A DNA stretch of 61,992 nucleotides from an uncultured Gammaproteobacteria bacterium. Lineage in GTDB: Bacteria; Patescibacteriota; Microgenomatia; Levybacterales; UBA12049. Positions 1 to 61,992 of this stretch are shown one piece after another. How positions within the stretch are numbered: the stretch's first letter is position 1; each line of letters opens with the position of its first letter. The stretch lies in contig CAZEJU010000002.1 in NCBI GenBank assembly GCA_964512695.1, positions 1 to 61,992 on the forward strand. The letters are read 5' to 3'. A model generated the notes under the pieces. It saw only the letters and a program-made list of their open reading frames with translations, was not told the origin of the DNA and did not search any database. The position numbers and the translations under genes were made by a program.

Positions 1-1005
<1,005 letters not shown>

Positions 1006-1329
1006 TGAAAATATCATCGGGAATAATATGGACACTTTTTGTTATTTTGAGGATAACAAATTGTTCTCTTCACTTGTTAAAGAGCCAAATAAGAATTTAA
1101 AATTCAAAATGTAGAATTCTGAATTCTAGACTCTAAATTCTGAATTGTGCTTTTGAGAAAACCCCCTCATACTAGGGGGCTTGCTCAAAAACGCAAGCTT
1201 TTCAATCTTTATATTTCAAAAATAAAACTTTTGAAGTTTCCTTCAATTCTATATAAAGATACGGAGGTGTCGCGTCAAAGACGATCACCTTCGTCAAATT
1301 CTGCTTCTAGTGAAGCCGAGTTTGACTCG

Positions 1330-1393
1330 GTGGACTCGAAGGGATTCGAACTCTCGATCTGTCCGATGTACATCTGACTCCTCTACCGTCCAC
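1330..1393 (-). other. tRNA-like minihelix / degenerate tRNA remnant between tRNA-Ala and 23S
   Basis: On the minus strand, GTGGAC...GTCCAC forms an acceptor-like pairing. There is a T-arm-like GAGAG-TTCGAAT-CCCTT, and the centre is a loopless hairpin GTCAGATGTACATCGGAC. It is 64 nt and I could not fold a D-arm or an anticodon arm. Confidence 0.4.
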
Positions 1394-1397
1394 TCTG

Positions 1398-1470
1398 TGG
1401 ACCTAAGCGGATTTGAACCGCTGACCTCTTCATTGCAAATGAAGCGCACTACCAACTGTGCTATAGGCCC
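1398..1470 (-). tRNA. tRNA-Ala (anticodon UGC)
   Basis: The reverse complement is GGGCCTATAGCACAGTTGGTAGTGCGCTTCATTTGCAATGAAGAGGTCAGCGGTTCAAATCCGCTTAGGTCCA. It gives a cloverleaf with a G3:U70 pair, anticodon loop TTTGCAA, and T-loop GTTCAAATC. CCA is not encoded. Confidence 0.93.
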
Positions 1471-1740
1471 GATTCGTCCGAATATCCAAAGTCCACTTAA
1501 AAGAAAATAAATGTGCGAAAGTGAAGTAAACCCGAAGAAATTGTTAGATAGATGTTATGACCGTAGGTCAGTTAAAAATTTGGTCAAGGTTTTTCTCATA
1601 CAAACGTTTTGCATTCGGTTTACGTATGAAGATATTATCACAGGCTTCTTTCACCTGTCAACCCCCAAAGGACTTGAAAAATCAAATGATGAAACAGTAG
1701 CCAAAGCCTGCCTACCGGTAGGTATTAGAAATACGTTAAT

Positions 1741-4700
1741 TTAATCTCCTTCTTGGGATGAAAGTTCACGCAGGAAAAGATTCATGTCAAAGAGATCTAC
1801 TTTCCCATCATCAGTTAAATCGGTTTTTTGTTTTTTCGCTTCCTCAGTACAGTTACGTGGACCTTCCAAATCCGCATAACAGTCAAGAATCATATTATAA
1901 TCTAAAATGTTAATTTTATTATCTTGTACTTGACTTGTATCACCTGTTATATCCCCAGTTACTAAAGATGCCTCAGCATTAACTTCACTACCATTTGCAA
2001 CCTGAAGCCCATTTATTCTTTTCTTTAAACTTTGATTTGACCTAACTTTTAATGCATATGATCCCGCAGGTAATGTTCCCGCATCTATTTTACCCGTAAA
2101 GTTTCCGTCAGTACTATTAAAGGTAACTGTGCCTTCTTTCGTTGTCACTAACTGTTCGCTACTATTATAAACTTCAAACGTAATTGTACGCTGAGATCTA
2201 AGCGGAGTCATATTACCGCCTCTACCAGGAGTAACATTATCCCCAGCTTTTCCTATACCGTGATGAAGAAGTTTAAAGTTAAAAGCAACGTTTCCTGGAG
2301 TTAACGTATTCGTGGGTGCAGGGGTATTTGTAGCACTCGGTGGATCTGTCGGATCTGGATTGGGATCTTCTGTAGGTTCCGGCCGTTCAGTTACGTTAAT
2401 AGCAAGCGGTGCGGATTCTCCCAAATTATTTTGTAGGGCTGTGTCACTAAATGCGATAGCTTTAAAGTCATACCTTCCTTCACTAGCCGATGCTAAGTCA
2501 ACTCCTACCGAACTAAATGTATATGTTCTTATATTATTGGCAGTTGTAGAGGTACTCGTACATGTTTTGCCTGCACTTCCCATATTAATAAATTCATTTG
2601 CAGGCTCTCTACCTTCCTTCCTGTAATATATTTGAATACATCTCACTCCATCGGTATAAGTAGTAGGAATCGTAACAGTTGTTTTTAATAGGAAACGATC
2701 ACCTATATAGAAATCTGTCTTACTTCTACCAGATAAATCTGAAGATGCGAGAGACACTGTTGCGATAGCATTCACAGTTAATGGAATTGGTTCTTCATCC
2801 ACAAAATCATCGTGGCCACTAATAAATAGTTGAGCCTTTATATCTGTATGCTGACCCGCAGTTACAGCAGAACCTGACCATGAACAAGTTATAGGCGATG
2901 TATATACCCCTGCAGATACCTCTTTCCGTTCACAACCCGGGATTGCTGTTCCACCTTTTAAAAACTTCACATAGCCCGCGCTATTCTTACTCTTATATAC
3001 ATGCACAGTTAGCGTGATAGGTCCATTAATAATATGACCAGTCGCAGGGGTTCTATTAACTAGTGTTGCTCCACCTATAAGAATATTTACAGAATCATCA
3101 TCCAGCAACTCATTATTTCTGTAGACTTCTGCGATTATTTTATAGGGGCCTGGTCCACCACTAGTAGTAGTGGGACTCCAGTTTTCAGTATACGTAGTAG
3201 GGGGATTACTCGATGGTACAGTAAACTCTTTAATAATAGTAGGCTGTCCTAAACGTAAGTTCTGATATTTAAAAGCAATAACCATTCCCGCAGTAACGTT
3301 CTGAACATTCGCTTCGATAGTAATACTGCTATCATAATTCTGTTCGTTCAATGGCCTTGAAAGAGTAATAGTGGCTGCTCCTGGGGGGGTTGCTGTCTGA
3401 ACCGGGATATCTACGGTATCAGAAACACCAGTATAAGTCGAACCCGAATACACCTTTGCAGTAATTGTATATGTTCCTGCAGTTCGCCCCTCCGTGTCCC
3501 AAGAAACAGGGAAATTGCCCGCAGTATTACTGGAAGATCCAATATCTTGACCATTACTGCCTAGACTCCAACTATACCGAACGCTAGAATCCGCAGGAAG
3601 ACTTCCTGTAAGCACATTTGTCGTTAACGCTACATCATTAGGTACAGTAATCGTTCCCGATGGAGAACGTTGAATGTCAATAGTCAATGGAGAAGGTGAT
3701 CCTACCGCATTAACTTGTAACGATACAGCAGCGGAAACGGCGGCTTCACTAACAGGAATACCAGAGAATAGTTTGGCAACTATAGCATGCGTTCCAGCAG
3801 TTGCGTTGGTCCATGAACATGAGTATGGACTGGTATTATCTTCACATAAAACATCAGATGTTCCTTCTTTGTAAAATTTTACTGTACCAGTATAAACTGG
3901 ACTGTTAAATTCAACTGTGGCATTTAGTGTTACTTGATTCGCTGTTTGAGGACCTACAGTCGTATTTACGATGCGCGGAACGAATAATTGGACAGGATCG
4001 GAAGTTTGTATTTCAGATACCCCCCCTACTTGTATTGTCTCTTTCGCGGTTATGACGTGTACCCCTGCGGAAACATTACTCCACTGGCATGACGGAGTCG
4101 TAGGGGTGGTCGCTGTACAACGAGAAGAAGTTCCTTCCATAAATTGAACTTCTGTGATTGTTCCTTCCACGGGTTGAACCAATGTCGCGGAAAAAGTAAC
4201 GTTGGTACCAGCTTTTATTACGAAATTTGAGATAGGTGTAGCTATAGTTATAAAAGGATTCGCGGATATAACAACTCTTACCCAAGGGCTAGCAGCGTCG
4301 TTTTGCTGTTGTCCATTAATAAACGGCACTGCTTTATATTCAAACGTCCCACCGGCTGATTCAGTACTTCCTACTAACGGATGCCGTAAGCGAATCGTAT
4401 TTGGTGCAGTAGAAGAATTGCTGGTCCCAATATTCATCTCTCCTGTTGCTGTTTTTCTAAAAAAAATTGCACCGGTCACACTTTGACTACTAGATAAGTT
4501 TCTCACGGTAGCATCCATAGTTAGCCAATCTCCAGACCGTGCATTTCGAGGGGTAACATTTAACGTTGTCGCAGGTTGTAAGTTAGCCACCTGAATCGTC
4601 CTTTCTGAAGAGAATGGCCATGTGTTCGTAACTTCAGTGGTAGATCTAAAAGCCCGTGCATAGTATTTATGAGTTCCTGGCTGAAGCTCTCTGAGAATAA

Positions 4701-5073
4701 ATTGATATTCTCGAACCGATTGTCCTGTTCCTGCTATTAAAGTTGCTGGTCCTAGGTGTGTATCGCCTGTGGATCGAACTTCGTAAATTCTAACAACACC
4801 AACTTCATTATTAAAATCAGTCAAACGGACTATCAATGTCAAATCGCTATTTGCAGCTACCGGAGGACTGATGATATCTGCTGAGGGTTGAATTACCTCT
4901 AGTGTGGGAACTGGAGTTGGTACTGCTCTTTGTCTTATATCCTGAACACTTTGAAGAAAAGCAACCAGAAGAAAACTAACAATAATAAAAAATAATGTTA
5001 TAAGAAGATGAAATGTAGGTTTTCTAAAAAGTTCTTTTCCTTTTTCTTTGTAATGTGATCTTTGATGTACCAT
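1741..5073 (-). CDS. Membrane-anchored surface protein with multiple Ig-like repeats, a Pro/Thr linker and a C-terminal beta-sandwich plus dockerin-like module
   Basis: 1110-aa ORF with an N-terminal TM helix. It has recurring ~90-aa repeats with C..C.W..(V/A)(S/T)AG.H motifs and a linker PEPTEDPNPDPTDPPSATNTPAPTNT. The C-terminus has two DxxxDGK-type loops (TGDITGD...INILDYNMIL and TDLTDDGKVDLFDMNLFLREL). Confidence 0.7.
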   Translation of the reverse strand: MVHQRSHYKEKGKELFRKPTFHLLITLFFIIVSFLLVAFLQSVQDIRQRAVPTPVPTLEVIQPSADIISPPVAANSDLTLIVRLTDFNNEVGVVRIYEVRSTGDTHLGPATLIAGTGQSVREYQFILRELQPGTHKYYARAFRSTTEVTNTWPFSSERTIQVANLQPATTLNVTPRNARSGDWLTMDATVRNLSSSQSVTGAIFFRKTATGEMNIGTSNSSTAPNTIRLRHPLVGSTESAGGTFEYKAVPFINGQQQNDAASPWVRVVISANPFITIATPISNFVIKAGTNVTFSATLVQPVEGTITEVQFMEGTSSRCTATTPTTPSCQWSNVSAGVHVITAKETIQVGGVSEIQTSDPVQLFVPRIVNTTVGPQTANQVTLNATVEFNSPVYTGTVKFYKEGTSDVLCEDNTSPYSCSWTNATAGTHAIVAKLFSGIPVSEAAVSAAVSLQVNAVGSPSPLTIDIQRSPSGTITVPNDVALTTNVLTGSLPADSSVRYSWSLGSNGQDIGSSSNTAGNFPVSWDTEGRTAGTYTITAKVYSGSTYTGVSDTVDIPVQTATPPGAATITLSRPLNEQNYDSSITIEANVQNVTAGMVIAFKYQNLRLGQPTIIKEFTVPSSNPPTTYTENWSPTTTSGGPGPYKIIAEVYRNNELLDDDSVNILIGGATLVNRTPATGHIINGPITLTVHVYKSKNSAGYVKFLKGGTAIPGCERKEVSAGVYTSPITCSWSGSAVTAGQHTDIKAQLFISGHDDFVDEEPIPLTVNAIATVSLASSDLSGRSKTDFYIGDRFLLKTTVTIPTTYTDGVRCIQIYYRKEGREPANEFINMGSAGKTCTSTSTTANNIRTYTFSSVGVDLASASEGRYDFKAIAFSDTALQNNLGESAPLAINVTERPEPTEDPNPDPTDPPSATNTPAPTNTLTPGNVAFNFKLLHHGIGKAGDNVTPGRGGNMTPLRSQRTITFEVYNSSEQLVTTKEGTVTFNSTDGNFTGKIDAGTLPAGSYALKVRSNQSLKKRINGLQVANGSEVNAEASLVTGDITGDTSQVQDNKINILDYNMILDCYADLEGPRNCTEEAKKQKTDLTDDGKVDLFDMNLFLRELSSQEGD

Positions 5074-5144
5074 AAAAAAATCCTAATACTCCACTATAAT
5101 AGTACGCAGAAAAGAAGAAAAAAAACAAGAGGAAGCAGAGTGTA

Positions 5145-7325
5145 CTATTCTCCATTCTGTACACTAATTTCACGAAGTAATAAATTGTAATCGAATTGAT
5201 TCACTTTCCCATCATCTGTGATATCAGCGGCAAGTTGCTTATTAGTATCCGAACAATTAACCGCGGGTCCCAAATCGGAGTAACAATCCCGAATAATGTT
5301 AAAATCCATAATACTTAAGATATTATTGTTATCTGCGTCTCCAGTCACTAAACTGATGCTACTGAGAGTTTTTGTTTGTCCTGCGATTATATTCACAATT
5401 CCAGGAATACTCTTTCTTAAAAATTGTTCTGACTTTACTTTTATCATGTAACTTCCTGACCCAAGCAATCCAAGATCAATTGTTCCTGTAAAATTCCCAT
5501 TCGTACTATTATATGTGACTGTACCTTGCTTCGTAGTTATGGATTGATTATTATCGTCGTAGACTTCTACGCTTACATTTCGGCTTTTTCTTACCGGATC
5601 GGCATTCCCTCCACTCGGATTTACATTATCCCCACCTTTTCCTATACCGTGGAGAAAAAGTGTTACATTAACTTTCGTTCCGTTTTCTGTTGTCGGCACA
5701 ATCGTTGCTGTCGATTGCGGCTGGGTAGGCGTCGGAGTTCTTGTTGGTGTTATTGTTGGAGCAATAATAATAGGAGTTGCTGTGGGATTTATCGTTGGTG
5801 TTGCAGTAGGTACTAATGTATTCGTCGGTATAGGTCCTCCTGTATTTGTTTTCCCCCAAATGGTGATAACACCATTCGCAGGATATGACGTTGTGAGTGT
5901 TTGTCCTAAGCCAATAGTCACATCAGGCAAATCTTTATTGTATTCAGCATCTGTTGTGTACTTGATGCCGTAAGTTCCCGCTGGTAAGTTACCTACAGTA
6001 AAACTTCCACCTCCACCGCGAACCACGACAATATACTTTCCATCCTTATTTATAAACGCAACAGGATCAAAATTATTGTTTGCACTCGTTGCTTCTATCC
6101 GTACTGCCCCAGGACGAATAAATTTAAAATACTGACGCAGGAACTTCGTCCTCGACCCCATTACTATCTGATACTGATCAGGATTCGGATTATTAATATC
6201 CGGATATTTAATCACATAATACATGCCTCCGTCATCACCAATCCCAGGATATTCAGGATATGCAAGTGTGTATTGCTGCCAAGCCGAATTATTACCCTGC
6301 TTAAGGTCGGTATGAAGCTCACGGTAGTCTGCATTAATATGCTCCAACTGCGCCAGATTTGCCGTATATTTATTTGCTTCAGCAACAAATGCGGGAAGTA
6401 AACTATCGTTTGTTCCGTACCGGTGGTAAGAAAATTCCTCGACATAGGTGCTAAGAAACGTATCTACCTGACTATCGGTGTAACTTCCTTGCGACTTAAC
6501 ACCTGCTTTTATGCCGTTAATCCAGTTTAAGGTATTATTCATGTTTGTAACTGATGGTAAGATAAATTTAGGGACATAACCGTTTGCTTCAAGTTTTTTA
6601 ACGGTTTCGAACATGGCTCTTCCCATACGATTACCATCCCATTCCGTATTATCCGGTTCTAAAACCATTTCCCAGGCATCAGGAATAATATTATATTTCG
6701 TCTGCAAATGCTTGTACGTCGCAAGTACGAATTCCCCATATTCTGCTGGATTAGTATGATGCTCAAAACTGGTATCGCGTGTGAAGTCGACATAATTAAT
6801 ATTGATATATAGCTTTTCCCCTTTTGCTTCCAATAATTGCTTCATGGGTAATACTAATGTATCCATTTGGTGATCAACAAAGTAAAAATGAAATCTTGAG
6901 GTATTAATCGCATTCGGATCAGCATTATCGTTAACGGGCCTGTACCAATTGTCTTTCCAAGTTTGTCGGGAAATTTGCCCATTCATATGTTCGGAAAAAT
7001 AATCACGGGTGTTCTCCAATCCGCTGTATATTTCAACCCTTAGCCTGTTTATACCCAAATCGTTCACTGCTTGTTGCAGAAGCGCATTCTGATATTTCGG
7101 AAAAAGATTCCTGTACTCGAATTGTCCTGCCTGGGCTGTCGCTTCCCAACCAGTAATTGTTTGATAACGTATGGTAGGATTTAAGGATATAGTTGCAGCA
7201 ACCTGTGCCCTACCGCGCGTATCTTGACGCGTACGAACTTGTATTATTGTAAAGAGTAATAAAGTAATTAATACAAAACCTATACTTCCAATAATTAAAA
7301 AATTTGACTTATTATACTGTTGCAT
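5145..7325 (-). CDS. Secreted glycoside hydrolase (GH30-like TIM barrel plus beta-sandwich) with a Pro/Thr linker and the same C-terminal dockerin-like module
   Basis: 726-aa ORF with a signal anchor. YQTITGWEA near the N-terminus, VLEPDN (NEP-like acid/base region) and FIRPGAVRI...AFINKDGKYIVVV resemble the GH30 layout. The C-terminal ~185 aa is paralogous to the C-terminus of 1741-5073. Confidence 0.55.
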   Translation of the reverse strand: MQQYNKSNFLIIGSIGFVLITLLLFTIIQVRTRQDTRGRAQVAATISLNPTIRYQTITGWEATAQAGQFEYRNLFPKYQNALLQQAVNDLGINRLRVEIYSGLENTRDYFSEHMNGQISRQTWKDNWYRPVNDNADPNAINTSRFHFYFVDHQMDTLVLPMKQLLEAKGEKLYININYVDFTRDTSFEHHTNPAEYGEFVLATYKHLQTKYNIIPDAWEMVLEPDNTEWDGNRMGRAMFETVKKLEANGYVPKFILPSVTNMNNTLNWINGIKAGVKSQGSYTDSQVDTFLSTYVEEFSYHRYGTNDSLLPAFVAEANKYTANLAQLEHINADYRELHTDLKQGNNSAWQQYTLAYPEYPGIGDDGGMYYVIKYPDINNPNPDQYQIVMGSRTKFLRQYFKFIRPGAVRIEATSANNNFDPVAFINKDGKYIVVVRGGGGSFTVGNLPAGTYGIKYTTDAEYNKDLPDVTIGLGQTLTTSYPANGVITIWGKTNTGGPIPTNTLVPTATPTINPTATPIIIAPTITPTRTPTPTQPQSTATIVPTTENGTKVNVTLFLHGIGKGGDNVNPSGGNADPVRKSRNVSVEVYDDNNQSITTKQGTVTYNSTNGNFTGTIDLGLLGSGSYMIKVKSEQFLRKSIPGIVNIIAGQTKTLSSISLVTGDADNNNILSIMDFNIIRDCYSDLGPAVNCSDTNKQLAADITDDGKVNQFDYNLLLREISVQNGE

Positions 7326-7375
7326 ATCTGGTTTTATACTAAGTGTAGATCAATCTGAGGTAAAGTACAATAAAA

Positions 7376-8290
7376 CTACTTGTGAAGGGTTAACCACCGT
7401 TCAGCTTCAAGTGCAGCAGCTGCCCCGAAACCAGCAGCAGTAATTGCTTGACGATATGCTCTATCATGGACATCTCCAGCAGTAAAGACTCCATCGATAT
7501 TTGTTCTGTAATGATCATACACTTTTACATACCCTTGTTCATCAAGATCTATGCCTTTAAATACCTTTGTGTTTGGTATATGTCCGATTGCGACGAAGAC
7601 ACCATCTATGGGCATCTCAGATTCATCATTTGTGGCAAGATTTTTTATTTTCACTTTTTCGACCTTCATTCCACCAAGTACTTCGGTAATAACTGTGTTA
7701 TACATAACTGTTATTTTGGGATTATTTTTTACTCTGTCTTGCATCACTTGACTCGCGCGGAAAGTATCTCGACGGTGCATAAGCGTCACGTGAGTTGCGA
7801 CGTTTGATAAGACTAATGCTTCTTCCATAGCGCTATCTCCTCCTCCGACTACAATAACACTTTTATTTCGGAAAAATCCAGCATCACAAGTAGCACACGA
7901 AGAAACACCTCTACCGATTTTTTCTTCTTCTCCTGGCACTCCAAGCCAACGAGCATCAGCACCAGTTGCGATGATAACACTTCTGCTTTCGTATGTTGTA
8001 CCATTTTCAGCAGTAACTTTAAAAGGCGGTCTAGAAAAATCGCCTGCAGTAAACCCTGTTTCAAGTATCTCTGCGCCATGATGCTCTGCTTGCTGACGCA
8101 TGCGCATCATAAGTTCAGGACCTTGAATACCTTCAGGAAAACCAGGAAAATTTTCGACAAGTGAAGTTAACTGAAGCTGCCCTCCCCACTTACCACCAGC
8201 GAGAATAAGCGTCTTTAGGTTAGCACGGGTTGTATAAATTGCTGCTGTGAGACCCGCGGGACCAGAACCGATGATAATTACGTCGTACAT
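7376..8290 (-). CDS. trxB: Thioredoxin-disulfide reductase
   Basis: Contains the GSGPAG FAD motif, the redox-active CATCD, the GGGDSA NADPH motif and a C-terminal GD(V)..R..RQA motif. Confidence 0.93.
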   Translation of the reverse strand: MYDVIIIGSGPAGLTAAIYTTRANLKTLILAGGKWGGQLQLTSLVENFPGFPEGIQGPELMMRMRQQAEHHGAEILETGFTAGDFSRPPFKVTAENGTTYESRSVIIATGADARWLGVPGEEEKIGRGVSSCATCDAGFFRNKSVIVVGGGDSAMEEALVLSNVATHVTLMHRRDTFRASQVMQDRVKNNPKITVMYNTVITEVLGGMKVEKVKIKNLATNDESEMPIDGVFVAIGHIPNTKVFKGIDLDEQGYVKVYDHYRTNIDGVFTAGDVHDRAYRQAITAAGFGAAAALEAERWLTLHK

Positions 8291-8298
8291 ATTTATAT

Positions 8299-8408
8299 AA
8301 TACTACCAATATCCCAATAAACGAATAAACCAATCAATGAGAAATATAAAATGCAAAATATTTTGCATTTAGTTATTGATTGGTAGTATTGGATTATTTG
8401 CTTATTTC
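8299..8408. repeat. Nested palindromic intergenic element, copy A (AATACTACCAAT ... ATTGATTGGTAGTATT)
   Basis: Terminal inverted repeat with an inner perfect palindrome AAATGCAAAATATTTTGCATTT. Related copies are at 22362-22485 and 33985-34100. Each lies immediately upstream of a minus-strand gene start. Confidence 0.75.
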
Positions 8409-8412
8409 GCAG

Positions 8413-8739
8413 CTAAGCTGTGATGGCTTCTTCAATCATCTTCTTATATGCATCTTTACTTTGCGCGCCCACTTGTGCTTTCACTGGCTGACCGCCTTTA
8501 AAAACCATAACAGTAGGAATACTCATAATACCGAAAGTTCCAGCCACTTGTGGATTGTCATCGACATTTAACTTTCCTACTTTTACTTTGCCATTATATT
8601 CTTCTGCAAGTTGCTCTATTGTAGGACTAACAAGCCTACAAGGGCCACACCATGGAGCCCAAAAATCCACGACGACGGGAACTTCACTCTTAATAACTTC
8701 TGCTTGAAAATTTGAGTCTGTAAATGTTACTTCTGCCAT
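8413..8739 (-). CDS. trxA: Thioredoxin
   Basis: 108 aa with the WAPWCGPC active site and the typical thioredoxin length. Confidence 0.95.
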   Translation of the reverse strand: MAEVTFTDSNFQAEVIKSEVPVVVDFWAPWCGPCRLVSPTIEQLAEEYNGKVKVGKLNVDDNPQVAGTFGIMSIPTVMVFKGGQPVKAQVGAQSKDAYKKMIEEAITA

Positions 8740-8812
8740 ATTAATTAGTTAAAAGTTTAAAGGGAAAAATTAAAAGTTTTAATCTTTTTATTTAATTAAT
8801 TTGAACTAAATC

Positions 8813-8841
8813 ATCCTATCACTCCACAATATATCTGTCAA
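8813..8841 (-). promoter_or_regulatory. Sigma70-like promoter upstream of trxA
   Basis: On the minus strand, TTGACA (8836-8841), a 17-nt spacer, then TAGGAT (8813-8818). It lies ~75 nt upstream of the trxA ATG. Confidence 0.45.
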
Positions 8842-8882
8842 TAAGTTACATCATGGAAAGTACCTCTGGAAAAAATTGCTAA

Positions 8883-9578
8883 TCACTCCATTGTCTGCTC
8901 AGGGCCTTTATTATGATATGCAGCGATGAATGCGCGTATCCTCTCTTCATCGAATGTATCCATCTTATCTATTTTCGTCCATGCAGTTAACGCAACTGTC
9001 GTATCGAGATTTACACGTGGAACGATAACTATTCGCTGATATTCTTTAAGAAACCCTGAAAGTTTAGCTACTAGATCTTTGCATCCTTGGGATGAAAATT
9101 CCTTCGGCAAATCCCCTTCTTTTTTAGGAGCTTCCTCCGGACTAAATGGCGTCATTACTCCATTTTTATTTGCTTTTAATTCTGTTAAGGGATCGCCTTT
9201 TTTATAGGTAAGTGCGGATACAGCTTTTGTTTTCTGGCCACAGTTATATGACATTACAATATACCCATGTTCTAATGCATGAAGAAGATATCCATCAGAT
9301 AAAATCTGGGAATAAACGCCTCGTTTTGTCCATAGTGCGAAATGCGATCCACTTGTCGGAGGATTTGAATTATATGTAATACCCGAGATATCAGCAATAT
9401 GATCTCTACCGAGATCCTTCAGTGTTTTTGCTTGATCCTTCTGTGTCACTTTCTTCGGTTGTAATGCATTTCCAGACTCATTGATGACGAAAATAACAAC
9501 TACACCAAATACAACTACTCCTACTGCTCCAATAATCCATTTTAAATAATCATCAGCAGACTGAGGTTTCCGAAACAT
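8883..9578 (-). CDS. DUF3105-like membrane-anchored protein
   Basis: N-terminal TM helix. PPTSGSH ... LHALEHGYIV resembles the DUF3105 signature as I recall it. Confidence 0.5.
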   Translation of the reverse strand: MFRKPQSADDYLKWIIGAVGVVVFGVVVIFVINESGNALQPKKVTQKDQAKTLKDLGRDHIADISGITYNSNPPTSGSHFALWTKRGVYSQILSDGYLLHALEHGYIVMSYNCGQKTKAVSALTYKKGDPLTELKANKNGVMTPFSPEEAPKKEGDLPKEFSSQGCKDLVAKLSGFLKEYQRIVIVPRVNLDTTVALTAWTKIDKMDTFDEERIRAFIAAYHNKGPEQTME

Positions 9579-9681
9579 AAAAATGATTGTAAAAGATTTA
9601 TAAACTCAATTCAAGAATGCCAATCTAAAATTGAACTGTTTAGAAGCCGTACATTATTTTCTTTGGTACAATAAAGTTTAA

Positions 9682-10836
9682 ATGGAACCAAGAGATATTC
9701 CCATACATCCAGTGGATGCATTGACCATTCCTGAAACACGAGAGATTCGAGAAAATGCACCTACTCTTCTTTTATCACTTATCGAAAACGGTAAACTCGA
9801 AAATGTAGATTCTATCCAAGATCTCCCGGAAAGATCGCTTAGACCGTTGGCTGGACGAGCTTCTGCCTGTTATTTTCTTACTGATAACGCTCAACCAAGA
9901 GTCATAAAATTCAGATACTCTGGAGTAGAAGCAGAAGCTCAAGCTCTCAGTTTATGGCAAACTCATGACGTTTCTGTACCCGATGTATATGCCGCAGGAG
10001 TTGTTCCAACAACAGTACAAACAAAAAGGCTATCTAAATACATCATAATGGAGGGCATAGTCGATACGGAAGGAAAACCAGCCCCAACTGGAAACCAATA
10101 TGCTCTCGCTCATCCCGAAGCACTTCCAGCATTAGGGAGACTTATAGGAGCAGAGCTTGCAAAAATACATGCTATCTCCACCTCATTACCATTTGGTAGT
10201 TTTTCTGATATGGGTAAACCTGAAGATACAGTATCGACGTTAAAGGAATTATTCACTAATAATCTCGCTAGAGAAAGACTATATTTACATACTCTTGGTA
10301 TAGCAGAAGATCAAATACATACTCTACAAGAAGCAATTCATGAGATAGATTTTCCTGATCAAGGAGTATGCATTCATGGAGATCCAGGTCTTCATAATAT
10401 CCTTATTGCATCTGAAGAGCCATTAGAAATAAAAGTTTTTGATCCGAATCCCAAGATACACGATCCGTATTGGGATTTAGCGCGTATGAGTATCAGACAA
10501 GCTGTGATTGAAGAATATGCACGAGAACATCCTGAGGATGCAGAGTTTGCAGAAACATCTCAGAAAGAGAAAGCATTCATAGATACTGCTATGGCAGTAT
10601 ACTGGACCAACAGTGGCCGAAAGTATGATGAAAAACGTATGCTTGTAAATGAAATTTTCCGGGGGATAGGTCCTTTACGAAGATATCAGAAAAGTGATGC
10701 AGAAACTGTACCATTAGGATTTATGAGAAAAGAAATTCCGAGAGATACTGCTGTAGACTTAAGAAAAAAAGTTCTCGCAAAACAAATACAAAAACTGGCT
10801 GAATTACAAAACGCAAGGCGAGATAGCGCTGAATAA
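9682..10836 (+). CDS. Phosphotransferase (APH / choline-kinase-like protein kinase fold)
   Basis: Catalytic-loop IHGDPGLHNILI followed by VFDPNP (a DxD-like metal site). Confidence 0.55.
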   Translation: MEPRDIPIHPVDALTIPETREIRENAPTLLLSLIENGKLENVDSIQDLPERSLRPLAGRASACYFLTDNAQPRVIKFRYSGVEAEAQALSLWQTHDVSVPDVYAAGVVPTTVQTKRLSKYIIMEGIVDTEGKPAPTGNQYALAHPEALPALGRLIGAELAKIHAISTSLPFGSFSDMGKPEDTVSTLKELFTNNLARERLYLHTLGIAEDQIHTLQEAIHEIDFPDQGVCIHGDPGLHNILIASEEPLEIKVFDPNPKIHDPYWDLARMSIRQAVIEEYAREHPEDAEFAETSQKEKAFIDTAMAVYWTNSGRKYDEKRMLVNEIFRGIGPLRRYQKSDAETVPLGFMRKEIPRDTAVDLRKKVLAKQIQKLAELQNARRDSAE

Positions 10837-10842
10837 ATAAAC

Positions 10843-12483
10843 TTATTCCAACTCTTCTCTTTTCGCGTGAAGAAAGACAAACCATTGTTCGAAAAACGCG
10901 AATAATAATTTGAATGGTGTCTCGATAAAGAAATCGAAAATGAAAAGAAGAATGTTCACTTTCGAAATATTCGATGTTAACTCCCTTCCCACACGGACTA
11001 TCGGCATGAAAAGAAAATCAATAAATGGTGTTAATAAACCCTGACGATCACCCATTCGGTATAAGTGTGCGGCTAAGCTAATACGATATGCTAAAAATGA
11101 AACGATTGCTAAAAAGAAAAGGAAAATACCTATACTCATCACATTAAATCCTATTATCTTAAGAAATGACACAATAAACCCAAAAGAAAATAGAAACGCG
11201 AATAGCCATAACGCACTGAAAATCGTACTCGGTTTTGATCTCCGTTTTTTTATCGTAAGGTTTTCACCTATTTGTGGCTTTTCTTGATACAGTAATAACT
11301 CTATCGCGTTTTGTATCCTTGCAGTATTCTCGACACCAGAAGCCCGAAAAGATAAACTGACTACTAACATCAGTAAAGGAGGTACGCTCGTATTAATAAT
11401 GATCGAATTCCAAAGAATATGGCCGTACACAATCCTTTCGTACGTTCCTTCCACAGCAAATGCGAAAATAACTTTTGTTAATAAAATAAAGAAAACACTT
11501 CTAATAACCGCCCGCCGTACTTTAGAAGATATTGCCTGATATTTCTCTTCACAGGAATTATAAATTGCCCGTTCTAAAAGCAATTTATCAGCTACTACTT
11601 GATTTATATTACTTTTATTCGATCGGATGATATCCTCAAGAATAAGAAATGCTGCTGTTCGTTTTTTAATGAATGAGTAGATAGTCTCTTTCCGTGGATA
11701 ATGAAGTTCTTTTTGTAATTCTTGGTATCCTTGCATAAAATCCTCAGCAATAGTCTCAAGTGTCTCCCTTGTAAGTTTCCCAAAGTAAAGCTGGAGAATA
11801 TGATATTTAAGAAATGCTAAATCATCCTTCGCAAACGCTTTTCTGATAGCCATATAGACTTGAGCATCTCTGGTTTGCTCATTGTCATCAAGTATGACCA
11901 CATCATCCCGCAGAATATGGTACATAAAATTACTAATAACTTGATTAATATGGTTTGGCTGTAGAATATGAGCGATATCAGCTGACATAAGCTGATACAT
12001 AAGTTCATTTAATTCATGCTCTGGAATTTTATGCCGCTGAAGAACCAAACTACGAAGCCGTAGGTGTAGATCTATCGATTGCTCTACTAATGTCACCATA
12101 CTTTCTGGTACCTCTCCACTTGGTAAGTAACGAGCCCACATGAGTTCTGTGATCAGTGGTTCTGCTGTTGTCCTAGCACTGCCTCCCAGCAGTAACCGAC
12201 GGCGAAGGATACGTTCGATAGCCGCCCGAAGCATCATCTCTTCTTCCCGGTATTCCATAACGTTACGAAGTTTTTCATACCAAGATCCGAACTTCGCTAC
12301 AACGGGATTAACAGTAAGTCTTTTTCCTGACGGAATGTGTTCTTGTTTATCCAGCGAGGCAAACAAAGCCTTTGCAAGTGCCGATAAAGGTGGTGCAGGA
12401 TTCGGAGGTGGAATCTGCTGAACCGGCTGCGCATCAATAACTGTAATTGCTTGTTCCTGTTGTGTCTGTTGAGAGTTATCCAT
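10843..12483 (-). CDS. Hypothetical membrane protein (large helical N-terminal domain plus C-terminal TM helices)
   Basis: 546-aa ORF with a Gln/Pro-rich N-terminus and at least 4 hydrophobic helices in the C-terminal third. No family recognised. Confidence 0.5.
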   Translation of the reverse strand: MDNSQQTQQEQAITVIDAQPVQQIPPPNPAPPLSALAKALFASLDKQEHIPSGKRLTVNPVVAKFGSWYEKLRNVMEYREEEMMLRAAIERILRRRLLLGGSARTTAEPLITELMWARYLPSGEVPESMVTLVEQSIDLHLRLRSLVLQRHKIPEHELNELMYQLMSADIAHILQPNHINQVISNFMYHILRDDVVILDDNEQTRDAQVYMAIRKAFAKDDLAFLKYHILQLYFGKLTRETLETIAEDFMQGYQELQKELHYPRKETIYSFIKKRTAAFLILEDIIRSNKSNINQVVADKLLLERAIYNSCEEKYQAISSKVRRAVIRSVFFILLTKVIFAFAVEGTYERIVYGHILWNSIIINTSVPPLLMLVVSLSFRASGVENTARIQNAIELLLYQEKPQIGENLTIKKRRSKPSTIFSALWLFAFLFSFGFIVSFLKIIGFNVMSIGIFLFFLAIVSFLAYRISLAAHLYRMGDRQGLLTPFIDFLFMPIVRVGRELTSNISKVNILLFIFDFFIETPFKLLFAFFEQWFVFLHAKREELE

Positions 12484-12533
12484 ACGTAGGTATTATACCT
12501 GAAATTAATGCTAGCGGTTTTTTTTAAATAAAT

Positions 12534-12782
12534 CTACTTTACTTTTTGATCAGGTGAAGCTGTATAACCAACTTTTTTTAATATTGCGATTATTTTTTTT
12601 TGATCTATTTTTTCTTGATCAAATGTAACTTCTGTCAGTGCCTTAGCATAGTTGGTTTTAGCCTCAATAACTCCTTCTGTATCCTCAAGTTCCCCATCGA
12701 TGTTAAACGCACAACTCGCACAATGCATACCCTGTATGGAAAAGATCTTTTTAACTATCTTTTTAATTTTTTTGTCGTTCAT
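12534..12782 (-). CDS. copZ: Heavy-metal-associated (HMA) copper chaperone
   Basis: 82 aa with the GMHCASCAFNI metal-binding motif. Confidence 0.85.
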   Translation of the reverse strand: MNDKKIKKIVKKIFSIQGMHCASCAFNIDGELEDTEGVIEAKTNYAKALTEVTFDQEKIDQKKIIAILKKVGYTASPDQKVK

Positions 12783-12869
12783 ACTGCTTAGCTACTCTTG
12801 GATTCTCACAGATTATTAACAGATTTCCACAGATATCCGTGTTCATCCGCTTATGATCCGCGAGAATCT

Positions 12870-13967
12870 TTATATTACCTTAATCGTTCCCCGATACATT
12901 CCCATGCTGCACATGAATGCTAATTCTGTTGGCTTATCTGGAGCAGTAAATGTTACCGTATCTGAACTTCCCATAGGAACTACTTTCTGTACATTAAGTT
13001 GTGGAATAGTAAATGCTTGCGCACACCCTATGGCATCATTATTAACGATCTTTAACGTTACTTTCTGACCATGTTTTACAGAAAGTGTATTTGGGAAATA
13101 TCCTCCATCAGTAATTGTAATTATTGTTCCATCACCAATACTACGAATGTTTGTACCAGATGAATTCTCCTCGGAAGAACAAAAACTAATAGCACAGTGT
13201 ACAGCCTGTAAACCACTCTCAATGGTATATTTACTCCCTGAAAGTGCAACTGCATTATTGATATTAAAAATTGCTAATAAAACAATGGCATAGGCAGCTA
13301 CTTTCGTAAACCTCTCATGGAGTATATCTCCTAAGCGAGTCGTCAAATATCCTAAGAGAAAAAATACTGGTGAAGTACCCAAAACAAAAGTAAATAAGAC
13401 AACTGCACCCAGTATAGGGTTGCCGGATGCAATAGCTAATGCCATCATCGCTTGTGTAGTACCACAAGGAATAAAGATCGTTAATGCTCCCAGAAATGCT
13501 GGAACAAATATATCTTTTTTTTTTGATTGTCTTCTAATAAAGCGTGTTAAAAATCGTGGCGGTTGTATTACAAAATAACGAAATACTGGATGGACATTTA
13601 ACATGTTTAATGCTGTTCCTATCATGAAAAATGCTACAAGTATTTGAAGGAGAACTTGTGTTTGTATTGACAAAGTAAAAAAAGAACCTAACCAACCCAA
13701 AAAGAAACCCAAACCAGTATATGCAACTAATTTCGCAACTAAAAAAGAAATAATTGGCAATGCACTATTTCTATTCTTGAATCTTGAATCCTGCACCGCT
13801 TCTGAGAAGCTAGTCTTGTTGGAGGAAATCTTGAATCGTTCAACTAGCTTCTCTTGCTCATGCTGCGCAAGTGTAGCTGCCAACAAACCTCCTTGTACTG
13901 CCATACACGTTAGACCACCTGTTAATAACCCTGTTGTAAAAACTGTTAGTAAATTTACGTTTTCCAT
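12870..13967 (-). CDS. Polytopic membrane protein (TauE/DsbD_2-like) fused to a C-terminal cupredoxin-like domain
   Basis: About 6 TM helices with a CGTTQAM motif. The C-terminal ~100 aa is a beta domain ending FMCSMGMYRGTIKVI. It sits in the copper operon context. It also carries a heptamer block at 13774-13794. Confidence 0.6.
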   Translation of the reverse strand: MENVNLLTVFTTGLLTGGLTCMAVQGGLLAATLAQHEQEKLVERFKISSNKTSFSEAVQDSRFKNRNSALPIISFLVAKLVAYTGLGFFLGWLGSFFTLSIQTQVLLQILVAFFMIGTALNMLNVHPVFRYFVIQPPRFLTRFIRRQSKKKDIFVPAFLGALTIFIPCGTTQAMMALAIASGNPILGAVVLFTFVLGTSPVFFLLGYLTTRLGDILHERFTKVAAYAIVLLAIFNINNAVALSGSKYTIESGLQAVHCAISFCSSEENSSGTNIRSIGDGTIITITDGGYFPNTLSVKHGQKVTLKIVNNDAIGCAQAFTIPQLNVQKVVPMGSSDTVTFTAPDKPTELAFMCSMGMYRGTIKVI

Positions 13968-14052
13968 GCTTTATTCATCTCAACAGCTTTATTACGCTGT
14001 TGTATCATCTCTATCTTTTTTTGTAAGGATTTTATACTGCCCATACTCTATC

Positions 14053-16599
14053 TTATACTACGCTCTTTTTCAACCTTAGAGAATTTATAACAACGGATAC
14101 AGAACTAAATGCCATTGCAGCTCCAGCGAAAACTGGACTTAAAAGAATACTGTAAAAAGGATATAAAATACCAGCTGCAAGAGGAATTCCGATAATGTTA
14201 TAAATAAATGCCCAGAAAAGATTTTGTTTTACAGTTCTCATTGTCAATTTTGAAATACGAATAGCATGTGAAACTTTTTGAATATCACCTTTTAAAATAG
14301 TTAATTGAGCAACACCAATAGCGACATCTGTTCCAGTACTCATAGCAATTCCTATATCAGCAGTAGCTAAAGCAGGTGCATCATTGACACCATCCCCTAC
14401 CATCGCGACGAGATTGCGTCGTTCTGAATTTCCAATTTCCAATTTCCAATTTCTAGTCGATTTGACATTTGACATCTTTAATTTTTCAACAATCTCTGCT
14501 TTCCCATCAGGCAATACTTCTGCATATACTTCATCAATACCAACTTTTTCAGCAATATATTTTGCTGTGTTTTTATCATCTCCAGTTACCATAAGAACTT
14601 TTATGCCTTTTTTATGAAGTTCGTCAACCGCTTGTTTTGCATTTTTTTTAACAGTATCCGCAATAAATACAGAACCTAAAAAATTATTTCCATCAGTTAA
14701 AAAGATCGGTGTTTTCCCTGTTTTTGTATATGATGTAATTTCGTCATTATCTATAGCTATCCCTAATTCTTTCATGTATGTCATATTTCCTGCGAAATAT
14801 ACTTTCTTTTCAATAGTTCCCGTAACACCTTTCCCTTGAACAATACGAAAATCTGTGACATCTGATAATGAGATGTTTTCTTCTTGTGCTTTTAGTAATA
14901 TTGCCTGCGCTAAAGGATGTTCTGATCCTTTCTCAAGAGACGCTAATATTTGTAATAAACTTTGTTCACTTTTTATTTTTGAATCGTAATCTTGACTTTT
15001 AACTTTTGAGTTTTGAGTTTTGATAATATCAGTTACAACAGCTCTCCCCGTTGTTATCGTTCCAGTTTTATCCACCACTACCGTCGTAACATCACGTAAT
15101 TTTTCCAAACTTGCAGCATCTTTCACGAGAATTCCCAGCTCTGCTGCTTTACCCACGCCGACAATAATTGCAGTCGGTGTTGCTAAGCCTAATGCACACG
15201 GACAGGCGATAACTAATACTCCAACAAAACTTGTTAAACCAAGTGTTAAAGCATCAGTAAACGGTATGAATTGTATCCCAACTACCAACCAAACAATAAA
15301 AGTGGCAAATGCCATAAACATCACAACGGGGACGAACACAGCTGAAACTTGGTCAGCCAAACGTTCAATAGGGGCTTTGGAGTCTTGGGCATTTTCTACC
15401 ATCTGAACAATATGCGCGAGCAATGTATCTTTTCCTATTTTCGTTGCTTCTATGATCAAGACACTTTGTTGATTAATCGTACCACCCACAACTGCATTAC
15501 CAACTGTTTTATCTACTGGAATCGGCTCTCCAGTTACCATCGATTCATCAATAGATGAATCCCCCTCAATAATTTTCCCATCGGTTGGTATTTTACTACC
15601 GGGCTTAACTATTAAAACATCTCCCACTTCCACTTGCTCTATTAGCAACTCAACTTCCTTATATATTTCACCTTTTTTATATTCTTGAATCGTAAATCTT
15701 GAATCATGAATCGATTTTAATACCAATGCAGTTTTTGCTTGCAGCTGTATAAGTTTTTCCAACGCTTCTCCAGTTTTTCTTTTAGATGCAGCCTCTAGAT
15801 ATTTACCGAAAAGTATAAATCCAATAACGACAATCGTTACATCATAATATAACGCTTCAGATAAGCCGAGATTCTCTGCAGTTTGTGGAAAAAAAAGAAT
15901 AAATGAAGAATAAAGATATGAAGTTAATGTTCCCATTCCCACTAGTGTATCCATACTTGCTTTTCGCACTTTGAGAAACCGTAAAAATGCGTCAACAAAC
16001 AGTCTACCAGGCATAAAAAGAACAAAAGTAGCGATGAAAAATAAATGCATTTGATAAAACTTCATCGGAATTGGAAACGCTGGAAGCTCTGGAAGGAACT
16101 GAGAACTAACTTCCCACATCATTGCAAAAAACACAAAAATTGCTAAAGGAAAAACGAACATTGCTTTCTCTTTTTCTTTTTGTAGCTCAGCTTCTTTCGG
16201 TGGTTGGGTATGAAAAAAGTGATCCACCTCTCCATTATGCATCGAGCGATGTATTACCGCTTGCATGACGAAACCATCCGGCATCAACTGTGGTTTTTGT
16301 TTGCTTTCAACGTCCTTGTACTTTATTCTTGAATCTTGAATCCTGAATCCTGGATCTACTTCCTCTAAGGAATACCCATACGATTCAAGCTTTTTATTCA
16401 TTTCGTCAACGGAAATTTTAGAAGGATCAAATGTAATCTTCGCTTTTTCTGTAGCAAAGTTAACGCTACAAGCGGAAATACCAGGAAGTTTATTTAGAGT
16501 ACGCTCAATGTTAGCTTTGCAACTTGCACAATGCATTCCTTGCACAGGAAACGTATCAGTAACAAATTGTTCTGTATTGTCTTTGTGTTCTTTGTTCAT
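14053..16599 (-). CDS. copA: Copper-translocating P1B-type ATPase
   Basis: N-terminal HMA ([11 protein letters not shown]), [19 protein letters not shown] and [14 protein letters not shown] motifs. It contains four low-complexity inserts encoded by 7-nt repeats. Confidence 0.95.
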
Positions 16600-16641
16600 A
16601 CTTCATACTTCATACTTCTTACTTCTTACTTCTTACTTTAC
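16594..16641. repeat. Tandem heptamer array (CTTCATA/CTTCTTA) spanning the copA start and the DUF305 stop
   Basis: The sequence ttcatacttcatacttcatacttcttacttcttacttcttactttac has a strict 7-nt period. Confidence 0.85.
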
Positions 16642-17196
16642 TCTGTACCACACTTCTCTCCATTGCTTTAACTGTTTTGTATTATTTAAAAGTAGTGTAA
16701 TAACGCTATTCGCTTCATTAAGTACCTCTGACCTGTACGATTTCGTCATTACTTCTTTCGCAACTATTATCGCTTCTTCGTGGTGGATTATCATTGCATT
16801 GAGGAAACGTAGATCGAATTGTTCATCTGCAGAACCGAGGTTTACTTTCTGAAATTTAACTATTTTCTCCGAATTATTGTACCACCTTTTTTTCCAAGCG
16901 TACAATCTTTCTATTCCCTCTCGATCAATTTTTATGATCAAATCTGATAAGTCTTTAATTTCACCTCTTTGAGAGTTTCTAATAGCTTGTTCTGACATAT
17001 ATATTGCACTTTGATGATGTGCTATCATTCCATTTACAAAACGCAAATCAAGATTTCGATCTGCCTTTCCTAAATCCATCATGGGAGATTTTCTCTCCTG
17101 CTCCATCGCAGCATACTCTGGAGTAAGATAAAATCCAAAACCAATTCCAATTAAGTAAGCAATAATAATGAGTGCTGTTGCTAATGATTTATTCAT
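16633..17196 (-). CDS. DUF305 family protein (copper-resistance associated)
   Basis: Signal anchor plus two MI(A/I)HH..AI repeats typical of DUF305. Confidence 0.75.
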   Translation of the reverse strand: MNKSLATALIIIAYLIGIGFGFYLTPEYAAMEQERKSPMMDLGKADRNLDLRFVNGMIAHHQSAIYMSEQAIRNSQRGEIKDLSDLIIKIDREGIERLYAWKKRWYNNSEKIVKFQKVNLGSADEQFDLRFLNAMIIHHEEAIIVAKEVMTKSYRSEVLNEANSVITLLLNNTKQLKQWREVWYRVK

Positions 17197-17286
17197 ATTT
17201 AAGTAAGTTGCAAAGCTTTATAGTGGCAAAGATGCAAAGAGATATTTTTTTTGCAACTTTGAAGCTCTGTATCTTTGGAACTTTCT

Positions 17287-17556
17287 TTACCTTGCTTTCT
17301 TCACAACCTCCATAATTTCCTTAATCGCTTCTTCCCCTTTCCCTTGTTGTATTGCATCCGCCGCGCAGCTTTTTAAATGATTTTCGAGAATAAGATTATC
17401 TGTTTCATGAAGAGCTTTTTGCACTGCTTGGGATTGATGGAGGACATCAATACAGTAAGCGTTTTCTTCTAACATTTTAATAACTCTATCCAAATGCCCA
17501 CGTGCAATTTTTAGTCTATGCAATTGCCTTTGTTTCTCATTTTTTATTTGTAACAT
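17287..17556 (-). CDS. csoR: Metal-sensing transcriptional repressor, CsoR/RcnR family
   Basis: 89 aa. RLKIARGHLDRV..M......C.DVL.Q..AV..AL ... HL..C, the CsoR-type Cys/His pattern. Confidence 0.85.
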   Translation of the reverse strand: MLQIKNEKQRQLHRLKIARGHLDRVIKMLEENAYCIDVLHQSQAVQKALHETDNLILENHLKSCAADAIQQGKGEEAIKEIMEVVKKAR

Positions 17557-17561
17557 ATGCC

Positions 17562-17596
17562 ATTATAATATCCCCCCCCAGAGGGATTTGTCAAGA
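17562..17596 (-). promoter_or_regulatory. csoR promoter region with a C/G-tract pseudo-palindrome (candidate CsoR operator); transcript apparently leaderless
   Basis: On the minus strand: TTGACA-AATCCCTCTGGGGGGGGAT-ATTATAAT-GGCAT-ATG. ATCCC..GGGAT flanks a G8 tract, resembling GC-tract CsoR operators. The -10 ends 5 nt before the ATG. The -35 spacing is non-optimal. Confidence 0.4.
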
Positions 17597-17702
17597 ACGT
17601 AAAATGCTGCTTCAAGAATGAAGGTCGTTTCAACATAAATTATTACCAATAGTAAACTACTATTTGATAAAAAATACGCTTTCCAAAGGAAAGAATTACG
17701 TG

Positions 17703-17741
17703 TTGACAGGTTTTTTATACTCAGCTACAATAGTCTCTATG
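17703..17741 (+). promoter_or_regulatory. Consensus promoter giving a leaderless DsbA-like mRNA
   Basis: TTGACA (17703-17708), a 17-nt spacer, TACAAT (17726-17731), then 7 nt to the ATG at 17739. Confidence 0.5.
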
Positions 17742-18632
17742 TCAGCAAAGAAAAAAAACTCCACAAAAGCCTTACCAGCCCGAACTTCCAAAGCAACTAA
17801 AGAAATTGATGAAAAGAAAAGTGAGACAAAAAAAGAACAAAAATATGTTGCTATTCCTGTTCCCCGCTTAGGAAAAATTTCATATAGCAATACATTTCTT
17901 CTCCTTATTATCATACTTCTCTCGTTTATAGCGGGTTCTCTTTACACAAAGAATCAATTATTAGAGCAAGGTGCGATGAATAAAATTCCCACAACTGCCC
18001 AAGAAGCATTCGTCCAATATGCCCGACAATTAAAATTAGATAATAAAAAGTTTGAGGCTTGTCTCACTGACGGAAAATATGCACAGAAGGTAAATAAAGA
18101 TATACAAGAAGCACAAGCAGTTGGTGTCTACGCGACACCTGGTTTCTTCGTAAATGGTATTTATGTAGGCGGAGCATTTCCATACGAGGCATTTAAAGAA
18201 GTACTTGACAAAGAGTTAGCTGGCGGAGCGCCAGACGATATCACATTATATACGCAACCTGATCTTATTAGAGCATATAGTAACGAACCAAAAATGTTCA
18301 ATCCTGCCAAACAGCAGATAACAATAGGTGACGCGCCAGTTAGAGGTGATAAAAATGCTCCTGTGACTATAGTCGAATATTCAGATTTCCAATGTCCATA
18401 CTGCCAAGCTACACTACCCACTATAAACCAACTCCTTACAGACTATCGTGGTAAAGTAAAATTAGCTTACAAACATCTCCCCCTTTCTATGCATAAAAAT
18501 GCCCAGAAAGCTGCAGAGGCAAGTGAATGCGCCCGTGAGCAAGGAAAGTTCTGGGAGTACCATGATCTGCTTTTCAACACGCAACAACAATGGGGCTCCC
18601 TCTCCAACTTCGTACCCGTACAAGAATCTTAA
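17739..18632 (+). CDS. Membrane-anchored DsbA-family thiol:disulfide oxidoreductase with circularly permuted domain order
   Basis: The CxxC segment (APVTIVEYSDFQCPYC ... QGKFWEYHDLLF) lies C-terminal to the segment that normally ends DsbA domains (LDNKKFEACL...GVYATPGFFVNG). The start is moved from 17664 to the ATG at 17739 because of the promoter. Confidence 0.7.
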   Translation: MSAKKKNSTKALPARTSKATKEIDEKKSETKKEQKYVAIPVPRLGKISYSNTFLLLIIILLSFIAGSLYTKNQLLEQGAMNKIPTTAQEAFVQYARQLKLDNKKFEACLTDGKYAQKVNKDIQEAQAVGVYATPGFFVNGIYVGGAFPYEAFKEVLDKELAGGAPDDITLYTQPDLIRAYSNEPKMFNPAKQQITIGDAPVRGDKNAPVTIVEYSDFQCPYCQATLPTINQLLTDYRGKVKLAYKHLPLSMHKNAQKAAEASECAREQGKFWEYHDLLFNTQQQWGSLSNFVPVQES

Positions 18633-18679
18633 AAACTCAAATTAAACCTTTGGCACTTTAAACACCTCTATGACATGAA

Positions 18680-19447
18680 TTAATGACTGTGGCTTATAAA
18701 AGATACCGCTAACCAGATAATGAAGATTCCTGCGATCATTAATACAGTCTGAAGAATTGCTACTTTCCTATCTTTCTCATGATGAATTTCTGGTATTAAA
18801 TCACTTGCTGCAATATAAATAAAAAAACCCGCAGTTAATGCTAAAAAGATAGGGATATATTGTTCTATTATTTCTCCTATTGAATAGGTGATTAATGCAC
18901 CCACAATGGAAACCAAAGCGCTGATAATATTCACCGTAATAATATTTTTTCGGGACATTCCTTTATGCAGCATAAGGCCGAAATCACCAATTTCCTGGGG
19001 TATTTCGTGAGCAGCCACAGCGAACGTCGTAATAATACCCAAAGGAATGTTGACTAAAAACGTCGCGGCAATAACAATTCCATCTAGAAAATTATGTATT
19101 GTATCACTGATTACAATGAGTGGTAATGTTGTTTTAGTACGCTCTTCATGCTCATGATACTCCTCATGATGGTGAAATAAATGAATAAATCGTTCAAGTA
19201 GAAAGAATAACACCATACCCATAAGTGACCACATAAAAACATTAATACCTAAATTCTCCGCCTCATGAGCAGCTTCAGGAAGGAGATCAAGAAACGCAGT
19301 TCCAAGTAATGTACCCGCAGCAAATGAAGCCAAGAGGTGTGAAACACGAAGAGCAACTTTTTGATTTGATAGCAGAATCACTCCACCGATTAGCGAACCG
19401 ATGCTACCAAATAACGTAAAAAAAATAATATATTCTAGTGTTGACAT
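18680..19447 (-). CDS. ZIP family zinc/metal transporter
   Basis: His-rich loop HHHEEYHEHEE and AAHEIPQEIGDFG, the ZIP signature. 8 TM helices. Confidence 0.85.
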   Translation of the reverse strand: MSTLEYIIFFTLFGSIGSLIGGVILLSNQKVALRVSHLLASFAAGTLLGTAFLDLLPEAAHEAENLGINVFMWSLMGMVLFFLLERFIHLFHHHEEYHEHEERTKTTLPLIVISDTIHNFLDGIVIAATFLVNIPLGIITTFAVAAHEIPQEIGDFGLMLHKGMSRKNIITVNIISALVSIVGALITYSIGEIIEQYIPIFLALTAGFFIYIAASDLIPEIHHEKDRKVAILQTVLMIAGIFIIWLAVSFISHSH

Positions 19448-19869
19448 AGTTTACAAATTCCGAAAAATTCCAATGCATGTTTCTTGACTAAAAACTTCTT
19501 TTTCCTTTTAATATCTTTCTCTAAATCTTCGATATTACAGTCAGAGATGTCCTCCAAACTTCCGCAGTTCTCGCAAATAAGGTGATGATGATCCTCCCCT
19601 GCTAACTCATACCGATACTTTCCTTCCCCGAACTCTAGCCGTTTGATTATTCCCTGCTTAACAAAAACATCAATAATTCGATATATTGTTGCCTTATCTG
19701 CTGCTTCATGCTCATCACGAAGATGTGTATAAATCTTTTCTGCATCTATAGGAGCATTTGCCTGGGTCAGATAGCTTAAAACTGATACGCGCGCTGGAGT
19801 CACTTTTAAAGCTGCATTATGCAGTAGCTGTTCGAAACTGTACATACAATGATTATATGATAAATGCAA
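19435..19869 (-). CDS. zur: Fur family transcriptional regulator (Zur-like)
   Basis: DNA-binding wHTH (ATIYRIIDVF), then HHHLICENCG ... CKLCQH Zn sites. It overlaps the ZIP gene by 13 nt. The real start may be the internal Met at 19845. Confidence 0.8.
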   Translation of the reverse strand: MHLSYNHCMYSFEQLLHNAALKVTPARVSVLSYLTQANAPIDAEKIYTHLRDEHEAADKATIYRIIDVFVKQGIIKRLEFGEGKYRYELAGEDHHHLICENCGSLEDISDCNIEDLEKDIKRKKKFLVKKHALEFFGICKLCQH

Positions 19870-19974
19870 TTAACTTGCAAGTATTTCTTTGTATACAAAA
19901 ATCTTTTACGGGTTCTCGCGTGGAGACAGCCATCTCCATCTTCCTTATCTCTACAACTGCTATAATACACAAAT

Positions 19975-21072
19975 ATGAAAAAGATATCGTTAGGTCTTCT
20001 TCTTTTTTTCTTTTTTTCCTCCCCTGTTCTGGCTCAATCTCAAAAGCCTGAATTTCTAAAAGCGAAGGTTACGAGGATCATAGAAGAAGGAAAAAAAACT
20101 ATTAATAATGAGAAAAATCATTTCCAGAAAGTAGAACTTTCCTTGAGTGAGGGATCAGAAAAGGGTAAAACTATCAACGTAGAACATGGAGGGAATTTTA
20201 TTATTACTGAGGACCAAAAAGTACATATAGGTGATACTGTCGTTCTTTCAAAAACAATCATTAATAATAAAGTGGACTATAGAATAACTGACAATTATCG
20301 TTTACATACTCTACTTTTTTTTCTCTTAGGATTTGCGCTTTTAATCATCTTTATGGCCGGAAAACATGGTGTGGGATCTATAATCGGAATGGGTATCAGT
20401 ATAGCAGTCATTTTCTTTTTTATAGTTCCCCAGATCATGCAAGGAAGTAATCCTCTACTTATAAGCATTCTTGGTTCACTTTTTATAATGGTTACTACTA
20501 TTTATTTAGCTCATGGAATCTCGCAACAAACAACAATTGCTATAATTTCAACTTTTATTAGTCTGCTAATTACCATTCTTCTCTCTATGATTTTTGTGAA
20601 AGTTATGAACTTAAGTGGTGTCGGATCAGAAGATATGTATGCTCTTCTCCAAGGCTTTCAGAACATTAACTTCCAAGGGCTTCTTTTAGGAAGTATGATT
20701 ATCGGTACGTTAGGAGTTCTTGATGACGTTACTACAACACAAACTGCGACTATGTATACACTAGCTGAAGCAAATCCTAACTATTCTATTGCTGAGTTGT
20801 TTAAGAAAGGGATGCGTATAGGACGGGAACACATAACCTCACTTGTTAATACCCTTGTTCTCGCATATGCAGGTGCTTCTATCGGAGTATTTATTTATCT
20901 TAATATTGGCGTACAACGTGGCACAGAACCTTTATGGGTTATGCTTAATAGTGAATTTATAATAGAAGAAATAGTCCGAACACTTTCTGGATCTCTAGGG
21001 CTTATACTTGCAGTACCTATTACCACACTTCTCGCAACCTTTTTCTCAAAGTACTCTCTTAAAATCCACTAA
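19975..21072 (+). CDS. YibE/F-like membrane protein
   Basis: Signal peptide, an ~110-aa extracytoplasmic domain, then ~7 TM helices with a GVLDDVTTTQ motif, as I recall for YibE/F. Confidence 0.5.
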   Translation: MKKISLGLLLFFFFSSPVLAQSQKPEFLKAKVTRIIEEGKKTINNEKNHFQKVELSLSEGSEKGKTINVEHGGNFIITEDQKVHIGDTVVLSKTIINNKVDYRITDNYRLHTLLFFLLGFALLIIFMAGKHGVGSIIGMGISIAVIFFFIVPQIMQGSNPLLISILGSLFIMVTTIYLAHGISQQTTIAIISTFISLLITILLSMIFVKVMNLSGVGSEDMYALLQGFQNINFQGLLLGSMIIGTLGVLDDVTTTQTATMYTLAEANPNYSIAELFKKGMRIGREHITSLVNTLVLAYAGASIGVFIYLNIGVQRGTEPLWVMLNSEFIIEEIVRTLSGSLGLILAVPITTLLATFFSKYSLKIH

Positions 21073-21587
21073 TTTCCTTTGTAGAAAAACGCCAGTACAC
21101 TAGCCACAATCGCCCCTATACTATCTAAGGCTAAATCAGTAATGAGATCATACAACGTAATGATTTGATGAATGCGTACATACGTATCGAAAAGCCATTC
21201 TATAAACTCCCAAAGAACACCAACGCTTACCCCCAAACTGCCAATAACTATCATATAGAGCCATGGTTGTTTACGAAGCGACGTTAATGCTGTCCTCTCA
21301 CCCACGAAGCCAACTAAAAGTGTTATAACAAATGTCGTCCATACATGCACAACGTTATCAAACCATGGAAGCACTCTATACAGATCTAATGCATATTCAC
21401 TTCCAAGCATATACAAAATAACTGTCATTGGGAAAAGAAAAAAGAATACTTTAGGTAATAACTGTTTCCAAAGAAGAAAACTATGTATAAAAAGAAAACC
21501 CGCGGTCAAAAGAACATGCAGACCATCCTGAAGAATGAGGGTAACACCTAACACTAAAACTAAAAAAAAAGTACTCAGTATAGCCAT
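21069..21587 (-). CDS. Hypothetical membrane protein
   Basis: 172 aa with ~5 TM helices. No family assigned with confidence. Confidence 0.45.
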   Translation of the reverse strand: MAILSTFFLVLVLGVTLILQDGLHVLLTAGFLFIHSFLLWKQLLPKVFFFLFPMTVILYMLGSEYALDLYRVLPWFDNVVHVWTTFVITLLVGFVGERTALTSLRKQPWLYMIVIGSLGVSVGVLWEFIEWLFDTYVRIHQIITLYDLITDLALDSIGAIVASVLAFFYKGN

Positions 21588-21618
21588 AGCAATTCAACAA
21601 TGTAGCGATATAATAATA

Positions 21619-21897
21619 TTATTTTAATATCAGAAACTCGTGAAATTTCTCTTTCACTTCTTCTTCAAGAAGAGATAACTCATGCACTTCTGCTATCGGA
21701 GGACCTTTTCGACAAATGTTCACCAATGTGTTTAACTTTTCTTTATCCCCCTGCAATACGGCTTCTACTCTCTCATCTGAAAGATTCCGTATCCACCCTG
21801 TAACACCAAGTTTCTGGGCATGATATTTTACAAACTGCCGAAAACCAACTCCTTGAACAAACCCAGAGATATAAAGATGAACCTGAATAGAAGTCAT
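21619..21897 (-). CDS. acyP: Acylphosphatase
   Basis: 92 aa with V.G.VQGVGFR ... GWIRN ... VE, the acylphosphatase signatures. Confidence 0.88.
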   Translation of the reverse strand: MTSIQVHLYISGFVQGVGFRQFVKYHAQKLGVTGWIRNLSDERVEAVLQGDKEKLNTLVNICRKGPPIAEVHELSLLEEEVKEKFHEFLILK

Positions 21898-21968
21898 AAT
21901 TTACAAATTATAAGTTATAAGTTAGAAAATAACTATTTAGGACTTGTGACTTATAACTCGAGACTCCA

Positions 21969-22361
21969 TTATAAACCATATTTCACCAACACCTTCTCTC
22001 TATACTCTTCAGATAACCCCCACTTCTTTAACTGTTCGTTATCTGCTTTAAAGCGATACTGCTCAATAGCAAAAGTATAGTCATCATTAATAAATATTTT
22101 TTCTTGCTCTAATAGTTTTTTCTGTAACATTTTATCGTTATGTAGGTTACTATCAATGGAAATCCGTCCCACATTATTTACTACACGCCACCAAGGTATA
22201 GAAACTGTTTCTTCTAGAGAACGTAGCGTCCACCCTACTTGTCGTGCGGCACGCGGAACGCCGATATACACTGCGACCTGCCCATAGCTGACAACTTTCC
22301 CAAAAGGAATTGATTGAACGACATGAATAACTTTATGAGCAAATTGCGAAAGAGATTTCAT
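21969..22361 (-). CDS. Alkyltransferase-like (ATL) protein: MGMT DNA-binding domain with Trp in place of the catalytic Cys
   Basis: IPFGKVVSYGQVA...RQVG...IPWWRVV. The canonical PCHRV is replaced by PWWRV. Confidence 0.75.
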   Translation of the reverse strand: MKSLSQFAHKVIHVVQSIPFGKVVSYGQVAVYIGVPRAARQVGWTLRSLEETVSIPWWRVVNNVGRISIDSNLHNDKMLQKKLLEQEKIFINDDYTFAIEQYRFKADNEQLKKWGLSEEYREKVLVKYGL

Positions 22362-22485
22362 AATAACCCAATACTACCAGTACACAAATAAACAAATCAA
22401 TGAAGAATATAATATTGCAAAAATTTTTATTGTAAATTGATTGGTAGCCTGCCTGCCGGCAGGTATTTGTTTATGGGGTTATTTG
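22362..22485. repeat. Nested palindromic intergenic element, copy B
   Basis: AATAACCCAATACTACCAG ... AATTGATTGGTAG plus an inner CCTGCCGGCAGG palindrome and an outer AATAACCCAAT / ATGGGGTTATT pairing. Confidence 0.7.
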
Positions 22486-22498
22486 TTAATTGAATGGA

Positions 22499-22840
22499 CT
22501 ATTCCGGTATTTTTCCAAGTTCGCCTCTAATAATTCTCTTCTCACCCGGCTTCTGTCCTTGCGTTCCTCTTTTTAATTGTGCTAATTTCCACATAAATAA
22601 TGCGCCTTTATTTTTTGCGTTACTATCACTGACGAAAGATAATGCCTTTTCTAATAATGCACGATGTTCTGTTTTCGCAAGCTTTATATATAAACTTTTG
22701 TGTTTATAATCATTTAATTCTTCACTTAACCGAATACCAAAATCTTGAAATTCGCGGGAAATATACTTGTCTGTAGTGGGATTAAATTTATCAAGAACGG
22801 TTTTAATAGACTGCATACAAAAGAAATAAGAAATAAGCAA
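22499..22840 (-). CDS. Hypothetical protein
   Basis: 113-aa ORF with helical, basic composition. The likely start is the internal Met at 22816. No family recognised. Confidence 0.4.
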   Translation of the reverse strand: MLISYFFCMQSIKTVLDKFNPTTDKYISREFQDFGIRLSEELNDYKHKSLYIKLAKTEHRALLEKALSFVSDSNAKNKGALFMWKLAQLKRGTQGQKPGEKRIIRGELGKIPE

Positions 22841-22893
22841 AAAATAATAAGCTATATAATAATACCATACATCTGCCTATCACTTATCTCTTA

Positions 22894-23538
22894 TCACTTT
22901 GTGTTGAAGCGGTTCATAGCAGACTCGAGGCCTTTTTCTAGAGCTACTTCAAGAGCATCCACAGCACTTTTTACTAATTTTTTAACTTCGCTCGTCTCTT
23001 TACCACTAAACTCCCCTAAAACAAAATCGTTTGTGTTTCCCAATTTACGTCGGCTAATATTTTTTTCTTCTCCATCATCTGTTAAATGGCCTGCTGTGTG
23101 CCGTAATTGTCCTATACCAAGACGAAAACGCCAGAACTTATCACCTACTTGCTCAATAATACTTTCTACGCCATGATGACCTCCAGCTGCCCCACCAAAT
23201 CGAATTTTCATCTTTCCCAAAGGAAGATCGAGATCGTCATGAATGGTCCAAATATCCTCTGCAGCAACTTTGTAATATGAAGAAACAAGCTGAACTGCCA
23301 TACCGGAATTATTCATATAAGTTTTCGGCTTAACGAGGAAAATGTGTTCTGCTGCACCAACTTTTGGTTGCCAATCAAGTACTGCGATGTCGGATTTTAA
23401 CTTTTCATTATTTGACCAAACAGTTCCTTTCACAGAAGAAAAATCTTTGAGGAATTGTTCAACGACCATGAAGCCCAGATTATGACGAGTCATTTCGTAT
23501 TGTTCACCTGGGTTTCCAAGTCCAACTATTAACTTCAT
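22894..23538 (-). CDS. pth: Peptidyl-tRNA hydrolase
   Basis: MKLIVGLGNPG..Y..TRHN.GF N-terminal signature. The start is placed at the Met at 23538 rather than the ORF maximum at 23577. There is a ~25-aa insert before the C-terminal helix. Confidence 0.88.
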   Translation of the reverse strand: MKLIVGLGNPGEQYEMTRHNLGFMVVEQFLKDFSSVKGTVWSNNEKLKSDIAVLDWQPKVGAAEHIFLVKPKTYMNNSGMAVQLVSSYYKVAAEDIWTIHDDLDLPLGKMKIRFGGAAGGHHGVESIIEQVGDKFWRFRLGIGQLRHTAGHLTDDGEEKNISRRKLGNTNDFVLGEFSGKETSEVKKLVKSAVDALEVALEKGLESAMNRFNTK

Positions 23539-23763
23539 AGATTTCCATTTTCTCTTTGTCATTTCTATCTTGTACAAAGCAGAATTGGCTACTTAAGCAA
23601 TAAATTCCTCTTTGAAGATTAGAATGTAGACAAATGAAAATTTCTTTTTATATTCTACAACGTTCTACCTTAATTTACAATTTGTTCTTTACTCTCGCAA
23701 TAATCTATATCACAAAAAAAACGAGAACAGTTACCTGTCCCCGCTTTAAAAATAAATACGATT

Positions 23764-24216
23764 TTATTTGTAGTAAGATTTTACTTCAAATAATAAATAC
23801 ATTCCTAAAAGGATACCTAAAAATGAACCAACTGAAACTGATCCATTAAAAATAGATAAAACCGCAGCTAATGCATTAACAAGTTCAGCCCAAAATAGTA
23901 GCATCCATCCACCATATCGACGTTTGGCAAGTTTAGGATACGCCATAACCATTAAAACACTCCCTATTATGGAAATAATACCGTACAGAAAAACAGTTAT
24001 ACTTGCATTAACGCCTCCGAGTAGTGCTAGCGGTGAGACTCCCAGTAAACCAATTCCAGCAATAACCCCGAGAATACCAAAAATTAATGCGAGCCAAGGA
24101 GCAATCTGAACTAAGACATCACGAACATTGTTTGGTAAATGAGGAGCTTGTTTAAATACATCCTCTAAAGAGGATACTAACGCGTTACTGTGTTTGTGTA
24201 ATTCTTTGTGTTCCAC
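23764..24216 (-). CDS. Small membrane protein (4 TM helices), hypothetical
   Basis: 150-aa ORF with a GTG start, preceded by AAGGAGGTG at 8-nt spacing. Confidence 0.5.
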   Translation of the reverse strand: MEHKELHKHSNALVSSLEDVFKQAPHLPNNVRDVLVQIAPWLALIFGILGVIAGIGLLGVSPLALLGGVNASITVFLYGIISIIGSVLMVMAYPKLAKRRYGGWMLLFWAELVNALAAVLSIFNGSVSVGSFLGILLGMYLLFEVKSYYK

Positions 24217-24359
24217 TTCTTTTTCACCTCCTTGTTAGAAACTCTTAATGAACATGTAAGCGGTGACGTCTAGAGTTTCTTAAATTCTCCTAAGATCAGG
24301 AGGACAGACTCACTTCATTATATTTTAACACAAGCACAAAACAACAAATACAGGATTCC

Positions 24360-25838
24360 TTAAAACTCAAGACTGAGTTGATTCGTAGGAACTTCGCTTC
24401 GCTCTTTTACACCTTCTCCTTCTTGCCAAATATGAACAGTACCATATTCTCCATCATACCCAGGGTCTACTGTAAGAACGCCCCTTCTCACTCTCTCTAC
24501 TGTTTGAGCGATTCTCTCTGCTTGTGTTGCTCCCGACTGACGGGCTATTGTTTCTATATCTTCTAACCTTGTCTTTAAAAGCAGATTAATTTCTGAATCT
24601 GTTTTACACATTTCTGTATATAACTTTTTAATTTTTATACTGGTTGGTGTCATCTCTAAGGCTGCTGCGAGGATTTGTTCTAGCCTTACTAACTTTACGA
24701 AAGGAGGATGTGATCGGGAAATATCAGTATGCCACTTAACCCCACTTTCACTAATCTTTTCTGTATAGTTTTTTGCAAATTCTGCACCTGCAAGTTGTTC
24801 AATTCTGACTGCTACTCCTTCTGTTAGTTCGCGTTTACAGACAGAACATACGCTTCCCTTTTCATCGGAATCTTTTGGTGACAATGAAATCTTACATGCT
24901 CTATGACCCGAAAAATGATACTTCCCCTCTTCAGGATAGAATTCGATAGTATAGATAATTCGGTTATCTGTTTTCGTTTTTCGGTTTTCGGCTTCCTGTT
25001 TTTCAATTTTCGGTTCTTCAGTTCGTTCAACTGATTGACCGATGACCGACTGACTGCCAGCTGAAAACCGACCACTGAAAACAGATAACTGACTCGGACG
25101 CATAATCGCCTCTCTTAACTTTGAATATGTTGGAAGACTACCTTCCAATTCGAATACCGTTGCCTCGCGTGCCATATTCGCAGGACTATGTGCATCAGAG
25201 AAAGACAATATCGAACGATTCGCTAATTCACCTATGCGCCAATTCATCTCGGGATCACTGGAAATACCTGTTTCTATTCCGTAAATATACCGACTGAACT
25301 CACCAAACGCTTCATCTAAACTATCAAATCCTGATTTTGATCCGTAAACTCCAAAATGTGGCGTCCATACATGACAAGGGATTAGCATACACCGTTCATC
25401 AATTCCAAGTATAAGTTCGAATAAATCTTTCGACGATAAACCAATAATGGGTCTTCCATCTGCATTGAGGTTTGCTCCACGTTTAGCTAATGTCTCATTA
25501 ATTTTCTGGGCAATCTGAAGATTTGGTGAGAAAATGAGATTATGAATTCTCCGTAACTTACCTCCTTGTTTATAAATACTCGCAATCTCAGTTGAAAGAA
25601 GAAAATATACCTCTTTCTCCTTATTTTCCCCGTCTTCTCTTAATCTGAAGATCCCTTCTTCTGCTTCTTCCAGCTGTGCGCTTATTTCTTTAAACCATAC
25701 AGGATGTGTAAAATCAGATGCTGAAAGAATGTCTAAACCTTTTTGTCTGGCATATTCAGCCATTACAGGAAGCGTCATTTGCTGAGAAACGGCGCGTGAG
25801 TATTTCGAATGAAGGTGCAAATCGGCTACATATTGCAT
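24360..25838 (-). CDS. Endonuclease Q-like PHP-domain nuclease
   Basis: Collinear with archaeal EndoQ as I recall it: DLHLHSKYSRAVS, RIHNLIF, GRPIIGL, HVWTPHFG, SFSDAHSP, then the zinc finger region GKYHFSGHRAC...CSVCKRELTEGV and a C-terminal DPGYDGEYG. It carries a ~44-aa repeat-encoded insert. Confidence 0.75.
   Translation of the reverse strand: MQYVADLHLHSKYSRAVSQQMTLPVMAEYARQKGLDILSASDFTHPVWFKEISAQLEEAEEGIFRLREDGENKEKEVYFLLSTEIASIYKQGGKLRRIHNLIFSPNLQIAQKINETLAKRGANLNADGRPIIGLSSKDLFELILGIDERCMLIPCHVWTPHFGVYGSKSGFDSLDEAFGEFSRYIYGIETGISSDPEMNWRIGELANRSILSFSDAHSPANMAREATVFELEGSLPTYSKLREAIMRPSQLSVFSGRFSAGSQSVIGQSVERTEEPKIEKQEAENRKTKTDNRIIYTIEFYPEEGKYHFSGHRACKISLSPKDSDEKGSVCSVCKRELTEGVAVRIEQLAGAEFAKNYTEKISESGVKWHTDISRSHPPFVKLVRLEQILAAALEMTPTSIKIKKLYTEMCKTDSEINLLLKTRLEDIETIARQSGATQAERIAQTVERVRRGVLTVDPGYDGEYGTVHIWQEGEGVKERSEVPTNQLSLEF
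24961..25093. mobile_element. RPE/MITE-like palindromic element inserted in-frame in the EndoQ gene
   Basis: The terminal inverted repeat CGGTTATCTGTTTTC (24961-24975) matches the reverse complement of GAAAACAGATAACTG (25077-25091) at 14/15 positions. The interior consists of TTTTCGG and CTGACCG unit runs around a CAGTT...AACTG core. Homologous copies are at 39750-39872 and 53655-53764. Confidence 0.7.
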
Positions 25839-25918
25839 GGATAGAGTGTAACAAAAAACTTTTATATTAGTAAGTAATACAGGTTGTATAGTTAAGACGC
25901 TAATGCTATAAAAAATAT

Positions 25919-27043
25919 ATGCTTAAGTATTTCTATCTCTGCACTATTCTTCTCATAACAACTCTTTTTTATAAAGAGATTCAGGAACAAATGAACCATG
26001 GTACATTTATCCAAACCGCCCAAGCACAGTTACAAATGAAACCTTTTTATCCCACTGCTTCACCCACGCCGGCCGGAGGTATTCCTCCCACAAATACACC
26101 AACTCCTATCCACGCCACCAACACACCCACCCCGCTCCCAGGAGCAGCCACAAATACACCCACACCTGTTCAGGGAATAGATCCACTACAGTGTTTAGTA
26201 GATAATGTATCTGAACAAAAACTTCGAGAGTATATGGGTAATTTAGTTGATAACGACACAACTGCAAGTAGAGATGAGGCACAAACTAGATTTAGTAATT
26301 CCCAAGGGAATGCAACTGAGGCAACGTATATAAAATCGCACTTCGCAGAGCATGGATTAGAAAATGAGTTCCAACCGTTTTCTGGGGGAGGTGTAAACTC
26401 TAAAAATATCATTGGTAGAAGACGAGGAACTATATTACCTAATGAATACTATCTCGTTACTTCCCATATGGATACTATGCCAAGTAGTATGTCAGGAGGA
26501 GCGCCAGGGGCAGATGATAATGGATCTGGTACTATCTTAGTAATGGAAGTTGCGAGAGTCTTTAAAGCATGTAATTTTCAAACAAAGCGTACTATAGAAT
26601 TTATTACGTTTTCAGGTGAAGAAGAGGGGTTAATTGGAAGTAATTATTATGTCAGAAATTATTTACAAAATGAAACTTCATCAAAAACTATTAAGGGCGT
26701 AATCAATGCTGATATGATCGGAACACGTCGAGGAAGTTCTCATATTAAAGCAACGTATAATCCAGCACGCCCTGGCTTAACACTTGCCCAGAAAATAATA
26801 CAAACGAAAAACAGATACAACCTACCTTTGACTATAACGCTTGAATCAAATACTGAAAATAGAAGCGATCATGCATACTTTCATAGAAATAATATTCCCG
26901 CTGCTTTTATATATGAAGCTGAATTCAGCGGAGTCTATCATAGATCAGCAGATAAACCCAGTCATCCAGAGTTTAGCTTTCAGCAAATTACAGAAGCGAC
27001 AAAAGCTGTTGCAGCAACTATTGCTGAGTTAGCTAACGAATAA
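25919..27043 (+). CDS. M28 family aminopeptidase, secreted, with a Pro/Thr linker
   Basis: Signal anchor, a PT-rich linker, then GADDNGSG, FSGEEEGLIGS and NADMIG metal-ligand motifs. Confidence 0.8.
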   Translation: MLKYFYLCTILLITTLFYKEIQEQMNHGTFIQTAQAQLQMKPFYPTASPTPAGGIPPTNTPTPIHATNTPTPLPGAATNTPTPVQGIDPLQCLVDNVSEQKLREYMGNLVDNDTTASRDEAQTRFSNSQGNATEATYIKSHFAEHGLENEFQPFSGGGVNSKNIIGRRRGTILPNEYYLVTSHMDTMPSSMSGGAPGADDNGSGTILVMEVARVFKACNFQTKRTIEFITFSGEEEGLIGSNYYVRNYLQNETSSKTIKGVINADMIGTRRGSSHIKATYNPARPGLTLAQKIIQTKNRYNLPLTITLESNTENRSDHAYFHRNNIPAAFIYEAEFSGVYHRSADKPSHPEFSFQQITEATKAVAATIAELANE

Positions 27044-27044
27044 T

Positions 27045-27716
27045 ATGAAAAAGCTATTTTTATTTATTATAATTTTTTGTTTCTATTCTATCTCACCACA
27101 TTTAGTACATGGACAATCCACTAACCTTCAATTAGCTCTTGTTTATTACCATACTCCAGAGGAGTTACAAACAATTTTTTCAACTAGTACAAACGTTTTG
27201 GAGTTTTTAGAAGGTGAGGATATAGCTTCTCCAGTACTTCTTGGTCTTTTTTCAGAAAGCCAAATCTCTACACTTCGTGAAAGGAGTAAATATAGAATAG
27301 TTTTAGTTGATACAAATGCTGACCTTAGCCGTTACGTTTTATTATGGCATCCCCAAGAAGATAAAGGACATCTTTTAGAAATCTATGGAACAATAATAGC
27401 ATTAAGTCCTAAGCACACATTAGTCAAACTCGACGAGGGTAAATCGTTCAGCCATGAGGGTGTGGGAGCTGAATTTTTTGAAACTCCACTAACTCTAGAA
27501 CCTATAGCAACACCACTTCCCCGTGAGGAGTTAGGCACAGCAAATCCCCCTACTCCTACCGAAAAAAAGGTTACACCTCCAAAAACATCTTCTTCTCCCT
27601 TTCTCTTTATAATGTTTGCGGTGATTTTGGTAGTTGCTGGCGTCATAGGAGTAGCAGTATGGATAAAGAAACGGAAAACACGCATGGAGAAAGAAGTAAA
27701 CTATCCTCTACAGTAG
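27045..27716 (+). CDS. Hypothetical secreted protein with a C-terminal TM anchor
   Basis: 223-aa ORF with a signal peptide and a C-terminal hydrophobic helix followed by KKRK. Confidence 0.45.
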   Translation: MKKLFLFIIIFCFYSISPHLVHGQSTNLQLALVYYHTPEELQTIFSTSTNVLEFLEGEDIASPVLLGLFSESQISTLRERSKYRIVLVDTNADLSRYVLLWHPQEDKGHLLEIYGTIIALSPKHTLVKLDEGKSFSHEGVGAEFFETPLTLEPIATPLPREELGTANPPTPTEKKVTPPKTSSSPFLFIMFAVILVVAGVIGVAVWIKKRKTRMEKEVNYPLQ

Positions 27717-27717
27717 A

Positions 27718-29496
<1,779 letters not shown>

Positions 29497-29508
29497 AGTA
29501 TATTTTAT

Positions 29509-29590
29509 AGTCCTAAGTTACAAGTTCTAAGTCCTAAAATAAATTTACACTCTGTGACTTAAAACTCATGACTTATAACTTGTGACTTCC
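29509..29590. repeat. Inverted pair of heptamer runs (AAGTYAY family)
   Basis: agtcctaagttacaagttctaagtcctaaaat faces gtgacttaaaactcatgacttataacttgtgacttcc. Confidence 0.8.
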
Positions 29591-29930
29591 AATGATGTTT
29601 TTACAATCTTAGTTAATATATTTATAATTTCTTCGTTCTCTATTAGTAAGTTTTCTAATTTTTCTTTTATATCAGGATTAAGCTCTTTTATCAAACGTAA
29701 CCAATATCTAGTCTCTCTTGCTTCCTTCTTTGCTATATTCATGCAATATGCAAAATCTTTCTTTGAGTTCGTCCCCAGTGCTTCTTCAATATTTGCACCA
29801 ATTGAAGTCGACGATCGAATTATCTGTTTTGAAACAATTACATTTCGAACGTTTTTGATAAAAGTTTTGTTAGCTTAATAACACTCAGAGAAAACTCAAA
29901 AGATCTGTTAGCAATAATTGATTCTTTCAT
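29566..29930 (-). pseudogene. Four-helix-bundle protein (PF05635 / Avd-like, '23S rRNA IVS protein'), frameshifted
   Basis: My hand translation gives MKESIIANRSFEFSLSVIKLTKLLSK... stopping at 29838-29840. A different frame continues ...VRNVIVSKQIIRSSTSIGANIEEALGTNSKKDFAYCMNIAKKEARETRYWLRLI... to the stop at 29566-29568. The junction is at an A5 run (29852-29856). It is absent from the ORF track because neither piece reaches 60 aa. Confidence 0.65.
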
Positions 29931-29969
29931 GCAGACTTATAACTTACGACTTGTAACTTAGGACTTCTA

Positions 29970-31049
29970 CTACTTCATAATGTATTTCGCTGCTTTTGTC
30001 GTCCCTGTTTTCTTCACTAATCCAGACGTAATTAAACCTTTTAATTCATTTAACACAGTATCTTCGGAAACAAACTGAAATAATTGTTTAAAAGCACTAT
30101 TTTGTAAATAACCAGTTTCCTGAATATATTCAATAATTTTTAGCTGTCTTTCAGATAATAGCAATGGCTTACCACCAAGTTTTGATTTTAATTTACCATC
30201 AACGGAAATCTTCTCGACTTTTTCTTTAATTTTGTTCAGTTCTATAGCGAGCCCTTCTGTATAATATTCAAGCCATTCTGTTTGATTACCATCGTTTTTA
30301 GTGACTGACTGTAAAGCAGCATAATATGCTCCTGCATCTCTATCGAAATATTCCTCTAATGAAAAAAACCGACGAATATCATATCCTTGCTGAAAGAGGA
30401 TAAGTGTCGATATTGCACGAGCAACCCGTCCATTACCATCTATAAAAGGATGAATTCTGACTATTTCATAATGAACAACTCCGCTCTTCAAAACAGGATG
30501 AATATCCTGATCTGTCGACTTTTCCACGAATCCAAGAAGTTCGCGTATTTGGAATGGGACTGATATAGCTGGGGGTGGACGGAAAGTTATTTCTCCTGTT
30601 TGACTGTTCTTTATTACAACTTGTGTTTTCCTATACTCCCCACACCTTTCAATTGCAAGAATTTTTTCAACTGTGAGTTTATGAACATATTTTACTAATT
30701 CCTCATCTACTTGTAACTTAGGACTTCTAACTTGCAACTGTTCAACATATTCCATTACCTTTCGATAATTAATTACTTCCTGCACATCTCGCTGTCTTGC
30801 TACGATCTCTTGTCCCATAAGCACTTTCTCTGCTTGTGTTAAATTTAATTCATTTCCTTCGACATGTGTTCCATGATGCACTGTACGGACGAGAGCATCT
30901 TGCTGGAATTTCTTTTCATAATATGGAAGAAGAGGCGCATGATCTATGACCTCTTTCGAAGCTTCAATAATACCGATGTTTCGAAGGATGGTGTTGGTGA
31001 TTGTATAGGCTGGTTTATACATAAGTAATAAGTGATAAGCAACAAACAA
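29970..31049 (-). CDS. Fic family protein (AMPylase-type) with a C-terminal wHTH
   Basis: HPFIDGNGRVAR core motif with a Fic_N-like N-terminal region. The likely true start is the Met at 31022. A heptamer block lies at 30717-30750. Confidence 0.88.
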   Translation of the reverse strand: MFVAYHLLLMYKPAYTITNTILRNIGIIEASKEVIDHAPLLPYYEKKFQQDALVRTVHHGTHVEGNELNLTQAEKVLMGQEIVARQRDVQEVINYRKVMEYVEQLQVRSPKLQVDEELVKYVHKLTVEKILAIERCGEYRKTQVVIKNSQTGEITFRPPPAISVPFQIRELLGFVEKSTDQDIHPVLKSGVVHYEIVRIHPFIDGNGRVARAISTLILFQQGYDIRRFFSLEEYFDRDAGAYYAALQSVTKNDGNQTEWLEYYTEGLAIELNKIKEKVEKISVDGKLKSKLGGKPLLLSERQLKIIEYIQETGYLQNSAFKQLFQFVSEDTVLNELKGLITSGLVKKTGTTKAAKYIMK

Positions 31050-31079
31050 TAAGAAGAAATATGCATCTATAGTTATTAC

Positions 31080-31499
31080 TTATCTCTTCTCGCTTTTTTG
31101 TGATTGATGAAGTCGCCATATAATTCTACCGCATTCTTCCTTCATTTGTAGCAACTTATCATAATCAGGTTGTTTAATCAAACCATGCTGCTTAGAGAAG
31201 TAAAGTAAATATTCAACTTCAGCTAAAGAACCAAGTGCTATAGAAAGAAAATGCCGGAATTCATTTTTATTAATACGCGCATATCCTTCGATTATATTTA
31301 AAGGGACTGACAAAGCAGCCCGCTTTAACTGAGATGTTATACCATATAACTCTTCTTGTGGAAATAGTAAAGTAGCAACATATATAGCAGAAGCAAGTTG
31401 ATCAGATTTTTGCCATGCGATCAACTTCTTGTAGCCCTGTACATACACAATACTTATTTCTTGTTGCTTATCGCTGATCACTAGATTCAATAGTCGCAT
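31080..31499 (-). CDS. Four-helix-bundle protein (PF05635 / Avd-like)
   Basis: YKKLIAWQKS...SQLKRAALSVPLNIIEGYAR.NKNEFRHFLSIALGSLAEVEYLL, the family signature. The probable start is the GTG at 31448, because the first ~17 codons are repeat sequence. Confidence 0.8.
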   Translation of the reverse strand: MRLLNLVISDKQQEISIVYVQGYKKLIAWQKSDQLASAIYVATLLFPQEELYGITSQLKRAALSVPLNIIEGYARINKNEFRHFLSIALGSLAEVEYLLYFSKQHGLIKQPDYDKLLQMKEECGRIIWRLHQSQKSEKR

Positions 31500-31536
31500 A
31501 ATTCCCGAAGAACTACAAGTATGCTATACTTAGCAT

Positions 31537-31845
31537 ATGGCAAAAACGAAAAGAGAAGAAGAAAAAGAGAAAGAAAAAGGATTACCTGTACTTGTTATGC
31601 GCCAAATGGTAACACTATCGACAAGCGGTTTTGGGCTTGTAGCAGCTCTCGCGTGGAATAATGTTATTCGGGAATTGGTAGATCAATATATTGCTAAATG
31701 GATTCCAAATGGCGGAGGGCTCATCTCACTTCTTCTCTACGCTGTGATTATTACCGTCCTTGCTGTGTTAGTTACGACTAATCTCACGAAAACACTACAG
31801 AGGCTTGAACAGCTTGAGGAAAAATTCGAGGGTAAAAAATCATAA
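31537..31845 (+). CDS. Small membrane protein, hypothetical
   Basis: 102 aa with a Lys/Glu-rich N-terminus and two TM helices. Confidence 0.45.
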   Translation: MAKTKREEEKEKEKGLPVLVMRQMVTLSTSGFGLVAALAWNNVIRELVDQYIAKWIPNGGGLISLLLYAVIITVLAVLVTTNLTKTLQRLEQLEEKFEGKKS

Positions 31846-32793
31846 CACTTCTTTCATAACAAAAGGAATTTCATTTGCTAGATCTGACGAATTAAATGTA
31901 TACCCAACTTTTCGGAATAAGCTATCCCCTGCTTTTTTATTTAAATAGCTTCCTACACATGCACTTACATAGAGTTCATTCTTACATGCTAACGCTGCAA
32001 GAAGTCCAGCAAGCACATCACCAGTTCCGCCTTTCGTCATACCTGCATTTCCTCCAGCAATGGAGATACATGCTGAAGGGGAGCAAATAACATCCTCCTC
32101 CCCTTTTAGCAAAATAATACAGTTATATTCTCTTGCGATAAGAGATAAGTGATAAGCAATAAGGTCTAAATCTATTTTGTTTTTCATATCGCTTATTGCT
32201 TGTTGCTTATCGCTAAACAGCATTTCAAACTCTCTCTGATGCGGTGTGATAACAACGTTCCCATTCAACTGTTTCAACCACTCAGGATCCATCATCTGTA
32301 AACTCCCGCCATCGATAACCCATTTTTTATGAGAATACTTATCGAGCAAATATTTTGTTAACCAATATGTCTGCTCCCCCTCATCAGACAATTCATTAAT
32401 GACTTTTAGGTCATAAGTTTTAAGTCCTGAGTTATAAGTATTTTTTTTATTTAGTACTTGTGACTTAGGACTTAAGACTCCTTCACTTCTCATCAATCCC
32501 GGTCCTATGAGTATACAGTCAGCTTCTTCAGCATAATCATCTATCTTCTCTCTAGGAATAACGATACCATTACGAAATTCTGTTTTTGCTTGTCGAACAA
32601 TTTCGTTATTTTCAGGAACTGAAGCATAAAATACCATGTCGACAATTTTACTTGCGATAGTTAGAGCCCATAAGGAAGCAGCGTGAAATAAATGAGAACC
32701 GCCAACGAGAAGCAACTTCCCATTCTGCCCTTTATGAGAATCTGAAGGTGGAATATAGAGATTCTTTAGTAATTGGGGATCAAATTCCTGCAT
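31840..32793 (-). CDS. nnrD: ADP-dependent NAD(P)H-hydrate dehydratase (YjeF C-terminal type)
   Basis: HKGQNGKLLLVGGS ... GGNAGMTKGGTGDVLAGL. Two hairpin-forming repeat inserts lie within the CDS. Confidence 0.85.
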   Translation of the reverse strand: MQEFDPQLLKNLYIPPSDSHKGQNGKLLLVGGSHLFHAASLWALTIASKIVDMVFYASVPENNEIVRQAKTEFRNGIVIPREKIDDYAEEADCILIGPGLMRSEGVLSPKSQVLNKKNTYNSGLKTYDLKVINELSDEGEQTYWLTKYLLDKYSHKKWVIDGGSLQMMDPEWLKQLNGNVVITPHQREFEMLFSDKQQAISDMKNKIDLDLIAYHLSLIAREYNCIILLKGEEDVICSPSACISIAGGNAGMTKGGTGDVLAGLLAALACKNELYVSACVGSYLNKKAGDSLFRKVGYTFNSSDLANEIPFVMKEVL

Positions 32794-32798
32794 ATAAA

Positions 32799-32888
32799 GA
32801 GATTCAGGAACTATGATTCAGATTCAAGAATTTAAAACATAAAAACCCGGCTTTATTCTTGAATCATGAATCTTGTCTCTTGAATCTT
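32799..32888. repeat. Inverted pair of GATTCAR heptamer runs (long imperfect hairpin) between nnrD and recF
   Basis: gagattcaggaactatgattcagattcaagaat ... attcttgaatcatgaatcttgtctcttgaatctt. Confidence 0.85.
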
Positions 32889-32889
32889 A

Positions 32890-33978
32890 CTATCCCAATT
32901 CTATCATCTTTCCCTTACCTATTCCTGCTGCTTCTATAAACTCTTTATGGGTGGTTGTAATAATGGTTTGCTGATTCGTAATGATTCGCAGGATATGCTG
33001 AATATGTATCTCATCAAGTTCTGAAAAAATATCGTCAAGAAGTAATAATGGTTTTTCTTCTACATTTTCTTGCATGTATTGTAACTGTAAAAGCTTCAAT
33101 TGTAATACTGCCAGACGTTGTTGTCCTCGTGATCCAAAAGATTTTAAGGATAAACCTTCTTCCCCCTCACGCTTCATCTCTAAAATGAAATCGTCTCTAT
33201 GCGGACCGACGAGCGTGACACCTGCACCCACTTCTGCTTCTTTATATTGTAAAAGTCGCTCTTCTGAAAGAATACTAGGATCATACGTTAGAGACAAAAG
33301 AAATAATTCTTTCTTTTGCGTATTAACATACTCGATAAAACCTGAACGCTTCTGTGTAACAGTAGTTCCTGCTCGGATAAGTATATCGTCCCAATAGCTA
33401 AATTGTTTTTCTTGTCGTATACCACTTTCTTTAGCTCGTTGGAGCAATGCATTACGCTGACGAAGAGCTTTCGTATACGTTAACAAATCATGCCTGTATT
33501 CTTTATCAGTCTGCTCCAAAACTTCATCCAAAAATCCACGTCGTAAAGAAGGCGAGCCAGAAACGATGTCAAGGTCTGATGGTTCGAAAAGTAGTGCAGG
33601 AGATGTTCCCGCAAAGTCACTTCTCCGTTTTGGTAAACCGTTTAGAAAGTAGCGTTTGGTAAAGATACTACTCGCGACACCAGGCTTTGCGAGAAATACT
33701 TCTATTGTTTTCGCATCACTCGCTTTGCTCGAAGAATAGTTTTTCCTTTCCGACACAACTAACCCCTTCACCCTACTCATAGCTTTCTCCAGTTGTATTA
33801 ACTGCTCATCTTTTTCTGTCCGAAAGCTTTTCCCGTAGGAAAGAAGAAATATCGCTTCGATAATATTCGATTTGCCGGCTGTATTCGGTCCGATAATGTA
33901 AGTAATTCCTGGGTCAAATGAAAAATCTGCCGTTTCATAGCTACGAAAATTTTGAAGTAATAGTCGCTGGAGAATCAT
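32890..33978 (-). CDS. recF: DNA replication and repair protein RecF
   Basis: L.NFRSY N-terminus, Walker A GPNTAGKSN, signature region, and LLLLDDIFSELD (Walker B). Confidence 0.9.
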   Translation of the reverse strand: MILQRLLLQNFRSYETADFSFDPGITYIIGPNTAGKSNIIEAIFLLSYGKSFRTEKDEQLIQLEKAMSRVKGLVVSERKNYSSSKASDAKTIEVFLAKPGVASSIFTKRYFLNGLPKRRSDFAGTSPALLFEPSDLDIVSGSPSLRRGFLDEVLEQTDKEYRHDLLTYTKALRQRNALLQRAKESGIRQEKQFSYWDDILIRAGTTVTQKRSGFIEYVNTQKKELFLLSLTYDPSILSEERLLQYKEAEVGAGVTLVGPHRDDFILEMKREGEEGLSLKSFGSRGQQRLAVLQLKLLQLQYMQENVEEKPLLLLDDIFSELDEIHIQHILRIITNQQTIITTTHKEFIEAAGIGKGKMIELG

Positions 33979-33984
33979 AAATAA

Positions 33985-34100
33985 TACGTACCAATACTAC
34001 CAATAACCCAATAAACAAATCAATGAAGAATGTACACAATTATTTATTTTTCAATTGAAGTATTGATTGGTAGTATTTGTGTATGTGTCATTTGTAGTAT
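33985..34100. repeat. Nested palindromic intergenic element, copy C
   Basis: ACCAATACTACCAATAACCCAATAAACAAATCAATGAAGAAT ... TATTGATTGGTAGTATTTG. It shares termini with copies A and B. Confidence 0.75.
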
Positions 34101-34799
34101 TTACTCTATCACAGTTCCCAAGAAGTCTTTCCCATCGAGGTAGTTTCGAAGGTTGGTAAAATCACTTCCCATAATAACCACTTTTATTCTCCACTCCTGC
34201 GCTTTCTTCGAAGCAATAGGATCAAAAGGGGCATGCATACCAGGATCCCATTCATCACCAACTAGTTTTCGAAATTCATCCCAGGTCAAATGTCCGAAAG
34301 GTCTCGCATTTGCATGTTTCTTTGGATCTTTATCATACACTTGACTGATATTACTTAAGTTAATAACAGTATGCATGTTGTAATCTTCACATAACATAAC
34401 CGCACAATAATCAGTTGAGAATCCTGGTTTCCAACCAGCAGCCACGACCACAGGTTCAGTCACCTTCCGAATAATTTCATAATTTTTAATAATATACGGA
34501 TGGGCAATATCACGAAAAATAGTTCTGATAAGTTGTGCATTTAATCGCGTTGAATGAATGCCTAACCAATCCAAATCATCCCGGGTTAATTCATGATGCA
34601 CTACGTCCCGGCCTGCATCACGATACTGACGAGCTGTCATACCTCCCCCTATAACCAAAAAAAACTGGCGATTCGGATGTAATGCCAGTTCGTCTCGAAT
34701 AAAGCTTGAGAGCTTATTCAAAAAAATAATATCAATTCCCTTGCTTGTAACAATTAAAGAACCACCAACTGAAATAATAATACGCTCACGATGAGACAT
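34101..34799 (-). CDS. pyrH: UMP kinase, archaeal type (amino-acid kinase fold)
   Basis: RIIISVGGSLIV ... VIGGG..AR.Y ... GWKPGFSTD ... NISQVYDKDPKK parallels archaeal UMP kinases as I recall them. The start is set at the Met at 34799 because the longer ORF runs through a palindrome. Confidence 0.7.
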   Translation of the reverse strand: MSHRERIIISVGGSLIVTSKGIDIIFLNKLSSFIRDELALHPNRQFFLVIGGGMTARQYRDAGRDVVHHELTRDDLDWLGIHSTRLNAQLIRTIFRDIAHPYIIKNYEIIRKVTEPVVVAAGWKPGFSTDYCAVMLCEDYNMHTVINLSNISQVYDKDPKKHANARPFGHLTWDEFRKLVGDEWDPGMHAPFDPIASKKAQEWRIKVVIMGSDFTNLRNYLDGKDFLGTVIE

Positions 34800-34884
34800 A
34801 AAAAATTTTAAGCCATGTTTGATACTAGCAAAGAAATGTGGGGAAAACAATGATCTGTTAGTAGGTAACGTTTCGTTGTTAGTA

Positions 34885-34928
34885 GTAACCCATATACTCT
34901 CTACAATTGTAGAGACCATATGGGTTAC
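34885..34928. repeat. 44-nt near-perfect palindrome
   Basis: gtaacccatatactctctacaattgtagagaccatatgggttac. The arms GTAACCCATAT/ATATGGGTTAC enclose TCTCTACAATTGTAGAGA. Confidence 0.85.
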
Positions 34929-35156
34929 AGAAAGCAAGCGGGTTGTAAAAACCTACCTGCATTCAGAAAAACAGCGCAATATGCTATTCTCTTTTGTTTG
35001 GTGGTTTTCACCTCCTTCTGATTCTCAAATTTGAGATTTGTGGCATTCAGTATGCCATATGCGTAATGATTCGTGATTCTTCCCTTTCGGGCCTGCCCTC
35101 TCACCACAACTCTGTGGTAAGAGGGACAGGAGAGATATGAAGTTGTACCAGGCCGG

Positions 35157-35651
35157 CTACTTGGCCGGTGCGCAACCAGTGGCCACCTGGAGCTTCGCCT
35201 CATAGGGCGGGTTAGCCGGGCGGCCATCGACGAAGATACGACCCGTGATATGCACTGGGCCGCACGGCTCTTCGCCGAAGAGATCGCGCCAGGAGTAGAA
35301 CGCCATGATGGCGCTTTCCGCCTTCGGAGCCACCAGATTCGGGCTGGCAGTCAGCTCTCGGCTGACCGTTACGCCCCGATAGGTGGCCCAGATCTTGAAG
35401 CTCACCACCTGCTCAGGCTGGCCGGGCTGTCGCACACCATTGTGTGCAAGCCCATGCAGAATCCCTGTGGGTTGAACCCTGAACGTCGGCTGAACGTCCA
35501 CCGGGATCAGAATTGGCGGGATAGGCCGCTTATCAGTACCGCCATCAGCCGAGGCAGAGCGGTAGTTGAGCGTCATGCCCAACACAACGCCCAGCACTAG
35601 GGCGAACAACGCGGCCACTGGAACGCCAAAACGGCGGAGCGAGAAAGACAT
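35157..35651 (-). CDS. GC-rich ORFan: small secreted or membrane-anchored protein
   Basis: 164-aa ORF with an N-terminal signal/TM (RRFGVPVAALFALVLGVVLG). It is visibly much more G+C-rich than every flanking gene. An SD-like AAAGGGG lies upstream. Confidence 0.55.
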   Translation of the reverse strand: MSFSLRRFGVPVAALFALVLGVVLGMTLNYRSASADGGTDKRPIPPILIPVDVQPTFRVQPTGILHGLAHNGVRQPGQPEQVVSFKIWATYRGVTVSRELTASPNLVAPKAESAIMAFYSWRDLFGEEPCGPVHITGRIFVDGRPANPPYEAKLQVATGCAPAK

Positions 35652-35987
35652 AGCAGTATTCCCCTTTTCGATGTGGTGGACTTAGGTCGGGTTGCGACGC
35701 CTCGAGGCTACATAGCCTGAGGGTGTATGGCTGGTGTTACGCTTGTCGCAGAGCGTAAACCAGGGAGACAGCATTACTGCTGCTCCAAACTCTCTTTTGA
35801 GAGAGCCTTTTTTTATTTCATATGTTTCTCCTTCGTTAGGGTAGAGAAAAGAAAAGACTAAAACAAAGCCGCAAATAGCCATGAAAAATCTTTTCCTTAT
35901 TCTACCTAACGAAAGAAGTATGTTACGCATAAAGTGAGGCTAAACTAAACGCTAGACGCCAAGCGCTTTGCGCTTAATATGCCTCAT

Positions 35988-36225
35988 GCTTGCTTTCTGT
36001 CAAAGAGCTTCGCTTCTTGCGAAGCGATGCAGTCCTGGCGGTACGATCTCATATTAATAAAGATCGTATCCGAGCAGGACAAGGTGCGAAGCACCGCAGT
36101 CCCGGCAATACGAAGTATTGAGCGGAGCAAAGAGCGATTCTTCACTGTTAAACTTAACTTAGAACTAATAAACCAGCTGGGTGCTGCAAACAGCATTTGC
36201 TGGTTAACTTCCCCAAGTTAAGTTT
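35988..36225. ncRNA. GC-elevated, highly structured intergenic segment (possible ncRNA; class and strand unknown)
   Basis: Several clean hairpins: CTTCGC/GCGAAG, GTCCTG..TACGATC-loop-GATCGTA..CAGGAC, GGTGC-GAA-GCACC and AATAC-GAA-GTATT. There is a long-range AAACTTAACTT/AAGTTAAGTTT pairing and a direct repeat GCGAAGC-NNN-GCAGTCCYGGC. Confidence 0.3.
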
Positions 36226-36344
36226 CTATATTATAGGATATTTTGACTTATTTGTCAAGTACTATAAGCCTAACATTGGTTCACTTTCTAATCGAAACTT
36301 TTGAGTTTTGCAGCCGTGAGAGGTTAGTTGTTAGAAGTTAGAAG

Positions 36345-37256
36345 TTATAACACCTGACACACAGCACAGAAGAACGTTCCTCTTCCTCCTAAAGCTATTT
36401 TTTCTATCTTTGCTCCACAGCGTACGCATGGCTTGCCAATTTTTCCATATACGAGAAAGATTTTCTGATATGAGCCTTCCTGACCTAGTGCATCCACATA
36501 TGCCCATTCACTCGAGCCTCCAGCTTCTAGACCTTTTTTCAATACCTCTTCAATCGAATTAAATAACTCTCCTACTTCTTTTTGAGTTAAAGAGTTCGCA
36601 ACCTGCTTCGGATGAATTTTCGCAAGCCACAATGCTTCGTTCGCATAAATATTCCCTACCCCAGCCATTTTTGATTGGTCCATTAGGAGTGGCTTTACTG
36701 GTCCTTTCGTAGAAGCAAGTATTTTCTTAAACATTGCGAGCGTTAACTGTTTAGCCCCTGAGCTTGTCGAAGGGATAAACTCAGGCCCAAGAGATTTAAA
36801 AAATAGAAGTTCACCCACTTCAGAGGTTTTTACTACTTTTATCCACCCAAACTGCCTAACGTCGTTATAATAAAGATATGCTTTGCTACTATCATTTCTC
36901 AACTCTCCATTCTCAACTCTCAACTCAAATATCACGTGTGTCGCTTTCCCGGGCAACTCCCCTACCTTATCTGACAATACAGCTTTTGATACCTTTGATA
37001 CTTTTCCTACCTTCCCCTCTTGAAAAATCAATTGTCCTGTCATCTTAATATGAATTGCGAGACTGTAATCATTATCTAAATCAATTACCAATCCTTTTCC
37101 ATACCTCCGAACACCTGTAATCACAGCGCCAATAATCTGTTTCGGATCACCGCTCAGTTGTTTCGGCAAGCGGATCTCAACATCATCAATAATGTAGCCA
37201 ACGAGGTATTTTTGAAGTTGTTTTCTAATAGTTTCTACTTCAGGTAATTCAGGCAT
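36345..37256 (-). CDS. mutM: Formamidopyrimidine-DNA glycosylase
   Basis: MPELPEVE N-terminus, H2TH region, and a C-terminal zinc finger C.RCG......GGRGTFFC..CQ. Repeat-encoded inserts are present. Confidence 0.9.
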   Translation of the reverse strand: MPELPEVETIRKQLQKYLVGYIIDDVEIRLPKQLSGDPKQIIGAVITGVRRYGKGLVIDLDNDYSLAIHIKMTGQLIFQEGKVGKVSKVSKAVLSDKVGELPGKATHVIFELRVENGELRNDSSKAYLYYNDVRQFGWIKVVKTSEVGELLFFKSLGPEFIPSTSSGAKQLTLAMFKKILASTKGPVKPLLMDQSKMAGVGNIYANEALWLAKIHPKQVANSLTQKEVGELFNSIEEVLKKGLEAGGSSEWAYVDALGQEGSYQKIFLVYGKIGKPCVRCGAKIEKIALGGRGTFFCAVCQVL

Positions 37257-38397
37257 TATTTTTTATTTTTTCATTAATAAAACTTCTCATTTCTTTCATA
37301 AACCGTTCTTTTGAAAACTTCTCAGCCTGCTCTTTACAAACCTTCGGATCAAATTTCATAGTTTCAAATTTTTTAATCGCTTTAGTTAAACTTTCCACAG
37401 TCGGTTCACTAAAAAACACACCTGTTTTTCCATCGATAACTGTTTCTTTATATCCTCCACCATAATATGCGATAACTGGTGTACCACAGAACATGGATTC
37501 CACGGGTGTAATTCCGAAATCTTCATCAGTCGCAAGCGCGAGAAATGCTTTTGCATGTGTATATAAATCAATCAACTCTTCATCAGAAACTCTTCCTAAA
37601 AATTCTATATTCTCATTTGCAGTCTCGGATATTTTCTGCGCCACAGAAGAATATCCAGAAGATACCCCAGCAATTTTTAGTTTGATACCGAGTTTATTCG
37701 CCGCCTCGACAGCTAATTGCAATCCTTTTCCACCTACTAAACGCGCAACGATAAAGTAATAATCCTTCTTGTGATTTTCCATTTTCGATTTTCCATTTTC
37801 CATTAGCAAGTTCACAGGTGGATAAATTACTGTGGATTCTCGGCGATAGAATTTTGCTATACGTTTCTTAACTTCTTCTGAGTTAGCGATAAAATAATGT
37901 ACTCGTTGTGCCGCCCGGAAATCATACATTCTCATGAAGTGTCCTATGATTATTCCGTACAGTTTTATTGGCCAATACCGCTGCCATTCTACAGATGTCG
38001 TATATCCATATAACCACCGAGGGGGCGTATGACAGTAACAAACCTCAATCGGACGTGTAACTTGTGACTTGTAACTTGTAACTTCCTTTACTACCCCTTT
38101 CGTAATATACCAAGAGGCTGAAGTGATGACGATATCGTACCCTGAAAAATCAAAGCTCTTCCAAATGAGCGGAGCTAAAAAACGAAGTGGACTATGAAGT
38201 TTAGTGGGAAAAAAAGGAATCTTATGAACCCACGAAGTAATAATCCGTCGATGTTTAAACCGATCATATGCTGGTGAATCCTTTTTATAAAACGAGGTAT
38301 AAAGAGGAGCATCAGGAAACATTTCGCACAGCGCTTCCAGAACTCTCTCTGCTCCCCCGTATTCTTTTAGATAATCATGGACTAATGCTACTTTCAT
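37249..38397 (-). CDS. Glycosyltransferase family 4 (GT-B fold)
   Basis: EDFGITPVESMFCGTPVIA, the E-x7-E region. Two heptamer inserts are present. Confidence 0.78.
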   Translation of the reverse strand: MKVALVHDYLKEYGGAERVLEALCEMFPDAPLYTSFYKKDSPAYDRFKHRRIITSWVHKIPFFPTKLHSPLRFLAPLIWKSFDFSGYDIVITSASWYITKGVVKEVTSYKSQVTRPIEVCYCHTPPRWLYGYTTSVEWQRYWPIKLYGIIIGHFMRMYDFRAAQRVHYFIANSEEVKKRIAKFYRRESTVIYPPVNLLMENGKSKMENHKKDYYFIVARLVGGKGLQLAVEAANKLGIKLKIAGVSSGYSSVAQKISETANENIEFLGRVSDEELIDLYTHAKAFLALATDEDFGITPVESMFCGTPVIAYYGGGYKETVIDGKTGVFFSEPTVESLTKAIKKFETMKFDPKVCKEQAEKFSKERFMKEMRSFINEKIKNNA

Positions 38398-38474
38398 AAA
38401 GATTCAACAAACAAGATTCAGGATTCAAGAGGTCTTAATCATTCTTGAATCTTAGAATTATAAATCTGAAAGGG

Positions 38475-39146
38475 TTATACTCGATCAATTATTTCGCGTA
38501 ACTCTTCTTCTGTTTCAAGAAAACCTTTCACACCGAGATCTACAAATTCTTCTTTCGCATTATAGCCATTTAATAAAATGTAGCAATTTACTCCTGCACC
38601 TAAAGCAGCCTCCGCACCGATGCGGGTATCTTCTACTGCGAAACAATCCTTTGCTTCCTTTCCCAACTTTTCCACTGCTTTCAGATAAATCTCTGGATTT
38701 GGTTTCGGGTGAGTAACATCATCTTGAGAGATAATATCTCTGAACTTTTCAGTAACACCAAGAGCCTTTAAGGTCATATCAATTGATTTGCGTTTACTAT
38801 TTGAAGCCAGCACAAATGTATGTTTACTTTGTCGCAATACTGAGACAGTTACAGAAACTGGTTGTAAATAAGACACGAGATTATTATGTTTCTCCTGTAT
38901 ATATTCATCTAAGACTTCTTCTGCGTGTTCTGCTTTCTTTAATAGACTGAGAAGAATATCTTTCGTTGTTCTACCGAGAAAACTTTTTTCATGATGTGAG
39001 GTTAGCTCTATCCCCCGCTTTATAAATATAGCCTGCAACATCTTAAAACGTGCCGGTTCACTGATAACCAACACCCCATCCATGTCGAAAATAATCGGTT
39101 TAAGAGTATTCTGATGAAATAATTTCATAGTTGATTCAAAATTCAA
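38475..39146 (-). CDS. HAD-superfamily hydrolase (beta-phosphoglucomutase-like subfamily IA)
   Basis: IIFDMDGVL motif I, S/T motif II, and K...ED motifs III/IV. Confidence 0.8.
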   Translation of the reverse strand: MNFESTMKLFHQNTLKPIIFDMDGVLVISEPARFKMLQAIFIKRGIELTSHHEKSFLGRTTKDILLSLLKKAEHAEEVLDEYIQEKHNNLVSYLQPVSVTVSVLRQSKHTFVLASNSKRKSIDMTLKALGVTEKFRDIISQDDVTHPKPNPEIYLKAVEKLGKEAKDCFAVEDTRIGAEAALGAGVNCYILLNGYNAKEEFVDLGVKGFLETEEELREIIDRV

Positions 39147-39194
39147 GATTTAAGACACTAACTATGATATTTTTCTTAAATCTTACTTCTTATA

Positions 39195-40232
39195 TTATAT
39201 GTCCATTAATCCTAATTGCTGGCCTTTCTTCTTTTCTTCAATCTCTTTAAATAACGGGTTAAAGCGTTTTAATAAACTATTAAACCCATACTGCTCGAAC
39301 ACTTCCAAAGCTCCTTTTATATTCAATTCAGACGTTTTACAGGTTTCCAGCTCACAAGTAATAGGAACATCTCGTAAAATAGTTGCTAGCTTTTTGGCAA
39401 GCGCTGCCTGTTCAGCATCTGTCGCTAATTTCTCAGCGACTTTCGGCGGTAATTCGCCAATGCGTTCATACAGCGCTTCAAAAGTACCAAAATCTTTTAG
39501 TAAACTTGCAGCAGTTTTCGGACCTATACCTGTTACACCTGGATAACCATCTGAAGGATCACCGATTAACGCTTTATAATCGACAAACTGCGATGGTTTT
39601 ACTCCATACTTCTCCTCTACTTTTTTTTCATCATACAAAACAGTTTCTTTCACACCAACGACCGGCATCAACACCTTTGTATTTGTGTTCACAAGCTGTA
39701 ACAAGTCCCTATCCCCTGTCAGTATTATTGTTTCGATATGCTCAGTAATCGGTTTTCTGTTTTCAGTTTTCTGTATCTTGTTTACCAGTTTTCTGTCTAT
39801 CCGATTCTGACTGTTCAGTTGATCAACTGGCTGACCGGTCGCTGACGACTGATCACTAGCAACCGACAACTGCACTTGCGAAGCAAGTGTCCCTATCACA
39901 TCATCAGCTTCAAAACCTTCCACTGCAAATATAGAGATATTCATTTTTTCTAAAGCTTCCCGAAGCATCTCGAATTGAACCGCTAAATCATCTTCCATTT
40001 TAGGACGATGCGCATGGTAGCCAGCATACATTGCTTGTCTGTAAGTAGGAGCTGAGATATCGAAACTGACGATAACATATTCTGGTTGTAGATCTGAAAT
40101 GACAGTAAAAAACATACTAAAAAATCCATACATGGCATTAATTACAGTACCGTCTGGAGCTGTAAGAGGTGGAAGCGCATGATACGCACGATGTACAATC
40201 GCATTACCATCAATTAAAAGAAGCTTAGCCAT
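39195..40232 (-). CDS. 5'-3' exonuclease (stand-alone Pol I N-terminal / FEN-like domain)
   Basis: LLLIDGNAIVHRAYHA, FEADDVIGTLA, TGDRDLLQLV and an H3TH region GVTGIGPKTA. There is a ~41-aa repeat-element insert between FEADD..LA and TGDRD. Confidence 0.88.
   Translation of the reverse strand: MAKLLLIDGNAIVHRAYHALPPLTAPDGTVINAMYGFFSMFFTVISDLQPEYVIVSFDISAPTYRQAMYAGYHAHRPKMEDDLAVQFEMLREALEKMNISIFAVEGFEADDVIGTLASQVQLSVASDQSSATGQPVDQLNSQNRIDRKLVNKIQKTENRKPITEHIETIILTGDRDLLQLVNTNTKVLMPVVGVKETVLYDEKKVEEKYGVKPSQFVDYKALIGDPSDGYPGVTGIGPKTAASLLKDFGTFEALYERIGELPPKVAEKLATDAEQAALAKKLATILRDVPITCELETCKTSELNIKGALEVFEQYGFNSLLKRFNPLFKEIEEKKKGQQLGLMDI
39750..39872. mobile_element. RPE/MITE-like element, second in-frame copy (in the 5'-3' exonuclease gene)
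   Basis: The left end CGGTTTTCTGTTTTC is 13/15 identical to the EndoQ-copy left end. The core is the palindrome CAGTTGATCAACTG followed by CTGACCG/CTGACGA runs. The span is 123 nt, or 41 codons. Confidence 0.65.
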
Positions 40233-40610
40233 GTAGGTATTGTAACATGTGGTTTAGTTCTGTGTTAGAGGTTAGTAGTAAGGTGTTAATTCTTAGAAGT
40301 TATTTAGGAGGTCCGAGTTACGAAAACAGTTTTAATATAAGCTGCTTCAAATTCCGAAGCTCTCATAAAATGTATATAAACACCTACATCCAGAGCTTTT
40401 GATTGGGCCAAAAGCTGATGTAGGCTTTTACATACGTTCTACATTAATCTCCTATCGCTACTAACAATTTTCTTCGCTGGAGAAGCAATCTCTTTCCTTG
40501 TCAACTGACCACAAAAGGAATCCAGAATCTTGAAGTCGCTTCATCTCGATCACCTGGCTGTCCCCTTATTAACAAGCAGTACGCAATAATAATTACTTAA
40601 AGCTTAAAAT

Positions 40611-40666
40611 TTGTAACTCATAACTCATAACTCATAACTTATAACTTGTAACTTATTACTTCTTAT
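40611..40666. repeat. Tandem heptamer array (AACTCAT/AACTTAT/AACTTGT), about 8 units
   Basis: ttgtaactcataactcataactcataacttataacttgtaacttattacttcttat, directly upstream of the promoter at 40677. Confidence 0.9.
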
Positions 40667-40676
40667 ATATTGCCTC

Positions 40677-40705
40677 TTGACAAATGTGCCCTCCTAACAT
40701 ATACT
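40677..40705 (+). promoter_or_regulatory. Near-consensus sigma70 promoter for the orphan RNA
   Basis: TTGACA (40677-40682), a 17-nt spacer, then TATACT (40700-40705). Confidence 0.6.
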
Positions 40706-40711
40706 ATAAGA

Positions 40712-41005
40712 TATAGTTCCTTAATAGATTATTGATATTGAACAGCTTCCTGTATAGCACTACTATATAGTAAGCTGTTCGACATCGGGGAGTCCAGAGC
40801 AAAGAGGCAAGTGATTCGTCACTTGTTTTCTTAGGCGAGCTATAAAACAGTTTGCCAAGCTCTTTAGGATCCCCCTGTCAGTCCTCTCACGCAAGTATGC
40901 GGAACACTGCCAATATTAACTAAAGGCAACGTTTCGCGCCTTGCGCGCCGAGTGGACTTAAAGACAGCCCCCAGGCCGGTAGAAATACCGTCCTGGGGTT
41001 TTTCG
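40712..41005 (+). ncRNA. Orphan structured RNA, ~290 nt, class unknown
   Basis: It lies between a consensus promoter and an intrinsic terminator, and I found no ORF longer than 8 codons. The nested helices are GAACAGCTT/AAGCTGTTC (40740/40772); GGGGA-TCC-AGAGC-GGCAA ... TTGCC-GCTCT-GGA-TCCCC (40787-40874) capped by CAAGTGA-UUCG-TCACTTG; and CTGTC-AGTCC ... GGACT-GACAG (40875/40954). Confidence 0.55.
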
Positions 41006-41008
41006 TTT
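40968..41008 (+). terminator. Intrinsic terminator
   Basis: CCCCAGG-C-CGGTA-GAAA-TACCG-T-CCTGGGG followed by TTTTTCGTTT. Confidence 0.75.
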
Positions 41009-41158
41009 AAAAGGCATCCTGAAATCATGGGACTTGTAATTTACGATTTCTAAAGAGTTAGTCAAAACGAAGTAATTTGACAAATATGGGTTTTAAAAAT
41101 TAATGAGGACCTAAGCAGAAACGTTGTATCGTTGCAGCTCTGTAACTTTGAAACTTTA

Positions 41159-43033
41159 CTATCCTTCCTTCTCTACTTGCGCGACTTTTTCTTTCGGGAG
41201 ATTTTTTGCACCTACTAATTTTACGAAATCTTCAGCTTCTATGGTTTCTTTCTTCAGTAACTCTTCTGCAACTTTATCCAGCTTATCCTTTAAGCCCTGC
41301 AATACGTGTAAAGCATCTTCATATGCCTTATCCATAAGTCGTTTTACTTCTGCATCAATTTTTGCTTGCATTTCCGGTGATACGTCAGAGGGTTCATACA
41401 TCATTCTCCGTTCACTATCAAGATTAATAGGACCGAGCTTACTCATACCGAAACGGGTTACCATAGCTCGAGCTACCTGAGTCGCTTTCGCGATATCATC
41501 AGATGCCCCTGTCGAAATTGTATCGAATACCAGACTCTCTGCTGCTCTACCCCCTAACATGACAGAAATCTGTTCAAGTAAATGAATCTCAGTTTCGTGT
41601 GTTCTCTCAATAGGTTCCATCATCGTGTGTCCGAGGCTCATACCCCTGGAAATAATCGAAATTCGATGGACTGGATCCATATGAGGCATATGCCAAGAAA
41701 CCATCGCATGTCCTGCTTCATGATACGCAGTCATTCGGCGGTCTTCATCTGATTGGAGTCTCTTCTTTTCCGGACCGAGTTTTACTTTCGTCGCTGCCTC
41801 TTCAAGATCCCTCATATCAATAGCTTTTTTATTAAGTCGGGCAGCGAGAATAGCAGCTTCGTTTAACATGTTTTCCAAATCTGCACCAGAGAAGCCAACT
41901 GTTCGCTTCGCTGCTTTATCCCAATTAACATCTTCAGCAAATGGTTTCCCTTTCGCATGAATTCCAAGAATCGCTTTTCTTCCTTCTATATCTGGGAGAT
42001 CGAGAACCACTCGACGATCGAAACGGCCTGGGCGTATAAGCGCTGGATCAAGAACATCTGGTCTGTTCGTCGCAGCTATAACGACGATTTGTTCGTTTTG
42101 TGAAAAGCCATCCATTTCCACGAGGATTTGGTTTAATGTCTGCTCTCGTTCATCATGTCCACCCATAAATCCTGCACCGCGTTGGCGGCCTATTGCATCA
42201 ATCTCGTCGATAAAAATAATCGCTGGCTGATTTTTCTTCGCAGTATTAAATAAATCTCGGACACGGCTCGCTCCCACACCGACGAGCATTTCCATAAACT
42301 CAGAACCTGCCATAGAGAAGAATGCCACATTTGCCTCTCCTGCCGTAGCACGAGCAAGTAATGTTTTTCCTGTACCTGCGGGACCGATCATAAGAACACC
42401 TTTCGGAGTTCTCGCACCCATCGCTTTATATTTCGCTGGGTTTTTTAAGAAATCCACAACTTCAGTTAATTCTTGTTTCGCTTCATCTACGCCCGCAACA
42501 TCGGCAAATGTGGTTTTCGGAGTATCTTTTGAAAAGAGTTTTGCTCGGGATTGACCGAAAGAGAAAATGTTTTCCTGAGCCCCTCTCGCTTGACGGAAAA
42601 TGAACCAGAAAAAAGCGATCATGAGGATAACAGGAAGAATCGCAGAAATAAGATTTATCCAGTTATTAACAGAGCTATCGTCTTTTACGACGACTTTCGT
42701 ACTTTTAAGGTCAACCCCTGCGTTTTTAAATAAGGAGTAGACATCAGCACTTCGTTCTTTATATGCTTCAACTGTCCTGTCAGTTTCCTTAACAATCAAT
42801 CTATCATTCTGAACGACAATTTCTTCAACTCTACCCTTTCGAACATCTGTAATAATCTCTGATATAGGAACTGTTCTATTCGCATCGTATGAACCAGTGA
42901 GCCCACTAAAAAGAAAGAGAGAAAACAGTATGATGAAACCATAAAGGAGAATGTTTTTCCATGTGGGTTTTAACTTTACTTTAATAATTTTTGATCGTTT
43001 ACCGAGAGGGGTTTTCTTACCATTCGTTGCCAT
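41159..43033 (-). CDS. ftsH: ATP-dependent zinc metalloprotease FtsH
   Basis: Two N-terminal TM helices, GPAGTGKT (Walker A), DEID (Walker B), the SRH region, and HEAGHA zinc site. Confidence 0.95.
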
Positions 43034-43208
43034 AACAATTTCAAGAGTATACCAGCTTTATAAAATAATTTCCAATTGCAAGTTTCCAGTCTCCAATCAG
43101 TTTCTTACTTCCTAAATTCGAATTTAAATTTGAAATTCGCAATTCGAAACTGGAAACCACCTTGTTCGCGTCCATATAGTACCGAAAAAGTTTTTTAAAA
43201 ACAATAAG

Positions 43209-44057
43209 CTACTTTACAAGTTCTACAGTTCCTTTCTCGCGTTTAATAAAACCTTCTTTTTCTAAATCCGCAAGTATCACATTCATATCAAAATTTTTAG
43301 GTATATGTTCATCTCGTAACTGAGAATAAACATCGTTTTCAGGCAAACACTCTCGCTCTAATAAAAGCTTAACCAACTTTCCGCGGTAATACCGTCTCGA
43401 ACCACGAAACGTCGACTGTTTTATACTTGGAATTTTTTCTTTTTTTAAAACGGACGATGCATAGTCCATTAATGCCTGATTCCAATCATACGCTCTGCCT
43501 TCTGGCAATAATTGTTCAGCAAGGTGTTGTATTTCTTTATCACTTAGTGTTCGGGTACTTCTCCCTTTACTCGAAAAAAGCTCCAACAGAACTACTTTCT
43601 TAACGTTAACATCTACCACTGCAACTTGTTTATTAAATGCAAAGCACGCTATAGCTCGAGCAGTATACTCTCCAACTCCCGGCAACATTTTTAGACCTTC
43701 AAGCGTCATTGGCCACTCACCTTTATATTCTCCAATAATCTTTTTTGCAGTTTTTTGGAGTAATAACGCTCGTCTGTTATACCCTAATCCGGACCACATA
43801 CGAAGAACTTCAGATGTTGCCGCCTTTGCAAGTACGTCTACCGTAGGAAATACTTCTAGCCATGCATTATATTTAGGAATAACACGGGACACCTGAGTTT
43901 GCTGCAACATAATTTCAGTAACGAGAATCCTATACGCTCTTTGCTGTAGAGATATGCCAACTGGTACATTCCGCCATGGTAAATCACGCTTATTCAGCGT
44001 ATACCAATCCAATATTTTCTTTTGGAATAGCTTTATTTGTTTTTCCTGCAATATCAT
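43209..44057 (-). CDS. MutY-like adenine DNA glycosylase (HhH-GPD) lacking the Fe-S cluster cysteines and the NUDIX-like domain
   Basis: WY..NKRDLPWR, TEIMLQQTQV, WSGLGYNRRA, LPGVGEYTARAI and VVDVNVKKV. There is no Cys-x6-Cys-x2-Cys-x5-Cys after the HhH region. The C-terminal ~70 aa is basic and wHTH-like. Confidence 0.7.
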   Translation of the reverse strand: MILQEKQIKLFQKKILDWYTLNKRDLPWRNVPVGISLQQRAYRILVTEIMLQQTQVSRVIPKYNAWLEVFPTVDVLAKAATSEVLRMWSGLGYNRRALLLQKTAKKIIGEYKGEWPMTLEGLKMLPGVGEYTARAIACFAFNKQVAVVDVNVKKVVLLELFSSKGRSTRTLSDKEIQHLAEQLLPEGRAYDWNQALMDYASSVLKKEKIPSIKQSTFRGSRRYYRGKLVKLLLERECLPENDVYSQLRDEHIPKNFDMNVILADLEKEGFIKREKGTVELVK

Positions 44058-44063
44058 GAAGCG

Positions 44064-45083
44064 TTAGTAAACGAAATTGAGGACACTCTTTACTTCCTGT
44101 AAGGTTCGTCGGGTTTCTTCTCTTACTTTCTGGGTTCCATCTCGTAAAATAGCTACTAACTTTTCTTTATCATCATATTCTTTTCTTTTTTCTCTTATGG
44201 GAGTGAAAAAATTTTCAAGTATCTGCACCAAATATTTTTTCACTTCGACATCTCCAACTTTTCCTTCTTTATAACGGTTTTTATACTCATTAATTTGTTC
44301 AGTATCCGGTTCTGTCGAAAAAGTGTCCAGATAAATAAATAAAGGATTACCTTCTACTGTTCCTGGATCAGTTGCGTGAATTCTCTTCGGATCTGTATAC
44401 ATACTCATTACTTTTTCTTTTACTTCTTCCGGAGTTGCTGAAAGATAAATCGTATTACCAAGGCTCTTACTCATCTTCGGATTACCATCTGTACCAATGA
44501 GCTTTCCTACTCTTCCAATCTTCGCTTGAGGTTCTGGAAATACTTTTTGTTTTCCCTGCGACACTGCCATAACATTAAATGTCCTAGCAATTTCCCTGGA
44601 TTGTTCAAGATGAGCTTCCTGATCAATACCCACGGGAACAAGCTCACCCTTAACACATAATATATCCGCTGCTTGATACATAGGATAATTTATAAAACCA
44701 AGACTATATTGATCGCCAAGCCCTTTCATCCTTATTTCATCTTTAATAGTAGGATTCCGTAATGCTCTGTTATGCGCGACATACATACTGAAAAATGAAG
44801 CTAATTCATAAATTTCCGGAATTTCAGATTCTACGTAGTAAGTCACTTCTTCTTCTGATAAACCTACAGAAAGTAAGTCGAGAAGAACATCTAACGTATA
44901 TCCCCGTACTTCTGCATATTTATCCCCTGCATACGAAGGGGTTGCTAATGCATGCATATCCGCCATAAGTAGGTAACAATCATACTCACTTTTTAGCTTC
45001 ACCAGATTTTCAAGATTCCCAACGTAATGACCTAAATGTAACTTTCCTGTTGGTGTAAAGCCTGTCATAATTCTCTTTTTCAT
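44064..45083 (-). CDS. trpS: Tryptophan--tRNA ligase
   Basis: TGFTPTGKLHLGHYVG (HIGH-type) and KMSKS motifs, with typical length of 339 aa. Confidence 0.92.
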   Translation of the reverse strand: MKKRIMTGFTPTGKLHLGHYVGNLENLVKLKSEYDCYLLMADMHALATPSYAGDKYAEVRGYTLDVLLDLLSVGLSEEEVTYYVESEIPEIYELASFFSMYVAHNRALRNPTIKDEIRMKGLGDQYSLGFINYPMYQAADILCVKGELVPVGIDQEAHLEQSREIARTFNVMAVSQGKQKVFPEPQAKIGRVGKLIGTDGNPKMSKSLGNTIYLSATPEEVKEKVMSMYTDPKRIHATDPGTVEGNPLFIYLDTFSTEPDTEQINEYKNRYKEGKVGDVEVKKYLVQILENFFTPIREKRKEYDDKEKLVAILRDGTQKVREETRRTLQEVKSVLNFVY

Positions 45084-45213
45084 AGTGCTGTTATTGTAGG
45101 GTATTTCATTCAGAGGTGCAATAAAAAAATTAGTTCTGGTAATTATTCACTGTAGATACTCGCTAAAAGTAACTTCTCTTGACTCTCTTTCATGCCTTCT
45201 GTATTCTTGAAAC

Positions 45214-46257
45214 ATGGAAACTGCTCCAGATATACATGAGGAGAATCCCACCCCTCTCCCAAAACCGAAACGGACTTCTAAAAATATTCTTTTGTTTTGT
45301 CTCATATTACTGGTTACAGCATGTGCTACTCTCTATGTCTATACGATTCCTGAAAAAGATAAACATAAAAAATCTGACCAGAATCTCAACAGTTATGAAC
45401 GTATCCAACGTGAACAGGAAAACAGAAATAGATCATTTAAGGTTTCTGTTGAACCCGTGAAAAGGAGACCCGCAATAGGAAAACACACCTTACACATCGT
45501 TTTTCTACGGCCCCCTACTTTATTAGAATCGACTGTTCATCCTCTGGTTTCTACATTACAAGATTCGAGAAAAACAATCTTTGAAGATTGTAGTAGTAAC
45601 ACCTGCAAAAACAACGCTTCTTTTAACTATATAAAGAGTTTCTTACAAGCAGAAGCCAAAAAGTATAAAGCTAAAGATTTTGATATTACTGTTAAACTTC
45701 ATCCATTAGGTATTCTTCGTGATTTAGAAAAAATAGGAGATTTCGCAGCGCTATGGGGCAAAGACGCATTTGGAGTAACGAAGATCAAAGACGCTTTCGC
45801 GAAAGGTCTTAAAGAAAATAATATTACTGTGGGAGATGATGACTTAGTTATGTTTCTTTATTTTGACGACTCTTTTGATTATGTCGATAATCCAGATGAA
45901 CGATTCTATGAGCATAAGAAATTCCGTTCATTTGCAGATCCCGACTATGGACGAGCTTACGTTAATATTTACAACTTCTCCCCCCTTTTTAGCGGAACTG
46001 CTGTCGAAATTATCACCCACGAATTACTACACCTTTTCGGAGCTAATGATAAATACCTCGAATATTCAGATACTGAAGCTTGTGACGAACGAGGTCTTGG
46101 AGAAGTTCATAAAAAACCCTTATATCCTCAAACAACAGGAGACATTATGTGCTTATATGTTGAAAAAGAAAGAGGAGACTTCGAACGAGGAAAACTAGTA
46201 GACAAAGAACTCGTGATTAATGAAATAACAGCTGAAGAGATAGGTTGGATAAAATAA
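45214..46257 (+). CDS. Membrane-anchored hypothetical protein with an HExxH motif (putative zinc metallopeptidase)
   Basis: N-terminal TM helix and HELLHLFGANDKY near the C-terminal third. No family recognised. Confidence 0.4.
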   Translation: METAPDIHEENPTPLPKPKRTSKNILLFCLILLVTACATLYVYTIPEKDKHKKSDQNLNSYERIQREQENRNRSFKVSVEPVKRRPAIGKHTLHIVFLRPPTLLESTVHPLVSTLQDSRKTIFEDCSSNTCKNNASFNYIKSFLQAEAKKYKAKDFDITVKLHPLGILRDLEKIGDFAALWGKDAFGVTKIKDAFAKGLKENNITVGDDDLVMFLYFDDSFDYVDNPDERFYEHKKFRSFADPDYGRAYVNIYNFSPLFSGTAVEIITHELLHLFGANDKYLEYSDTEACDERGLGEVHKKPLYPQTTGDIMCLYVEKERGDFERGKLVDKELVINEITAEEIGWIK

Positions 46258-46356
46258 ACCCAGCTTAATAGTTAATCGCATCTGGCCAACAAATAATATC
46301 TCAAGTTACAATTCATTTATAAGTAAGCAAGTTGCTAGGAGTTAGCTGCTAGAAGC

Positions 46357-47280
46357 CTAAATGTTATATTCTTCTTTAAGTTCATTATATTGATCTTCTG
46401 CTTTATCTTTTAATGTTTCGAGTTCATCGTTTATATCTTCAACGACATTATCTAACTTATCAGAAACACGCTGTAACTCTTTACCGTTATTTTGTTGTGC
46501 TTGCGTGTATCGCTGTGTCGATGTAGCTATTTCACTATTATCACGATTTTCAACCGCATCTACCATCTCTTCTAAGAAGGTGACTTCTGTCTGCAAGGTT
46601 TCAATAAAAACCTCATGCATTCTTCCCATATCACCATCAAGCTTTAATTTCTGCAAATCTCGAATAACAGATTGTTCATCTTCAATTGCTTGTCGGAGAA
46701 TATCAACATATTTATCCGGATCTGAGTATAAATAGCTAGATGCTCCACTGACATCAATACTTAATTTTTCGTAGGTTCGTAGTGGCTCGACATATGCTTT
46801 AGAAAAGGCAACATTATCTTCTTCCAAATCATAAACCTCGTCAGACTTCGAAAGATACGCTTGAAGTGCATCCTTATACTTTTGCAATTTTCCTGATTTC
46901 ATATCGTTAAGCTCTGTCGTAAGTTTCTCTTTTTCATTTCGTACATCTTTTAATATATCCTCCCCCTTCGCACCGTATCTTTCGATGGAATCTGAATCAC
47001 TTTCTGCCTCTTCTTCTAAATGTTCAGCCATCTTCTCAACATAACGGGTATAACTAAGGAAAACTGGATGAGCTACTTTTACTTTCTCTTTTACCTTGCC
47101 CGGAGTATCAAGGAATAAGAAATAGACAGCGCCTCCTATCATGAGAAGAACAAGAAGCACAATGATTAGTGGAAGTTTACTCTTTTTTTTCAAAACAGGT
47201 GGAGACTGCTGAGGAACGGTTTCTTGAGTTGCTGGGGGTGTTTGTTCTGTATTCGTTTCTGTTTTTACGGTTTCTTCCAT
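46357..47280 (-). CDS. Membrane-anchored coiled-coil protein, hypothetical
   Basis: 307 aa with one TM helix after a polar N-terminus. The rest is helical and acidic. Confidence 0.45.
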   Translation of the reverse strand: MEETVKTETNTEQTPPATQETVPQQSPPVLKKKSKLPLIIVLLVLLMIGGAVYFLFLDTPGKVKEKVKVAHPVFLSYTRYVEKMAEHLEEEAESDSDSIERYGAKGEDILKDVRNEKEKLTTELNDMKSGKLQKYKDALQAYLSKSDEVYDLEEDNVAFSKAYVEPLRTYEKLSIDVSGASSYLYSDPDKYVDILRQAIEDEQSVIRDLQKLKLDGDMGRMHEVFIETLQTEVTFLEEMVDAVENRDNSEIATSTQRYTQAQQNNGKELQRVSDKLDNVVEDINDELETLKDKAEDQYNELKEEYNI

Positions 47281-47345
47281 ACTAATTAGCGTATAGCGTT
47301 CTCAATGAATTGTCAACTATACAATTCTACGCTTCTCCTTACATC

Positions 47346-49866
<2,521 letters not shown>

Positions 49867-49969
49867 AGAATAGCAGACTTTCTTAAGTTATTTTTGGGGA
49901 TCATGCTTGTATCACGTGTGATTGGGGCGTTTGATCTGTTGCTCCTGTTGTGTATAGTACATTATGAAT

Positions 49970-51349
49970 CTATAACTCCTGAACTGCTTTTTTAAATAGT
50001 TCTCCTCGTTCTTTATAGTTTTTAAACATTCCGAAGCTTGCGCAAGCTGGAGAGAGTAATACTACATCCCCTGGCTCAGCGAGTATTGCGGCATTTCGCA
50101 CAACCTCCTCCATGCTTTGTAAACCTTCAACAATCTTTAATTTTTCACTTTTCATTTTTAATTTAATTTTGTTCCATTCGTCTCCGATACCTATAACAGC
50201 TTTAATATTTACCCTCGTACTAATAAGTTGACCAAGTTCGGTAAAATCACTGTTTTTACTCGAACCACCAAGAATTAAAATCTCTGGAGCATCAAATGCT
50301 TCGATTGCGGCAATAGCAGTTTCTGGTGTCGTAGAAAAAGAGTCATCATAATACCGTACGCCTCTAAAATCTCGCACTAACTCTAAACGGTGTTCTAAGC
50401 CCTTGAATGTTTTCAATACCTTAGCTATAGAGGTAAGAGACACACCCGCTAGGTTAGCAGCCATAGCAGCAGCACAAACATTTTCTAAATTATGTCTTCC
50501 AGGCAATACTATATCCGACGTCTTTACTACCTCGCGTTTGCTATCATGTTTCTTAAGCCACACTGCTCCATCTTTTACATAACACCCGTCTGTATAAGCT
50601 TCCCGCTCCCGGCTCACCTGAAATATTTTCGCCTCCGTATGAATATCTGATTCGTGACTCGCTAAGTAATCACGATTAATAACCGCGAAATCATCTGGAC
50701 CTTGCCAGCGAAGAATATTTCGCTTCGCGTCAACGTATTCCTCCATACTCTCATGGTAGTTCTGAGTTCCATGTACATCTTTACCTAAATGCTCCCCCAC
50801 AATCATGAGCATAACCGAAATGTGAGGACTCACCTGCATATCTTCTAACTGGAAACTTGATAACTCTAGAACAACCCATGACGTAGGTTTTAGTTTGTCA
50901 ATAAACTGTAACGGCGGCACACCAATATTCCCACCAAGATATGCGTCAAGCCCTTCTTCTTTCAGCATTTCGTAAATCAATGTAGAAGTCGTTCCCTTCC
51001 CTTTCGTACCTGTGACACCGATAATCGGCGAGGGACATGCCTCGAAAAATAAAATTGTATGTGAGGTAACCTTAACTCCTTTTTTTTCAGCTTCAATTAA
51101 TTGTGGAAGTGTGCGCTTTACACCTGGACTGCGGACAATAATGTCAAATTCACTTAGTCCCTCTAAGTAGTCTTTTCCTCCACTTACCTGTATATCTTTA
51201 TTCTGCAATTCAGGTATGTTATGTATGTCTTCCCGCTGATCCAGTACTGTCAGTATCGCTCCTTGTTTCAATAGATATTTAAGAGTCTCAATCCCTTCTG
51301 TTCCTGCGCCGATGATAGCAACTTTTTTATTCCGAAAATCTGTAATCAT
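49970..51349 (-). CDS. murD: UDP-N-acetylmuramoylalanine--D-glutamate ligase
   Basis: N-terminal Rossmann GAGTEG, GVTGTKGKGTT P-loop, and Mur ligase middle and C-terminal domains. Confidence 0.9.
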   Translation of the reverse strand: MITDFRNKKVAIIGAGTEGIETLKYLLKQGAILTVLDQREDIHNIPELQNKDIQVSGGKDYLEGLSEFDIIVRSPGVKRTLPQLIEAEKKGVKVTSHTILFFEACPSPIIGVTGTKGKGTTSTLIYEMLKEEGLDAYLGGNIGVPPLQFIDKLKPTSWVVLELSSFQLEDMQVSPHISVMLMIVGEHLGKDVHGTQNYHESMEEYVDAKRNILRWQGPDDFAVINRDYLASHESDIHTEAKIFQVSREREAYTDGCYVKDGAVWLKKHDSKREVVKTSDIVLPGRHNLENVCAAAMAANLAGVSLTSIAKVLKTFKGLEHRLELVRDFRGVRYYDDSFSTTPETAIAAIEAFDAPEILILGGSSKNSDFTELGQLISTRVNIKAVIGIGDEWNKIKLKMKSEKLKIVEGLQSMEEVVRNAAILAEPGDVVLLSPACASFGMFKNYKERGELFKKAVQEL

Positions 51350-51437
51350 AGTTAAATTTTTAATTTATAATTTTAAATTTGAAATCAATTTTTAATATTC
51401 TAATATTTAGATTTGAATAAAAATTAAAAATTTTAAA

Positions 51438-52259
51438 CTACAAATTAACCCGTTCCACCTGTATTGTAGTTCCTAGTAATTTTTTTGCAACTGTCGAAAA
51501 TGTTTCTACGCTTCCTGATGTAGAGAATGCATGCTGTGCTTGTTCTGCTTCCACTAATTGGTTATTCGATGCCAATACTCTTCGTGCATGACGAGCGATA
51601 GCACTACTTGGCTCAAGCAACACAACCTGTTCTCCGAGTATGTGCTGTATTTCCATAGCCATAAAAGGATAATGCGTACACCCTAGCGCGAGCGTATCAA
51701 CGTCATTTTGTATAAAAGGAATTAACACATCGCGAAGAATATGATTAACTTCTTTGCCATAAGTTTGTCCATCTTCTATAAGGGGAACAAGTTTATCTGT
51801 GCCTATGTTTATAACTGTACATTTCTGAGCAAATTTTTGTATCAACTGTTTTTGGTAGCTACTCTCTGCTGTTCTTACTGTAGACAGTATCCCTATGCGC
51901 ATATTTCTAGTTTTTTCGGCTGCTGTTTTAACGACAGGTACAGTTCCTATTATAGGGATCATCGGATAATCGTTGCGTAGTCTATCAAGACTCGACACTG
52001 TAATAGTATTACAAGCAACGATAATCAGCTTCACATTTCTTTGAAGCAAAAATATAACGAGACGCTTTGCCAAGCTATAAATTTCTTGAGGAGACTTTGT
52101 TCCATAAGGAATATTTTGGGAGTCAGCGATATAGAGAGTGGACTCGTGAGGTAACTCTTTTACTACTTCTTTCCAAACAGAAAGTCCACCAACACCAGAA
52201 TCGACAATACCAATGGGACGGGGAATTGAGAATTGAGAGTTGAAAGTTGAGAGTTGCAT
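51438..52259 (-). CDS. murI: Glutamate racemase
   Basis: IGIVDSGVGGLSV, VACNT and LGCTHYP catalytic Cys motifs. The first ~12 codons are heptamer-repeat sequence. Confidence 0.9.
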   Translation of the reverse strand: MQLSTFNSQFSIPRPIGIVDSGVGGLSVWKEVVKELPHESTLYIADSQNIPYGTKSPQEIYSLAKRLVIFLLQRNVKLIIVACNTITVSSLDRLRNDYPMIPIIGTVPVVKTAAEKTRNMRIGILSTVRTAESSYQKQLIQKFAQKCTVINIGTDKLVPLIEDGQTYGKEVNHILRDVLIPFIQNDVDTLALGCTHYPFMAMEIQHILGEQVVLLEPSSAIARHARRVLASNNQLVEAEQAQHAFSTSGSVETFSTVAKKLLGTTIQVERVNL

Positions 52260-52303
52260 AGATAGTTTTTAATTCTCAATTCTCCATTCTCAACTCTCAA
52301 TTC
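52223..52303. repeat. Inverted pair of GAGTTGA/GAATTGA heptamer runs bracketing the murI start codon
   Basis: The left arm 52223-52256 is coding and the right arm 52271-52303 is 5' UTR. The ATG (52257-52259) sits in the 14-nt loop. Confidence 0.85.
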
Positions 52304-52309
52304 TTTTTG

Positions 52310-52383
52310 TACCAGGGGCGGGGATCGAACCCGCGACCTCAGCGTTATGAATGCTGTGCTCTAACCAGCTGAGCTACCCTGGC
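52310..52383 (-). tRNA. tRNA with CAU anticodon (Met elongator or Ile2/lysidine type)
   Basis: The reverse complement is GCCAGGGTAGCTCAGCTGGTTAGAGCACAGCATTCATAACGCTGAGGTCGCGGGTTCGATCCCCGCCCCTGGTA. It gives a cloverleaf with anticodon loop TTCATAA. It lacks the three G:C pairs of initiator tRNAs. CCA is not encoded. Confidence 0.88.
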
Positions 52384-52529
52384 GCGTATTTTAGTCTTAA
52401 AATCTTACCATACAACTATACATTTGGCCAGCGGGGCGGCTGGCCGATAACAAGCATTTCTCCCGACTCCTCGGACATGCCTTAGGCGGAAAAAATGCTC
52501 GGAGAGTCAGACAGGACTCTCAACTGTCA

Positions 52530-52868
52530 TTACATCAGTTCCTCGCTGCAATCATAGCGGTTCAGCTCTCCCTCATCATCCGTATAATCTACCTCTCCTC
52601 CACTTTCTACCGGGGAGAAACTGACGACGAGAATGATGGAAGGCATAACCGACTCAGCATCTATCAAACCATGCTGCTGAACCAGCCGGATAGCATTAGT
52701 ATATGCCGTCTCAAGCTGCGTTGCTGCAGCTTGCAGCGCGGGCATGTCTAGTGCTCCGACACATGCATGTGCTCGCCTCAGGATGAGAACGAGTTCATCA
52801 ACGTCATAGCGACGCATAACCTTCTCCTGTTTAATGAGGGATGTTAAGGCTGGTCTGTATACCCTCAT
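52530..52868 (-). CDS. GC-elevated ORFan, acidic C-terminus, hypothetical
   Basis: 112-aa ORF in a segment clearly richer in G+C than its neighbours. The likely start is the internal Met (MRRYDVDEL). No family recognised. Confidence 0.4.
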   Translation of the reverse strand: MRVYRPALTSLIKQEKVMRRYDVDELVLILRRAHACVGALDMPALQAAATQLETAYTNAIRLVQQHGLIDAESVMPSIILVVSFSPVESGGEVDYTDDEGELNRYDCSEELM

Positions 52869-52998
52869 ACCAGACCAGTACTCCTGCCCCTTGGAGCGTA
52901 TCGATTATACCACAATGCTGGCCTATAATATAATTCTGCTTATCACAAAAAAGCAGCCTCTCAGAGACTGCTTTTTCTTTCCATTCTACCCACTGCAT

Positions 52999-53250
52999 TT
53001 ATCGATAGCGTAATGCCTTATATAACCAAAGGAACACTACTGAACCTAATACCGCTATAATCATACTGTAGAGATTAAATCCTTCCACCCCTGGTTGGCC
53101 AAAAAGATTCATAAGAAGACCACCGATAAAAGCACCGACTATACCGACTACGATATTCATAATCATACCCTGCTGCTCATCAGTTCCCATGATGATGGAT
53201 GCAATCCATCCTGCTAATGCCCCAAATATTAAATAAACAAGTAAACTCAT
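52999..53250 (-). CDS. GlsB/YeaQ/YmgE family (transglycosylase-associated) small membrane protein
   Basis: 83 aa. GALAGWIAS...NIVVGIVGAFIGG, the typical Gly-zipper pattern. A strong SD (GGAGGTG) lies upstream. Confidence 0.8.
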   Translation of the reverse strand: MSLLVYLIFGALAGWIASIIMGTDEQQGMIMNIVVGIVGAFIGGLLMNLFGQPGVEGFNLYSMIIAVLGSVVFLWLYKALRYR

Positions 53251-53324
53251 AACTCTATTTCACCTCCATTCTGTTGCAATTAATTTATTCTTTTGCCACG
53301 CTGACTCTATGCAACGTAGTAATT

Positions 53325-53546
53325 TCACTTTCCTTGTGGCGTATTAACGTTCACATCAACTTTATCTGGGACTTGTACTGATGGTGTACTTTGATTAAGT
53401 GACTGTGTCACCAATGGAAGTCCATAGAAAAAAAATAAAAGGAAAAAAGCGACAAGGAGAATAATTCCGAGAACAAATCCTAATCCGCTTCCGCTGTCAG
53501 TTGATGATGGTGTTGTATTTACAACTGTTGCCATATGTTTTATCAC
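53325..53546 (-). CDS. Small single-pass membrane protein, hypothetical
   Basis: 73 aa with one TM helix. The SD TAGGAGGTGAT lies 7 nt upstream of the ATG. Confidence 0.45.
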   Translation of the reverse strand: MIKHMATVVNTTPSSTDSGSGLGFVLGIILLVAFFLLFFFYGLPLVTQSLNQSTPSVQVPDKVDVNVNTPQGK

Positions 53547-53654
53547 CTCCTATCGTAATCTCAACTATAAGTTTTCCGGATAATAAACAAATGAAAATCA
53601 AGTAAGAAACACATAAGAATCCCATCCATAGCCTCAAACCAGTGGCAATTATTA

Positions 53655-53764
53655 AGTTATCAGAAATGGGTTGCTTGTTCTGTTAATCAGATTGTGAATA
53701 AAACTGGCAAACTGAAAACAGACGAACTATAATCTGAAAATTGAGAACAGAGAACAGATAACTA
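53655..53764. mobile_element. RPE/MITE-like element, intergenic copy upstream of truB
   Basis: The ends are AGTTATCAG ... GAACAGATAACT. The interior CTGAAAACAGACGAAC and GAGAACAGAGAACAG runs are related to the EndoQ and exonuclease copies. Confidence 0.55.
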
Positions 53765-53774
53765 GGTAACACAT

Positions 53775-54596
53775 ATGCGCTACATAATTCCGATCTATAA
53801 ACCATTGGGAATGACACCGTTTGAAGTTATAAATATATTTAAAGACCGTCGCCCCATATATAAAAACGAAACGATTAGTTACGCTGGCAGGCTTGACCCT
53901 ATGGCTGAAGGACTCCTTCTTTTACTCGTAGGTGATGAAAATAAGAAAAGGAAAAATTATGAGGATCTACAAAAAACCTATGAATTCCGCGTGCTTCTTG
54001 GAATAGAAACAGACACCTACGATATACTAGGGAAAATTGTCCATGTTCCAAGTTCCATTTTCCATTTAGATCAAGCTTTTAAAGAAAACCAAGTATTTAT
54101 GTCTTTGGAAAATGGAAAATTGCAAATGGAAAATCTCCTGCATTCTTTTACTGGTAAAAAAATGCAGGCCTACCCTCCCTACTCTTCAAAAACAGTCAGT
54201 GGCAAACCTCTGTACTGGTGGGCTCGCCAGAATCGTTTAGATGAGATCGAAACTCCGAGAAAAGAAATTGAAATATATTCGTTAGAGTTACTCGCTAAAG
54301 AAAAAATTATGATTCAAGAATTACGATTCCTTATTCAAGAAAGAATCAGTAAAGTTAATGGGGATTTTAGACAAAAAGAGATTCTCCGTGAATGGAATAA
54401 GTTCTTTAACGATATAACACTTAAACAGTATAACAATTTTCCTGTAATGCATTGCAGAGTAACGTGTTCAAGCGGGACCTATGTTCGTTCACTCTCGCAT
54501 GAGATAGGTAAACAATTAGGTGCTAGTGGAATCGCTTTACAAATCATCCGGACAAAAGTTGGAGAATATACAATCGAAGAAGCTTTCAGACTATAG
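53775..54596 (+). CDS. truB: tRNA pseudouridine(55) synthase
   Basis: YAGRLDPMAEGLLLLLVG (catalytic Asp) and the TruB core. There is a heptamer-encoded insert (LENGKLQMEN). Confidence 0.88.
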   Translation: MRYIIPIYKPLGMTPFEVINIFKDRRPIYKNETISYAGRLDPMAEGLLLLLVGDENKKRKNYEDLQKTYEFRVLLGIETDTYDILGKIVHVPSSIFHLDQAFKENQVFMSLENGKLQMENLLHSFTGKKMQAYPPYSSKTVSGKPLYWWARQNRLDEIETPRKEIEIYSLELLAKEKIMIQELRFLIQERISKVNGDFRQKEILREWNKFFNDITLKQYNNFPVMHCRVTCSSGTYVRSLSHEIGKQLGASGIALQIIRTKVGEYTIEEAFRL

Positions 54597-55019
54597 AATG
54601 TTTAAAGGCATCACATCATGCTGTATATCGTCAGCGAACTCAAATAAAACCCCTTCTTCTGTACCATTATTTTTAATGGCATGGGGAATAAAAGCTGGAA
54701 CAACAATCAGAAACAACTGTTCACCTTTACGCATGGCCAGATGCTGAACTCCCTTTTCACTTTGCCATATAAACTCTAAACCCTTACTAAGGCCGATAAA
54801 CAGCTCTTGTCTCGGATGTTTATGATTTCCAGCAACTTCACCGGGGGGTATAACGACAAGAGATTGTTGCTTTACAGTAAATGTTTCCGGCAAATGTACC
54901 GAAGTAATATCTATAACAAAAACCCCATTTTCTTTTTTATATGTCGGTTGAAATGGAATTTGTTGGACATCTGCCATACAGAGTATTGTATCATTTATAA
55001 TACATAGCATGGCCGACAT
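54591..55019 (-). CDS. Cupin domain protein
   Basis: G..AGNHKHP..ELF .... P..IPHAIKN, a two-motif cupin His pattern. Confidence 0.55.
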   Translation of the reverse strand: MSAMLCIINDTILCMADVQQIPFQPTYKKENGVFVIDITSVHLPETFTVKQQSLVVIPPGEVAGNHKHPRQELFIGLSKGLEFIWQSEKGVQHLAMRKGEQLFLIVVPAFIPHAIKNNGTEEGVLFEFADDIQHDVMPLNIL

Positions 55020-55344
55020 TATTTTTACAAATCATGCCCGAACACGTCTTCAAGAAAGAAAGCTCTTAGAAACTATGGCTCTGGAGACTATTCTGTACCC
55101 AGATTCATCAAACACTGGTAAAAAGACAGGTACGAAAGAATTCAAAAAACGCTTTGATGCCTCAACAGTAACAGTAATCGCTACCCAGAATAATCAACAA
55201 CAATGGGTTATCCTTTCATGCTGGATTGAGCCTCCATTTCCAGGTACAAAAGATTATGACCACCGCCAACGGTATCATGCATATAAAAAAGCAGGTTTCT
55301 GGAAAAAACTTTGGATAACGGTTAAGAATCAATTGGGATTTTGA
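55009..55344 (+). CDS. Hypothetical protein (DUF4258-like N-terminus)
   Basis: The start IIFTNHARTRLQERKL resembles DUF4258. This is weak. Confidence 0.3.
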   Translation: MADIIFTNHARTRLQERKLLETMALETILYPDSSNTGKKTGTKEFKKRFDASTVTVIATQNNQQQWVILSCWIEPPFPGTKDYDHRQRYHAYKKAGFWKKLWITVKNQLGF

Positions 55345-55598
55345 GTAGAACGTGAAACCTGTGAATGAAAAATATAAAATATTTACTATCAACTCTTTCT
55401 GATTCTCTTTCTAAAAAGGTTTTTTTAGAAAGACGTTAAACTTTCTATACCTCCAAGATTCAATAATAGAGTTATAGCAAGCACGATAGGAATTCTTACT
55501 CTTAGCAAGATCCGTATCCTCTTAGTCATCCTTCTCATTGTGATAAATCGCTCTGTGTGTAAAGTTGCCTATATGACGGCTATGATATACTGCATGTA

Positions 55599-56153
55599 AT
55601 GGAAACAGCAACGTTTGGAGGAGGATGTTTCTGGTGTACGGAAGCAGTTTTTAAAAGATTAAGAGGTGTTAAAGAAGTAGTATCAGGATATAGTGGAGGT
55701 AATCGACCAGCTGGAGGGAAAAAACCTTCTTATGAACAGGTCTCGACAGGAATCACCGGACATGCGGAAGCTGTGCAGATAACGTTTGATCCTTCAGTCA
55801 TTTCTTTTAGCAAACTTCTTGACGTTTTTTTCGCTACACATGACCCAACCACCATGAATCAACAAGGTGCGGATATCGGGACACAGTACCGTTCTGTCAT
55901 CTTTTATCACACTTCCGGACAACACCAAGAAGCAATCGCAACGATTAAAGAACTTGAAGAGAAACAAGTATTTACTAATAAAATAGTTACGCAGCTTCTT
56001 CCCTTTCAAACATTTTACACAGCAGAAGAGTACCATCAAAACTATTTTGATACAAACCCGTTACAGCCTTACTGTCAAATCGTAATCACTCCCAAAATAA
56101 GAAAGTTGTTAGAAAAATATGGAAATGATGTAAAAGACGAATACAAAGCTTGA
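55599..56153 (+). CDS. msrA: Peptide-methionine (S)-S-oxide reductase
   Basis: ATFGGGCFWC active site and GHAEAVQI..DP. Confidence 0.93.
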   Translation: METATFGGGCFWCTEAVFKRLRGVKEVVSGYSGGNRPAGGKKPSYEQVSTGITGHAEAVQITFDPSVISFSKLLDVFFATHDPTTMNQQGADIGTQYRSVIFYHTSGQHQEAIATIKELEEKQVFTNKIVTQLLPFQTFYTAEEYHQNYFDTNPLQPYCQIVITPKIRKLLEKYGNDVKDEYKA

Positions 56154-56189
56154 CATCATTTATAAAATGTAGGACACTAGATCTAGAAA

Positions 56190-56262
56190 TAAAGCGTGAA
56201 GCGTAAAGCCTGAAACTCTATAGTATGTACTAAGTTTTACGTTTCAAGTTTTACGTTTTACG
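56190..56262. repeat. Inverted pair of GCGTAAA-family heptamer runs (hairpin) after msrA
   Basis: aaagcgtgaagcgtaaagcctgaaactc ... agttttacgtttcaagttttacgttttacg. Confidence 0.8.
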
Positions 56263-56265
56263 ACT

Positions 56266-58383
56266 ATGTTTGCCCGACTCTCGAAAACACTATTTCTTTC
56301 ACTCTTCTTTGCTATTCTTTTAGCAGCCTTTCCTCTGCAGTCATTCGCACAATCACCACATTATGGAGGGGTTGTTGACTCTAACGTACCTGAAAATACG
56401 CATACGAAAACACAAATTATGATGATTGAAACGATGAGCGCTCTTCTCTGTCAACTCATCGGCATAGATCCACTTGATCCTAAAGGTGCATGTTTATCAA
56501 TTAATCCTGAAACACAAAAAATAGGGTATGTCACCTATCCTGACCAAGATCCAGAACAACCCCGTAGAGCAGGTGGCTTATTAGGATTTGTTACAACAAT
56601 GATCGGGGCCTCGTATCAGTTACCAGTTAAAACGAGCGACTATACATCATATCTCGCTTCAAGTTTCGGATTGGTAAAGAAAGTTTATGGACAAAATGCA
56701 GAACAAAGAACAGGCTCAGGCTTCCAAAGCCTTGGCTTTACCTTACCTTTATGGACGAAGATACGAAATGTAACATACCTTCTCTTTACTTTTCTATTCA
56801 TAATAGTCGGCGTAGCAGTCATGCTTCGCATTAAACTCGACGCGAGGACTGCGATGACCATTCAAAACCAAATTCCGAAAATCATTATTACGCTTCTTCT
56901 CGTCACGTTTTCGTATGCTATAGCAGGATTCCTTGTGGATATGATGTGGGTCGGAACATATCTCGGTATTAATATTATCGCGACTGACCAACCGTGTACT
57001 GGAGGAAACGGGGCTGATGGACTCGTTCGAGTAGCTACAAGAGAACTATTAACAAATCCTATTAACTATGTCACTAATATTCTTGGCGAGGGCTGGTGTA
57101 GAACGAATCAGAGGGATGCAAGTCTTATGCCAATAGTTCAACTCTCTTGGGAAGTAGGGAACTATATAGGCGGAGTTGCCACGAATATTCTCTTCGGCGC
57201 TTTAGGAGCAGATGAAATCGGTGGAAGTACCAGCTGTGGATTAAATCCTTCCACATGGGGTTTCTGTATTCAAGGAGCCTGGTTCCATGTTATTCGCTGG
57301 TTCATTGGCCTTTTAGGAACACTTATTATCGTAATTGCTATAATTGCGCAGTTATTTAGAGTCTGGTTTCAACTTATCAAAGCATATATCTATGTCGTTC
57401 TTTATACCGTTATGGCTCCTATTTGGATAGCGATACCCCTCATTCCTGGTGTAAATAGCTTCGGATTTAAAGACTGGTTATTTCATATGTTATTCGCGCT
57501 TAGTGTTTATCCAGTTACCATCTTTCTTTTCGTAATCGCTGTGGTATTAGCAAACGATCCCGCAATTAACAGTGCTAGTGCCGATACGAGTGGCGCTTTC
57601 GTTCCTCCGCTAGTCGGAAATCCAAATATCGCTAATAACATCGGCTTTATCTTAGTTTTATCTATTATTTTAATAACTCCCGAAGTGGTGAACATGATGC
57701 GCGGTGTCTTCAAAACGCAACCAAGTAAATACGCAGGTGCCATATATGCAGCCATGGGAGCAGGTTCGGCAAATGCAGGTAAACCACTCAGCGCAACATG
57801 GGGTGCGCTTAATTCCCGAGATAACCAAGGAAATGCACGTGGACCTTGGGCTTATGCTCAAGATCTCACTATAGGGAGAAAAACTAAAGAGTGGGGTGAA
57901 GCACTTCAGAAAAAAGCCCCGGGACTAATGAAACGATGGGAGAATGCTGATAACCCAATAGTAACTGGTATTAAAAACGCATATGAAGAAAGGTATGGCA
58001 AAGTACTTCAAACAGAAGATGAACGTCAAGCAATTACGAAATTCCGTAACGAGTATCGGGCCAAGCAAACTCCTGGCGCAAAAGATGAGTCGCCAGCACA
58101 ACCTCCTACATCTCAGCAGCAAAGAAATCTGGGAGATCAACAAAGAGAAGAAGCAGAAGGAACAGCTGGGCTAACTGCACAAGATATTGAACAAGCAGTA
58201 GAACGAGGAGCAGAAGCTGGTACGCAGAGAGGAGCGGAAGCTGCTCAAAGAGAACAAGACCAAGCAAACCAAACAGTACAACCACCTACGACACGAGTCG
58301 ATATAAACATTCCAGAGAACGCCGATGCCGAGGTAACTAATGGTGATGAAGAATCTAGTAACCAAGGTGGAAGAACTACATAG
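56266..58383 (+). CDS. Large polytopic membrane protein with a signal peptide and a disordered Gln/Glu/Ala-rich C-terminal tail (possibly TrbL/VirB6-like)
   Basis: 705 aa with a signal peptide (..LQSFAQS), at least 7 TM helices, and a ~200-aa low-complexity tail. The VirB6-like idea comes from topology only. Confidence 0.5.
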   Translation: MFARLSKTLFLSLFFAILLAAFPLQSFAQSPHYGGVVDSNVPENTHTKTQIMMIETMSALLCQLIGIDPLDPKGACLSINPETQKIGYVTYPDQDPEQPRRAGGLLGFVTTMIGASYQLPVKTSDYTSYLASSFGLVKKVYGQNAEQRTGSGFQSLGFTLPLWTKIRNVTYLLFTFLFIIVGVAVMLRIKLDARTAMTIQNQIPKIIITLLLVTFSYAIAGFLVDMMWVGTYLGINIIATDQPCTGGNGADGLVRVATRELLTNPINYVTNILGEGWCRTNQRDASLMPIVQLSWEVGNYIGGVATNILFGALGADEIGGSTSCGLNPSTWGFCIQGAWFHVIRWFIGLLGTLIIVIAIIAQLFRVWFQLIKAYIYVVLYTVMAPIWIAIPLIPGVNSFGFKDWLFHMLFALSVYPVTIFLFVIAVVLANDPAINSASADTSGAFVPPLVGNPNIANNIGFILVLSIILITPEVVNMMRGVFKTQPSKYAGAIYAAMGAGSANAGKPLSATWGALNSRDNQGNARGPWAYAQDLTIGRKTKEWGEALQKKAPGLMKRWENADNPIVTGIKNAYEERYGKVLQTEDERQAITKFRNEYRAKQTPGAKDESPAQPPTSQQQRNLGDQQREEAEGTAGLTAQDIEQAVERGAEAGTQRGAEAAQREQDQANQTVQPPTTRVDINIPENADAEVTNGDEESSNQGGRTT

Positions 58384-58463
58384 CTTCGATTAGTATTCTT
58401 AATTTGCGTACTTGAAGGTGATATTAATAAAGAAAACAACTCATTACTGGCTATTCTTCCATG

Positions 58464-61400
58464 CTATTTTAATCCCACATCTTGTATAGCGTATTTAAAT
58501 ATTCCGCTCCCCATATCCAGCAAACCCTTTCCGAACCCTTTAAAAAGAGAACCTCCCACAGCTTTCCCATACTGCCACTCGACAGTGGTGTTCGACATTT
58601 TACGAATGTCGTTTATATCCCTATCTGACAAAGCACGGTTCTCTTTACTCGTATCTGCGCGTGAACCTTTCATATCAGTCTCATCGCCTAGTATCCCTCC
58701 AGGAAGATGCTCCAGTGCTCGATAAATATTTTCATAATAAATAAAGTCATATCGAGGATCTGCGCTATGTAAGTCTATATGTGAGTAGATCTCTGCCGCA
58801 ATACGCACTTTTAACATTTGACGAATTAACTGATCTCGGTTATTTTCAACCTCTTTTGCGCTGAATTTTCCTTTTATTCTCCATGTCTCTTCCCAGCCCC
58901 CATCTTTACCTCTAGTTTTCATTTTTACAGCACCCTGCGATTCTGCCCAAGCTCCATATGCAACTTGTTTAAGCTTAAATTGGTGTACATCCGTTTCCCA
59001 TTTCGCTACATCTTCACGATACTTTTGCCATCGAGCTTCATAATTAGGATCACCTATTGGCGTTTTCGGTTCTTCAGGCTTTTCAGGCTCCATTCCAGGA
59101 GGCTTCATGTCTGGACTTTCTGGTTGTTCCCAGAACTCCGGACAATCAAGCATCTCTTTTCCGAACATAGCTTCTGCCAGAGACATCTGGGTCCACTCTA
59201 CTGCTCCTTCCTTTCCGACGCTAACGCGAACGATCTGATCGAAGTTGATTTGCTTCCACGTTCTCAAAAAATAACGCATGGGCTTTACAAACTTCTCCTG
59301 TACTGCTGACTGGAACTTTCCCCTTTCGAAAGTAACACCTTTTACAGCATCTACGCGAGTAAATGTCTCGAGTTTTATTTCCTCAGCATCGACTAACTGC
59401 TGAAAAATATTCATGCCTCTCTGAAAATGGTCAAATGCCCATTGTCTCAAGGTTTGCTCAGGAAAAATAAGCTTCCCGGCTATACCGTTTATCCGAAGAG
59501 ATACCTCTGCTAACGCCTCATCTAACTCTTTCTGCGCTGCCTCAACAGCTAACTGTTTATTTGCCTCGAGAACTTCCGATGCTTCTCTCTCTGCTTGCGT
59601 TGAAGATTCTTCCATCACCTTTTTATTCTTTTCTTCTAATACTTTCTTCTCTGCTTTTTCTATGGCATCTTGTTGCTTCTCCCAGTCTTCATGCATTTTG
59701 TAGAAAAGCCAGAGGGGAACTACTCCTTCGACAGTTTCCACGCCTGTCCATACATCAGTAACTAATCGTTTCATCTGATGAACAGTGTATGGATTTCCGA
59801 AAGCACCCATATAATCTCCTCCTGCTTGCTTCATACGGTATGTTCGTGTATGGAACAACTTCGCGCCGGAATCATACCCAGCAGCTCCGTGATTATTTCG
59901 CGCACCTGCTAACGTCCAGCGAACCATAGAGAAAGCGAAATTTTCTGCATAGCTTGCGTTTGTCACATCGACAATCGGTTGTCCATCAGCGTTTGTCTTA
60001 GTCACGCCATTATCGCTCTCATATAATCGATATTTCCTAGCGATATCACTTTGAATCGCTTTGCGAAGAACATCAGTTTTCTTACGCGAGATAGTCGGTG
60101 CTGAAAAGATATTCATGACTTTCACCCACTGATGCTCATCTACAGTACCACCTGCTCCAGAGAAAATAGTGTCTAATTCTTTTTCCGAGACTACTAGCGA
60201 GCGCTCCTGACTTCTTTCTTTCGCTAACGCATCAATACGAGACTTTTTGGCTTTACCGGATTCTGAAGCTTTTTCGGCATCTGAAAGAGCAGCATATGCT
60301 GTTTGTAATTCATCCAACTCCACTCTCTTTTCTTTAGAAAAGTCTGAGGCATCATCTATAATACCCTCAAGTTTCTTTCTATTAAAAATAGTGGCGTCTT
60401 CCCCTAATATTTTTTTAAGCTCAGCTAAATCTGTAAGGTTATAATATGCGAGATACGCTGCGTTAATTGCTAACCCTACACGCCTATCGTGAGCATCTGT
60501 CTTCTCGAATTTTGAACCTTCTTGCCAGGATTTATTAAAATCATTATCCTGAGTTAATACCCAGTAGAGCGTACTTTTACCAAATGACGTTTTCGAAAAT
60601 GTATTCGATGTAAAAATACGCTGGAGTGTCTCCACGAGCTTATCTTCATTTCCCATATTTAGGCGGTATTCGATATCATATGCGCGTGAAGCTCCGAATA
60701 ACCATGTTTCCCGCTGCAATTCATCTTCTAAATCGCCGTGTTTCGTTTTTATTTTTCCAACCATTTCCTGAAGCTTCTGCAATCGTTGATTCGGTGTGAG
60801 CTGAGATATAAGCGATTCAACACTACGTCCTTGTAATTGCTCTGTAGTTAGCTTAAGGTCTTCTTTATAGTATCGCTTAAAAGCTTCTAGGCCGATTTTT
60901 GCTTCTACTTCCTTCTCTAAATTTCTTATCCTTATTACTTGCTCTTCTTGACTTTGTTGGTAATCTGGAGACTGTCTGTCTGTTGATTGTAAAACTCTAC
61001 CTTCTAACGTTGCCAATCTACTTCGTATATCTTGTATGTCATCTAACCAACCACGCTTCTGTCCCTCTTTTCTCGCGCTCGTAAGATAGATTTCAGGATG
61101 TTCAAACATCTCAGCAAGGCTTATAGTACGTAAATTCTTAGGTATTTGTACTACTTTACCAAAATCATGCGCAGTGTCAGGAGATAAACCTACGAAATGA
61201 AGCATTCGCTTTCGAACCCAGCGAATCATATTTGCTTCATTTACCCGAATTTGGTTTTCTGGATTATATATCTCTCGCTCAGATGTTACACGTATCGTGT
61301 ATTTTCCGTTTTTATCCTTCTTATATACCTCAAGCACTGGAAAAGCTCCCAGCATTCCGAAACCTTCCTGATCACTTAAACCTACCTGCCATGCTACATC

Positions 61401-61988
61401 TTCAATATTTGCGGGAATATCCTGCTGAAAAAGCCTCTCTTCAGCAGCTGATATTTGGGATCTTATAGAACTATCGAAATCTGAATCTAGCTTTTCTTGT
61501 GTTCTATCTATAGATCTTTCCACTTTTACTACTAAATTTCTAAAAACACCATCGCGTACACCATTTGTAGTCTTCCATAACGTTAGTAAGCTCTCTCTCT
61601 GTTGAAGACTTATATCTTTCATCTGATCACTTGTAAGAAATGCTCGAAGATCAAATGCTAAACGAGCTTCATCCTCTGAAGTAAACGCTGCAGCAAGATC
61701 TTTATTAGCATCATCAACCCTCGTTGTCGCATTGCGAATGAGAGTTTCTAGTTCATCTTTATCTATATTAATTCTTTTGCTTGAAAGATGCAGAAGCATC
61801 CCCTCAGTTATTTTACTTTGTATTTGCTGTCTTTTTGATGTTTGTTGGCTACGTTCATCTCGCTTATCTTTTATTTGTCTTCTAAGTTCTCTCTTACGGG
61901 CTTTTTCTGCAGGAGTTAGCTGGTCTTCAGTTTTTACTTCGAGTGGAGCAACGTCTGCTTCAAGTTTACGCACCTGTGCTTCCAGCAA
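58464..61988 (-). CDS. Giant hypothetical protein, C-terminal 1174 aa (N-terminus lies beyond the window)
   Basis: The open frame is uninterrupted to the window edge. It is coiled-coil rich and acidic, with no TM helix in the visible part and no recognisable catalytic motif. Confidence 0.6.
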   Translation of the reverse strand: MLEAQVRKLEADVAPLEVKTEDQLTPAEKARKRELRRQIKDKRDERSQQTSKRQQIQSKITEGMLLHLSSKRINIDKDELETLIRNATTRVDDANKDLAAAFTSEDEARLAFDLRAFLTSDQMKDISLQQRESLLTLWKTTNGVRDGVFRNLVVKVERSIDRTQEKLDSDFDSSIRSQISAAEERLFQQDIPANIEDVAWQVGLSDQEGFGMLGAFPVLEVYKKDKNGKYTIRVTSEREIYNPENQIRVNEANMIRWVRKRMLHFVGLSPDTAHDFGKVVQIPKNLRTISLAEMFEHPEIYLTSARKEGQKRGWLDDIQDIRSRLATLEGRVLQSTDRQSPDYQQSQEEQVIRIRNLEKEVEAKIGLEAFKRYYKEDLKLTTEQLQGRSVESLISQLTPNQRLQKLQEMVGKIKTKHGDLEDELQRETWLFGASRAYDIEYRLNMGNEDKLVETLQRIFTSNTFSKTSFGKSTLYWVLTQDNDFNKSWQEGSKFEKTDAHDRRVGLAINAAYLAYYNLTDLAELKKILGEDATIFNRKKLEGIIDDASDFSKEKRVELDELQTAYAALSDAEKASESGKAKKSRIDALAKERSQERSLVVSEKELDTIFSGAGGTVDEHQWVKVMNIFSAPTISRKKTDVLRKAIQSDIARKYRLYESDNGVTKTNADGQPIVDVTNASYAENFAFSMVRWTLAGARNNHGAAGYDSGAKLFHTRTYRMKQAGGDYMGAFGNPYTVHQMKRLVTDVWTGVETVEGVVPLWLFYKMHEDWEKQQDAIEKAEKKVLEEKNKKVMEESSTQAEREASEVLEANKQLAVEAAQKELDEALAEVSLRINGIAGKLIFPEQTLRQWAFDHFQRGMNIFQQLVDAEEIKLETFTRVDAVKGVTFERGKFQSAVQEKFVKPMRYFLRTWKQINFDQIVRVSVGKEGAVEWTQMSLAEAMFGKEMLDCPEFWEQPESPDMKPPGMEPEKPEEPKTPIGDPNYEARWQKYREDVAKWETDVHQFKLKQVAYGAWAESQGAVKMKTRGKDGGWEETWRIKGKFSAKEVENNRDQLIRQMLKVRIAAEIYSHIDLHSADPRYDFIYYENIYRALEHLPGGILGDETDMKGSRADTSKENRALSDRDINDIRKMSNTTVEWQYGKAVGGSLFKGFGKGLLDMGSGIFKYAIQDVGLK

Positions 61989-61992
61989 TCTT

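Follow-up and report, generated by a model that had tools for sequence, protein, structure and literature searches.

Tandem heptanucleotide arrays and inverted pairs in intergenic DNA and conserved genes of a Levybacteria-like CPR bacterium

Among the repeats found in the DNA analysed here (the window, 61,992 nucleotides in its full length), short tandem units of seven nucleotides occur in spacers between genes and within conserved coding sequences alike, which raises the question of what these repeats are and how genes come to carry them. The host of the window is a Levybacteria-like CPR bacterium, i.e., an ultra-small and uncultivated organism. In a preliminary description the repeats were reported as window-wide 7-nt families, found as facing inverted pairs between genes and as in-frame blocks inside them. 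We find that heptamer arrays, together with their probable palindromic derivatives, extend across the Levybacteria-type CPR lineage, and that in-frame arrays sit in surface loops of about one quarter of the housekeeping proteins.

The 7-nt periodicity was confirmed by TRF, in which about 50 of 78 rows have period 7, 14 or 21, by autocorrelation, and by a tract detector run against shuffles. Lag-7 and lag-14 autocorrelation reached z of about 6 over codon-block shuffles, above the shuffled controls as had been predicted, and at the remaining lags not divisible by 3, z was near 0. The tract detector returned 33-37 period-7 tracts in the window versus 0.4-1.6 in shuffles, with periods 5, 6, 8-13, and 15 at background level only. 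The census comprises 47 tracts (1332 nt), 27 of them entirely within ORFs, and 15 of the 49 ORFs are touched. Intergenic DNA, just 14% of the window, holds 39% of the tract bases (61% are in genes), and units that carry stop codons whichever way they are read are intergenic only. The unit families are real, since 104 unit pairs differ by at most one mismatch, whereas stop-free heptamers taken at random from the window gave 29.6 such pairs (maximum 50). The blocks located previously were all recovered except for two weak ones: 31453-31481 aligns with the GATAAGC family solely as a degenerate arm, and 40263-40302 has just 73% similarity to 36316-36348. Elements also lie outside the range first described, e.g., 1094-1146 in the tRNA-Ala/23S spacer (Table 1).

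The preliminary claim that the in-frame blocks are insertions relative to homologues held in all nine proteins aligned: CopA (17 orthologues and ATP7B), the ligase (orthologues, 2HIV, 2CFM, and LIG1), NnrD, Fic, Fpg, GT4, the 5'-3' exonuclease, and the product of ORF 24360-25838 (orthologue alignments), and TruB (solved structures only). Each intragenic tract checked lies at a hypervariable loop where relatives (related loci are given L numbers) have another heptamer unit, another hairpin repeat, or nothing. It had been argued that only whole triples of units (21 nt) preserve the frame; the total insert is indeed in frame, but the arrays themselves are not whole triples (e.g., 4.6 and 3.9 units). 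The tract at 31021-31049 (labelled fic) precedes the conserved start MYxP of that gene and so probably belongs to the 5' UTR.

Table 1. Heptamer elements of the window (strand and DNA-fold z where given).
Position	Strand	Element	z	Remarks
1094..1146		Inverted pair, GAATTCT-type heptamers, tRNA-Ala/23S spacer	-2.8	Flanks: tRNA-Ala 1397-1470; 5' end of 23S rRNA (1-989, minus strand)
13775..13790	-	GATTCAA array, 2.3 units, DsbD/cupredoxin gene 12870-13967		Boundary TATTCTTGAATC common to three other copies (four sites in all)
14427..14475	-	CopA insert, 19 aa, directly before VAMVGDG; perfect (AATTTCC) x3.9 + (ATTTGAC) x2.3		Missing in 16 of 17 orthologues; related (TTTCGAA) hairpin in L084; AATTTCC in one genome versus AATTTCG in another
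14977..15024	-	CopA insert, 20 aa, TTTTGAG/TTTTGAC units		Non-heptamer hairpin repeat in L084 and L085; nothing in most orthologues
15681..15715	-	CopA insert, 13 aa, GATTCAA family		Absent from L085 and 15 other orthologues
16325..16357	-	GATTCAA/GATTCAG array (FRIQDSRIK), variable linker following CopA metal-binding domain
16595..16638		(TTCATAC)3(TTCTTAC)3 array across CopA start codon and 5' leader		Just past DUF305 gene stop
21904..21960		AAGTYAY-family hairpin directly downstream of ogt		About 80-85% similar over its length to nnrD element 32408-32481
22821..22892		Inverted pair, GATAAGA/GATAAGC family, directly past pth stop codon
24960..25092	-	Inverted pair, 133 nt, TTCGGTT/CTGAAAA arms, in ORF 24360-25838	-7.0	About 45 extra residues; site empty or otherwise filled in 20 orthologues
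27849..27880	-	Insert KMENGKWKME, perfect (TTTCCAT) x4.6, loop before motif VI (GYALRFPR), ATP-dependent DNA ligase
29174..29205	-	KSKVKNQNSK array in ligase, units of TTTTGAA type, loop joining helices 90-99 and 110-122		Length varies even among 95%-identical relatives
29509..29580		AAGTYAY-family hairpin upstream of ligase start codon
29934..29969		Single-arm AAGTYAY array directly past fic stop codon
30709..30750	-	Fic insert region QLQVRSPKLQV, AAGTYAY units		Orthologues with other heptamer-type peptides or longer inserts
31021..31095		GATAAGY-family inverted pair between 23S-IVP-like gene and fic
32125..32223	-	Inverted pair, GATAAGC family, in nnrD (aa 194-220)		Non-heptamer hairpin repeat in L001; single heptamer arrays in other orthologues; nothing in many
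32404..32481	-	Inverted pair, AAGTYAY family, in nnrD (aa 105-132)	-5.4	Stem 27 bp, five non-Watson-Crick positions, all G-T; orthologues with at least 9 different heptamer units or no insert
32794..32893		GATTCAA-family hairpin filling recF-like gene/nnrD spacer
36319..36347		GTTAGAA array at and past fpg stop codon
36892..36930	-	Fpg insert RVENGELR, GAGTTGA units		Most orthologues without insert
37773..37804	-	GT4 glycosyltransferase insert MENGKSKME, GGAAAAT family, hypervariable inter-domain loop
38052..38086	-	GT4 insert VTSYKSQVT, AAGTYAY family		Absent from closest orthologues L010, L009, L029; RIQNSKFRA insert in L075; heptamer-type inserts a few residues upstream in remoter homologues
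38399..38460		GATTCAA-family hairpin, HAD hydrolase gene/GT4 spacer
39134..39190		GATTCAA/GATTTAA array and hairpin, 5'-3' exonuclease gene/HAD gene spacer
39752..39774	-	(GTTTTCT) x3.3 array KIQKTEN in 5'-3' exonuclease		Within insert missing from most orthologues
40614..40665		(TAACTYA) array of about 7 units, the longest among single-arm intergenic ones		Unit carries stop codons whichever way it is read
43067..43151		Inverted pair, AATTTCC/AAATTCG type, upstream of ftsH
50132..50164	-	Weak AATTTTT-type array (80% matches) in murD
51355..51446		AT-rich inverted pair, AATTTTT units, murI/murD spacer	-1.5	Weakest hairpin
52223..52303		GAGTTGA-family hairpin immediately 3' of tRNA-Met (52309-52383, minus)	-4.1	Overlaps first 12 codons of murI ORF as called
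53743..53762		Short GAGAACA array upstream of truB
54032..54138	+	Inverted pair TTCCATT/TGGAAAA inside truB		Encodes VPSSIFHLD...ENGKLQMEN, extra versus solved TruB structures
56195..56262		GCGTAAA-family hairpin, msrA/downstream gene spacer

Fourteen inverted pairs fold as hairpins in the window, with DNA-fold z of -1.5 to -7.0, and 6 of the 12 folded pairs were matched by 0 of 200 shuffles. Facing pairs are thus real, as first described, but not restricted to intergenic DNA, since four are intragenic (ORF 24360-25838, two in nnrD, and truB). Single-arm arrays are also numerous. Mismatches between arms (33 G-T, 33 A-C, and 39 other) are mostly transitions without strand bias, which fits inverted duplication at the DNA level followed by neutral decay.

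The repeats are not special to the window, a correction to the preliminary description: the same period-7 signal is present in most related genomes. CPR-like loci (994 kb) contain 217 period-7 tracts versus 10-47 for other non-harmonic periods, and high-GC outgroup (non-CPR) loci contain 0 in 197 kb. Within a Levybacteria clade (L009, L010, L029, and L052) no tracts were found in more than 15 kb each, which argues for a lineage-specific factor and not a universal polymerase property. The unit-number heterogeneity proposed as a check was seen in two strains of a related species, L088 and L089, which share 99.5% identity across 21.3 kb. Their sole small internal indels, of 7, 49, and 14 nt, are all within intergenic heptamer arrays; none of the 7 intragenic arrays differs, and tracts show no raised rate of SNPs. 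L080 and L081 are 95% identical with a single internal indel, located in the ligase heptamer tract, where the unit sequences also differ in what looks like concerted turnover. Array length changes in whole 7-nt steps between these near-identical strains, the pattern that slipped-strand mispairing or unequal exchange would be expected to give.

Copying of multi-unit blocks from one site to another far away, in some cases from a spacer into a gene, is shown by identical blocks of 21-36 nt at different loci. The 21-mer ACTTGTAACTTAGGACTTCTA at 29949, in the array past the fic stop codon, is identical (21/21 nt) to 30709-30729 inside fic; a stretch of 31 nt in the Fpg insert, from 36896, is 94% identical to the intergenic arm 52273-52303; and the 16-mer GATTCATGATTCAAGA of the hairpin 32794..32893 recurs in a CopA insert, L084, and L017 (three genomes). 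The CopA insert at 15681..15715 is identical at 35 of 36 nt to that of L084, the genes overall being 69% identical. Slippage alone does not explain this 36-nt insert, the within-genome clustering of units into families, or the recurrence of whole hairpins with similar ends, so that a copying step is required.

We propose that the arrays and their palindromic derivatives are probably an STRR-like heptanucleotide simple-sequence system that is resized by slippage, copied, and tolerated in frame. Inverted pairs may form from an array through template switching or palindromic duplication. All of this would be essentially selfish or neutral DNA, and arrays breaking a reading frame would be removed by selection, so that in genes only in-frame, stop-free copies would survive, in structurally tolerant surface loops. 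Such loops might stay hot spots in which arrays are born, homogenised, replaced, and lost. A selective filter of this kind is suggested by the intergenic excess of tract bases, by the confinement to intergenic DNA of units with stops both ways, and by the position of intragenic tracts at gaps or different inserts in orthologues.

Small non-autonomous mobile palindromes (of MITE, REPIN, or RPE type), mobilised in trans by a transposase whose gene lies elsewhere in the genome, e.g., a Y1/RAYT-type enzyme, are an unlikely alternative but one with several observations in its favour; the 7-nt period would then be a property of the arms and slippage secondary. Hairpins of the AAGTYAY family, be they intergenic or within nnrD, have the ends GGAGTC/GAAGTC ... 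GACTCC/GACTTC in common and can be aligned from end to end, those at 21885 and 32408 aligning with each other as wholes. The identical blocks at separate loci and the near-identical CopA insert, which a third relative lacks, would also be accounted for, and tract presence or absence follows clade. In L080 the ligase gene is adjoined by a RAYT-like gene for a Y1 transposase, which scores 30.3 bits for PF01797 (cut-off 23) and has the HUH and YxxH motifs. However, that gene was found in just one of the loci examined, no transposase gene was found in the 62-kb window, and neither target-site duplications nor GTAG/CGTC heads were seen at the elements. Moreover, 250 tracts comprise as many as 119 distinct units, many arrays are single-armed, and the strain-level changes observed are all length changes in 7-nt steps without gain or loss of an element.

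It is more doubtful still that these are functional cis elements, i.e., RNA or DNA stem-loops with a role in the termination, processing, or stability of transcripts, or 7-nt protein-binding arrays, with the copies in genes as spill-over. Although 15 of the 38 spacers of at least 30 nt contain or touch an element, several elements directly follow stop codons or tRNA-Met or lie in the tRNA-Ala/23S spacer, and the hairpins exceed shuffled sequence in stability, the stems are AT-rich without T-tails, and a terminator-like scan gave 14 matches versus 13.0 expected, none at heptamer elements. Rfam matched none of the elements, the arm mismatches have no G-U bias on either strand, the same elements occur within coding sequence, and unit sequence and copy number turn over fast across species and even strains. 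Chance, compositional bias, or an assembly artefact, which has only the AT-rich unit composition in its favour, is refuted by the excess over shuffles, exclusively at period 7, and by the recurrence of arrays in independent assemblies and dozens of related genomes, the tracts being shorter than a sequencing read.

The combination of features had been thought undescribed, and we found no description of such a heptamer system for CPR bacteria. According to PMC4692102 and PMC4679880 (both citing Mrazek 2007), heptanucleotide repeats are over-represented in many bacteria, so it is the combination and the host lineage that are new, not the repeat type. These papers describe long simple-sequence repeats of prokaryotes, tandem 7-nt units that, as here, are enriched over other unit lengths, phylogenetically patchy, and variable in length between close relatives, with slippage as the presumed driver; a polymerase footprint as the reason for 7 nt is quoted there as speculation, and occasional inverted pairs are mentioned for Xanthomonas (PMC4692102). 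The repeats they treat are mainly intergenic, units that are not multiples of 3 being expected to be rare in coding DNA, whereas here most tract bases are genic, 15 of 49 ORFs are touched, hairpin pairs are many, and the host is a reduced-genome CPR bacterium. The TAACTGA repeats of marine Beggiatoaceae, cyanobacteria, and Bacteroidetes (PMC4679880) are likewise heptamer direct repeats in many intergenic spacers of patchy taxa, often just upstream of starts and with a few sets within ORFs, but they have a single dominant unit, are nearly all intergenic, and rarely form inverted pairs, as opposed to the many units, coding copies, and hairpins seen here; TAACTGA tandems are absent here. Cyanobacterial STRRs (Calothrix, Nostoc, and Anabaena) share several dispersed tandem-heptamer families, function being unassigned in both; here a host outside the cyanobacteria has AT-rich units with frequent in-frame coding copies, and the STRR units CCCCAGT, TTGGTCA, and CAACAGT are absent as tandems. 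REP/REPIN sequences with their RAYTs are also short imperfect palindromes in many copies, often inverted doublets, and one related genome here has a RAYT-like gene; REPs are, however, extragenic, 20-40 nt long, and headed by GTAG or CGTC (PMC3116915, PMC3733652), none of which applies to the heptamer hairpins, and the window has no RAYT gene. The Rickettsia palindromic elements (RPE), as described in PMC10969869, are palindromes that occur between genes and in frame in unrelated conserved genes of a reduced genome, adding peptide segments at fold-compatible positions as the heptamer elements do. RPEs are about 100-150 bp long and form defined families with a conserved peptide, not tandem heptamers, whereas the elements here are 50-135 nt long with slipping 7-nt arrays as arms, and single-arm arrays are common. 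The net effect, 7-45 extra and mostly hydrophilic residues in about one quarter of the proteins, would nevertheless resemble that of the Rickettsia palindromic elements.

Tandem copies of 7-nt units occur in the window above chance and above tandem copies of other unit lengths, the property by which heptanucleotide simple-sequence repeats are defined. Approximately 50 of the 78 rows reported by Tandem Repeats Finder have a period of 7, 14, or 21 and are distributed between 1.1 kb and 56.3 kb, and base autocorrelation against codon-block shuffles reaches a z of about 6 at lags 7 and 14, being near zero at the other lags that are not multiples of 3. A simple tract detector found 33-37 period-7 tracts (runs of tandem 7-nt units) compared with 0.4-1.6 in shuffled sequence, with periods 5, 6, 8-13, and 15 at background; the window census lists 47 tracts with 1332 nt in all. 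The preliminary description had reported several heptamer families across the window and had named these comparisons with shuffled controls as the check. The excess is present, all of its blocks were recovered (31453-31481 and 40263-40302 only as weak, degenerate copies), and the families are real, since 104 tract pairs have units at most one mismatch apart, while random stop-free heptamers of the window gave 29.6 (maximum 50).

The gene assignments proposed earlier, i.e. ATP-dependent DNA ligase, CopA, Fic, NAD(P)HX dehydratase, Fpg, GT4 glycosyltransferase, MurI, and TruB, were upheld, and MurD and a 5'-3' exonuclease are also encoded. The ligase homologues at 70-80% identity are from metagenome-assembled genomes (MAGs) labelled Candidatus Levyibacteriota, Levybacteria, Parcubacteria, or Patescibacteria, and the window is therefore derived from a Microgenomates-type CPR bacterium. 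The 989-nt 23S rRNA fragment at the window edge matches model positions 1-860 only, and the approximately 130 extra nt may be an rRNA insertion typical of CPR. A free-standing "23S rRNA intervening sequence protein" gene (PF05635, bAvd-like four-helix bundle) adjoins fic; its homologues lie at varying positions in related loci L084, L085, L088, and L089, and L088 has an additional fragmentary copy inside a 474-nt strain-specific segment.

Heptamer arrays are widespread in this lineage. The 994 kb surrounding the ligase gene in 66 CPR-like loci contain 217 period-7 tracts versus 10-47 for other non-harmonic periods, and zero were found in 13 high-GC loci of Rubrobacter, Chloroflexota, and Thermobaculum (197 kb). 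The density is patchy, with 3-16 tracts per 10 kb in many genomes and none in loci L009, L010, L029, and L052 (one clade), L042, L065, and L071, each longer than 15 kb. L071 is from a MAG with a ligase of only 41% identity; the others are Levybacteria, of which two come from complete chromosomes (1.3-1.6 Mb). Loop inserts are usually missing from the proteins of these Levybacteria, which are a natural negative-control clade. Among 250 tracts 119 distinct units were counted, and the longest array of any locus, in L085 from the closest sequenced relative, is perfect. A scan of viral contigs for (GATTCAR)4 gave 16 matches, mostly with GC of 0.5-0.6, so this unit is not CPR-specific; the matches have no bearing on how the arrays spread. 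These IMG/VR contigs (L090-L105) carry (GATTCAG)n with four or more units, and in one of them, L104, 11 period-7 tracts are present, among them the STRR3-like AACAGTT.

The coding blocks had been described as insertions relative to homologues, and alignments with orthologues or structures bear this out in every case checked. In the ligase, the KMENGKWKME block makes the loop from SPLHT to GYALRFPR (motif VI) 8-18 residues longer than in the Sulfolobus, Pyrococcus, and human enzymes. Among 22 CPR ligase orthologues, length varies only in this loop and three others, which contain 7-residue-period peptides derived from differing units, e.g. SRQSSVV and ANGEGQR. The AlphaFold model of the ligase (mean pLDDT 58.5) places the first insert in a loop and the second is not placeable; because the model is usable in the N-terminal domain only, solved-structure alignments were used for this enzyme. 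CopA was compared with 17 orthologues and by alignment with ATP7B. At the site preceding VAMVGDG, one of the 17 (P0151, from L084) has an insert, unlike that of the window; P0151 is also the sole sharer of the 13-residue block, orthologue P0157 having a different insert just upstream; and another block of 10 residues is absent in most orthologues and has a different sequence in a few. The blocks in nnrD, Fic, Fpg, GT4, the exonuclease, and ORF 24360 are likewise insertions versus orthologues, and TruB has extra residues versus solved TruB structures. At the DNA level, the two nnrD sites are occupied in various genomes by single arrays of at least nine units (e.g. GGGGAAA, AAGTTCA, GCAAATG, ATTTCAA, CAAATCT), by hairpins with heptamer arms, or by unrelated hairpin repeats (VILSxAKNL...QDD-type motifs), or they are empty. 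Such non-heptamer repeats, found in the same loops of nnrD (L001, L018, L019, L023, L032) and copA (L084, L085), encode VILSxAKNL...DPSxxxQDD or VIPNLFRDP...MLKQVQHD and make up a second, likewise in-frame, class of palindromic repeats that is absent from the window.

Non-coding DNA makes up 14% of the window but holds 39% of the tract bases, and 15 of the 38 spacers of at least 30 nt contain or touch a tract. Twenty-seven tracts lie wholly within ORFs, and 15 of 49 ORFs are touched. The intragenic arrays read as low-complexity, mostly hydrophilic peptides, and units whose tandem has stop codons in both orientations (e.g. TAACTTA, 40614-40665) are intergenic only. The facing inverted pairs noted previously are real, with 14 in the window, and they fold as single-stranded DNA better than dinucleotide shuffles (z of -1.5 to -7.0; 6 of 12 folded pairs were unmatched in any of 200 shuffles), but they are not confined to intergenic DNA as had been thought, four of them lying within genes. 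An array at the CopA start offers three ATG codons in three frames, and a change in its copy number could alter CopA translation initiation. A palindromic motif of approximately 90 nt immediately precedes the start codons of trxB, ogt, and a recF-like gene; its arms have a different, 8-nt period (ACTACCAATCAAT ... CATTGATTTGTTTATTGG..GGTAGTA) and flank a promoter-like TTGCA..TATAT. Related motifs precede the same genes in other Levybacteria, and the motif looks like a putative conserved operator of a small redox and DNA-repair regulon.

Coordinates of repeat elements and neighboring features in the window and in related loci
Feature	Location	Details
Inverted pair, intragenic	window, in ORF 24360-25838	133 nt; RNA fold -60 kcal/mol; DNA fold z = -7.0
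Inverted pairs, intragenic	window, within nnrD	two
Inverted pair, intragenic	window, within truB	one
Array at CopA start	window 16595-16638	ATG codons 7 nt apart; immediately upstream of/including start codon
Motif of ~90 nt	window 8290-8400, 22361-22470, 33978-34100	minus strand
Motif of ~90 nt	L084 4374-4484; L088 ~5619; L089 ~6093	
Perfect array	L085 17230-17336	(TTACTGA)x15
L088/L089 indel	intergenic array	7 nt; one GAGTCCT-type unit
L088/L089 indel	intergenic array	49 nt; (TAAGTCA)11 vs (TAAGTCA)4
L088/L089 indel	intergenic array	14 nt; (AGTAGTA)4 vs (AGTAGTA)2
RAYT-like Y1 transposase gene (PF01797)	L080 3120-3650	beside ligase
Palindrome in RAYT-like gene	L080 3384-3411	perfect, 28 nt, GTAG-headed; read as VGTGRDLSL
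Direct repeats flanking RAYT-like gene	L080 3116-3140, 3654-3678	25 nt
23S rRNA gene, 5' part	window 1-989	minus strand; truncated by window edge
tRNA-Ala	window 1397-1470	upstream of 23S rRNA gene
PF05635 gene	window 31080-31499	minus strand
Segments with no ORF of at least 100 aa and no Rfam match	window 40233-41158, 52869-53774, 35652-36344	0.7-0.9 kb each
Overlapping ORFs	window 34925-35227, 35157-35651	no Pfam match in either

No close relative of the window genome was found in the protein collection (its ligase stands alone in its cluster, on a single contig, with the next relative at 80% identity), and the population comparison was therefore run on strain pairs of related species; among GTDB representatives no pair of Levybacteria loci exceeds about 89% identity. 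L088 and L089 are assemblies of a single related species with 99.5% identity over 21.3 kb, and the only small internal indels between them are the three in the table. Unit-number heterogeneity, which the preliminary description had proposed to look for, was thus seen as 7-, 14-, and 49-nt steps in a related species rather than in the window's own population, and this is direct evidence that arrays in that species change step-wise in whole 7-nt units. All seven intragenic arrays of the pair are unchanged, including the perfect (AAAGTTC)4.9 and (GCAAAGG)4.1. A raised SNP rate in tracts was rejected, as SNPs are not enriched there in L088/L089. Between the strains represented by L080 and L081 (95% identical), the one internal indel in 2.3 kb is of 27 nt and falls in the ligase array, where the units differ too, and in protein clusters at 90% identity all internal length differences are at the same hot-spot loops. 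The distribution of the arrays and the strain comparisons suggest that purifying selection acts on the intragenic ones.

Array blocks have also been copied between sites. The same 21-mer, composed of three different units, follows the fic stop codon at 29949 and lies within fic at 30709; a 31-mer of fpg shares 94% identity with one arm of the hairpin beside tRNA-Met; the boundary TATTCTTGAATC is common to four GATTCAA arrays; and the intergenic hairpin at 21885-21975 aligns over its full length with an nnrD-internal hairpin, the ends being similar. The CopA block TCGATTCATGATTCAAGATTYACGATTCAAGAATA is identical at 35 of 36 positions in the window and L084, in genes that are 69% identical, and is absent in L085; its 16-mer core is found again in intergenic hairpins of the window and of L017. 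Slippage alone cannot account for multi-unit blocks that recur at separate sites. In the best-supported model, a lineage-specific high rate of 7-nt array birth and resizing, itself observed, would be combined with the copying, also observed, of such blocks to other sites and in inverted orientation, for which template switching, ectopic conversion, or transposition are candidate routes. Judging from the distribution and the strain pairs, selection would then leave only in-frame, stop-free copies in tolerant protein loops.

The main rival explanation is a palindromic element mobilized in trans. It draws some support from the RAYT-like Y1 transposase gene that adjoins the ligase in related locus L080, but no RAYT-like gene is present in the 62-kb window, no target duplications were seen, and every strain-level event observed was a change in 7-nt steps. 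No heptamer elements flank the L080 gene. A bolder proposal, which we regard as quite improbable, is that Levybacteria-type CPR possess a dedicated, lineage-specific activity that writes and copies 7-nt arrays and hairpins genome-wide, with the loops and leader switches used adaptively; the agent may be an HUH/Y1 nuclease, a specialized polymerase, or a repair deficiency found in tract-rich and not in tract-free clades. If so, arrays would be written into essential genes as well, fast-evolving surface loops might, for example, vary the surfaces recognized by phages or hosts, and 7-nt leader switches might phase-vary expression. The view that the hairpins are selected as RNA structures is unsupported: arm mismatches (33 G-T, 33 A-C, 39 other) are mostly transitions and show no strand bias, the stems of 19-64 nt are AT-rich without T-tails, 14 terminator-like sites were found in the window versus 13.0 expected with none at heptamer hairpins, and Rfam at the gathering threshold matched nothing in the window except the 23S rRNA fragment and two tRNAs. 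Intrinsic (Rho-independent) terminators have a GC-rich stem, a short loop, and a T-run, unlike these hairpins with their loops of up to 46 nt. In the favored model of array birth and copying, the hairpins and arrays would accordingly have no detectable RNA-level function.

CPR genomes are among the smallest and most streamlined known. Approximately 2% of the window is 7-nt repeat DNA, and repeat-derived loops occur in about a quarter of its proteins, including DNA ligase, CopA, TruB, Fpg, and the GT4 glycosyltransferase. A little-studied phylum is thus subject to a strong mutational process that has a periodicity of its own, and this process accounts for many odd low-complexity insertions and length differences in CPR protein families, which degrade homology searches and structure prediction. 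Strain-level 7-nt length heterogeneity is predicted, which in CPR MAGs can break assemblies and give the appearance of frameshifts or pseudogenes. Tract-rich and tract-free Levybacteria provide a natural experiment on the long-open question of why heptanucleotides are favored in bacteria; the points of interest are the density in essential genes of a reduced genome, the hairpin organization, and the clade contrast, the last of which could make "why seven?" testable.

Among long simple-sequence repeats, those with heptanucleotide units are reported to be the most over-represented in many prokaryotes, with cyanobacterial STRR, GGGAATC in Xanthomonas, and TAACTGA in Beggiatoaceae as examples, and polymerase slippage has been proposed as the cause (PMC4692102, PMC4679880). 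The RPEs of Rickettsia are described as in-frame palindromic insertions (PMC10969869). Whole-unit copy-number change between close genomes (L088/L089, a related species and not the window's population) is shared with heptanucleotide repeats in general, and dispersed tandem heptamers in several families are shared with STRR. Small dispersed repeats within cyanobacterial heptamer arrays were reportedly described by Elhai et al. in 2008. The STRR units, however, are CCCCAGT, TTGGTCA, and CAACAGT, none of which occurs as a two-unit tandem on either strand of the window, and their host is a (heterocystous) cyanobacterium, while the closest relatives of the window are Candidatus Levyibacteriota/Patescibacteria MAGs. 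Like RPEs, the hairpins lie in frame inside unrelated conserved genes (nnrD twice, truB, ORF 24360), with the same family in intergenic DNA; RPEs are approximately 100-150 bp with a conserved encoded peptide and belong to Rickettsia, whereas the elements here, set apart from RPEs by description, are 50-135 nt in a CPR host, with heptamer-array arms and peptides that vary with unit and frame. REP/REPIN sequences are extragenic 20-40-nt palindromes with a GTAG or CGTC head, in contrast to arms starting with GGAGTC or GAAGTC and several intragenic copies. MITEs are defined by terminal inverted repeats, target-site duplication, and a related autonomous IS; the window elements are inverted repeats throughout, no consistent duplication was seen at their ends (no empty-site allele being near enough to define boundaries), and no IS was found in the window. 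Our literature search found no paper that connects heptamer repeats with CPR, Patescibacteria, Microgenomates, or Levybacteria. The window repeats behave like STRR and RPE but belong to neither by sequence or host; heptamer repeats and in-frame palindromes are each already known, and what is new is their combination in CPR.

Follow-up and report, generated by a model that had tools for sequence, protein, structure and literature searches.

An in-frame palindromic heptamer-array repeat in nuclease genes of a CPR bacterium and its relatives

A 133-base hairpin-forming repeat built from 7-base units lies in frame inside a DNA-repair gene, encoding an endonuclease Q (EndoQ), of an ultrasmall (CPR) bacterium, and related and unrelated palindromes occupy the same protein loop again and again in its relatives. 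This kind of behavior has previously been described mainly in Rickettsia. The element is best labeled as a non-autonomous palindromic repeat resembling the Rickettsia palindromic elements (RPEs), from which it differs in its host phylum, in arms made of degenerate heptamers, and in the recurrent use of the same loops by unrelated families. Literature searches for palindromic or MITE elements in CPR bacteria found no description of it.

The element and its copies

The DNA analyzed, hereafter the window, is a stretch of 61,992 nucleotides (contig CAZEJU010000002.1), and the nearest proteins are named Levybacteria and Roizmanbacteria. The features relevant to this work are as follows.

24960..25092 (-): type-A palindromic heptamer-array element, in frame in the EndoQ gene and encoding about 44 aa (SQLSVFSG...ENRKTKTDN)
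24961..24975 (+): left terminal inverted repeat, CGGTTATCTGTTTTC
25077..25091 (+): right terminal inverted repeat, GAAAACAGATAACTG
24360..25838 (-): host gene, endonuclease Q family protein, 492 aa
39743..39872 (-): second type-A copy, a decayed palindrome in frame in the 5'-3' exonuclease gene, encoding VQLSVASDQSS...TENRKPITE
39195..40232 (-): host gene, 5'-3' exonuclease (Pfam 5_3_exonuc_N and 5_3_exonuc)
53655..53764 (+): third type-A copy, intergenic and decayed, ending 10 nt before the truB start codon at 53775
54036..54134 (+): same class, different family (unit ATTTTCC/GGAAAAT), inverted heptamer arrays in frame inside truB, with 29-nt arms that are 79% complementary
32410..32479 (-): same class, different family (unit AAGTCCT), a palindrome in frame in the NAD(P)H-hydrate dehydratase gene (31840-32793)
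29509..29588 (.): same class, AAGTCCT-type family, an intergenic palindrome next to the DNA ligase start
52208..52311 (.): same class, unit TTGAGAG/CTCTCAA, a palindrome that straddles the 5' end of the Asp/Glu racemase gene and abuts a tRNA gene (52310-52383)

The original prediction of a palindromic element with terminal inverted repeats, inserted in frame in EndoQ and with two further copies in the window, was confirmed. The termini match in 14 of 15 positions as an inverted repeat, and the whole segment is an imperfect palindrome, with arms at 24960-25023 and 25029-25092 of 64 nt each that are 70% complementary, lie 5 nt apart, and flank a center reading CAGTTCGTTCAACTG. Folding is far beyond chance. 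As DNA, the energy is -31.6 kcal/mol against -12.7 +/- 2.4 for shuffled sequences (z = -7.7, with 0 of 200 shuffles as good), while as mRNA-sense RNA it is -53.7 kcal/mol (z = -6.8). In the host gene, the segment is read as ...MRPSQLSVFSGRFSAGSQSVIGQSVERTEEPKIEKQEAENRKTKTDNRII..., the peptide originally predicted.

An nhmmer profile built only from 18 copies in other genomes was found to hit the window at 24961-25091 (E 2.6e-28), 39743-39872 (E 6e-20), and 53655-53763 (E 1.4e-15), with the next best hit at E = 2.2. The copies in the exonuclease gene and upstream of truB are decayed palindromes (fold z of -1.2 and -1.8, respectively), and the three window copies are only 61-67% identical to each other, so there is no sign of recent activity in this genome.

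Each arm of the element is an array of about eight degenerate heptamers, GTTNTCN on one arm and NGANAAC on the other, and the lag-7 autocorrelation is 0.49. Interestingly, period 7 is uniquely enriched in the window as a whole, with 30 heptamer arrays where shuffles give none and neighboring periods give 1 or fewer. Heptamer-array elements touch at least 11 of the 53 genes in the window. In truB, the Pfam TruB_N match spans 152 residues against 134 profile positions.

Inserts in protein loops and between genes

The identity of the host gene and the position of the insert were also as predicted. By sequence, the protein matches PfuEndoQ (5zb8) at E 2.7e-33, and its AlphaFold model matches 5zb8 and 7k30 with target-normalized TM of 0.85-0.87. 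Query residues 246 to 310 correspond to Pfu residues 224 to 247, giving about 41 extra residues between the ...REAIM helix and the EFYPEEGKYH strand. The original prediction held that archaeal EndoQ runs directly from one landmark to the other, but about 20 native residues also lie between them, so the path is not quite direct. The insert replaces a short linker between the PHP domain and the zinc-finger part, and models as a low-confidence loop, with pLDDT below 50 for residues 251-289 in a model whose mean is 84. The exonuclease carries its copy in an analogous turn. The match to the N-terminal exonuclease domain stops at the insert (residues 3-121, profile positions 1-119 of 164), the insert is a gap against solved Pol I 5'-nuclease (query 121 to 167 against 6vde 141 to 146), and pLDDT is about 50 for residues 131-160 (69 for 121-130) in a model whose mean is 89.

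Beyond the window, type-A copies occur in many CPR/Microgenomates genomes, where they are about 115-133 bp long with consensus termini TCNGTTATC...GATAACNGA. A total of 20 copies from different genes and genomes align over their full length, sharing the same order of heptamer variants and 39 invariant columns. In these compact genomes, copies are found in only two kinds of place, namely stop-to-start spacers between genes and loops of proteins. In-frame copies occur in six kinds of protein: EndoQ, the 5'-3' exonuclease, a DHH-like phosphoesterase, an RluA-type pseudouridine synthase, a P-type ATPase, and a 608-aa unknown protein. Of 12 non-genic copies, nine abut a gene end within 10 nt, and six fill the entire spacer between co-directional ORFs, bridging a stop to the next ATG exactly. 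Genic copies have no stops in the host frame, whereas non-genic copies carry 1-5 stops in nearly every frame. For this reason an intein, an intron, or mRNA excision was rejected, although the argument carries ascertainment bias.

The catalogue of host proteins was built from DNA scans, since a profile of the insert peptides searched against 5.8 billion proteins returned only two short hits, and such short, biased peptides cannot reach significance there. A strict two-termini pattern scan of GTDB genomes mostly returned non-CPR loci (Poribacteria, Bacteroidota, Acidobacteriota, and others) in which GTTATCA/GTTTTCA arrays flank unrelated centers; these are related by unit but are not copies of this element. 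Two apparent in-frame hits in high-GC contigs were discounted because they lie in open frames whose translations look non-genic, high G+C favoring long spurious ORFs.

Comparison of orthologues gave three unexpected results. First, the same loops of EndoQ and of the exonuclease hold at least nine unrelated palindrome families, scattered polyphyletically among orthologues, and 43 of 120 EndoQ orthologues and 46 of 120 exonuclease orthologues carry an insert of at least 10 aa at a single site each. Second, the window's nearest EndoQ relative (70% identity) holds a different heptamer palindrome at that site. Third, two Levybacteria orthologues keep the element 108/117 (92%) identical, while fourfold sites in the same gene are only 44% identical. 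In addition, all three genomes that have both hot spots filled carry the same family in EndoQ and in the exonuclease (types A/A, A/A, and D/D). Insert lengths at the hot spots form a continuum.

EndoQ orthologues of 443-447 aa lack an insert, and syntenic empty sites read AIMRKGGLKNRI. On the other hand, some EndoQ orthologues in other Microgenomates lineages, such as Levybacteria, carry a homologous segment at this site, which partly triggers the original prediction's own criterion for failure. However, the distribution is polyphyletic on a tree built without the insert. The closest orthologues either lack an insert or carry unrelated palindromes, the left junctions differ between lineages, and copies do not cluster by host gene (the window EndoQ copy is 63% identical to that of Levybacteria EndoQ but 72% to a copy in another gene). 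This points to recurrent insertion and not to an ancestral segment.

Possible origins of the repeat

The favored explanation, held with reasonable though not full confidence, is that the segment is one copy of a dispersed, non-autonomous palindromic repeat family. By inference, copies spread by some copy-and-insert process and persist only where an extra 125 bp does little harm. Inside genes, only stop-free variants would survive, being translated into a roughly 44-residue hydrophilic, disordered loop while the enzyme keeps working, and copies would subsequently decay, or shrink and grow by heptamer slippage. The insertion process, or the filter that acts on it, would strongly favor a few sites that are reused by unrelated families. 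Some observations sit less easily with this view. No target-site duplication is visible in 22 copies, in which the flanks show no direct repeat beyond the element's own terminal unit, and no transposase-like Pfam family occurs in any of the 53 window ORFs, although 12 of them have no Pfam hit at all. The enzyme that moves the element has not been shown, and a hairpin- or single-strand-specific recombinase or replication-linked template switching are guesses only. Typical non-genic copies contain stops in the host frame, so a random new insertion would usually truncate a gene. Moreover, neutral tolerance alone may not explain the strong concentration of inserts, and a neutral, vertically inherited insert would not behave like the element in the Levybacteria pair.

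A second, rather unlikely possibility is that the palindromes are kept by the host for a function at the nucleic acid level, such as an mRNA hairpin that paces or couples translation, or an RNase or regulator site at domain boundaries and gene junctions, or else that they are delivered by a site- or structure-directed system. In either case, the hot spots would reflect targeting or selection and not mere tolerance. The occupation of two loops by at least nine unrelated families and the position of non-genic copies at gene ends are in keeping with this idea, and published TAACTGA repeats show a similar position (PMC4679880). In the Levybacteria pair, the 9 nucleotide differences cause 6 amino-acid changes, so the constraint or recency acts on DNA/RNA and not on the peptide; between the window and Levybacteria, the element is 74% identical and the flanks 62-63%. 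However, this high conservation was seen in only one pair of genomes, both from the same field site, where local gene transfer or conversion could produce it. Many close orthologues lack any insert, some copies are decayed, and the families share no sequence. The variable positions of the two arms do not covary, pairing less often than the permutation mean at all eight variable positions tested, while paired columns are invariant and RNAalifold finds 0 compensatory pairs. Likewise, an Rfam 15 scan matched only 23S rRNA and two tRNAs in the window, none overlapping the element. More broadly, it is conceivable, although not likely, that CPR bacteria harbor a system or selective regime that places and maintains palindromes of unrelated sequence at the same codon-level positions of housekeeping genes and at operon junctions, either by insertion into "landing pads" with genome-specific families replacing one another or through a function of the hairpins. 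Either would explain the sharing of two hot spots and the one orthologous copy conserved far above synonymous sites.

A third and unlikely possibility is that the element is not mobile, and that heptamer microsatellites arise and expand in place by polymerase slippage at fragile sites, with fold-back priming turning them into palindromes and similar "families" being convergent. The enrichment of period 7 with many different units and the continuum of insert lengths would fit, as would the direct-only arrays in genes (27844-27890 and 37769-37811), and over-representation of heptamer repeats in bacteria has been reported and attributed to slippage (PMC4692102). A pure direct array, (AAGTTCA)x4, sits at the exonuclease hot spot in another genome, so in-situ slippage also contributes. 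Nevertheless, type-A copies in different genes and phylum-level CPR groups share the same ordered series of unit variants, including one 8-nt unit and a conserved A-A mismatch, with nhmmer E-values from 1e-15 to 1e-33, which independent slippage would not reproduce, and both hot spots carry the same family within a genome.

Finally, a vertically inherited, ancestral loop of Microgenomates EndoQ is very unlikely, for although homologous type-A inserts occur at the same site in about 12 of 120 orthologues, some only 55-58% identical to the window protein, and some "empty" sites look like scars (for example, CGGTTAT...CAGATACC), insert types are polyphyletic with filled and empty sister pairs, the nearest relative has a different family, homologous copies lie in unrelated genes and intergenic DNA without clustering by host gene, and archaeal EndoQ has no such segment.

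Relation to known repeats

The closest parallel is with RPEs (Ogata et al. 2000, as summarized in PMC10969869). Both are palindromic repeats of about 100-150 bp that come in several families, are inserted in frame into unrelated housekeeping genes as well as into non-coding DNA, add 30-50 residues at positions compatible with the fold, have no known transposase, and are absent from some orthologues. The present host belongs to a different phylum, free of any Rickettsia link, and half of the non-genic copies fill stop-to-start junctions. Palindromic DNA translated in frame inside essential enzymes has been a textbook oddity of Rickettsia, and its occurrence in CPR bacteria suggests a general route by which small-genome bacteria acquire new protein loops. 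It may also explain part of the length heterogeneity of CPR proteins, and gives practical markers for strain typing.

The original prediction also termed the element MITE-like. Like bacterial MITEs that can fuse in frame (Correia, ERIC, BOX, and cyanobacterial MITEs; PMC10969869), it is small, non-coding, bounded by terminal inverted repeats, dispersed, and occasionally intragenic. However, strict MITE criteria are not satisfied, since no target-site duplication was found. No related IS or transposase was found within the window, where 12 of the 53 ORFs have no Pfam hit, and the whole element is a palindrome, not only its termini. "RPE-like" is therefore the better label. REP/REPIN sequences with a RAYT transposase are short extragenic palindromes (20-40 nt, or doublets of about 100 nt), whereas this element is often intragenic and about 130 nt long with heptamer-array arms, and no Y1-transposase domain was found in the window. 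PARCELs are likewise coding DNA with dyad symmetry that is spread horizontally, but they are 25-residue amphipathic motifs in tandem tracts within ORFs of unknown function, often membrane proteins, and not single inserts of about 40-45 residues in enzymes of known family.

The heptamers themselves link the element to the puzzling cross-phylum TAACTGA/STRR repeats, of which the TAACTGA direct repeats are found in Beggiatoaceae, Cyanobacteria, and Bacteroidetes (MacGregor 2015, PMC4679880). The units are the same or differ by one base (TCAGTTA/TAACTGA at the termini and AAACNGA inside, with inner units GTTTTCN/NGAAAAC), the translation signatures match (LSV.S.Q in one sense and K.ENRK.TDN in the other, with TGA stops in the forward sense), and both show a patchy cross-phylum distribution. 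The published repeats are short direct arrays of 2-6 units that are almost all intergenic, with only one inverted case reported, while here two long inverted arrays form a defined 115-133-bp element with a conserved unit order, often inside conserved enzymes. Interestingly, proximity to start codons is shared, as 7 of the 12 non-genic copies have an ATG 1-10 nt after their end.

The palindromic element and its host genes

As described in the original prediction, CGGTTATCTGTTTTC (24961-24975) and GAAAACAGATAACTG (25077-25091) form a 14/15 inverted repeat, and in fact the whole of 24960-25092 is an imperfect palindrome with 64-nt arms that are 70% complementary and 5 nt apart. The segment folds far better than its shuffled counterparts, both as DNA (z = -7.7, with 0 of 200 shuffles as good) and as mRNA-sense RNA (z = -6.8). 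It lies in an ORF at 24360-25838 on the minus strand and is translated as the peptide that the original prediction had assigned to it.

The ORF is an endonuclease Q (EndoQ), matching PfuEndoQ (5zb8, 7k30) at E 2.7e-33, and its AlphaFold model (mean pLDDT 84) superposes on 5zb8 and 7k30 with a target-normalised TM of 0.85-0.87. The alignment jumps from query 246 / Pfu 224 to query 310 / Pfu 247, which leaves about 41 extra residues. In the model, residues 251-289 have pLDDT below 50 and are situated between a confident helix (238-246) and a confident strand (293-300).

A second copy lies in the 5'-3' exonuclease gene (39195-40232, minus strand), where the first Pfam N-domain match ends at residue 121, profile position 119 of 164, which is where the insert begins. 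Likewise, the alignment to the M. smegmatis Pol I 5'-nuclease jumps from query 121 / chain 141 to query 167 / chain 146. The exonuclease model (mean pLDDT 89) drops to about 50 over residues 131-160 and to 69 over residues 121-130.

Copies in the window were also sought with an nhmmer profile built only from 18 copies found in other genomes. Three hits were obtained:
24961-25091, in the EndoQ gene, E 2.6e-28
39743-39872, in the 5'-3' exonuclease gene, E 6e-20
53655-53763, ending 10 nt before the truB ATG, E 1.4e-15

The next hit has E = 2.2. The copies claimed by the original prediction are therefore real, and there are exactly three. The two genic copies are read in the same element frame (QLSV...ENRK), while the copies in the exonuclease gene and upstream of truB have largely lost their hairpin (z -1.2 and -1.8, respectively).

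Anatomy and distribution of the family

The arms of the element are arrays of degenerate heptamers. An alignment of 20 copies from different genes and genomes has 39 invariant columns with a 7-nt rhythm, GTTNTCN on the left arm and NGANAAC on the right, and all copies share the same ordered series of unit variants, including one 8-nt unit. The variable positions of the two arms do not covary; they pair less often than the permutation mean, and a conserved A-A mismatch gives the element an orientation. The termini are TCNGTTATC...GATAACNGA. No target-site duplication is visible, and no Rfam family matches.

To examine distribution, a two-termini pattern scan of GTDB genomes and a one-arm pattern scan of JGI metagenomes were followed by the profile search. 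Together, these gave 13 strong full-length copies from the metagenome scan, all in low-GC contigs, and six more from the GTDB scan, in Levybacteria, Collierbacteria and Gottesmanbacteria MAGs and in two contigs binned as "Gammaproteobacteria". Outside CPR, inverted GTTATCA/GTTTTCA heptamer arrays flank unrelated, often hairpin-forming centres in Poribacteria, Bacteroidota, Acidobacteriota and others. Most of these are intergenic, and they share the unit but are a different element, with a distribution that spans many phyla.

In-frame hosts of the window family (type A) include EndoQ, the 5'-3' exonuclease (at the same site as in the window), a DHH-like phosphoesterase, an RluA-type pseudouridine synthase, a P-type ATPase and a 608-aa protein. 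Interestingly, proteins that host a type-A copy often carry further inserts that look like other palindrome families, as seen at the loci L047 (exonuclease), L054 (RluA), L046 (DHH-like) and L004. Examples are GARAKGQGTRVKGQ...SLSPQPSALSP in the L047 exonuclease and STTGNINILGN...DTFDTRDTF in the L054 RluA.

Of the 12 non-genic copies, six fill the whole spacer between co-directional ORFs, with the stop 2-10 nt before one end and the ATG 1-9 nt after the other, and three more abut one gene end within 10 nt. This arrangement, typical of non-genic copies and seen (with the ATG 1-10 nt after the end) at the type-A loci L127, L032, L123, L042, L007 and L026 and at window 53655-53764, resembles the position of TAACTGA repeats and MIRUs. 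Genic copies are stop-free in the host frame, whereas non-genic copies carry 1-5 stops in nearly every frame.

Insertion hot spots among orthologues

The 120 best EndoQ homologues were compared; the few that are named in their sources are Levybacteria, Saccharimonadales and unclassified Patescibacteria, plus MAGs binned to other phyla. Baseline proteins of 443-447 aa read AIMRKGGLKN-RIAYTIEF with no insert, while 43 carry an insert of at least 10 aa at exactly this site. The inserts fall into at least nine unrelated types, including type A, in about 12 orthologues; type B (VEDRRLKV...STFHHLPSN); type C (TTGTTGITS...DTRGTLDTRDT); and six further types. The DNA of types B and C is also palindromic. 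Type B shows 7-nt periodicity (lag-7 match 0.50-0.52 against 0.23-0.29 at lags 6 and 8), while type C does not (0.29), its repeat unit looking by eye like about 9 nt.

On a neighbour-joining tree built without the insert (and without support values), the types are scattered. In fact, the window's nearest relative, the homologue P0002 (70% identity), carries type B at the same codon position, and filled and empty sister pairs exist. Syntenic empty sites were read at the DNA level. In the EndoQ of L155 (P0056), a slightly longer "empty" form, RLYTKSDTKNK, is encoded by CGGTTATATACAAAGTCAGATACC..., which begins and ends like type-A termini and so may be a deletion scar. Some "empty" sites may therefore be former filled sites.

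The exonuclease behaves the same way, with 46 of 120 orthologues carrying an insert at the one site, drawn from the same families (A, B, D, E, F, H) plus others. Among these, all three genomes with both sites filled carry the same family at both (window, A/A; the 45,734-bp contig, A/A; the 526,548-bp contig, D/D), while three other genomes have one site empty. A pure direct array, (AAGTTCA)x4, read as QVQSSKFKVQS, occupies the exonuclease hot spot at L152:643-1596, in the genome whose EndoQ carries a type-B palindrome; in-situ slippage therefore also shapes these sites.

Type-A copies do not cluster by host gene. The window EndoQ copy is 63% identical to the Levybacteria EndoQ copy but 72% identical to a copy in another gene, and the left junctions also differ. 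This is read here as recurrent insertion at a few favoured sites, by families that are active in particular genomes.

Two observations are not explained by a simple selfish-DNA model. The first is the concentration of inserts on one site per protein. EndoQ has only two minor additional sites, after core columns 72 and 234 of the alignment, occupied in 19 and 6 of 120 orthologues, with LPAGKAGPKSETNSNDKNP and EISNDSASPAGGKFPISNFQ as example inserts; the window protein has no insert at either. The second is conservation in one orthologous pair. In two Levybacteria MAGs (L016 and L017), the EndoQ genes are 74% identical in amino acids and 70% in nucleotides, with fourfold sites 44% identical, yet the type-A element at the same junction (L016:3974-4088 against L017:4960-5074) is 108/117 identical (P about 1e-28 against the fourfold rate). 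The 9 nucleotide differences are mostly non-synonymous, causing 6 amino-acid changes. Recent re-insertion, gene conversion, local gene transfer or nucleic-acid-level constraint could each produce this pattern, and the data do not discriminate between them.

Known repeats and heptamer arrays across the window

The behaviour of the element matches that of Rickettsia palindromic elements (RPEs) as summarised in a 2024 review (PMC10969869). Its heptamer unit matches the TAACTGA repeats described in Beggiatoaceae, Cyanobacteria and Bacteroidetes, including the LSVISYQ / LITDN- translation signatures and the position just upstream of start codons (PMC4679880). Over-representation of heptamer repeats in bacteria is also on record (PMC4692102). 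Strict MITE criteria are not satisfied, in that no target duplication is visible and no parent IS was found within the window, and REP/RAYT and PARCEL (PMC2996958) do not fit. The original prediction of an RPE/MITE-like element inserted in frame in the EndoQ gene is essentially right, the element being an RPE-like, non-autonomous palindromic repeat translated as what is inferred to be a disordered loop. It is one family of a larger class of heptamer-array palindromes that pervade this CPR genome and its relatives. No description of palindromic or MITE-like elements in CPR/Patescibacteria, nor of this class, was found in the literature searched, which is not exhaustive.

Across the window, period-7 tandem arrays are uniquely enriched, with 30 arrays against 0 in shuffles and 1 or fewer for periods 5, 6, 8 and 9. 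They use many different units (for example at 14420-14461, 16582-16648, 27844-27890, 37769-37811 and 40604-40666), and about half lie in frame inside genes. Several arrays form further palindromes:
54036-54134, in truB
32410-32479, in the NAD(P)H-hydrate dehydratase gene
29509-29588, intergenic
52208-52311, at the racemase gene start

At least 11 of 53 ORFs contain such arrays, including a copper P-type ATPase with four, the DNA ligase, Fpg, a glycosyltransferase and MurD. The gene of this heavy-metal P-type ATPase (14053-16599, minus strand) carries its four separate in-frame heptamer arrays (units AATTTCC, TTGACTT/TTGAGTT and TCTTGAA twice), plus a fifth at its start, and the TCTTGAA unit recurs at 13775 and 32855. 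No transposase domain was found in any window ORF. A "23S rRNA intervening sequence protein" (PF05635) gene lies at 31080-31499, and an apparent truncated copy, identified by eye from a conserved four-helix-bundle motif, reads on the minus strand of about 29590-29930. Within 29509-29966, this copy is flanked by an AAGTCCT-type heptamer palindrome (29509-29588) and a half-array (29934-29966), and it may represent a larger relative or carrier of the palindromes.

The window itself starts inside a 23S rRNA gene (1-989, minus strand; its 5' 860 model positions), with a GAATTCT heptamer array (1114-1141) lying just upstream of it. There are also two tRNA genes (1398-1470 and 52310-52383), the second of which abuts the 52208-52311 palindrome.

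Follow-up and report, generated by a model that had tools for sequence, protein, structure and literature searches.

Rickettsia palindromic elements (RPEs) were reportedly described by Ogata et al. (Science, 2000; Genome Research, 2002), and the STRR sequences of Cyanobacteria are heptamer repeats. According to the review PMC10969869, RPEs are dispersed palindromes of ~100–150 bp, with several families per lineage and no associated transposase known; many copies lie in frame in unrelated housekeeping genes, where they are translated as extra segments compatible with the protein fold. The same review covers the bacterial MITEs (Correia, ERIC, BOX and RUP).

The IVSs of Coxiella combine a stem of terminal inverted repeats, an S23p ORF and tandem heptamer repeats (GACAGAT) in the stem region (PMC4990558). 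The IVSs with S23p/PF05635 that are found in Coxiella, Leptospira and others are considered selfish, and their distribution is sporadic (PMC4990558). Direct repeats of the heptamer TAACTGA are present in Beggiatoaceae, Cyanobacteria and Bacteroidetes (MacGregor 2015, PMC4679880).

Palindromic selfish DNA inserted in frame into essential genes has so far been known mostly from Rickettsia. The elements described below would extend it to CPR/Microgenomates, where several families and dozens of host proteins are involved.

A palindromic element in the FEN and EndoQ genes

The window, that is, the whole stretch of DNA analysed (61,992 nucleotides), contains two genes with related inserts and a third, intergenic copy of the same element:

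39195–40232, minus strand: FEN host gene, a stand-alone 5'-3' exonuclease of 345 aa (Pfam PF02739, 5_3_exonuc_N, and PF01367, 5_3_exonuc)
24360–25838, minus strand: host gene of the endonuclease Q (EndoQ) family, 492 aa (homologues with PF27218, named endonuclease Q / TIGR00375)
39742–39873, minus strand: family-A palindromic element, degenerate, in frame in the FEN gene and predicted to be translated (family-profile nhmmer, E 1e-30)
24960–25092, minus strand: family-A element, well preserved, in frame in the EndoQ gene and predicted to be translated (nhmmer, E 8e-31)
53653–53765, plus strand: family-A element, intergenic, with stop codons (nhmmer, E 1e-10)

The FEN segment is one copy of a dispersed imperfect palindrome of ~130 nt, here called family A. 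The original prediction had placed the insert between FEADDVIGTLA and TGDRDLLQLV; ~42 additional residues do separate these motifs in the FEN protein, and the insert peptide quoted at that time is the exact product of the ORF. Alignments with PDB structures indicate that the insert spans residues ~121 to ~166: the interval from residue 121 to 167 corresponds to residues 141 to 146 of M. smegmatis Pol I, and Taq has 13 residues there. The AlphaFold model of FEN has a mean pLDDT of 89.9, with 96–98 in the core and 51–71 in the insert blocks. The FEN copy would be transcribed and translated into a low-complexity loop of ~43 residues, probably disordered, at the turn that joins the helix following the metal-binding EADD motif to the strand toward TGDRD, and we infer that it stays in the translated product. 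Orthologues of EndoQ without the insert measure 443–447 aa.

The proposal that the FEN insert is homologous to the EndoQ element is well supported. The two share 66% identity over 131 aligned columns, and their global alignment score of 76 lies far above the low-complexity background (8.8 ± 4.5 when the sequences are shuffled and 6.4 ± 4.2 in random windows of the genome; z ~15–16 against both). They had also been said to share the same orientation. The score does fall to 35 when one element is reversed, although this is of little information, since a near-palindrome is T-rich and then A-rich on either strand.

The limits of the element needed revision. The span first given, 39750–39872 (123 nt), lies within the element, whose bounds the terminal repeats of the family set at 39742–39873 (~132 nt), with the true left end one 7-nt unit further out than 39750; the copy begins and ends with CAGTTGTC...GATTACTG. 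The 15-mer at the left end matches the EndoQ copy at 14 of 15 positions on recount, instead of 13. The sequence CAGTTGATCAACTG (39816–39829) is a perfect 14-nt palindrome as claimed, but it lies ~15 nt off the symmetry centre and is not the centre of the element.

The EndoQ copy has arms of 64 nt each (70% complementary), an RNA fold of −53.7 kcal/mol (z −7.5) and 31 of the 33 consensus pairs. The FEN copy keeps 27/33 pairs and folds poorly as RNA (z −1.4), and it has probably decayed since insertion. In the intergenic copy the termini are GTTATC (53656–53661) and GATAAC (53757–53762), and the sequence reads ...KTDEL(stop)SEN(stop)EQRTDN(stop), where the genic copies have sense codons (tblastn).

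Structure and distribution of family A

The arms of family A are built of 7-nt units, TCNGTTNTC-type in the left arm and complementary GANAACNGA in the right. In each unit six positions pair across the arms and the seventh is a variable mismatch. These units are variants of (A/T)AAAC(N)GA ending in GATAACTGA and form inverted arrays, with a conserved non-periodic centre between the arms. The termini, YCN-GTTATCNGTTYTC ... GARAACNGATAAC-NGR (GTTATC...GATAAC), are present in 20 of the 21 aligned copies, and the ends are sharp and identical in genic and intergenic sites of unrelated genes. Copies measure 110–133 nt, with a consensus structure of 33 pairs. The 7-nt period is also evident in the self-comparison of the window, where identity of at least 80% is reached in 68 sequence windows at lag 7 and in none at lags 3–6 and 8–12.

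The window copies share only 66% identity. A DNA profile of five copies recovered the three copies of the window and three others, a single one in each of the loci L001, L125 and L126, located in the FEN or the EndoQ gene. A DNA-pattern scan of a metagenome sample gave 43 near-full-length copies, with two or three copies on several contigs; about three quarters of the copies in this unbiased sample are intergenic. The same scan also yielded pure tandem arrays of the TAACTGA-type unit. A scan with CTGAAAACMGANAACYGA was too unspecific, with random phyla among the matches listed. Using a 44-aa peptide profile, which detects one frame only, the insert was found within LeuRS, ArgRS, Obg, RadA-like, DnaB, DNA ligase, RNase HII, WecG, ComEC and other proteins; the informative matches came from a representative library, and one protein collection gave only short low-complexity proteins.

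No target-site duplication was detected in 21 copies, in which direct repeats of 2–8 nt at offsets 0 to 5 were not above chance. The window contains no transposase, integrase or other known mobility gene, and neither near-identical copies nor sites filled in one strain and empty in a close relative were encountered.

By description, family A resembles the RPEs in being a multi-copy palindrome of matching size, placed in frame and non-disruptively in FEN, EndoQ, GT1, ATP-grasp, Rho, L1, PBP, LeuRS, Obg and others. However, its host, judged by the names of homologues, belongs to CPR/Microgenomates and not to Rickettsia, making it at most an RPE analogue. It also differs in its arms of 7-nt units, in having a longer PF05635-bearing relative and in that the same protein loop is filled here by different families across lineages.

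With the TAACTGA repeats, family A shares nearly the same 7-nt unit: its right arm ends in ...GAAAACTGATAACTGA, and TCAGTTA in its left arm is read as 'QLSV', which corresponds to MacGregor's LSVISYQ reverse frame. In addition, forward units create stops, and intergenic copies (some of them, in family A) adjoin start codons. Nevertheless, the TAACTGA repeats are short direct arrays, whereas family A is an inverted repeat of ~130 nt with conserved ends and a non-periodic centre, and neither a link to PF05635 nor in-frame protein inserts are reported in PMC4679880. Compared with MITEs, family A is likewise small, non-coding, multi-copy and hairpin-forming, with terminal inverted repeats and occasional in-frame ORF fusion, but it lacks target-site duplication and its longer relative encodes only PF05635 and no recognisable transposase.

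PF05635 cassettes with inverted 7-nt-unit arms

A transposase-bearing parent of family A was sought, and only PF05635 cargo was found. The longer elements with family-A arms encode, as their sole product, a 124-aa PF05635 protein (23S-rRNA intervening-sequence protein), and family-A half-elements (E 1e-7 to 4e-12) bracket the PF05635 ORF in six loci (L140, L159, L182, L188, L192 and L232). Two cassettes with inverted arms of other 7-nt units are present in the window:

31024–31482, minus strand: PF05635 (23S_rRNA_IVP) cassette of another 7-nt family, with inverted 7-nt-unit arms (PF05635 match)
29509–29965, minus strand: second cassette, whose PF05635-like gene is decayed, with inverted 7-nt-unit arms, filling the ligase–Fic spacer (inverted repeat and ORF fragment)

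In the first cassette, 31024–31053 and 31453–31482 form an inverted repeat (83% complementary, 399 nt apart), and the ORF at 31080–31499 matches PF05635 at E 1.5e-33. The repeat of the second (29509–29537 and 29937–29965, 86% complementary) is also 399 nt apart and is accompanied by a 58-aa ORF fragment (...ETRYWLRLIKE...); the ligase–Fic spacer is 18 nt long in the syntenic locus L125. In L002, a PF05635 cassette lies directly past the FEN stop codon and has the same TTTCCAA-type arms as the loop insert of that FEN, to which they show 90% direct identity and 78% complementarity. The long terminal stem around a PF05635 ORF is present in the six loci above, in L002 and at 31024–31482 of the window, and the FEN and EndoQ copies have no such ORF.

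The cargo-bearing relatives share with the IVSs a long stem of terminal inverted repeats around an ORF for the PF05635 four-helix bundle, as well as heptamer repeats in the stem region. Family A, in contrast to IVSs, occupies protein genes and spacers, outside helices 25 and 45 of the 23S rRNA; its genic copies, devoid of the ORF, would have to be translated and not excised by RNase III. The ORFs are kept open through these copies, which argues that they would remain in the mRNA. Separately, the 23S gene of the window has a ~115-nt insertion in helix 25, which is not counted here as a member of the family.

A broader and tentative hypothesis, possible but doubtful at present, is that PF05635 genes ('IVS protein', bAvd-like four-helix bundle) and 7-nt-unit arms belong together as a single class of mobile cassettes with hairpin ends. 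By binding to the 7-nt repeats, the protein would help the cassette to spread or to be maintained, and cargo-less derivatives would colonise rRNA genes, spacers and in-frame surface loops of essential CPR proteins, with successive families reusing the same slots. If so, three puzzles that have been described separately, namely 23S IVSs, heptamer repeats of the TAACTGA/STRR type and protein-coding palindromes like the RPEs, would be connected. The arms common to short palindromes and PF05635 cassettes provide a testable origin for such elements and a candidate role for PF05635, a widely distributed family of unknown function.

Selfish element or host-functional hairpin

The explanation that we consider probable is that family A is a selfish, RPE-like, cargo-less derivative of an IVS-type cassette, which the host tolerates and translates as part of a permissive loop. 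Copies would enter short intergenic spacers without target-site duplication, through a putative mobility, and coding DNA would be hit occasionally. Genic insertions would survive only where they fall in a surface loop whose structure can accommodate them and are free of stops in the frame that is read. We infer both the mobility itself and the neutrality of the inserts. Arguments against this reading are the missing target-site duplication, the lack of mobility genes in the window, the divergence of its copies and the uniform 5' frame discussed below. PF05635 is not known to have a mobility function, and its genes might instead have landed in pre-existing hairpins, in which case the cargo relationship would run the other way.

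The location of the intergenic copies has also to be weighed as a sign of host function. Of the 33 copies considered, 22 lie at most 40 nt from the upstream stop codon and 21 within that distance of the downstream start; the copy at 53653–53765 ends 9 nt 5' of the truB ATG start codon, and hairpins of 7-nt units border a tRNA and the ends of several genes in the window. The hairpins could accordingly be functional RNA or DNA of the host, acting as bidirectional terminators, RNase III sites or translation-control sites with a factor that binds the 7-nt units, and the genic copies could regulate the stability or translation of FEN/EndoQ mRNA. The almost invariant state of six of the seven arm positions across very divergent genomes agrees with this proposal, RNase III acts on the stems of classical IVSs, and TAACTGA repeats 5' of start codons have been proposed as regulator binding sites (PMC4679880). 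We regard it as unlikely, though. No compensatory covariation was found, the variable unit position pairing no more than in shuffles, although this test is neutral on structural selection because nearly all consensus pairs are invariant. The coding-strand RNA is less stable than the antisense in 8/8 genic copies (mean −43.3 versus −51.7 kcal/mol) and the FEN copy barely folds. Furthermore, the site is empty in many orthologues or occupied by an unrelated family, and no Rfam family matches the element.

Insert families in the same loops of Microgenomates

The FEN and EndoQ loops accept inserts of ~45 residues and, across Microgenomates, are occupied by no fewer than four families of inserts that are interchangeable. 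Four insert-peptide clusters are common to the FEN and EndoQ loops (8+12, 8+8, 6+2 and 1+2 members). They are scattered near-randomly on the host trees (for FEN, 67 Fitch changes versus 74.9 for shuffled labels), which are NJ trees of single proteins of ~300–450 aa with poorly resolved deep nodes. The comparison with insert-free orthologues, suggested along with the original prediction, reveals a patchy occurrence: ~40–60% of orthologues have no long insert, and unrelated families occupy the same slot in others. In L247, a different 7-nt palindrome is found in the exact same EndoQ codon slot, in a host CDS that is 76% nt-identical to that of the window.

The same slot being used in all families could alternatively reflect inserts that are ancient and vertical at each site, their sequences being kept alike inside a genome through gene conversion, with other hairpins or cassettes as donors (concerted evolution), in place of repeated new insertions. 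The occurrence of one family in both FEN and EndoQ, seen in the window and in two more contigs (SRR32799299_30077 and a 526-kb contig), is in line with this idea. So is the synteny conserved between the window and L125/L126, with which a vertical inheritance of the two inserts in these genomes would likewise agree. Concerted evolution is nonetheless quite unlikely, given that the loop is short in many orthologues and shows no remnant of an insert, that the ends of family A are the same at genic and intergenic sites of unrelated genes, and that its 3' frames differ within FEN orthologues. If the inserts are selfish DNA tolerated in permissive loops, they would account for some of the variation in length among conserved CPR proteins, affecting annotation, alignment and phylogeny.

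Reading frame of the genic copies

The FEN and EndoQ copies had been predicted to be read in the same frame. This is correct for the 5' arm, where the codon phase coincides in the first 49 aligned columns, but not for the other 82, where it is off by one base. The parallel '...ENRK' is present in both peptides, but it is encoded by non-homologous 7-nt units and has no homologous origin, since three units of 7 nt give the same 7-aa peptide in any frame.

Genic copies have no stops in the frame used; among the 43 metagenomic copies, 32 have a stop in all six frames. A check of frame in copies genome-wide had been proposed, and in the metagenome sample the copies within CDSs are not random. In this frame-unbiased DNA sample, all six copies well inside CDSs use one 5' frame (QLSV...), their hosts being a GT1 glycosyltransferase, an ATP-grasp protein, FEN, Rho, ribosomal protein L1 and a PBP; the EndoQ copy of the window uses it too. 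Stop counts of intergenic copies are alike in all three frames, which means that the element itself does not impose the bias. The uniform 5' frame is not explained by stop codons alone, and therefore some peptide-level selection exists. No orientation bias of genic copies is claimed, because the family profile was built from coding-strand copies and the argument would be circular.

Retention of frame had been attributed to selection for a translatable frame, or to a functional peptide or nucleic-acid module. The first holds as purifying selection on the host genes, with genic copies free of stops and the intergenic copy of the window containing them, and a nucleic-acid module is an apt description of a dispersed hairpin repeat with conserved ends. 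A functional peptide is not supported. A selected module, such as a flexible linker rich in Ser/Gln plus Lys/Glu/Asn or an interaction tag, would have been recruited repeatedly into CPR housekeeping proteins. The shared 5' frame is in its favour, together with the strong consensus QLSVLGSQLSD..ENRKQKTDNR in >30 unrelated proteins and the retention of inserts in orthologues at only ~55% identity. However, the peptide search could detect only that one frame, and the 3' half occurs in two frames (KTDNR versus KPITE), even among FEN orthologues (P0110 versus P0035). The low pLDDT of the insert, the many orthologues without a long insert, the exchange of families with unrelated peptides at one slot and the non-coding majority of copies also make such a module very unlikely. 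The best reading of the apparent 'same frame' is purifying selection on the host gene combined with a periodicity in which 7 nt × 3 equals 7 aa, and not a selected peptide.

The idea that the likeness of the two inserts is low-complexity background, made independently in situ by slippage and fold-back, is scarcely credible: both consist of short periodic units and their common ENRK is a periodicity artefact, but the alignment scores speak against it, and slippage was rejected as the origin of family A because the termini and non-periodic parts are shared by dozens of copies at unrelated loci. Separate coding-competent and intergenic sublineages were rejected as well, since the two groups differ at one alignment column only, C versus T, which turns TAG into CAG.

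A palindromic repeat in two unrelated genes

The comparison of two inserts in the window established that FEN, a stand-alone 5'-3' exonuclease gene, carries a real second copy of the element in the endonuclease Q gene (EndoQ), as the original prediction had claimed. The inserts are 66% identical over 131 columns, and their global alignment score of 76 is far above shuffled sequences (8.8 ± 4.5) and random windows (6.4 ± 4.2); the reverse orientation scores 35. The FEN insert is a copy of a dispersed palindromic repeat with 7-nt units, here called family A, of which a third copy was found with a profile of copies.

FEN gene: 39195-40232, minus strand, 345 aa, Pfam 5_3_exonuc_N and 5_3_exonuc matches
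FEN copy: 39742-39873, bounds set by the family termini
EndoQ copy: 24960-25092, minus strand, inverted repeat with 64-nt arms; the ORF homologues are endonuclease Q / PF27218
Third copy: 53653-53765, plus strand, spacer before truB (E 1e-10)

The predicted span of the FEN copy (39750-39872) was one 7-nt unit too short, while its quoted peptide matches the encoded sequence exactly. The proposed centre, CAGTTGATCAACTG (39816-39829), is indeed a perfect 14-nt palindrome but lies off the symmetry centre of the copy.

Alignment of FEN to solved Pol I 5'-nuclease domains gives about 42 extra residues. FEN residues 121 to 167 correspond to residues 141 to 146 of M. smegmatis Pol I, and Taq has 13 residues between ..SLA and TADKD in the same region. 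An AlphaFold model built with the orthologue alignment (mean pLDDT 89.9) scores 96-98 in the core blocks and 71, 52, 51 and 56 in the insert blocks, a difference that fits a tolerated, flexible surface excursion.

Structure of the repeat

Self-identity across the window is strong at a lag of 7 only (68 windows, and 0 for lags 3-6 and 8-12). The family-A consensus, built from an alignment of 19 copies, has a left outer arm GTTATCN GTTYTCN GTTNTCN GTTGTCAGA and a right outer arm TCTGAAAACN GAAAACN GARAACN GATAAC. These enclose an AT-rich spacer, inner arms and a short centre, and the termini reach out to YCN...NGR. No target-site duplication was present at the copies, no Rfam family matched the element, and no transposase was found in the window.

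The consensus hairpin comprises 33 pairs, almost all invariant, and the variable position of each unit is non-complementary between the arms, with Watson-Crick pairing at or below shuffle level (e.g., 0/19 against 5.4 expected), so covariation gives no evidence either way. The EndoQ copy folds strongly (-53.7 kcal/mol, z -7.5), while the FEN copy is the most decayed, keeping 27 of the 33 pairs (fold z -1.4). In all eight genic copies compared, the coding-strand RNA folds less well than the antisense, which is evidence against an mRNA hairpin being under selection.

What the reading frame reflects

The two copies had been described as sharing orientation and reading frame, with selection for a translatable frame or a functional module as possible reasons. 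Shared orientation carries little information, since a near-palindrome is T-rich and then A-rich on either strand. When codon phases were projected onto the DNA alignment, the frame proved common to the first 49 columns (CAG TTA TCT GTT against CAG TTG TCG GTT) but different in the other 82. At the 3' end, EndoQ reads G AAA ACA GAT AAC CGA (KTDNR) and FEN reads GA AAA CCG ATT ACT GA (KPITE). The 'ENRK' taken as parallel comes from one set of 7-nt units in EndoQ and from another in FEN; as three units make 21 nt, or seven codons, any frame yields the same cyclic peptide, which explains the apparent parallel.

The 3' frame also varies within FEN orthologues carrying family A, with KTDNR in one (P0110) and KPITE in the others. 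The conserved terminal GATAAC blocks one of three 3' frames (GA TAA C), matching the two observed. At the 5' end, in the DNA pattern scan of metagenome contigs, all six copies well inside genes use the 'QLSV' frame. Stops per intergenic copy are similar across the three frames (2.3, 2.0 and 2.7), and a single alignment column, TAG to CAG, distinguishes genic from intergenic copies. The retained frame is attributed to purifying selection acting on the host gene, together with some preference for one 5' frame, rather than to a functional peptide.

Same loops, different families

Loop length varies widely among the best 120 homologues per gene, from 13 to 69 residues for FEN and from 7 to 55 for EndoQ. 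Four insert-peptide clusters are common to both genes: family A (8 FEN and 12 EndoQ), B (8 and 8), C (6 and 2) and F (1 and 2). Insert families are distributed near-randomly on neighbour-joining trees of the host proteins (for FEN, 67 Fitch changes against 74.9 with shuffled labels; family A, 8 changes for 8 members), these being single-protein trees that are weak at depth.

The nearest relatives of the window's FEN and EndoQ hold other families in the same slot. The closest FEN relative, locus L002, has a hairpin of TTTCCAA units (z -6.8). In L247, where the EndoQ host CDS is 76% identical in nucleotides, a palindrome of GAAGATN units sits precisely between the MRP and NRIIY codons. FEN and EndoQ of one genome tend toward the same family: A and A in the window, A and A in the syntenic contig SRR32799299_30077 (L125 and L126), and E and E in a 526-kb contig.

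EndoQ has another hypervariable loop (columns 101-180 of orthologue alignment A3; residues ~66-75 of the window protein), where many orthologues carry other recurrent low-complexity inserts such as SEIRNPKSETNSNDQNS; the window protein has no insert there.

Copies inside and outside genes

The metagenome pattern scan, which is frame-unbiased, returned pure tandem arrays of the family-A unit, short hairpins beside gene ends and 43 near-full-length family-A palindromes. In 32 of these palindromes, every one of the six frames is interrupted by stops. Another 9-11 lie within long open frames; three of these sit on the 5' margin of the open span, probably ahead of the real start. The six deep in genes are hosted by a GT1 glycosyltransferase, an ATP-grasp protein, FEN, Rho, ribosomal protein L1 and a PBP. 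Intergenic copies occupy tight spacers: 22/33 have a stop codon, and 21/33 a start, no more than 40 nt away. A peptide profile, which detects one insert frame only, found the full insert in at least 40 proteins of varied length among 1.84 billion representative proteins; hosts include LeuRS, ArgRS, Obg, RadA-like, DnaB, DNA ligase, RNase HII, WecG and ComEC.

Among metagenome loci L133, L139, L148, L155, L156; L135, L136, L143, L152, the same CAGTTNT / ANAACTG units build short hairpins directly 3' of stop codons, on contigs whose flanks are GC-rich and which may not be CPR. These units also make up long, pure tandem arrays (AAAACTG/ATAACTG), reminiscent of the TAACTGA repeats known from cyanobacteria, Bacteroidetes and Beggiatoa.

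Relationship with IVS-like cassettes

In several metagenome loci, paired family-A ends 452-499 bp apart enclose a 124-aa ORF (MIKDVTDLEVY...IAEGF...REF.RFL..A.GS..E) matching PF05635 (23S_rRNA_IVP), each side being a half-match to the family-A profile (E 1e-7 to 4e-12). PF05635 ORFs also lie within cassettes whose arms are of another 7-nt type (GTTTTCN units; L190, L193, L127), and one of these ORFs has an additional bAvd match slightly under the cutoff. In L002, a PF05635 cassette (3004-3492) lies directly 3' of the FEN stop codon, 530 nt downstream of the cargo-less FEN-loop hairpin (2396-2475), and its arms consist of the same TTTCCAA units (90% direct identity, 78% complementary). The window holds two cassettes, both with an arm spacing of exactly 399 nt.

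Intact cassette: 31024-31482, gene match PF05635 (E 1.5e-33), inverted arms of other 7-nt units
Decayed cassette: 29509-29965, decayed PF05635 gene, inverted 7-nt-unit arms, filling the ligase-Fic spacer (only 18 nt in syntenic L125)

Family A is most likely a group of selfish elements that includes IVS-like PF05635 cassettes as its longer members, with the FEN copy surviving as a translated passenger in a permissive loop. The Rickettsia palindromic element is its nearest analogue. The Coxiella 23S IVS is described as having a stem of terminal inverted repeats, an S23p ORF and heptamers in tandem, and as being removed by RNase III (PMC4990558). A paper on TAACTGA heptamers, which read LSVISYQ in the reverse frame, describes them from Beggiatoaceae, Cyanobacteria and Bacteroidetes and draws no IVS-protein link (PMC4679880). 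The literature searched contains no description of such elements in CPR protein genes; the cassette link appears to be new, as does the way in which different families have repeatedly reused the same protein loops.

The 5' part of the 23S rRNA gene (1-989, minus strand) contains an insertion of ~115 nt (~284-398) in a helix loop at model position ~583. This helix is helix 25, a classical IVS site; the insertion is not assigned to any of the 7-nt-unit families.

Additional 7-nt repeats

Many intergenic spacers of the window contain hairpins with tandem 7-nt-unit arms of several families (ACTTNTA, TTCCATT, TTGAATC, TCTCAAC and others). Examples of the periodicity are 1094-1146, 31027-31098, 32416-32479, 40594-40672, 51355-51446, 52223-52303 and 56190-56260. 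Short tandem arrays of 7-nt units also occur within coding regions, at 27843-27895 (DNA ligase), 37768-37811 (glycosyltransferase) and 14424-14463 and 16311-16360 (P-type ATPase). The ATP-dependent ligase array, (GAAAATG)n, is read as KMKMENGKWKME immediately ahead of the conserved LRFPR motif, and the ATPase array at 14428-14460 matches the TTTCCAA family of the L002 FEN loop. TruB (ORF 53775-54596, plus strand) has an in-frame TTCCATT/GGAAAAT hairpin at 54036-54134 (29-nt arms, 79% complementary) encoding ...SLENGKLQMEN..., and its TruB_N Pfam match is ~18 residues longer than the profile.

Every 2-kb window shows a negative GC skew, and most of the 54 genes called are encoded by the minus strand, which suggests that the window belongs to a single, strongly strand-biased replichore. 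The hairpin at 52223-52303 (GAGAGTT/AACTCTC, 30-nt arms, 83% complementary) is directly downstream of a tRNA (52310-52383, minus strand), overlaps the annotated start of an Asp/Glu racemase ORF, and may be a terminator or processing site.
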